Positions 1 through 64,000 of a DNA stretch of 64,000 nucleotides are shown here, one piece after another (position 1 is the first letter of the stretch; each line of letters starts with the position of its first letter). The stretch is taken from assembly GCF_004010195.1 (NCBI RefSeq), contig NC_057713.1, positions 60,801,482 through 60,865,481 of the forward strand. Direction: 5' to 3'. Position numbers and translations under genes: made by a program. Under the pieces are notes generated by a model. The model saw nothing but the letters and a program-made list of their open reading frames with translations, made no database searches and had not been told where the DNA came from. The stretch comes from Chiloscyllium plagiosum (taxonomy: Eukaryota).

Positions 1-1425
1 AACCATGGTTCATGCAATGGCTTTTTAAAATGTATTCTTATTATATCAATATTTATTCTCAGTCCTACAAAACTGCTACTTTTAGGGGATCTATGGACTG
101 CTCCCCCCAGTACCTCCGTCTGGATTCTACATAATCCAAACCAGCATCATGTCTTGCTTCATTATTATTCCGTCTCTCACTAACGAAGCTACTACACCAT
201 CCCTCCCTTTCTGCTTTTCACATATTCCTGAAAATTCAGCCCCCAACTTTAATCTCTTCGTAACCGTGTCTCCATAATGGCTACAAGATCAAATCCAAAA
301 CCTCGACTTGTACCATTTAGTCATTTGTTTTGATCCAAATTCTGCAGACATTTAAGTGAAGGGCCATTAAATTTGCTTTTTTACCATTTTTTTCCCCTTT
401 GACCCTATTTGTTTCCTTTTGCCTGTACACACTATCCCTCCTGACCCACTTCGGGTTTCATTAACAAAATAGTTGCCATGCAATGTTGCTGTTTTGTTTG
501 AAAGCCTATATAATCTCCCGAGCACCCATTCTAATTAGTTCAAAGACCTTGTTGCACCCCTAGATATTCAGATCAGCAGGGTACTGATCCCAAGTCAAGC
601 CACTCTGAAACTTGGCTTGTCCAGTATTGCCATTAACTCTGATCATAATACTTAGTCTTTCATTGTCCATTATATAAGTAAAATCTATATTGTGAAAATT
701 ATCAAATCAGAGCTTGTTTTAAAACATCAAAAAGCATAACTACCTTATGCTCTGAAATACTTCACTCACTACAGATGTGCTGGCAAATGTGATAGCCACT
801 TTTCACCCCTTTTACTTTTGCCTACAAGATGAGAAATATTAGTGCCAATAAATGGAAGAAATTTTAATTTCAGGCATCAGATATTGATATTAAAAGCACT
901 TCAAGTACAGTAATGCCAAATGCAGGGTAAAGGTCCCATTGTTTACCCCAACTTCCATCAGCTGCACAAGTTATGATGAAATAAATGAGAAGTCAATCTG
1001 TTCATGTCATATTATTTAACGGGGTGAATTTGAACTAGAACAGGAAGAATTGCCTGTTATTCTCCGGATACAGCTATGGAAAATTTAGAGTACAACTGGA
1101 ATTGGTACACAATTTATCCAATAATGCAGTGTTCCACAAGGACTGCACTGAATTATCAGCCTAAATTGTGCACTTAAACCTGAGAAAGATGATTGGATGC
1201 ATAGTCTTCTAAACCAGAAAGAAAGGAGCCAACTTAACTAAACTGATATTAACAAATTTATGTTCATTATATCTATTTGAGGAAATGCATGTCTAGCACA
1301 CAAGGATTAACATTCATTAATTATAATCCATACTAAGCATTTTTCAAAAAGATTCTTTAAAAATCAAAGCTGATTGCTTGTGAAGTATTCCCAAAAATGA
1401 ACTGAATGAGACAAAATGATCCTAC

Positions 1426-1500
1426 CACAAGGAGGAGGTCTAAGGCAGCAACCTTACACTTTGCAGCCTTTTCTTTGGTGTACATCACAAGACACACATC
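1426..1500 (-). CDS. PRKDC: PRKDC exon 4 (75 nt)
   Basis: taag|GAT GTG TGT...CTT GTG|gtagga; DVCLVMYTKEKAAKCKVAALDLLLV. Confidence 0.93.
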
Positions 1501-4500
1501 CTTAAAAAAAAGACAATAAACATATATAATTCTCCTTTTCATGCATCACATACTTTCACATCACTTCAATATTCAAGCACATAATAGTGTCCTGAGACTT
1601 TGCTGTTTTTCCTTCAATTCACTGTACAGGTATTCATTACACAGCCAAATCTGAAAACCCTTCCAACACCCAGCAAAGTTAGCAAAGTTAGAATCACTTT
1701 ACAAACAACTAAATTGTGCTTCCTATTTCAAATGGAGATATTCCCAGAGATACTTTGACTTAGTTGGTGAACATTCATATTCACAAAGGGCAGAAGATCA
1801 CATCTTTACTTCGAAATTCATCAAGTGACACTTTATGCAGTATCATTTATTAATGTTCAAGTTATATTTACACTCTAAATGGCTTCGTTACATAATGGAG
1901 TGCTTCAGAGGAACTTCCTACACAGTAAAAATTAAAAGTGTTTTAAAAAAAAGACTATAAAAACAAAGCCGATTATTTTCATTCCCTAAGTATGCTGCCA
2001 AACTACACATATCCTGTTATACTTAACTGAGTGCATATGCACAGGTTCATTCAGAAACTGGAAGACAAAAGTCCCTTACCTTGATGTCAAGAGCATATGG
2101 TCCAACTGTCTCTTTGATCTTTTCAACAAATGCAGTAATTAACTTCAAAACGTCTTCTCTACAATCCCGAAACTGGAAGTCAAATGAGATTTTACAAATA
2201 TGTTACATAATACATTTTTAAACTAAAAACTGCTAACAACACATTTGGTAGTTGCAAAGTCAGCCTTATTCAGTGATAGAATACAGATTTAAGAATCTGA
2301 AAATTGTAAATTCAAATCTCATCCAGAGACTTGAGCACAAAACCTAGGCTTACACTTCAATGAAGTAGGAGTCAATTTCTAGAATCTGTACCAAAAACAA
2401 ATGTTGAGAGATCACAGAGGGACAGGCAGCATCCAAGGAGAGAAAGCAAGCTAACATTCTGAGTCTATAGGTGACTTTTCGTCTGACTCTGAGACCCAGA
2501 TAATATTCAGAGGACCTGGGTTTGAATCCCACCTTAGCAGATGGTGGAATGTGAATTCAATAAATATTTGGAATTAAGAGTCTAATGATGACCGTGAATC
2601 CATAGTCAATATTCAGAAACACCAATGTGGTTCATGGTTTGGTCTGGCCGGCATGTGACTCCAAAGTCACAGCAACGTGGTTGACTCTTAACTGTCCAAT
2701 GGGCAATAAATGCTGGCCTAGCCAGCGACGCCCTCATCTCGTTAATGAATATTTTTTACAAAGCTGCTTCTCCTGGTGTCCTAGTTAGTATTAATCTCTA
2801 AAATAGATTACCTGGTCAGTATCATACTGCTGTTTGTAGGAGGTTGCCACATCTCCTAAACTGCAATTAACAACACAGGCTATCAGGCTCTTTCGCAAAT
2901 TCAGCAGTTATGAAAGGCGTTATATGAATGCACAGCTTTCCTTGATGGAAAACTTACCTCTTCATTGCTTAGTGATTTTCGAAGGAAAATCAGTAACCCT
3001 TCATCCTTTGAGAACACCAATGAACTGTGTAGGGCTGTACATAAACAAAAGAAATGTGAGAATACACTATCAAAAGAAACACAAATTATTCATCACACAA
3101 AAATATGTGCGTTCATTTGAAAAATGACTAGTGTTATTAGTATTAGAGTATTTACCATAACTTTGAAATATTCAACTTACTCAATACTGTAACAGCAAAT
3201 TAGTGTTTAAGGAAAATTTTAATTCATCAGTACACTTACAGACAGCTTGGTCAACAAATTGTAGTTACAAACTGCAGATACATTTCATATTAATATTGTA
3301 TTTTGTGGTAATATTGGAGAGTCACTTTCCTATAGTCACCATCGGAGAACTCCTAGCTACTTATCCATGTTTCTTTGATCTAGTATTATGATACTGGCTG
3401 ATGGTATTTCAGATCAAGTCAGATTCCAGAATGAAACCTGGCTTGTTCAATCATAATTATGTTTTTTGTTTAATTGGTTCCTGGTGGTAATTCACAAACA
3501 TATTCACACAAAGATGATTTTTTAAATAACAGAATGGAGTTTATTACAAAAGGAATAAAAAGATAATCCAAATATCTACATATAGAAGCATGTTAGAATG
3601 ATCTTAAATTATGCAGCAAAACAATGTTTCAGCCTGCTTCCCAACACTATCCATTATAGAAATTCGAGTTACAGTACAGGTTCTGGTATAACGCAAGTTG
3701 CATCATTGCGAATTGGCTATAATGCAATTGACAAATTGTGGACGCTGTTTGGATAACATGAACTTTCTGCTGACTGGGTATAGCAATTTTCTATAGTGCG
3801 AGGTTGCACAGGAACGCAACTGTCATGTTTTAGTAGAACAACCTGTATTCTCTAAACTCCTCACAATTACTTTGCCATGGACTGTGGGTACAACTCAATG
3901 AATCCTTTTCAAATCTGTTGCAATGAACTTTTTCACTAATTTGTCAGCCTAAACAATTCTAATAACCTGCAGATTTCTAACTAAACTCTCCTGGTATGGA
4001 AGTAAACTTTCAACTGAGATGACGTATTCCCTGAACTGACCTGAACTACTTCTGGGAGGAAAAACTAAACTTACTTCTAAACTCAACAATGACGTCCTCC
4101 AAATGAAATTAAAAGCTTTCTCACTCCTCGATTCTTCTGAATTGGAAACAAAATAAATGACCACACATGTTTACCCTGCCAGAGACAAAAGGTATAAGTG
4201 TCCTTCCATCAACACTACAGGGGTCTGCAGTCATTTGCTTTCTGACAAAATATTAAATTTATTCGCTGTTCCAGAAGCTCTCTGACCTAGCCTTTTATCA
4301 ACAAAATCTTTCATAGAAGTAACCAACATCCAACTGCCTCTGCTTTTAAATCTAAATTCCAAAAATGTTCTTGCGCTCTTCAACACTCCAACCATTGCCA
4401 GATTAGCAAACCGCGATCAGGACAAACCTCTTAGAGTCATAGAGATGTACAGCATGGAAACAGACCCTTCAGTCCAACCATCCATGCCGACCAGATATCC

Positions 4501-7500
4501 CAACCCAATCTAGTCCCACCTGCCAGCACCCGGCCCATATCCCTCTAAACCCTTCCTATTCATTTACCCATCCAAATGCCTCTTAAATGTTGCAACTGTA
4601 CCAGCCTCCACCACATCCTCTGGCAGCTCATTCCATACACGTACCACCCTCTGTGTGAAAAAGTTGCCCCTTCGGTCTCTTTTATATCTTTCCCCTCTCA
4701 CCCTAAACCTATGCCATCTAGTTCTGGACTCCCTGACCTCAGGGAAAAGACTTTGTCTACTTACCCTAACCGTGCCCCTCATAATTTTGTAAAGCTCTAT
4801 AAGGTCACCCCCCCAGCCTCCAACGCTCCAGGGAAACAGTCCCAGACTGTTCAGCCTCTCCCTATAGCTCCACTCCTCCAACCCTGGCAACATCCTTGTA
4901 AATCTTTTCTAAACCCTTTCAAGTTTCACATCTCTTGAAGCCAATTTAAATCAAAACTACCAATGGAAAAGAACTAAAACAAGATTGTCTGCTGTCAATT
5001 CCAAGCCTCACTGCTCTTCTATCCATAAACAAAACATCAAATGTCTCACCCTGTTTCTTCACCTCAACAAGAAATGCATAGATACGTTTATAAAAAAACG
5101 GCTGTTGATAACATTTCAAAGAGTGAATGAAATGAGTTTACCAAATTCAGTACAGCGGCAAAAGCCAGATGCTGAAAAGTCACACCAAAACTGAATCATT
5201 AGCCTCTGCCATATAATGAAATAACATGGATTAGAATCCAGGTTCCCAGACTCACATTTGGACTGCAGACAGTGAGTGGAACATGGTAGCACTTTCCCAG
5301 CAGAAAGGGGAAATCTCATTGTTTTATTTTATGCCACTCTCACATTTCCCAATGGCTTCTTGCAGAGCAAGACAGATATGAAACCGGAGAAAAACTGCAG
5401 TGGATCCTTTAATGGTGTTTTAGAAGATATTATACTGGCCCTGGCCATAGTAAAGATGATTAGATACATGACAAAAGGAAGAGTTGGGAAAATAGCAGAG
5501 AAGTACAAGAGAAAAAAAAGTTGACAGTGTGGCCCGCCAGGCACGACAGAAACAATTGCTGGCTTTACCACCACCAAATGAGAGAGATACTGTGAAGGAT
5601 GGGGTCATCTCAGTGGATAATTTTTGAGATTATAGAGACCAAAGAGATTTACTTTGTTGTCACACTATTATATTGGATACAAGGCTGGCTAATAGGACTA
5701 CAGGACAAAGAAGCAGAAGTAGGCCATTCAGCCCATTGAGTCTGTTCAATGAGATTATAGGTGTGTAAATCTTCAAAATTCTCCTACCATTTCCCTGTAA
5801 ACCTTGATTCCATTGTGGTTAGATTTTCAATCCTGGCCTCAAATATACTTAATGATCCAACCTTTACACGCCTTCTTTTTTAATTCGTTGAGGGCATCGC
5901 TGGCCAGGCAGCATTTATTGCCCATCCCTAATTGCCCAGAGGACAGTTAAGAACCAATCACATTGCTATGGGACTGGAGTCACATGTAAACCAGACCAAG
6001 TAAGGATGGCAGTTTCCTTCTCTAAAGAACATTAGTGAACAGGATGGGTTTTCAAAGTTTGGGTGAAGATTTGTAGCTCGGGTGCTCGTTGTTGTGGTTC
6101 TGTTTGCCGAGCTGGAAATTTTTGTTGCAAACGTTTCGTCCCCTGTCTAGGTGACATCCTCAGTGCTTGGGAGCCTCCTGTGAAGCGCTTCTGTGGTGTT
6201 TCCTCCGGCATTTATAGTGGCCTGTCCCTGCCGCTTCCGGTTGTCAGTTTCAGCTGTCCGCTGTAGTGGCCGGTATATTGGGTCCAGGTCGATGTGTTTG
6301 TTGATGGAGTTTGTGGACAGGCCACTATAAATGAAAGGTATAAGTGGTCATGGTGTTTTGTTTGATGTGTTTTCTGAGTCAGCTTGGAGTTTGCCAACAG
6401 GACATAAAATTGGCTTGATGATAGGAGACAGAGGGCCATTATGGAGAACTGTTTTTTGAACTGGAGCCTTGTGACCAGTGATGTTCCATAGGGATTGGTA
6501 CTGGGTCCACTTTTGGTTGCCATTTATATGTGATTTGGATGAGAATATAGAAAGCACAGTAAATTTACAAATGACACTAAAACTTTCCCCTCCTGGTTAC
6601 AGCCCCGCCCTTGTTTTACCAACGTGACAGGGAAGAAGGCTTATCTAAGATTACAAAGAGATCTTAATCATTGGGATAATGGGCAAAGGAGTGGCAGATG
6701 GAGTTCAATTTGGATAAATGTGAGGTATTACATTTTTGTAAAACAAGGGCAGGGCTTATATAATTAGCGGTAGATCCCTGGTAATGTTGTTGTCGAACAG
6801 AGAGACCTAAAGGTTCAGATACATAGTTCTTTGAAAGTTGCATCACAGGTAAACAGAGCGATTAAGAAGGCATTTAGCACACATGCCTTCATTGTTATAT
6901 CTTTTGAGTATAGGAGTTGGGATGTCATGTTGAGATTGTACAGGACACTGGTGAAGCCACTTCTACTGTGTACAGTTCGGTTTGCCCTGCCATATTATTA
7001 ACTTGGAGACTTTTTCCCACTAGAGCATAAGAGATTGAGGGGAGACTTCAGAGGTTTGTAAGGTGAATAGAAAGGGTCTTTTCCATAGGATGAGAGAGTT
7101 CTAGATTTTAGGCGGCATATTTTTAAGGTGGGATGAGAATGTTTTAAAAAAGGACAAGGAGCAACTTTTTTTTTGACAAGACAGTAGTTCACGTGTGAAA
7201 TGAACTACCAGAGGAAGTGGTAAATGCAGGTACAGTTACAACATTTAAACGACATTTGGATGACTACACAAATAGGAAAGGTTTGGAGGGATATGGGCCA
7301 AACGCAGGCAAGTAGGACTAATTTAGTTTGGGAACATGGCTCACGTAGACTAGTTAAACTAAAGGGTCTGTTTCTATGCTGTATGACCATCTATGAACTA
7401 AAGAGCAACCCCTTATTCTGAGATTATGGTCTCTCGTCTTAGATGCTCTAAGAAGAGGAAACAATCTCTTAACAATCAACCCTGTCAAACATAGCACCCC

Positions 7501-10500
7501 CTCCTCTGAAACTTGCATCCATAATTCGATGTCCATAACCAATCACTGCAATGATAGAAAGGAGAACAGCATAGAAGATTTTGACTGAGTAGCAGACATG
7601 CAGGAACTGAGAAAAGGAAGGAACCAATGATCAAACATAGATTATTTCAGAGACGATAATGTACAAGGAGGAAGGGGGAAAAAGATACTGCTGGAAAATG
7701 CTGCCTGCATTAAAGCAGATAAGAATTGAACAAGTGAGTCTGGTTGTGGAATGGGTGAGAATGGAGCTGTTAACAAAACCAAATAATGTACAAAGTTAGA
7801 GTTAACTATGGTGACAAACTACAAGGGTGATTGGTGTCACAGATCAACATAATCTCAGTTTTGAGCACTGTGAAAGCCTGAATGAAGGAATTCAAACAGA
7901 GAACTCCAGGGGTGACAACATAAACATAGGAAGTAGCAGGAGACTACTCAGTCCTCAGGATGATTCAATAAGATGACCTATTTGTGTATTGAATTCCATA
8001 GTCCCATCTAGTCTTAGATTCTTGTTACACAGGGGAATCAATCACTGCCTTTATTCAACTACTTCATTTCTACTGCGTTCTGAGTCTGCATTTCAAAGTC
8101 ACAACTTCACCCATAAAAGTTCTTTGCATCTCTTTGCAAAAGGATGTCCTCTAATTTTAAAATACTCTCTCCAATTCTGGATTCATCGACAAAAGTAAAT
8201 ATCTTTATTCACACCCACCTTGTCAAGACCATTCAGGATTTTAAGATAGTCACTTCTCACTCTTCCAAATTCTAGTGGAAACGAGCCCAGACTGTCCAAC
8301 CTACTGTTCACTGATCCCAAATATCAATATTGAAAACTACAAATGCACCATTGTAAACTTCCTGTGAACAGTTTCCAATGTATTTCATCCTTCTTTAAAC
8401 AAGACTAAGTTAAACAAAAGCGAAAAATCATCTCAATGTCCTGTATAGTGTTACATCTTCACATTTGCTCTCTAGTCCTCACATAATAAAGAATAACATC
8501 CATTTAGCCGTCTCAATTATATGCTGCACTCGCATAATAGCTTTTTGCAATTGATCTACTTAAAGACATGAATCCCCCTGCATCTCTGATTTCTGCCATC
8601 ATTCTCCATCTAAATAATAGTTTTTTTCATTCTTGCTGCTAAAAAGTGAACTTGACATTTTCCCACATCACATGCCAATCTGTCATAATTTTACCCACTC
8701 ACTCAACTATATATATATATCCTCCTGCATTCTAATCTTCTTTACGACATATTTTCAACTGTCTGTTTAAGTAATTTACGATAGAACAATCAAGAGCAGA
8801 CTCTTTGAAGAGATAAGTGATTAGACTTTAAAAAGGAGGGGAATTGTGTCCGTATCAAAGGAGCTACTTACAGTAGTTCTGACAATTATGAGGAGGTAGG
8901 GTCATTCAGTGGTGACAATTGGGTGACGACTGGATCAAGTGACAAAGAATTGTGTCTTTGAGATAAACATAAGATGTGGAAATGCTATTTAGCGATATGG
9001 ACAGGGATTTCAGCCTGATATGAAAATGCAAACAGACTGGCAGAGGGAGGTACGTTGTAATGCCCATCATTACTTGGCGAGCCTATTTGCAAGATTCAGC
9101 CATTTTGCCAGAGGCCAGTTCAGGTTGAAGGAAAAGAAAAGGAGGCAGAAATATTCAGTCAGTCTCAGGACTCTGACAGCGACCAAAGCACATTAGCTAC
9201 CTGGAAGTAGCCTCCCAGTGGCAGGCCAGGGGGCACTATTCCTGTGAGACTTTGAGGGTAGCCCTCTATTGCCCACCTGGCCATAGCTACAGCAACATAT
9301 CACCTTATAGAAGGATACTTTATATACTCCAAACTTATGACCCAGTAGCTACAACCTTTTATTTTTTCTCTCAAAGTTGATTTAGCTATGCCAAGAGGTA
9401 CTCCATGTATCCGTCAAGTGGACTACAGGACCTTGTGTGCTGATGGGCCTGCAATAGATAATTCTACATGTACTTTGGTCACAACTGAGCTAATATAGCC
9501 AATTCACATCAAGTTACTGCTTCCATCAGTGCATGGACAATGACCCACAAAAAACCTTGCCTCAAAATTCTGGACTGGAGATAAAACACTGAAGGATCAA
9601 GAGTGTGAAAAAGGAAGGCTTAGTGGCTGAGCCAGCTGCGAGGATAATTTTAATCTTGAAATTAAGTCTGTAACCTCCTCCTATAACATATTGAACATCA
9701 GAACAAGGGAGTTAAATAGGATGATTTGGGAGATGGTAGTTTAGTCATTTAGTCTGGGATTTGTTTCATCCTCATTGACAAAGAATGATCCCTATGGAAA
9801 GGGAGATGTGGTATTTTGAAAGTCAAAACACTGCCAATGACTAGCTATACCTCAGTACAGTCAAGCCTGTGTCTTTTTAGATCCCCAGGAAATGTAAACT
9901 ACGCTTTGGAACAAAGCTATCAATAGACTGTGAAAATCATGGTGCAAGTGAAGTCAGCAGAATGAGAATTAACAAGTAGACTTAGTAGACAATGACAGCA
10001 GGGGCACAATAACAATTCCCATACAAAGTACCTGGAGGAGTAAGGTAGCTTGGGGTAGAAAGGTGGTTGGACAAAGTGTTGGCCAGGAAGCATTGTCAAT
10101 AATTGGAAAACAGAAGGACCAGATTTTTTTTTAATTATCCAATGAATTAACAAAGAACAAGAGTTGGACACAATAAGCTGGTTCTGGTTTTATAAATTCT
10201 TTATTTCAAAATTGAAATGTAAATTTCAACTTCATATTTTCCTGCCAGATTTCTCATTCGACAACCTCCCCTTAACCTGAAGGTTTGCTCAGTTCCACTA
10301 TTCAGCCTTTAAACCTGCATGTCACCCATTTCCAGACCTCTCAAATATTATCCTGAGCATAACATCAATGGGAAAATGAATGTAGTCTGGGGATAAGGGG
10401 CCTTTGATTTTCAACCTCCACTTTGTGGAAGTGCTGCCTTCAAGTTAGTACCCTCTCCATCAGTAAATCAAGACTAGCCAACATGAAAACTTTACACATC

Positions 10501-12801
10501 GCAACAGACTACACAAACCAACAATTAGATTTTTATACTGAAATGTTCTTTCAGAAGGCACGTCTAAAATTATTTCACAGAAGGGACTTACATTCTCCCC
10601 TTAACTGCGTAGGTTTCTTCCAGTGCTCTAGTTTCCTCAAATAGTCCAAAGATTTGGAGCTTAGGTGGATTAGCCATGCTAAGTTACCCGAGACGTGCAG
10701 GCTAGGGGAATTAGCCATGGGAAATGCAGGGTTATAGGGATAATGTAGAAATTAAAAATCATGACACCAGGTTATAGTCTAACAGGTTTATTTGGAAGCA
10801 TGAGCTTTTGGAGGGCTGGTGCTCCAAAAGCGAATGGTTTCAACTAAGCCTGTTGGACTATAACCTGGTTTTGTGATTTTTAACTTTATCCACCCTAGTC
10901 CAACACCGTCTCCTCCACATCATGGATAAGGTAGAGACATGGATCTGGGTGGAATGCTCTGTGAAGGGTCGGTGTGGACTCAATGGGCTAAATGGCCTGC
11001 TTGCACACTGTCAGGATTCTATAAAATAACATACTATCACTTAATCTTTGACAAGGAAGAATAACTTTTACTATTCCTGTGTAGCAACTCTGCCTGGGTT
11101 AACACATGATAGAAACTAATTCAATACGACATGATCAACTTCTGGCAATACCAACCTCCTAAACATATATCAGACGATTGATGAAAAACTACCTTCGCAA
11201 CTTTGACAACTATAATCTACTCAATTCAGACCGGTGTAATTCATGTATTTAGCACCAAGTTCTCAGTTCACTGGTATTTTGATAATTCAATAGACAACTT
11301 AAAATATTAAAATAATTGCTGGCTTTTTGTTACCTCAATGCATTACAATTCCAAAATCTGACAAAAATGGTAAAACAACGGTCAATATCCATAAAGTTAC
11401 TTTGAAGCTGACTCAGAAAACACATCAAACAAAACACCATAACCACTTATACCTTTCATAACATATTGACAAAGAGACTTTGGAAGCCAGTTATCTGACG
11501 AGTTATAAACTTGTTTTGACCCTTTTTGTTTCACTCCTACAACTGAGACAAATGCAAATTTTAAAAACTAACTTTTTCCACTTTTCTGCCATAAACAGAA
11601 ATAATTTTAGGATAATAAAATGAAATAAATCTAAATACACCCATGCGCAATTTGAAAGCCTGAATCTGGTGATGAAACAACCATTGCCTTTAATTGTACT
11701 GCCAACTGTGGCTAATTTTCTGGGGAGTGGCAATCTCACACACATTGTTATTGCACTGCTCCTTGTTTACGCAGCGAAAGAGCTCTGCATTTCTGACAGC
11801 AGTTTCCGATCAGAGCTCAGAAACGTGGAACCGTTCTGCCACTCTGGTTGTACAGAACAGTCCAAGGAAGCCATCCATGTCCACATTTTAAGTGCATCCA
11901 GCAGCCATATTCTGAAAGTTCTATGTCAAACATCACAGGCAACCTCTTTGACAGTAAGCGACAGTGTTTACAGTAGGACAGGGTGTAAGCTCCTACTGGA
12001 GAATGGGAGGGATTGCAAGAGGTATGGGGACATGCATTTGGGGGGATTTTCGAGGACAGTATGGAGTAAGCGGAATAGCGAGACGTTAAATAGGTTTTAA
12101 TATCGTAACTTTTGTTCAACAGCTATTAACGTAATTAAATGGGAACCCTCTGATTAAAACTTATATTTGCGAAAGTTTCCAAGTGGACGTGAATTACTTA
12201 GCAGAATCTTTTTTCCGGGAAATTGGTTGAATCTCCTGCAGGGAATTTCGCAGGGTCTCAACAAGCAATTCTCACCTATGCTTCAGCAACGAGAATAATC
12301 TGGCCTTGGGAAAAATCTAAGTCTACATCTCCGACAACTAATTGAGAGTGTAAACACCTATTTTACAAATATACAACAGCTAAGTCTGTACTTCGCCAGT
12401 GCGCTGCCAACTCGGTTTATTGCCGGAAGACCATAAACGGTATCCCGGTGATGAAGGAACAAATTGGAGGTGGCGCTGGGGGAACATACAAAGAACCAGC
12501 GGTTTTTAACTCCTCCTTGTCCTGGTCAGTTGCTCTAGGGATGCGAGCTCCTCCCAAATGGGGGGGGGGAGAAAAACTTTTGCAAACCTTAAGCGCCTCA
12601 ACCAGCGGCCTGTCTCTACCCACCCAGCCGGCTTTCATGAGTGTTGTGCAGAAGGTCATGGGTCAGGTTGGCGACTATACTGTGTGACTCCATTGCTGCA
12701 CTCCTGCTGTCTTGGGCTGACAGCAGCTGCTCGAGTTGTTGCAGCCGCCGCTCCACCTCGAGCCCCACGCCAGCTCCATGTCTCCGCATTCCAGCAGCCA
12801 T
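1426..12801 (-). CDS. PRKDC: DNA-dependent protein kinase catalytic subunit, 5' part (exons 1-4; gene continues beyond the left edge)
   Basis: Spliced exons 12801-12624, 3034-2958, 2172-2080 and 1500-1426 with GT/AG ends and matching phases give MAAGMRRHGAGVGLEVERRLQQLEQLLSAQD...ALHSSLVFSKDEGLLIFLRKSLSNEE/FRDCREDVLKLITAFVEKIKETVGPYALDIK/DVCLVMYTKEKAAKCKVAALDLLLV. This matches the vertebrate DNA-PKcs N-terminus; head-to-head with MCM4 as in other vertebrates. Confidence 0.95.
2080..2172 (-). CDS. PRKDC: PRKDC exon 3 (93 nt)
   Basis: ccag|TTT CGG GAT...ATC AAG|gtaagg; FRDCREDVLKLITAFVEKIKETVGPYALDIK. Confidence 0.93.
2490..2740 (+). mobile_element. SacSINE/DeuSINE-like SINE (related copies at about 5886-6052, 19215-19350, 51240-51530 and 51820-52160 on the minus strand)
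   Basis: B-box gggtttgaatccc; shared core gtgactcc..cacagcaacgtggttgactcttaactg..gggcaataaatgctggcc found in several copies. Confidence 0.6.
2958..3034 (-). CDS. PRKDC: PRKDC exon 2 (77 nt)
   Basis: tacag|CC CTA CAC AGT...GAA GAG|gtaagt; LHSSLVFSKDEGLLIFLRKSLSNEE. Confidence 0.93.
3677..3845. mobile_element. Tigger/pogo-like MITE
   Basis: TA|caggtt...aacctg|TA with imperfect TIRs of about 20 bp. Confidence 0.6.
4433..4932 (-). mobile_element. CR1 LINE 3' fragment
   Basis: LPGLEEWSYRERLNSLGLF...FFTQRVVRVWNELP; same 3' end as the 24855 copy. Confidence 0.9.
6052..6333 (-). mobile_element. Penelope-like 3' fragment (second family)
   Basis: Minus strand encodes STNSINKHIDLDPIYRPLQR (PLE endonuclease C-terminus-like), followed by a hammerhead motif. 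19-bp inversion at 6209-6227 / 6315-6333. Confidence 0.75.
6128..6166 (-). ncRNA. Hammerhead ribozyme motif of a second Penelope family
   Basis: CTGAGGA-t-GTCaCCT-agac-AGGgGAC-GAAAC-GTT on the minus strand (sense to PRKDC). Confidence 0.6.
6386..7392 (+). mobile_element. CR1 LINE, degenerate
   Basis: Collinear with the 24855-26086 copy. Confidence 0.85.
10590..11022 (+). mobile_element. V-SINE split by a hairpin element
   Basis: V-domain 10590-10749 resumes at 10924 (gggtcggtgtggactcaatgggc). Confidence 0.7.
10750..10923. mobile_element. Hairpin non-autonomous element (probably Penelope-derived) inserted in a V-SINE
   Basis: Inverted arms of about 60 bp (ttaaaaatca..ccaggttatagtctaacagg / cctgttggactataacctgg..tgatttttaa), ~36-nt tail, TSD ggataa(t/g)gtaga at 10738-10749 and 10924-10935. 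Confidence 0.75.
12624..12801 (-). CDS. PRKDC: PRKDC exon 1 (coding part, 178 nt, phase 1 end)
   Basis: ATG at 12801 (MAAG...), donor G|gtgggt; lies in CpG island. Confidence 0.85.
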
Positions 12802-13165
12802 TGTCCCAGTGCGAACCCTGCCGGCACAGCGTTCTAAACCCGCCCTCTCCACCGCCCCGCTGGGGTGGGGGAGTGGTTGGAGACATTGAACATTCATCAA
12901 CAATTCTCAAAATGATTCCATGCAGTTCACACACAATAAACATTTAGTGTTATGCCTGTATATGTGAGGTAAAAACGCTTCCTGCGATACGATTTCTAAA
13001 CTTGCATTCTCAGCTTTTTTTTCCTCTTCCTTATTCTTTCTTCCACCCCCATAATTATTTTGGCGTAGATCCTTCCGAATCGGGCGAAGCGCGCGGATTG
13101 GTGGTCAGCTGACAGCCTTGGCGGGAAAAGTCGTGTGCAGAGTGAAGAGGGAGAGCTTTCAGGTG
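12802..13165. promoter_or_regulatory. Bidirectional PRKDC/MCM4 CpG-island promoter with E2F site, CCAAT box and GC boxes
   Basis: CpG-rich stretch of about 12380-13700. Consensus E2F site TTGGCGGGAAA at 13118-13128, inverted CCAAT (ATTGG) at 13097-13101, GC boxes CCGCCC near 12840 and 12852. Candidate MCM4 non-coding exon 1 donor AG|gtggga at 13162/13163. Confidence 0.8.
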
Positions 13166-14550
13166 GGATTCAGTGTATGAGCAAATAACTCACGTTCTAA
13201 ACTGTTCATAATATTATGAGGCTTTGTTGTGTTTGCCGTGTTGTCTTTGTGCTCGACCGTGAAAATAAATTGAAATTTTAAAATTTCAGCCTGTCGGATA
13301 AGATACGTGCTCAGTGAACCTTATATAGTCTCCTCTCAGGCCAGCCGGTTAGTATTGCATCCGCATGGACGGATTTAACTTAATTTTTTTTAAAACTCCA
13401 ATTTCGCATCGGATGCTTTATTTCAAGCGACATTTTCGATGCAAGAGTAAAGGACAGTATCGCAAGTAGCAAAAACGATATTACTTAAATAATGTTTTAA
13501 AGGTACCTAGAGTTTATTTGAAGTCGTGTTTTTGATCGATTTATTGCGTCCAGAAGATCTTAGTTTCCTTGTTCGCTCCGACCAAACTCTTGAAAGCGAA
13601 AACAGATTGTTTCCATGATCACCAGCGAGCGTTACTTTAGCTATCATCAAACTATCCAGGTATGCAACTAATTATTTTACTAAACAAGCCGAGAAAATAC
13701 GAACTGAAATACCTTATTCAGCCCGTCAAACCCGTTTATACTTTTCAAAATGACCATCACTGATGCTGTCAACTTCATACTTTTCTTCTTTCCCTGTGCC
13801 CCCGATACTTTTAACCTCTAGGAAATCTATTTCTTAAAACTTATTAAGTGACTTGGTCTCCATTGTCTATGGTAGAGCTCTGAATAAAGAAATTTCTCCT
13901 CATATCAGTGCAAAATTCCCCCACATACTACCTGAAACTGACTTTTTGTTCAGAATACCCTGATCTGGGGAAATGTCATTCTTGCATCTGGTCTATTTAG
14001 CCCCATGTGAAATTTGTACCCCTCTCATTTCTTCTGAACTCTAATGAATATGGACCCACCTGACCCCCATACTCTCCTCATACAACATACCTGTCCTGGT
14101 AGGAAATCAAACTGGTGAACCTTAACTGTATTCCCCCAGGCAATTATATTCTTAGGCAAAGAGACTAAAATTGCACAGCTAATCCAACTGGTCTCACTGA
14201 GGCCTTGTACAGCTACAGTTACACTTCCTTGCTCCTGGATGCTCATCATCTTGCAGTAAAACCAACATCATATTTGCCTTTGTAACTGTTTGCTTTACCT
14301 GAATCACCAATGAATTATGATACCAAGATCCCCTTTTATGTTAGCTCTTCCTCACGTATCATTTAAGTAATATTTTCAATTGTTTTTCTGACAAAAGTGG
14401 ACAACTTCACGCTCATCCATGTAATACCACATCTTCCATGCATTTGCCCATTCACTCAACTTGTCTAAATTGCCCTGAAGGCTCTATTCATCGACCTCAG
14501 CACTTGCAATCTCACCTAGTTTTACGTTGTCAGTAAACTAGGCTATATTA

Positions 14551-15126
14551 GTCATAGAGATGTACAGCATGGAAACAGACCGTTCAGTCCAACTTGTCCA
14601 TGCCGACCAGATCTCCTAACTTAATCCAGTCCAATTTGCCAGCAACTTGGCCCATATCCTGCTAAACTTTCCCTACTCATCTTCCCATCCAGGTGACTTT
14701 TAAATGTTGTAATTGTACCAGCCTCCTCCACTTCCTCTGGCAGCTCATTCCCTACACACACCAGTCTTTGCGTGACAAAGTTGCCCCTTTGGTCCTTAAA
14801 CCTTTCCCCCTCATCCTAAACTTATGCCCGAGTTCTGGGCTCCCCCAACCTAGGGAAAAGACCTTCTTATTTTACGCTATCCATACCCCTCATGATTTTA
14901 TAAATCTCTAAAAGGTCATTCCTCAGCCTCTGACGTTTCAGGGAAAACAGCCTCAGACCTTTCAGCCTCTCCCTATAGCTCAAACCCTTCAACCCTGGAA
15001 ACATCACTGTAAATTTTTTCTGAACCCTTTCAAGTTTCACAACATTCTTCTTATACGAGGGAGACTAGAATTGCGCACAATATTCCAAAGGTGGCTTAAC
15101 CAACGTCCTGTATAGTCACAACATGA
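14551..15126 (-). mobile_element. CR1 LINE 3' fragment nested in an older CR1 (about 13700-15540)
   Basis: Begins gtcatagagatgtacagcatggaaacagac, the reverse complement of the CR1 3' end. Confidence 0.85.
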
Positions 15127-16308
15127 TTCTTTCACCCAAATTGTTGATATATGTCTTGCATAGTTAAGGCCCAACATTGATAACTGTAGTATCTTCTTTT
15201 GTCACTGCCTTTCACTCCAAAACCAACCCATTTATTCCTACTGTTTCCTGCATGCTAACCAACTCTAATTCCACTTCAGTATATTACCACAAACCTCATG
15301 TACTTTGATTACATACATCAGCCTTTTATATAGGAATATTGAAATGCACTGCATCCAATTTCTGGATCATTATTTGTGTTGTCTTCTGTGCAAACACAAT
15401 TAAAATAGTTGTTCAATTGATCTGTCATTTCCTTGTTTTTTTTACCCAATTCTGGTGTCATTGACTTAGCTGTCACTGCATTCCACTGAAAATCTTTCTC
15501 CCCCAATAATATCCGCAATTTGTTTGACAGAAGTAGTTCCAAGGTACTCCAACACAAACTGCATGGTGTTTTTTAGTCTGACTGGTGATCTCACATTGAT
15601 TTTCTGTTTCTGCACTCTTTACACAAGGTGTGACTATCTCACTGTATGTGTTATCACTATATCTCAGCTTTTCAGATACCCAAGGTGTTGCTCTCGATCC
15701 AAACTGCAAATTTCCACTAGCTGCAGCTGGATACACATCCTACACATGGTCACCCTGCACATTGGAAGTGTCCCTGATGTTACACATGGCACAGGAGGAA
15801 TATCCCACCTTATCATGACTTGTCCTTAGATTGCTGTCTTTATGCTCGTTTTCTCTGGGTCAAAGAATATTAAATACATGCTCTGGACCTTCCCTTATTC
15901 CTTCTAAACACTCATAATCTAAAGACCAATTTTTACTTTTAAAAATACACAGTAGAAATGCTCACTTGCTCTGCAGCATAAGCAATAAGTAAAATGCTAG
16001 AGTGTTGGCAAGCTATTTTTGGCAAGATTAAATCTTAAATCACTCTCCCTTTCACAAATTCACAGTCTTAGCACTCTTGTGCCGGAGCACTTAATCTCTT
16101 TATTTCTATAGTCGAAGACGAGGGGCAATAATAGAATAAGGGGTTACTCAATTAGAGTACAGAGGAGGATTTTCTTCTTCCAGCAGGTAGTGAATCTGGA
16201 ATTTTGTACTGAAGAGTGCTGTAGAGGTTCAATGAGCTGAATGACTGACCTCTATGCCTCCACTTTATGGTGTTGTTCTTCCACTTCACTGACCATAAAT
16301 AACCTTGC

Positions 16309-16507
16309 TGTAAATGTGTTTCTGGAAAAGCGCAGCAGGTCAGGCAGCATCCAAGGAGCAGGAGAATCGACGTTTCGGGCATGAGCCCTTCTTCAGGAAT
16401 GCCCGAAACGTTGATTCTCCTGCTCCTTGGATGCTGCCTGACCTCCTGTGCTTTTCTAGCAACATATTTTCAGCTCTGATCTCCAGCATCTGCAGTCCTC
16501 ACTTTCT
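16309..16507. mobile_element. Minimal hairpin Penelope-derived element with hammerhead core
   Basis: Inverted arms of about 70 bp (16311-16382 and 16399-16470), 35-nt tail, TSD ccataaataaccttgc at 16293-16308 and 16508-16523. Confidence 0.85.
16368..16398 (-). ncRNA. Minimal hammerhead ribozyme motif
   Basis: CTGAAGA-a-GGGC-tcat-GCCC-GAAAC-GTC on the minus strand. Confidence 0.7.
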
Positions 16508-17264
16508 CCATAAATAACCTTGCACAAGTCGATGAATTTTTGTTTAAGGAATCTCCTGGGAAAAGCCCTCATGTTCCCTTTTTACTAGCTTGAGCTTAGA
16601 TTATTATCATAGTTTAATTTAAATGAGTATTTACGGTGAACCTTTTCTATGTTGTCAACTAGCTTGCATACTGGTGTTAGATCACTGTTCAGTTGCTACA
16701 CGTCCATTCTCAAGCTTCCATATTTCTCAACTCTTCATAATTTCAGCTGTGGAAATGCGTTTAGTGGAGCTACTTTCCAATGTTTCAATGTCCTTGTTTC
16801 TCAAGCAGCTGAAGAGAATGACCACATTAGCTTTTTAACATTACATTCACAACTTCAGATAATGTATACGCTGTACTGAGAGATTTGTACTTCACTTCTG
16901 TACGGCTTCAAGTTATTTAAGTAGCCTACAAATCTCTGTAAGCATAACTGTTCCTCTTTAATAAAATCTGAGGGATGTTAAAAAAAAATCAATAGGCCTG
17001 CTGTTATAGCTTGGTAGTCTTGGAGGACAGAATGGTGAGTATGTTCAAATAACAGCAAGTAACAATGTTTTTCATTTTTCTTCTCTTGGAAGAATTGAGA
17101 AATGGAATGTCTCATGGATGACAAATTCATTATGTTAACATGGAATTTGTGTTAAGAGTGTTCATAAGATGGCATAAGTATTTTGATCATTTCTGTCATA
17201 AACATGTTCATGTTGAATTCAGCAGTAAATGTTTGTGTATTTTTTTCTGTTCTTAGTGATAAAG

Positions 17265-29516
<12,252 letters not shown>

Positions 29517-29832
29517 AAGTCTGTTGAAAGAAATTTATCAGACAATGCTTACTTATCTTTACTGAAGCAATATACCAATCAGACGTATTTCACATCATTT
29601 TGTTTAAATATCTGATCCCATTCTAAGCTGTTTTTCTCTTTTGTAATGCCAAGCTTCATGTCTTTAATAGTGTGTTCAAAACTAAAGCAATCAGCTAATA
29701 CACTGCCAGGGATGTAAATATCAGGTTACAATTTTACACTTTTCATGCATTGTGCCATTTTAGAGACTCAAAAAATGAAATAATTCAATGACAATGTTAA
29801 TGAAGTAGTGAAAATATTTGATTTGTACTAAC

Positions 29833-30044
29833 AATAAAACTTTGCTCACTTTTTTTCCTGATACGTTTGACATGATGGAAGCTACCCACTTCATGACTGG
29901 AAGATTGATACAGATCTACTAGGGAACTTAGATTTATACTGATGCTGGATTTTAATTTGTGCCAAATAAATAAGATGAAATATTCACAATCTTAAATCAT
30001 TATTATTGTGCACTGTAAATTTGATGTTCTTTCCACCTAATAAA
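29833..30044 (+). terminator. Candidate MCM4 polyadenylation signals
   Basis: AATAAA at 29833, 29965 and 30039 downstream of the stop codon. Confidence 0.55.
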
Positions 30045-30283
30045 TTTGAGAACAAAAATGACATTAAACTTGGCTTTTGGCTGTTGATAAATGCTGTAAA
30101 ATTTGTTGTAGGCAGAAGTGATGTGTAAAATGGATTGGGGCCAGTATGAACTCTGCTGCATTAGAAATTAGTAAAATTTAGAACCTGAAAATCTAAATTC
30201 AAAGTTTTCAAGTTTTAGAGGGAGTCAAATGGAAGGGAGTTCCATGACTTTGGTCCAGTGACAGAATGGTAACATAATTCGAA

Positions 30284-30403
30284 GGAGACAGTGAGGACTG
30301 CAGATCAAAGTCGACGAGTGTGGTGCTGAAAAAGCACAGCCAGTCAGGCAGCATCCAAGGAGCAGGAGAGTCAATGTTTCAAGCGTAAGCTCTTCATCAG
30401 GAA
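30284..30403 (-). mobile_element. Penelope-derived 3' fragment with hammerhead core
   Basis: Minus strand CTGATGAAGAGCTTACGCTTGAAAC, then ctcctgctccttggatgctgcctg and a tail ending ctgcagtcctcactgtctcc. Confidence 0.75.
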
Positions 30404-32437
30404 CCTAATTTGTTGAAACACAACTTTTTTTTGGAATCACAAGCTTTCTAAGCACTGCTCCTTTATCAAATGAAATGACATGCATGCACTATCCTCTGCC
30501 TGAAAGAGTTGCTCCTCAGGTGCCTTTTAAATCTATCATCTTAAACATATGCCCTGTAGTTTTGGACTCCCCTACCATGGGAACAAGAACTTATTCAGCT
30601 TCTCGTGCACTTCATGATGATGGATTTCTGAAGAGCTACTGGAGACTCATTTCTTAGAGTGGGATTTTTCTCTTAGAACTTACAAGAAGTTAATAACTGG
30701 AAAATAAGAATAGATAACAAAAACAGTCCCAGTCCAAAAGCTTCTAAAACAAGACTGCCTCTTGCCCAAAACTCAGGCCGAATCAGTTAATTCTTTGATT
30801 TCTCTGTGGCTGGCTAGTCAGCTTTAGTTCTCTTGATTGACCAATTCAACATCCACCTAGCTGCCAGTCCCTGAACTTGGCAACAGCTTGGTGCCAAATC
30901 GTCTGCAGTTTTCTTGGAGCAGTAATTAACTTGCATTATCTTTCCAAGCAGTTCCAAAAGCAAGCTTTGGTCTTTTGTTCTCTGCTTGTTTTTAAAAGCA
31001 TTGTTCAAAGTTCAATTTTCAACTGCAACTCGCAGTTACAAACCATCTTGTTTTTTGACCACTGGTTTTAAACCTCCCCACAAATGGCAATATATTCTCC
31101 AATCTATATTAAATCCTTTGTAATTTTATTAAAGACCTCTAGCAGGTCACCCCTCAGCTTTCTGTTTTCCAGAGAATGGAGACCCAGACTATTCTGTCTT
31201 TCCTGGTAGATACAACTCAGTTTTGCTATTGGAAAACTGATATTCACCTTTTCTAGTAACTATATTCTTGTGTAAATGGTGATAGAATTTTAGATACTAC
31301 TGGAAATTTGCTCTAATTAATGATAATTGTATGCAAGTTGTTTCTAAACTTGTCCCATTGCCACTGCTTTTGCTTTGGACCGTGAATCTTTGTCATTTGA
31401 TCTCTCCAGCCCTCCACCTTGTCTCAAATCATTTTGCCTCTTTTATTGCATTTTTTGCCCATATCCATGACTTCAGTTTTGTCCTTTACACCACACATCA
31501 GTCAAAAGTGACCTTGATCTCAAAGACAGTCACTCTCATCTCACTTCACCTCACTTCTGGAATTCATTCCTTTTGTCCATGTATAAATCAAGACTGTAAT
31601 AAGCTGAGTCACCCAAAATGGGAGCCAGCGAGCAGGTTGTTGCTCAGCAAATTCTATGATACCACTGTTGAGGATCAAGAATAGAGATAGGGCAGTAATT
31701 GGCAAAGTTAACATGTCCTGCTTTTTGTGTACAGGATGTACCTGAGCAATTTTCCACATTATGGGTAGATCCAGTGTTGTAGCTATACTGGAATAGCTTG
31801 TCATAAGTTCTCGAGTACAAATTTTTAATACTATTGCTAGAGTGTTGTTAAGCCCAAATCAGTTTGTTCCTCAGTGCTACCAATTTTTTCTTCACTTCAT
31901 GTGGAGTGAATCAAATTGGCTGAAGCCTAATGTCTGTGATACTAGGAAGCACTGGAAGAGGCTGACATGGATCATCCACTTCTGGCTGAAGATTGTTGTG
32001 AATACCTCAGCCTTGTCTTTTGCCTGATATATTGCACTCTCCTATTATTGTGAAGGGGGATGTTTGTGGAGCCTCCTTCTCCAATGAGTTAATGTTCTAC
32101 CATCTTTGACAACTATATGTGGCAGGACTAAGAGCTTAGATCTGATCTGGTGTTGTGGAACCAATTAACTTTATCTATCACTTGCTATTTATTCTGTTTG
32201 ATGTAAAAGTAGTCTTCATAAGGCTTCACCAGTTGACACCTCTTTTCAAGTATGCCTAGTGATCTAGCATACGTTCTTCATTGAACTAGGATTGATTCCT
32301 TCATTTGAATGATTGAGTGGGGGCATTTGACAAGTTGCAGATTATGTTGGAGAATGACTTTGTTGCTGCTGATGGCCCTCCACATATAGATACATTCAAA
32401 GTCTGTTCCATTTAGAATGGTTATACTAAGTTTTTTT

Positions 32438-32726
32438 TAGATTAGATTAGATTACTTTACAGTGTGGAAACAGGCCCTTCGGCCCAACAAGTCCACACCG
32501 ACCCGCTGAAGCGCAAACCACCCATACCCCTACATTTACCCCTTACCTAACACTACGGACAATTTAGCATGGCCAATTCACCTGACCTGCACGTCTTTGG
32601 ACTGTGGGAGGAAACCCACGCAGACACGGGAAGAATGTGCAAACTCCACACAGTCAGTCGCCTGAGGTGGGAATTGAACCCGGGTCTCTGGTGCTGTGAG
32701 GCAGCAGTGCTAACCACTGTGCCACC
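32438..32726 (-). mobile_element. tRNA-derived V-SINE (HE1-like), near full length
   Basis: Minus strand ggtggcacagtggttagcactgctgcctcacagc..gggttcaattcc (A/B boxes), V-domain tgtgtggagtttgcacattct..gcgtgggtttcc, (tctaa)n tail. Confidence 0.85.
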
Positions 32727-33558
32727 GGATTCTCAATGTGAAGTTAGGCATTCATCTCAAGGACTGTGTAATGATACTGTCATAGAAAAATACATCTGTT
32801 GCAAGTAGATTAGTGAGGTCCATGTCGAGTATGTTTTTCCTCCTTGTTCTGTGCAATAGTTTAACATTGAGTGCTGTTGAAGCTGGTCTATTAGGTGTAT
32901 TCAAAAATTAGATAGACATTTAATCAGTAAAGAACTCAACACTTATTGGCATAAAGCAGGAAAGTGGTATTATCAGATCAATCATGGTCTCACTAGATGG
33001 CGGAGCAGTTTAGATGGACCAAATGGACAATTCTGCTTCCGCTTCTTATGGTCTTATTAATTAGCCTATGCATCTATCCTTTTGTCGTAATGTCTTGCTA
33101 TGACAATTGAAAAGCAAAGTGTCGTTACGAAATTGGATTATGCTTGACACGCTTTCTCCGTCTCCGTATTTTAAGTATCTTTTGCGCCTGCTAAAGATAA
33201 ATATTACATGAAAATTATTTCCCATCATGATTTTTCTCCCAAGTTTGAGCACAGCGGTGTTCTGAAGATTGGTTTTCAATTACTGGAGACTGCAGGCCAT
33301 CCTGGAGGGTTAGATTGTGAGTTTTGAAGAGAATGAGACAGATTGTAGGGTAATGGAGTTGTGCAGACTTTATGAAGGAGTGCCGCAGTGAGAGACGATG
33401 AAAAGTCAGATGTGAGTATGCAGACTCCAGGTGCAGGGATCACCCACTGTCCATCACTCAAACGGTAAGCAGACGCACATGCGCGCATGGTGGGCACGAC
33501 AGACCGGAAGTGACGAGCGAGCGGCCGAGTCGGCGCCGGTTCCCTGGGTCGGAGCAAG

Positions 33559-55088
<21,530 letters not shown>

Positions 55089-55227
55089 TTTTAATGGATC
55101 CAGACCCACCTCTCTCTCTCAAAAACTTCACTTCCTATTCATGTCTTGTCAATTCTCTGCAATACTAAATGCCAACAAAAAGATTTCAATCTTGAAATGT
55201 ATGTCCACAATAATGTTCTGAACCACA

Positions 55228-56199
55228 AATAAATTCAGTAGTGGTGCAGAGTAACTTATTTTCTCTTATCAAGGCAATGATGATATCGATGATATACAAG
55301 CCATTGGAATCTCGGCTTCTATGGGAGGGAGGGGTGAAGATTGGGAGTGAAATCAAGACATTTATTGCCTGATCATAGCAAATATATATGTTAAACAGAT
55401 TATTGGTAATAAAGGCAGTAGTTGGTGTATATAATGGCATGCTCTGGAACCTTCCGATAAAAAAAGAGCTGTATTGAAAACATTTGAGGTTGTGTACGTT
55501 GTGCAAACTACACTCATGATAAGGGTTGTTGAAGTTTTTGCTCATCATTTTGCTGCATTGTGGTGCAGATTAATTGTAATGTCAGTGTGTTGAGAATGTT
55601 TTAATATTTGTATTTATGAAAATGACTTTCTGTTAAGCAGCTCTTGTGTATCAAGTTATATTACGTTTGTTTACAGCCTGATTCTACCAAAACATGCATT
55701 TGAATTTGCGAGAAAAGAATATTGGTGTATAGTTAGAACTTCCTAAAATTAAAGCTAGTCTTGAAGATGTGAATAAGGTGCAGTGAGATGCTTTTCATTT
55801 AAGCCTTTGAATTGGGTGATACTGTTTGACCAAATGTATTTTTAAAAAAAGTAGTGGTAAAATCATTCAAGTGGTTACTGGTTGCGAACTTATTGATTTC
55901 GCACGTGTAAGCGAAAACATTCATCTTTGCCTTTCAAACTTATCTTACTTCTGGAGGGCAAAGTGACCTGGCTAGTTAATATGCTAGGCTCAGATTTTCC
56001 CTTTAGAATCTTATGGGAAATGTTAATTCTCTCAGACTAAAAGCTGCTAATGATCGTGTCAGAAAAATAATCAGGTAGAGTATACTATCTGAAGTTTACT
56101 TTCTCTTATGAGTTGTCTCATCAATTTGCTGTATTTGAGAAGACTGTTTCCCATTCAAGTTTGTGAGAAAACTTAAGGTGGGTGTATTCATTTAATAAA
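55228..56199 (+). terminator. Candidate UBE2V2 polyadenylation signals
   Basis: AATAAA at 55228, 55408 and 56194 in the AT-rich 3' UTR. Confidence 0.45.
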
Positions 56200-57134
56200 C
56201 AAAATATAAAATCCTGCTCATCTTTCCATTTTTTTTAACCAACCTTGGTGATTTTGCCAGAATAGTGTATTCTTTCCATGAAAAAGCAATGTACTTCAGG
56301 CCTCCACTTTCTTTCTTTTTCTGCTCTCTCTAGCTCATCTCAGAGTTACAATATATATACACTGATGCATGAACAGCGGTTTCTAAAACCAACTAATATT
56401 ACAGTGTACTCAGCTTGAATCAGTATATCTAGGTATGATCATTAGCCAAATAAGATTCCCTCCATACCCAAAAATGATTTACAACAATGAATTACCTTGA
56501 GCTACAGCCATCTTCATGAGAGAAATTGGGGATGGACAATAAGTGCTGGCTTTGCTAGAAATGTGTACTTACTACAATTGAAGACTTTTTCAAAAACTCT
56601 TAACTGATATCCAAAGCTGAAGCACAGAATCCACAACCAACATCAGGATCAATAATGCATTTAAAATTCTTGAACAACTTCTTTGCACAGTGTCGTATAG
56701 TACTTATGGAACATGAACAGGCCAATGCATTCATTCATGTGTGGTTTTATTTTTTATGTGTAGATCTTCTGTCACCCTTTTAAACCCCATCAACATATCC
56801 TTTTATCCCTTCTCTCCCTACATATCTCCCCAGGTTCTCTATTGCTTGCATATTCTAAGCATTCTCTTCATAAGGAATTTGTCCAAAATTCCTACTAGTT
56901 TTATGACCTACTTATAACCCATCTTATAGCCTTGCTGCAAGTTGCAATATCAATTTTGTCTACTGTATAACATTTTCCTAATCATAATGACCCATTTGGT
57001 GACAGAGCTGTTTCCTGGTCAGTTGTTCCCATTGGGTACAACCTCAGTTTTGCTATCAGAAATGTTTTTTATATATTCTCCTGTGTTTATTCTTTTAATA
57101 ATATGAAGACCAGAACTGTTCAACAGCGTAGAGC

Positions 57135-58300
57135 CATACAACATAGAAACAGATCATTTGGTCCAACTTGTCCATGCCAGCCAAGGTTCCCCCAAGCTAC
57201 ACTAGTTTCATTTGCTTGTGATTGGCCCATATCCCTCTAAACCTTTCCACTCGTACTTATCCAAATGTCTTTTAAATGTTGTAACTATACCTGCATGCAC
57301 TACTACCTGTGCAGTTCTTTCCACAAACATACCACTGTTTTTAAAAACAAAAGTTACCCCTCATGTCCTTTTTAAAGTTCTTCTCTAACCTTAAACAATT
57401 TGCCTCCTAGGGCAATGACCTTTGCTATTCACCTTATCCACGCACCTCATCCCTCAGCCTCTGACATGCCAATGAAAAAGAGACCCAGCCTATCTTTATA
57501 ACTCAAACCTTCCATTTCTGACAGTATCCTGGTAAATCTTTTCTGAATCCTCTCCAATTTAATATCCTTCCTAGAGCAAGATGACCAGAACTGTACATTC
57601 AGAACTCCAGAAGAGGACTCGCCAATTTACTGTATAATCTCAACATACCATCCCAGTTCCTATACTCAGTCTGAGCCATGGAGGCATGTGTGCTAAATGC
57701 CTCTATAACCACTGCCTATCTGATGCAAATTTCAAAGAATTATGCACCTGAACCATTAGGTCTCCCTGTTCTTCAATGCTATCCAGTGTCTTACCATTAA
57801 TTGTATAGGTTCTGCCTTTGTTTGCTTTACCAAAATGCAATATCTTACATTTATCCAAATTCTACTCAATCTGATACTCCTCAGTCCATTGATCCAATTA
57901 GTCAAGATCTCTTTGTAATCGTAGCTAACCAACCTCACTGTTCACTATACTGCCAATTTTGATATCATCCACAAACCTCCTAACTGTCTCCTAAACAATT
58001 TGGATGAGAATTTATATAAGTGACAAAAGTGGACCCAGTCCTGATCCCTGTGAAAGACTGCTTGTCACAGGCCTCCAGTCTGAAAAAGAAAACCCTCCGC
58101 CACCACCATTCTGTATCTCTTACCATCAAGTCGATTTTTTTTTTAATCCAATTGGCAAGCTCTCCTTGAATCTGTGATCTAACATAAAGTCTATGATGCA
58201 GAACCTTGTCAAAGACTTTACTAAATTCTTCAAAAGCAATATTTACTGTTCTGCCCTCCATCTTTTTTTTGTTACCTCAAAAAAAATCGAGTTTGTGAGA
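57135..58300 (-). mobile_element. CR1 LINE, degenerate
   Basis: FSKVFDKVLH...QIQGELANWI; CR1 3' end at the left. Confidence 0.85.
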
Positions 58301-60825
58301 CACTTTCCTTCACACAAAGATGTTCTGTACAAGTTTAAACAACTGCTTTTTGGTTGTATTCTGTTAAAATTAAAGTCAGTAATTTTTTTTATGGCATTGC
58401 AACCTTCAGTGTTTTGTGTATCTACCATGTTTGGCAATTTGTTTTCCTCTTCCTCTCACCAACGTGTTTCATACCAAGGATAGATGTGAGAAGAGTTGAT
58501 CGTGTGAGTGTCCTCAGATGGCTATGAACTTTGTGTTGTCATTCCTATACTGATTCATGCTGTATAATTAGTATATTTGGAATGGATGGTTGTAGAACAG
58601 GATGAAATTACAGGACTGGGGCAATGTGTAATTTAAAGATAAAACTTGTTGCTTTATTTAGCATCTTGTCCAAAGTGTTTCTAACCATCATAGGAAATCA
58701 CCCTCGACTGTGGCAGCTAAATTTTTAAAAATTGCAGTTTAGTTGTCTGTGGCTTAATCTCCTGTGATTTCACCCTGTTGAAAAGAGTAAACTTGCTTTC
58801 TGTGACATATTTTGGTACTGGTAGGGCTAATGATATAGCTTCATCTGGATGGAGGATGAGTACCAAACCTGTATACCAAGCATGCATTTATATCATGCCT
58901 TTGAAGTATTAAAATATTCCATGGCATCTTCAAATCCCCAAGCCACATGAGACTTTGGCCAAGTGAGCCAAGTCTTGTCAGAGAGGTACTTTGAGGTTTG
59001 ATGTGTGGAGGAAATTCCAGGTATTAGAACCTGTATAGCTGAAGTCACATCTATCAATATGGATAAAAGAAACTTGATGCACAATAGCCCAGAAAAGCAA
59101 ACTTTTCAGGGTTGTGGCAGGTTGGAAACTGAGGTAAGGTCGAGGAAGGGATTGAACACCAGGATGAAAATCGTAAATTTGAAGCTTTGCTGAATTGTGA
59201 GCCACTCAGGTGATGGTAAGTGAGACTTGGATTTATGTCCTGTGATACCCTAAACTATTTCATAGCCAATGAATTATTTTAGAAACATAGTAACAATTAC
59301 TAACGACCTTAGATTGCGCACAACATACCTTAGTGGTGTTAGGGGCTGAATGTTGGCTATGCCACTAGAAGGGGAAAATGAGTTCATTTACCCTTGATTC
59401 CCAGATGTACAAAACACTAAATACTACTTTAGTAGAGATGGGGCAAGTTTTTAGCATTTTGTTTATTTACTGCCTTGTCTAGTTTTTATGAAACATGTTA
59501 AATTTCTAAGAATAGGCATAACCAGATCGCTAAATGTCAGTGTAAGACACCATAGTTGGTTGTCCTTAACAAGAAAGATTACGTTTTGGTTCAATAACAA
59601 CATTTTTGTGTTCACTAACCCTTTTAGATTTGATTTGTAAAGGTACAATTTCAACTGACACGGATTTTGGTGTTTACTGAAATGACGTATGCAAGATTCT
59701 TTGTCTTTATTTCATTGTCTTCTTTGAAAATTGTTTACACAGTTTTGAGATAAATGTAAAACTGGAAGAGCAAGATGAAACAAGCTGACATTTGTTGCTT
59801 TGAAGGAAATGCATCCTTTCTGGGGATTCAGCCATAATAATTCTCATCATGCCATAATCATTAATGACCAGTGCTTGTGAGAAATACTAATCTGGGTTTT
59901 TTTGAGTGTCAGGATTCAGAAGAGAATTGGAGAAAGAGAATGCAAATTGTATTTTAGTTCTATGTATGTCTACTGCTTAAAAATACTTCAAATATGGCCA
60001 ACAAATAAAATTATTAATAATACCTTGTTGAAAATATACAATGGCACTTTATCTAAGAAAACCAGTGTTTTGTGCTCTTCATTTGAGAGTTTTTGAAAAT
60101 TGCCAGTTTTTCTGTTTTCAAATCGTGGTTGTCTAATTTTGTTTTTGAAATTGGAGTTGAGGGAGTGAGCAATAATAGAATATTGAAGATGGAGAAAATT
60201 TAAAAATCTCAGCGTGCAGCACTAATGTTCAAATTTATCACTGTGGCATGTTTCCAGATCCCTACCCCAAGAAACAACATTGTGCTCTATATTGTGTAAC
60301 ATAATGGTTCTGAAAGAGTTGTTGCATGAAGTTGCATAAACTTCACCTAATCTGATGAGACACAGTCTTTGGCAAATCAGGTCATGCATGTGATTTCAAG
60401 GTCAGAAGTAACATACCTACCTCCTGGTAGTCTTAACCAATTATACTTAATTAGTCAAAATATGTACTTTTTCGTATACTGCAATAAACTACCTCTTGTT
60501 ATGTAAGATCAGTGCCTCTTGTGGAGACTGTCCATTGTCTGTCTACTGCTGATGATCATCACCTTAAAATCTACATGGAGTGGAGGATTTCATCTATGTG
60601 AATATTGACAAAAGACTTCCACAGCCACAAAAGGTATTTGAAAGGTATTTGCTGAGACCTCTCATAATGTTTTTTGACTATTTCTGTGTAAGTGCAGCAG
60701 ACTTTATTTGCCCAACTTGGCAAGGTCTGATTGATTAAACCTCTTCAGCTGGGAGACAGAGGAAAGGAGAAAGAGAAGTTTTTCAGAAAACCAGTCTTTT
60801 GCTGCTGCTTTAGCTTTTACTATTT

Positions 60826-61330
60826 GAAGAATCAAACCGTACAGTACAACCTTTGGCCCATCATGTCTGTGCCACCAAATGCTACGACCTACACTAGCCC
60901 CACTTTCTGCAATAGCCCATAGCCTTGGATGGTAAGACACTTCAAGTGTTCATTCAAGTAATTTTTAAAGATGTAGAGGTTGCCTACCTTAACAAACCTG
61001 TATGTTCCTGACCCCCACCTCCATCGCTCTATGGATGAAAATGTTTTTTTTCTGAAATCCCATCTGAACACTCTGCCCTTCTCCTTAAAATTGCGTTATC
61101 GACCCTTCAACTAAGGGTGCCCCCTCCCCTCCCCAATCTTCCCATATCCAAAGAAAACAACCCAAACTTATCCAGCTTTTCTTCGTAGTGGAAATACTCC
61201 ATTCCAGGAAACATCCTGGTGAATCTCCTTTGCATCCCTTCCAGTCCAATCACATCTTTCCTGTAGTGTGGTAACCAGAACTTCATGCAGTACTCCAGCT
61301 GTAGTCTAATCAAAGTTCAAAACCCCCAAT
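60826..61330 (-). mobile_element. CR1 LINE 3' fragment
   Basis: LEYCMKFWLPHYRKDVIGLEGMQRRFTRMFPG. Confidence 0.8.
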
Positions 61331-61350
61331 ATGACTGTTGCAGGCTTTAT

Positions 61351-61382
61351 TCCTGATGAAGGGCTTTTGCCCGAAACGTCGA
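61351..61382 (+). ncRNA. Minimal hammerhead ribozyme motif in a Penelope-derived 3' fragment (about 61348-61479)
   Basis: CTGATGA-a-GGGC-tttt-GCCC-GAAAC-GTC. Confidence 0.7.
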
Positions 61383-61669
61383 TTTCGAAGCTCCTTGGAT
61401 GCTGCCTGAACTGCTGTGCTCTTCCAGCACCACTGATCAAGAATCTGGTTTCCAGCATCTGCAGTCATTGTTTTTACCTGGTATCTAGCTCTGCTCAGTA
61501 ATGGTGGTGAAGTCGAGGAACTTGACTAAGTCCTTTGACTTCAAGTGGACAACTGATGGCATCACCATCCTGACTCTGCATTATTTTCCCTGTAGTGATA
61601 TCTGGAGGAAATGATGGCAGCACTCAATCATCCATAGCCAAACCAATGAGTATTGTTATGAATGTGACA

Positions 61670-62332
61670 AAACTCATTGATGAAATACAACAGTGGATGT
61701 GGTGTACATGAATTTGTAGCAAGGCATTTGATAATGTTCTCTACGGTAAGCTCATTCAGAAACTAAGGAGGCATAGGGTACAGGGAATCGTGGCTGGTTG
61801 GATGCAGAATTGGCTGGCCATTAGAAGATGAGGGTGGTAGTAGATGGAAAATATTCAGCCTGGAGCTCAGTGACCAGTGGTGTTCTGCGGGGATCTGTTC
61901 TGGGTCCTCTGCTCTTTGTGATTTTTATAAATGACTTGGTTGAGGAAGTTGGTGGGTTAGTAAATTGCCAATGACATGCAGCAGAGAAGTATAGTATAGA
62001 TTGCAGCATAAATAGCGTAGAAGGCTGTTGTAGGTTGCAACAGGATATTGACAGGAGACAGAACCGGCTGATAAGTGGCAGACGGAGTTCAACCTGGAAA
62101 AGTGTGAAGTGATTCATTTTGGAAGGTCAAATCTGACTGCAGAATACAAGGTTAAAGGCAGGATTCTTGGCAGTGTTGAGGAACAGAGGGATCTTGGGGT
62201 CCATGTCCATAGATCCCTCAAAATTGCCACCCAAGTTGATAGGGTTGTTAAGAAAGTATATACCCTGTAGTGTGTTTGCTTTCATTAGCAGGGGGATTGA
62301 TATTGCAGCTCTATAGAGCCTTAGACCACACT
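61670..62332 (+). mobile_element. CR1 LINE RT fragment
   Basis: KAFD- and [16 protein letters not shown]-like sequence. Confidence 0.8.
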
Positions 62333-62519
62333 GCCCAATTACCCTCAACCCAAACTTCCCCTTCTGATTTCCTATTTTCAGAGAGCTAAGAGCTGCTAAC
62401 TACCTGCTGCATCACACCAAGGAGGAAGAGAGTGCAACAGCTTCATTAATTTTTTTTCCAAGCGGTCATAAGCTCAGATGCATACACTGCATGTATCTTG
62501 GTGGCTAACATAGAGTTGG

Positions 62520-63670
62520 GATAAGAACTTAGAAAATGGAAACAGGAGTATGCTATTTGACCCTTTGAACCTGCTCCACCAGTCAATATTAATATAGTTG
62601 ATCATCTAATATTCCAGGTATGATCTCACCAAGGCCCTGTGCATTTGTTGCATAGCTTCCTGCTCTTGTATTCTAATTCTTTCACTATGAAGGCTAACAT
62701 ACAATTTGCTGTCTTCACTGCCTGCTGTACCTGTATGTTTACTTTCAGCAACCAGTGTAAAAGGACACATAGTTTCTTTTTATCTCCTCCTTTCTCAATC
62801 TATCATCATTCACTTAATAATCTGCCTTCCTGTTTTGTTGATAACAGTACACTTCATCTTCTTTGTATTTACCCACTCCCTGAACTAGTTTACATCATGC
62901 TGAAGCATCCCTGCATATCCACAATTCATTGTCCCAGCCAACTTTGTGTCATCTGCGAACTTCAAGATATTGCATCGAGTTCCCTGATTTAAATCATTAA
63001 TAGATATTAAAGATTATATATTAATAATATATATTAATGAATAGATGGTGTCCAAGCACTGAGTTCTGTGGTACCCCACTAGACACCAGCTGCCACTCAG
63101 AAAAAGTGCTCTTTGTTCCAGCCTGTCAATCAGTTCTCTGTCCATGTCAGTAACTACCCCAATCTCATATACCTTAATTTTGTATGCTAATCTCTTGTAT
63201 GGCACCTTATCAAAAGCCATATGAATGCCCAAGTAAACCAGATCCACTAGCTCCCCCTTGTGAGCTCTTAAACACATCCTCAAGGTTTGTCAAGCATGAT
63301 TTCCCTTTTGTAGATTTATGCTTAGTCGGTTTGATTCTGTCACTGTTTTCCAAATGCTCTGCTATTAAATCATTCCTCATGGACTCTGCATTTCCCTCAA
63401 TACTAAACCACTCTATAATTCAGGCTAACCACTCTATAATTCCCTATTTGCTCTCTATCTCTTTTTTTAAAATAGTGAAGTAACATTAGCAACTTGCCAA
63501 TCCATTGGAACTTCCCAAGATTATAAACTCTTGAAAATTGACTGCCAGTGCATCCACTATTTTTTAGGGCCACTTCCATGAGCACTCTAACATGTAGGTT
63601 ATTAGGCCCTGGGATTTTATCAGCCTTTAGTACCATCAATTTTCCCAACATGACTTCCCTAATCATATTG
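62520..63670 (-). mobile_element. Old CR1 LINE
   Basis: LKADKIPGPNNLHVRVL, GNYRVVSL, VDLVYL..AFDKVPY. Confidence 0.75.
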
Positions 63671-63729
63671 ATATGTTGGGCAAGTTATCCAGGTGTAAGT
63701 TGGTTGTAGCTAGGCTTGGAGGAAAAGGA

Positions 63730-64000
63730 TGGATCAAGTTGTGAAACTTGGAAAGGTTCAGAAAAGATTTACAAGGATGTTGTCAGAATTGGAGGGTTTG
63801 AACTATAGGGAGAGGCTGAATAGGCTGGGGCTATTTTCCCTGAAGTGGGTGACCTTATAGAGGTTTATAAAATCATGAGGGGCATGGATAGGGTAAATAG
63901 ACAACGTCCTTTCCCTGGGGTGGGAGAGTCTAAAACTAGACGGCATAAGTTTAAGGTGAGAGAGGCAAGATTTCAAAGATACCCAAGGGGCAATCTTTTC
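63730..64000 (+). mobile_element. CR1 LINE 3' fragment (runs off the window)
   Basis: gttgtgaaacttggaaaggttcagaaaagatttacaagg matches 25600-25870. Confidence 0.85.

Follow-up and report, generated by a model that had tools for sequence, protein, structure and literature searches.

The window analysed here, the whole 64,000-nucleotide stretch of Chiloscyllium plagiosum contig NC_057713.1, holds 12 insertions that carry all or part of a hammerhead-like module. The original prediction had listed 12 cores, and a hammerhead-like or homologous segment was found at all of them (12/12). These amount to only 11 insertions, as the cores listed separately near 48101 and 50034 are the arms of one 2.1-kb insertion (47984-50119) with one TSD; a twelfth, a hairpin insertion at 10750-10923 with a 12-bp TSD, had been overlooked. 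As a whole, the observation was partly confirmed and the interpretation partly supported.

Most of the short insertions fall into types that we named A to D. Type A includes a minus-strand hairpin insertion (16309..16507) with an inverted arm bearing a 36-nt tail, an arm bearing an intact hammerhead (C3 at 16396) and the short end, and a perfect 16-bp TSD (16293-16308/16508-16523), and a minus-strand stub with the long end (30284..30404, C3 at 30400), which begins 3-4 nt upstream of C3 and has intact core letters and a changed G16.2. Type B is found as plus-strand stubs, namely 39798..39896 (99 bp, short end, C3 at 39804, beginning 6 nt upstream of C3, U16.1 changed, perfect 13-bp TSD at 39785-39797/39897-39909) and 61342..61479 (long end, intact hammerhead with C3 at 61353, assigned by the strict descriptor described below and by homology). 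Type C is decayed and comprises a plus-strand hairpin insertion (38205..38424, C3 at 38302) with three core changes, an inverted arm at 38205-38290, a tail and a candidate TSD not above chance, and a heavily decayed minus-strand module (2376..2490, C3 at 2485) in an intron of a DNA-PKcs-like gene (exons by Pfam DNA-PKcs_N), placed by homology to 38302 and the A/B copies (within-window E 2e-5) with its register set by eye. The type D hairpin insertion lies on the plus strand (10750..10923; inverted arm 10750-10813, arm 10822-10886, tail of about 37 nt, 12-bp TSD with one mismatch at 10738-10749/10924-10935) and lacks the CUGANGA half because its fold-back lies in stem II. It is weakly linked (scores as high were reached by 0.3% and 8% of random stretches) to a minus-strand stub (30420..30472, C3 position 30469) with C3 and G8 changed and an AGCU palindrome. 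Type D is not joined to coding sequence within the window, and its layout and motif suggest a Penelope origin.

In four insertions, Neptune-like and Poseidon-like, the module is joined to GIY-YIG-type coding sequence, which bears out the originally proposed Penelope origin in several families. The Poseidon-like end pieces P1 (6050..6330) and P2 (42136..42415), both on the minus strand and 62% identical, contain C-terminal codons that we take to be those of the endonuclease, although P1 has no Pfam match. Both have an ATG on A9, in a frame open to the end in P1, and a TATA box 50-53 nt upstream of C3 (6216-6211 and 42257-42252). P1 has an intact minimal hammerhead (C3 at 6163) in sense orientation in an intron of the DNA-PKcs-like gene and a 19-bp inverted piece at its 5' junction (6315-6333); P2 has a hammerhead with G12 changed (C3 at 42207) and a perfect 12-bp TSD (42124-42135/42416-42427). 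The Neptune-like copies, the majority here, have their first ATG 46 nt after C3. One of them, type A' (46445..47155, plus strand), runs from an inverted arm that starts inside the endonuclease region through the endonuclease end and pLTR, with a decayed hammerhead (C3 at 47032), to a long end, between the copies of a perfect 10-bp TSD (46435-46444/47156-47165). The single plus-strand insertion 47984..50119 has an inverted arm at 47984-48587 (intact hammerhead with C3 at 48107 on the minus strand, long end), then a piece (48588-48921) without a Pfam match whose motifs at 48590-48920 we take to be RT-like, an assembly gap (48922-49417), a Cx4Cx2C finger with a GIY-YIG end, the pLTR, a damaged hammerhead (C3 at 50034) and a short end. 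Its TSD is of 14 bp with one mismatch (47970-47983/50120-50133), and its left junction is also present in a contig of organism B.

The GIY-YIG-type frames (48258-48659, 49420-49800 and 46450-46860) reached a Pfam GIY-YIG E value of 0.027, below the cut-off, and 0.95 to GIY-YIG clusters in the ESM Atlas; a putative C-terminal GIY-YIG endonuclease thus lies upstream of the pLTR, as in endonuclease-bearing Penelope-like elements. For P1 we assume the clade label Poseidon, also from its likeness to the layout of PAc (PMC11167929). A CX2-5CxxC finger between RT and endonuclease marks the Neptune clade (PMC8557442) and is found here at 49423-49449, ahead of the GIY-YIG motif, but such a finger also occurs in Nematis and therefore does not fix the clade as Neptune; these clade labels refer to short, frameshifted pieces.

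The inserts had been said to share one layout, but at least four layouts occur among the 12. Arm, inverted arm, tail and a 10-16-bp TSD occur together in four insertions (10750, 16309, 47984 and, with its internally started arm, 46445) and not in the other eight. Taken singly, a TSD of this length flanks 6 of the 12 (10750, 16309, 39798, 42136, 46445 and 47984), the search yielding none above chance at 2485, 6163, 30400, 30469, 38302 and 61353, and an inverted arm is present in six (6050 [19 bp], 10750, 16309, 38205, 46445 and 47984). Two alternative 3' ends of the module, long and short, lie about 36 nt from each other, and both kinds occur once in all four hairpins with two module ends (10750, 16309, the decayed 38205 and 47984). 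An inverted, 5'-truncated head-to-head copy, a 30-40-bp tail at one end only and palindromes at the inverted junction belong to the plan of endonuclease-bearing Penelope-like elements (Arkhipova 2013, PMC3846280; Craig 2021, PMC8557442), in which TSDs measure 8-10 bp as against 10-16 bp here. The miniature hairpin forms suspected to be poorly described follow a published plan, which appears here at its shortest, with most units reduced to 100-220 bp.

Motifs were sought using a strict descriptor comprising the core (CUGANGA/GAAA/UH), stem II, the palindromic 15.2/16.2 and a stem I of at least 2 bp, and the chance level was estimated from 40 dinucleotide shuffles of the window. With no change allowed there were four matches (6163, 16396, 48107 and 61353) and none in the 40 shuffles; up to one change gave seven (adding 30400, 39804 and 42207; shuffle mean 0.075, maximum 1), and up to two gave nine (adding 30469 and an unrelated site at 3180; shuffle mean 1.1, maximum 5). 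The cores at 2485, 38302, 47032 and 50034 were missed by this descriptor and assigned by homology, which for 2485 and 38302 has within-window E values of only about 1e-5 to 0.02. A relaxed scoring descriptor was dropped as shuffles matched it as often as the window did. No hammerhead family was among the 5 Rfam matches at E up to 5, and the miRNA matches at 16337-16452 merely reflect the hairpin there. The core, originally described as fixed across inserts, is intact in 4 of the 12 listed cases and damaged in 8, six of which have a CpG-type transition at C11.1-G12 or C15.2-G16.2. With 4 intact cores in 63.5 kb, intact motifs number 63 per Mb (95% range 17-161). The predicted ribozyme load holds as a very high density, which if typical would exceed published counts, but is unsupported as a load of active ribozymes, since only 4 of 12 cores are intact, two of them lie within long inverted repeats, and lone minimal motifs gave no in vitro cleavage (PMC4209133).

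Stem II differs by family as originally stated, and the covariation-type support claimed across families is borne out by pairing in 36 of 40 stem cells across five lineages, against 20.8 +/- 2.8 when shuffled (0 of 50,000 shuffles as high), in a test other than R-scape that ignores relatedness and has two registers set by eye. Three unambiguous lineages gave 21 of 24 paired cells against 12.0 (11 of 50,000 shuffles), and 2-4 Watson-Crick pair types occur at 7 of the 8 stem positions. Within a family, by contrast, five type A copies carry 8 changes in 70 core positions, 5 in 40 of stem II and 30 in 300 of the downstream flank, which is indicative of neutral decay, the core decaying as fast as the flank. 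Any selection therefore acted in the source elements and not in these copies, and because the copies decay neutrally, the designation of the inserts as a system is unsupported. The copies are likely to have been dead on arrival and to be decaying neutrally ever since, and the inserts are likely inert leftovers of copying and not a working ribozyme system.

Minimal hammerheads (min-HHR) are known to reside in the pLTRs of metazoan Penelope-like elements (Cervera and De la Pena 2014, PMC4209133). They share with the present motifs a type I core without helix III, an extra base between A9 and 10.1, G10.1-C11.1, a palindromic 15.2-16.2, several families per genome with compensatory changes, and a preponderance of single motifs from truncated elements, with opposite-strand pairs 100-700 bp apart. 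The stems in types A/B are shorter (stem II 4 bp, stem I 2-3 bp), and the counts given there are about 4,000 in coelacanth and 9,000 in Xenopus, as against the density per Mb in this window. The available text and supplementary file 2 name no shark, and a literature search covering few subscription papers found no paper on hammerhead-bearing Penelope elements in sharks. The kind of system is already known, the hammerhead motif, inverted arm, tail and TSD all being published Penelope features. In all, we have good confidence that the inserts are end-pieces, built of a pLTR, a minimal type I hammerhead and a 35-37-nt tail, of several Penelope-like retrotransposon families, a grade given jointly to this origin, to the insertion mechanism below and to the passenger status of the copies.

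Work on green anole Poseidon PAc (Frangieh 2024, PMC11167929) reports that the Penelope protein nicks both strands and primes reverse transcription on uncut RNA at two internal sites delimiting the tail; these enzyme steps were shown in vitro there and are only inferred here. A 10-16-nt staggered nick would give the TSD, priming of one strand a plain stub, and priming of both strands two head-to-head cDNAs, one long and one short. A few shared bases, in many cases within the ribozyme hairpin, would link these two, and the palindrome would thus arise at insertion. Stubs beginning 3-8 nt upstream of C3 would be run-off copies that reach the 5' terminus of a transcript from the pLTR promoter, and longer pieces may come from read-through of tandem copies. 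The ribozyme, dimeric or assisted by protein, would be of importance to the source element alone, and the scattered copies would be passengers. PAc resembles the present elements in its ORF start at stem II with the ATG on A9, in a start-to-cut-site distance of 26 nt (28 nt in P1), in the two ends delimiting the tail and in copying from uncut RNA, with no RNA-seq ends at the cut site. It differs in that most copies here are Neptune-like with a later first ATG, and the main text does not describe a 5' boundary at the core.

This boundary was located using reads and contigs from other loci. In RNA run X21 (poly(A) single-cell library; 3317 matching reads of 12.96 million), 922 reads broke off at the long end (47982-47984) and 201 at 48111, which lies 4 nt upstream of C3. 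The flanks of the latter vary (agreement 0.40), and 375 contigs (X13) also break there (agreement 0.32). The copies thus begin upstream of the core instead of at the cut site (48080/48079), where no pile was seen among the RNA ends listed, a question to which such a library is ill-suited. The short end is not clear in the reads, as ends near 48018-48022 look like subfamily divergence. Among the matches listed, no RNA data set contained the unique stretch, a result that speaks neither way. The break would fit run-off copies from a transcription start, but the pile at 48111 could as well be read as a reverse-transcriptase stop at the hairpin. A stall or a jump past the ribozyme stems, with the origin unchanged, is accordingly a possible though rather unlikely account of the boundary. 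The fold-back junctions at 10750, 16309 and 38205 lie within the motif or at its edge, and in D. virilis the promoter lies internally and the start is followed after 46 nt by an intron (PMC2377424), so transcript starts need not abut the core. Against a stall, stems I and II are weak (about -7 kcal/mol), and the boundary spans a single base. That base follows, at a distance of about 32 nt, a TTTAT stretch conserved in A and A', and sits in what we take to be an initiator-like context.

A sharp common 5' boundary with fixed 3' ends would also be expected if stubs and hairpins were non-autonomous, SINE- or retrozyme-like units, transcribed and remobilised by the Penelope protein, which we consider quite improbable. 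RNA depth is about 1390 on the hammerhead bin and 117 and 66 just upstream, making the short module 12-20 times deeper, but the step is only about 4-fold in DNA contigs and part of it may come from subfamilies with other upstream sequence; contigs cover the module 10^5-10^6 times as deeply as the flank, a figure that is no copy number. Head-to-tail joints of a 125-134-nt unit occur in DNA contigs at low depth, pLTRs are able to act in trans (PMC3846280), and animal non-LTR retrozymes, pLTR-derived tandem units reported in vertebrates including one chondrichthyan (10.64898/2026.07.22.740005), are likewise short and non-coding with type I hammerheads related to pLTRs. By definition, however, such retrozymes have units in tandem that include at least two complete motifs, and the window has no such array; its only close same-strand pair, 30469 and 30400, joins two types with different palindromes, both damaged. 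Moreover, the stubs match the pLTR of long copies at 90% identity, show no private marks and do not include the TATA-like region upstream, no two hairpins here share a fold-back point, and 91% of matching RNA reads, found in both orientations, continue into unlike, host sequence. That the copies form a functional host network cutting pre-mRNAs is hardly credible. The four intact cores, the sense-oriented 6163 and an anole ribozyme that cuts when the element's protein is present (PMC11167929) speak for it. Against it stand the neutral decay, the burial of two of the four intact cores in long inverted repeats (a hairpin of about -127 kcal/mol for 16396, an inverted repeat of 570 bp for 48107), a type A/B stem I of only 2 pairs before a U-U mismatch, the lack of a nearby same-strand, same-family partner for a dimer, and single motifs that gave no in vitro cleavage (PMC4209133). 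None of the evidence shows a host function. Very unlikely, too, is a wider reading in which shed run-off copies supply about 10^5 intact minimal hammerheads, at least 10 times published vertebrate counts, and sense-oriented intronic copies like 6163 cut host pre-mRNAs upon production of Penelope protein (germline) or pairing of two copies, as a transposon-switched, genome-wide RNA-cutting layer.

Under the preferred reading as end-pieces, the copies would offer a very extensive natural archive in which the model of two-site, two-strand priming, so far based on one in vitro study, could be tested, provided that transcription starts at the sharp 5' boundary and that hairpins throughout the genome pair a long with a short end. 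If the density is typical, no reported source of minimal hammerhead variants would be richer than this lineage, which would be of use in covariation studies, and its introns would carry many long inverted repeats as double-stranded RNA substrates.

Joined to the 5' end of P1 is a minus-strand 55-bp copy (6331..6385) of 11405-11459, identical at 54 of 55 positions; a search around both sites did not recover the remainder of the interrupted repeat. In a test for inversion at this duplicate, the best of 10 comparisons was equalled by 1% (60 nt) and 9% (30 nt) of random stretches, with one reference start set by eye and probably off. The inverted arm of the 46445 insertion starts inside the coding region, a start that the two-site model does not predict.

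Each of the 12 coordinates in the original prediction proved, by descriptor, homology and alignment, to be a hammerhead-like or homologous segment. Using a strict descriptor, we found four perfect minimal motifs (core base C3 at 6163, 16396, 48107 and 61353) against none in 40 dinucleotide shuffles; allowing up to one change gave seven motifs in the window against a shuffle mean of 0.075, and up to two changes nine, one of them unrelated, against 1.1. The inserts are real and far above chance. The cores at 2485, 38302, 47032 and 50034, which damage hides from the descriptor, are supported by homology, and an Rfam search of the window gave no match to any hammerhead model. The 12 cores represent only 11 insertions because 48107 and 50034 are the two arms of 47984-50119, whose single flanking 14-bp target-site duplication (TSD) marks it as one insertion. 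A twelfth insertion, absent from the prediction, spans 10750-10923: a hairpin (arm and inverted arm) flanked by a 12-bp TSD and bearing a ~37-nt tail. The 12 insertions total 4527 bases, or 7% of the window, a 496-base gap counted in.

The module, a Penelope-like end-piece of pLTR, minimal hammerhead and tail, stands at 46445 and 47984 after frames bearing a GIY-YIG motif, which falls below the Pfam cut-off (E 0.027) and groups with GIY-YIG clusters at 0.95 in the ESM Atlas. The 47984 insertion carries a Cx4Cx2C finger (49423-49449), of a kind characteristic of the Neptune and Nematis clades in the covered part of PMC8557442. In both Poseidon-like copies, 6050 and 42136 (62% identity), a TATA box lies 50-53 nt upstream of C3 and the ATG falls on A9, the frame staying open to the end, a placement like that in the anole Poseidon element, where the ORF begins at stem II (PMC11167929). 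The type D copies (10750, 30469) have no adjoining coding sequence in the window and resemble each other weakly.

The insertions do not share the one layout predicted. Five are plain stubs (2376, 30284, 30420, 39798, 61342); 10750, 16309 and 38205 are small hairpins; those at 6050 and 42136 are longer and include coding sequence; and 46445 and 47984 are long inverted forms. The predicted TSDs of 10-16 bp were recovered in six of the 12 insertions, the other six having nothing above chance. The module has a long and a short 3' end, 36 nt apart, and all four hairpins having two module ends combine one of each; none of the window insertions starts at the hammerhead cut site. By eye, the type A long end terminates in a branch-point-like, pyrimidine-rich segment (47984-48000, 47140-47155, 16490-16507) that resembles a 3' splice site.

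In the in vitro work of Frangieh et al. (PMC11167929), a Penelope protein nicked both strands and extended them, and reverse transcription initiated on uncut RNA at two internal sites bounding the tail. The end spacing, the long and short ends and the lack of cut-site starts fit this two-site, two-strand model. Staggered nicks would then produce the TSDs, two primed strands would yield head-to-head cDNAs that join where a few bases match, and stubs would be run-off copies reaching the 5' end of the transcript; a live rival is that the polymerase stops at the hairpin instead, which would set the same stub boundary. The first base of the 39798 stub, 2 nt ahead of the shared 5' boundary, is G against T in the other type B copy, and could be a copied cap in this single case. 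Against a simple two-site model, the 46445 arm starts inside the coding region. This inverted arm (46445-46625) begins within endonuclease codons directly after the TSD, and it has an internal deletion.

The predicted stem II covariation across families is supported, with pairing well above shuffle across five lineages. Taking one copy each, 36 of 40 stem cells are paired against 20.8 +/- 2.8 with 3' partners shuffled (0 of 50,000), which is support rather than proof since the test takes no account of relatedness and two of the registers were placed by eye. Two to four distinct Watson-Crick pairs occur at 7 of 8 stem positions (palindromes ACGU versus AGCU included), G10.1-C11.1 having a single pair type across lineages; types A and D and the 6050 copy alone give 21 of 24 against 12.0 shuffled (11 of 50,000). 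The core is kept no better than the flank among five type A copies, which differ from their majority at 8 of 70 core, 5 of 40 stem II and 30 of 300 positions in the downstream 60 nt, and six of eight damaged cores show a CpG-type transition. From cross-lineage pairing and a core decaying like its flank, we conclude that the fold was maintained in source elements and lost neutrally after insertion. This conservation need not all be for catalysis, because stem II doubles as coding sequence in the Poseidon-like copies and, among types A, B and C, conservation is as high in the 45 nt following the motif as in the core.

The single window, no random sample, holds four intact motifs per 63.5 kb, or 63 per Mb (95% range 17-161); for the 12 insertions the figure is 189 per Mb (98-330). 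Assuming a genome of 3-4 Gb, extrapolation from this one non-random window gives roughly 0.5-6 x 10^5 intact motifs genome-wide, versus published counts, obtained with another descriptor, of 4,000 in coelacanth and 9,000 in Xenopus. Of the large ribozyme load predicted, the high motif density is supported and a load of active ribozymes is not, as only 4 of the 12 listed cores are intact and two of these lie within long inverted repeats. The 16396 hairpin has a predicted fold of ~-127 kcal/mol in which the cut site is buried, 48107 lies within a 570-bp inverted repeat, and stem I of types A and B has two pairs followed by a U-U mismatch. In PMC4209133, single minimal motifs did not cleave and dimers did so little. 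Motif load does not equal ribozyme activity.

In the parts of the sources covered, the motif, its diverse families, solo copies and opposite-strand pairs (PMC4209133), the inverted arm, one-sided tail, TSD and junction palindromes of Penelope-like elements (PMC3846280, PMC8557442), their expansion in whale shark introns (10.1101/443036) and pLTR-derived tandem retrozymes, including one chondrichthyan (10.64898/2026.07.22.740005), are already published. Shark is absent from the covered portions of PMC4209133, supplementary file 2 included, and the literature searched contained no paper on shark Penelope hammerheads, nor any describing a 5' boundary at the core. Only two points go beyond what is published: how sharp the 5' boundary is, and the density.

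The window, which is vertebrate genomic DNA, contains exons of a DNA-PKcs-like gene (1360-12900, minus strand; Pfam in part, with DNA-PKcs_N at 1360-3089), an MCM gene (21665-27721, plus) and a ubiquitin-conjugating-like gene (53750-55085, plus), the latter two from domain searches. We take these to be PRKDC, MCM4 and UBE2V2, in an order presumably matching the vertebrate PRKDC-MCM4-UBE2V2 locus. LINE fragments, which we assume to be CR1-like, occupy 4425-4930, 6386-7387, 14550-15126, 22087-22348, 24800-26093 (with a Pfam RVT_1 at 24803-25444), 36286-37244, 57129-58107 and 61798-64000. SINE-like repeats lie at 10590-11022, 19360-19628, 32431-32725, 37316-37623 and 54589-54859, the first enclosing the 10750 hairpin.

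A unique 55-bp stretch occurs in two opposite copies (6331-6385 and 11405-11459; identity 54/55), the former adjoining the Poseidon-like piece (6050-6330) at its 5' junction. Eight bases at the 3' end of that piece (6050-6057) match 11399-11406, leading into the other copy. This arrangement would fit a 5-kb inversion coupled to insertion within the DNA-PKcs-like intron, or a templated patch.

Reads from other loci were aligned to 47300-48900 at 80% likeness. In the RNA run X21, 3317 reads matched among 12.96 million scanned (about 2% of the run), with a depth of ~1390 on the hammerhead bin versus 117 and 66 in upstream bins; the step at the hammerhead in DNA contigs was ~4-fold. Run X22 contributed no matching reads. 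Loose ends gather at the long end (47982-47984; 922 reads). A second cluster, with varied flanks, lies 4 nt upstream of C3, at 48111, and comprises 201 reads as well as 375 contigs in organism B; a further 136 reads end at 48115 with the appearance of one locus. As 91% of reads continue into unlike sequence and both orientations are present, module-bearing reads are mostly passengers inside host transcripts. Among the rows listed, from a library unsuited to cleavage, molecule ends do not pile up at the cut site or elsewhere. An organism B contig has the same left junction as the 47984 insertion, so this insertion predates the split. Contigs of two DNA sets (X1, and X13 from organism B) also contain, at other loci, low-depth joints in which the 35-nt tail (47982-48016) is duplicated in tandem or the 99-134-nt module is joined head to tail.

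Follow-up and report, generated by a model that had tools for sequence, protein, structure and literature searches.

Penelope-like elements and their termini

A known feature of Penelope-like elements (PLEs) is a second copy, 5'-truncated and in inverted, head-to-head orientation, beside the 5' end of the first, together with a tail of 30-40 bp that is often present at one end only (PMC8557442). The insertions described by Arkhipova et al. (2013) have inverted pLTRs, a 31-bp tail and target duplications of 8-10 bp; their head-to-head junctions were attributed to self-priming, and deletions at microhomologies are also known for PLEs (PMC3846280). Further sources are Schostak et al. 2008 (PMC2377424) and a 2017 review (PMC6155905). 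Neptune is recognized by a CX2-5CxxC motif between the RT and a C-terminal EN, a description that fits Nematis too (PMC8557442). The way in which inverted repeats and one-sided tails originate in PLEs continues to be treated as an open question (PMC8557442; PMC11167929).

The minimal hammerhead ribozyme, with its extra base after A9, was defined by Cervera and De la Pena (2014), according to whom the PLE versions do not cleave as monomers and cleave little as dimers; opposite-strand motif pairs 100-700 bp apart are described in the same account, as are solo motifs from truncated PLEs (PMC4209133). In Drosophila Penelope the transcription start lies upstream of helix I, separated from it by 46 nt and a 75-nt intron (PMC4209133; PMC2377424). 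Frangieh et al. (2024) reported that the Poseidon protein of Anolis carolinensis cuts and extends both DNA strands in vitro. Two internal RT start sites bound the Poseidon tail, which is the gap between them; reverse transcription needs RNA downstream of the start sites, the ribozyme being dispensable; and templates shortened at the 5' end give shorter products (PMC11167929). Animal non-LTR retrozymes are built of at least two pLTR-derived units joined head to tail, with a complete hammerhead in every unit (Li et al. 2026, bioRxiv 10.64898/2026.07.22.740005).

A hairpin insertion in the MCM4 gene

The window is the whole stretch of shark DNA that was analysed, 64,000 nt long, and all coordinates refer to it. 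The insert lies at 16293-16523 and is composed as follows.

16293-16308, plus strand: left target-site duplication, its last 2 bases common with the end of the tail-less arm
16307-16401, minus strand: tail-less pLTR arm, from the hammerhead front edge (-1/0) to the proximal 3' end (+93)
16396-16369, minus strand: minimal hammerhead core, C3 at 16396 and C17 at 16369
16383-16398: hairpin spacer, unpaired, 16 nt, part of the tail-less arm
16399-16401: 3-base overlap of both arms, the putative joining point of two cDNAs
16399-16509, plus strand: tailed pLTR arm, +18 to +128, without the 5' half of the hammerhead
16475-16509, plus strand: PLE tail, 35 nt, right arm only, positions +94 to +128
16508-16523, plus strand: right target-site duplication, its first 2 bases common with the tail end
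13163-17256, plus strand: putative MCM4 intron 1, placed by splice-like motifs only

The perfect 16-bp duplication reported in the preliminary description stands (16/16 identical between 16293-16308 and 16508-16523, where a rough calculation leads one to expect ~0.001 such repeat pairs per 1.2 kb by chance), with the refinement that the first two and last two bases of the repeat are also the element's own ends, so that the true duplication measures 12-16 bp and the element 199-203 nt, instead of 199 exactly. The inverted arms, previously put at ~70 bp, are 76 nt long (16307-16382 and 16399-16474, 7 mismatches, 91% complementary, with the 16-nt spacer between them), and the minus strand of the insert folds at -131.9 kcal/mol (z -12.8; equalled by 0 of 200 shuffles). 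The 35-nt tail had been called single-copy, which is correct within the insert and incorrect for the window and the genome, where further copies exist. The insert had also been said to have no ORF; it has an open frame of 67 codons, ATG to stop, on the plus strand (16314-16517), in which no sign of coding was found.

The attribution to MCM4 is upheld by an exon match at 26149-26499 (E 1.8e-71). From a donor-like site at 13163 and an acceptor at 17256, ahead of the first ATG at 17265, we infer that the insertion lies in intron 1, as had been proposed. Divergent from MCM4, a gene that we take to be PRKDC starts at ~12800 on the minus strand, presumably in the same head-to-head order as in human, and an exon near 53900 is read, on our assumption, as UBE2V2. 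The region 12620-13163 is a head-to-head promoter region between the PRKDC-like first exon (minus strand) and the MCM4 leader (plus strand), with CCAAT-like and E2F-like motifs as judged against their consensus sequences. In MCM4 pre-mRNA the insert is predicted to fold into a duplex of ~80 bp (-138.6 kcal/mol), a possible substrate for editing or for small-RNA production.

Relatives in the window and family identity

When the insert was compared by BLAST with the 64-kb window, matches were found at 30284-30403, 39800-39887, 47029-47157, 47983-48112, 50029-50120 and 61349-61466, along with an extra scrap of 28 bases at 2413-2440. Those at 47983 and 50029 bound a single insertion of 2.1 kb, and the relatives can be delimited as follows.

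47983-50120, plus strand: long copy of the same family, duplication 47970-47983 / 50120-50133 (13/14 identical)
47983-48587: 605-nt tailed inverted arm of the long copy
48582-48860: broken RT fragment in the sense body of the long copy
48922-49417: N gap in the long copy, into which the RT core falls
49420-49790: CX4CxxC linker and GIY-YIG pieces (IIY...YIG) of the long copy, followed by a tail-less pLTR
46445-47156, plus strand: truncated, older relative, inverted piece on its 5' side, tailed end, 10-bp duplication
39800-39899, plus strand: solo tail-less pLTR of a sister subfamily, starting at position 0, with a 13-bp duplication
61349-61480, plus strand: solo tailed pLTR of a sister subfamily, starting at position 0, 3' end approximate
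30284-30403, minus strand: solo tailed decayed pLTR, starting at +1

The layout of the long copy, a tailed inverted arm followed by a tail-less sense arm, is that of the hairpin, whose arms are 90-92% identical to both of its pLTRs (86/94 positions for the tail-less arm; 100/111 for the tailed arm, in which C17 has become T at 16412). The Penelope-like connection previously suggested is thereby borne out, the long copy being one with RT and GIY-YIG pieces. The solo copy at 39800-39899 is nested in an older LINE-like fragment, and its 13-bp duplication is clean; around 61349-61480 no duplication was found, and around 30284-30403 no clear one.

Ahead of its C-terminal GIY-YIG domain, the long copy has a CX4CxxC linker from 49420 onward, the arrangement that characterizes Neptune, and by this linker criterion it classes as Neptune- or Nematis-type (PMC8557442). 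Both arms of the hairpin are, on sequence grounds, pLTR pieces of a Neptune-type PLE. The nearest named protein, with 85% identity, is one of a bamboo shark. The EN fragment itself scores under the Pfam GIY-YIG cut-off (E 0.19), which a 70%-identical relative clears; the RT fragment at 48582-48860 matches no Pfam family, and its 4 relatives are all short and unnamed. Exact-pattern scans of metagenome contigs, viral contigs and prokaryote genomes gave no match, as expected of a vertebrate repeat. The family may well be catalogued already in Repbase/Dfam; a literature search confined largely to openly available papers found no account of this shark family, nor of 5' ends clustering at a hammerhead.

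A different hammerhead-like motif (minus strand) heads ~200 nt of repeat at 6133-6330, similar to the terminus of a further Penelope/Poseidon family, with related pieces at 5937-6041 and 51271-51375. A second, unrelated palindrome of 138 nt at 10749-10886, 80% self-complementary and followed by a short tail-like stretch, is possibly another fold-back retroelement stub.

A common 5' boundary at the front edge of the hammerhead

Taking the front-edge A of the hammerhead as position 0, we find the 3' end at ~+93 in 3 of the window's 8 arms and at the tail end, +128, in the other 5 (that of the 61-kb copy being approximate); these two ends are common to the hairpin, the 2.1-kb RT/EN copy and the solo copies. 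The 5' ends lie at -1, 0, 0, +1, +18, -451, -476 and beyond -476. Half of the arms (4/8) begin within 1 nt of the hammerhead front edge, a clustering for which P = 0.002 to 0.00004 under uniform nulls and a post hoc choice of window, and the boundary is present in at least 3 diverged subfamilies in the 64-kb stretch. In both of the two-armed copies of the window (2 of 2), it is the tail-less arm that has the longer 5' reach. In each of the four copies that have a duplication (16293, 39800, 46445 and 47983), 1-3 bases are common to the 3' end and the target. The bases at the front edge resemble the initiator consensus. In both long subfamilies a pyrimidine run that closes with AG, resembling a splice acceptor, sits 20-25 nt upstream of the front edge (50001-50010 and 47005-47012).

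In place of a genome-wide copy census, 4 of 24 runs were mapped onto 16110-16709 at 85% likeness: three as contigs (two from organism A and one from its sister species, organism B) and one RNA run (X21, of which ~2 in 100 was sampled). Run X1 is possibly the source of the window itself, and counts of joints and loose ends are lower bounds. The DNA runs gave 114,848, 99,372 and 109,878 matched contigs, nearly all on the insert; the RNA run gave 3,327 mapped reads, on both strands, with 0 on the flanks, so that they bear on the family and not on this locus. Among the loose ends listed, those at the tail end, 16509, number at least 2,092 contigs in X1 and at least 764 RNA reads. At 16399-16400 there are at least 349 contigs in X1 and at least 247 in X5, with at least 181 RNA reads (X21) at 16400; the flanks beyond are mixed (agreement 0.31-0.40), which indicates that many copies stop at the hammerhead front edge. 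The loose ends at 16401 (at least 260 RNA reads) run on into the upstream region of the long copy, their sequence agreeing with 29 of 30 bases at 48113-48142.

Joints between the arms bear on the hairpin centre. Eleven of the 15 joints listed are skips from left arm to right arm, each with its own coordinate pair and 1-4 contigs per run; 4 of these 11 leave the left arm at 16398-16400, and the shorter arm is that on the tail side in 10 of them, a class that the reference layout favours and that was therefore given no weight as support. Two 'opposite strand' joints, also among those listed, were set aside as arm-to-arm mapping effects. Of the 24 pieces listed, 7 span the hairpin centre, differing from the insert in 9-14 letters and aligned with 0, 1, 2, 2, 3, 4 and 6 gaps; mostly or all, these come from other loci, with centres that are near but unequal. 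Depth in the RNA run is 29 at 16401 versus 834 at 16392 and 257 at 16404, on a reading of which, dependent on how read ends are counted, few RNA reads cross this centre; a summed contig depth of ~61,000 in X1 crosses 16401 with the same base. This exact centre may recur elsewhere (29 reads, one gap-free piece, the depth in X1), and, with 3 bases shared by the run-off end and loop II, such recurrence would be likely even in the absence of copying as a unit. The preliminary description had proposed comparing hairpin centres among copies, with random variation to be taken as the sign of independent truncations. The observed centres do vary, though not at random: one arm has a tendency to end at the front edge, as is predicted of a run-off product with no replicating unit at all.

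In some copies the tail is present twice in tandem (joints from 16508/16509 to 16476, a step back of 33-34 nt, the commoner of them in 11, 10 and 4 contigs of the three DNA runs); such tails may stem from a second round of priming at the distal site. An excess of A>G (31 places) and T>C (40 places) in X21 over the DNA runs (11-13 and 20-23) was considered as a trace of RNA editing and rejected: transversions are doubled too, and the run represents another individual and another mix of subfamilies.

The hammerhead core

A hammerhead core is present on the minus strand, as previously described, in a form that had been written out without the extra A before helix II. Helix II has 4 bp, the ACGU is palindromic, and helix I consists only of C-G, U-A, U.U and A-U (strands 16397-16400 and 16365-16368). 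The insert has this one core only; CUGANGA is absent from its plus strand, the direction of MCM4. The motif occurs 6 times in the window versus 1.2 expected, a number reached by 0 of 100 shuffles. The model search that had been proposed as a check yielded no Rfam hammerhead match to the insert up to E 10. A microRNA precursor was likewise considered and rejected: 19 of 19 Rfam matches are below the gathering score (the best, mir-3199, with 54.1 versus 100 bits), and the long hairpin alone accounts for them.

Predicted folding energies set the full hairpin apart from a lone arm. Adopting the hammerhead fold would cost +26.7 kcal/mol in the full hairpin RNA versus +3.1 in the lone arm (3.1-5.6 kcal/mol over four lone-arm contexts), and in the full minus-strand RNA helix II has a predicted pair probability of 0.00, with GAAA paired. 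By these predictions the core is buried in the hairpin and unable to adopt its active fold; the upstream arm, made first, would trap it during transcription. Run X21, a polyA single-cell library unsuited to showing a pile of read ends at the GUC site, has none there. Ribozyme cleavage was rejected as the origin of the 5' boundary, because it would act 32 nt downstream of that point.

Loop II contains an ATG that opens a short Cys-/Leu-rich frame of ~26 codons on the minus strand (16384-16307), ending just within the tail; a similar frame runs downward from 48094 (minus strand), and the first base of the tailed arm is exactly at this ATG. It may be the element's start codon or open an upstream frame. 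The Poseidon ORF begins in stem II (PMC11167929).

Age of the insertion

In the sister species, organism B, both junctions of the insert are present, with 14 of 421 bases (3.3%) different; the left junction is present in the second organism A sample too. None of the 15 joints listed is an empty-site joint, the insertion being present in organisms A and B. The 7 differences among 76 arm positions amount to ~4.6% for each arm if the two were identical at insertion, and at 5 of the 7 most family contigs carry the other arm's base. The insertion predates the A-B split and looks neutrally decayed.

A model for the origin of the hairpin, and its rivals

The hairpin is very probably a dead-on-arrival insertion of a Neptune-type PLE, built at this site. 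The GIY-YIG nuclease would cut both strands 12-16 bp apart, as the length of the duplication suggests, and each DNA end would then prime the RT inside the element's RNA through ~2 paired bases. Priming at a proximal and a distal start site, 35 nt apart, would produce a tail-less and a tailed arm; the tail-less cDNA would run for 94-95 nt to the hammerhead front edge, probably the 5' end of the RNA, and the tailed cDNA would stop after ~111 nt or be trimmed. The two cDNAs would join over 3 shared bases, directly or by way of a fold-back of the first, repair would fill in the target duplication, and the copy would then decay neutrally. The ribozyme would be a passenger, unfoldable in a minus-strand hairpin transcript and missing from the MCM4-sense strand.

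Fold-back of a single molecule was rejected as the whole mechanism, for it cannot yield both the spacer and the tail: the spacer runs on unbroken from the tail-less arm, and a tail-less cDNA folding back would run into flank, not tail, while fold-back of the tailed strand alone would put the spacer in reversed orientation. Priming must therefore have occurred twice, in agreement with the two start sites and the two-strand extension of Poseidon in vitro. Against this, Arkhipova et al. (2013) account for head-to-head junctions by self-priming (PMC3846280). The clustering of 5' ends suggests run-off at an RNA 5' end, with priming in the upstream pLTR. That the front edge is the RNA start is not a general rule, given the position of the start in Drosophila; with that start further upstream, and an intron ending at helix I, the edge could instead be set by RNA processing or by a short master RNA. 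A fuller version of the preferred reading, held tentatively and at somewhat less than even odds, is that the stubs are 'strong-stop' products: one RT dimer on one RNA would prime both cut ends, at two points of the upstream pLTR separated by 35 nt, and the tail-less cDNA would go ahead and run off at the RNA 5' end, while the tailed cDNA would trail and be joined to it. It predicts the longer 5' reach of the tail-less arm and an RNA start at the front edge, and, if true, would make the stub population an in vivo record of how the inverted repeat and one-sided tail of PLEs are formed.

A common 5' boundary would also follow from a short, non-coding, SINE-like master RNA that starts at the front edge, keeps the downstream RT-binding region and is mobilised in trans by the Neptune protein; even so, the hairpin would be built anew at each insertion. 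The 4 of 8 window arms that start within 1 nt of one point and the mixed-flank loose ends at 16399-16400 in X1, X5 and X21 fit such a master as well, and non-autonomous PLE derivatives are known (PMC8557442; Li et al. 2026). We nevertheless consider it unlikely, for a boundary found in at least 3 subfamilies is more simply a property of the mechanism than the outcome of repeated births, the short arms have the same sequence as the long copy, and scanning both strands of the insert against the consensus found no Pol III A or B box; no tRNA was found either. It is very improbable that the hairpin arose after insertion, by loss of the central part from a long inverted copy such as 47983-50120 through palindrome instability and microhomology repair; the 3-base overlap at the centre and the microhomology deletions known for PLEs (PMC3846280) speak for such an event, which would leave unexplained an arm stop shared with three partnerless solo copies.

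The preliminary description had left open whether the insert is an extreme truncation product or a separate ribozyme-bearing unit that replicates. The former is supported, the insert having the layout and 3' ends of the long copy; the latter, in view of the varying junctions among the joints listed, the single core, predicted to be buried, and the lack of a Pol III box, is not. In particular, we give almost no credence to a self-contained hairpin, retrozyme- or MITE-like, that is transcribed, cleaves itself and inserts anew, its centre unchanged. The intactness of the core, the strength of the hairpin fold and the minority of reads and contigs that cross this centre could be cited for it; set against these are a core predicted to be buried (helix II pair probability 0.00), its occurrence only once, when PLE minimal hammerheads are inactive as monomers and weak as dimers (PMC4209133), the variation of hairpin centres among the joints listed, a 5' boundary 32 nt upstream of the cleavage site, and the lack of any tandem array. 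The downstream RNA that the RT would need, by analogy with Poseidon, is missing from the insert. Where a MITE has the same centre and ends in most copies, here the centres differ among the joints listed, and the ends, though shared, leave one arm overhanging by 35 nt; where retrozyme tandem units have at least two complete hammerheads, here there is one core. By the features examined, the hairpin is not a retrozyme, a SINE or a MITE.

This single copy is old and ordinary; its interest is as the footprint of a PLE insertion. In a copy of ~200 bases both ends and the junction fit in one read, and the genome holds very many such copies, so that a census of them could test two-ended priming and RNA run-off cheaply.

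Comparison with known systems

The hairpin resembles EN+ PLE insertions in its head-to-head, unequal pLTR arms with an overlap at the junction, and in its 35-nt tail on one arm, target duplication and 5' truncation (PMC3846280; PMC8557442). It differs from published EN+ PLE insertions in containing no ORF sequence and in its total length of 199-203 nt, from the rotifer examples in its duplication (12-16 versus 8-10 bp; PMC3846280), and from published PLE insertions in that the end of one arm is common to many copies. The core is like the PLE minimal hammerhead in being type I with no helix III loop and a palindromic 15.2-16.2, and in its extra base between 9 and 10.1, its G10.1-C11.1 pair and its short helix I (PMC4209133); helix II has 4 bp here versus 7-8 in the Schistosoma families, and the motif is, by prediction, locked in a 76-bp duplex, unlike the hammerheads of that account (PMC4209133). 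With the non-LTR retrozymes of Li, Clavereau and Pollet (2026), which also occur as dispersed monomers, the hairpin has in common that it is non-coding, pLTR-derived and of hammerhead type I; unlike them, it has a single core, is arranged head to head and is predicted to be fold-incompetent.

The comparison with Poseidon crosses clades, a Neptune-type element known here from its sequence alone being set beside a Poseidon element studied in vitro. At the 3' ends of the four copies with a target duplication there are 1-3 bases of pairing between target and RNA, whereas Poseidon primes without homology (PMC11167929). The likeness that the model supposes lies in two RT starts that define the tail, in the cutting and extension of both strands, in the dispensability of the ribozyme, and in a lack of RNA ends at the cleavage site (PMC11167929).
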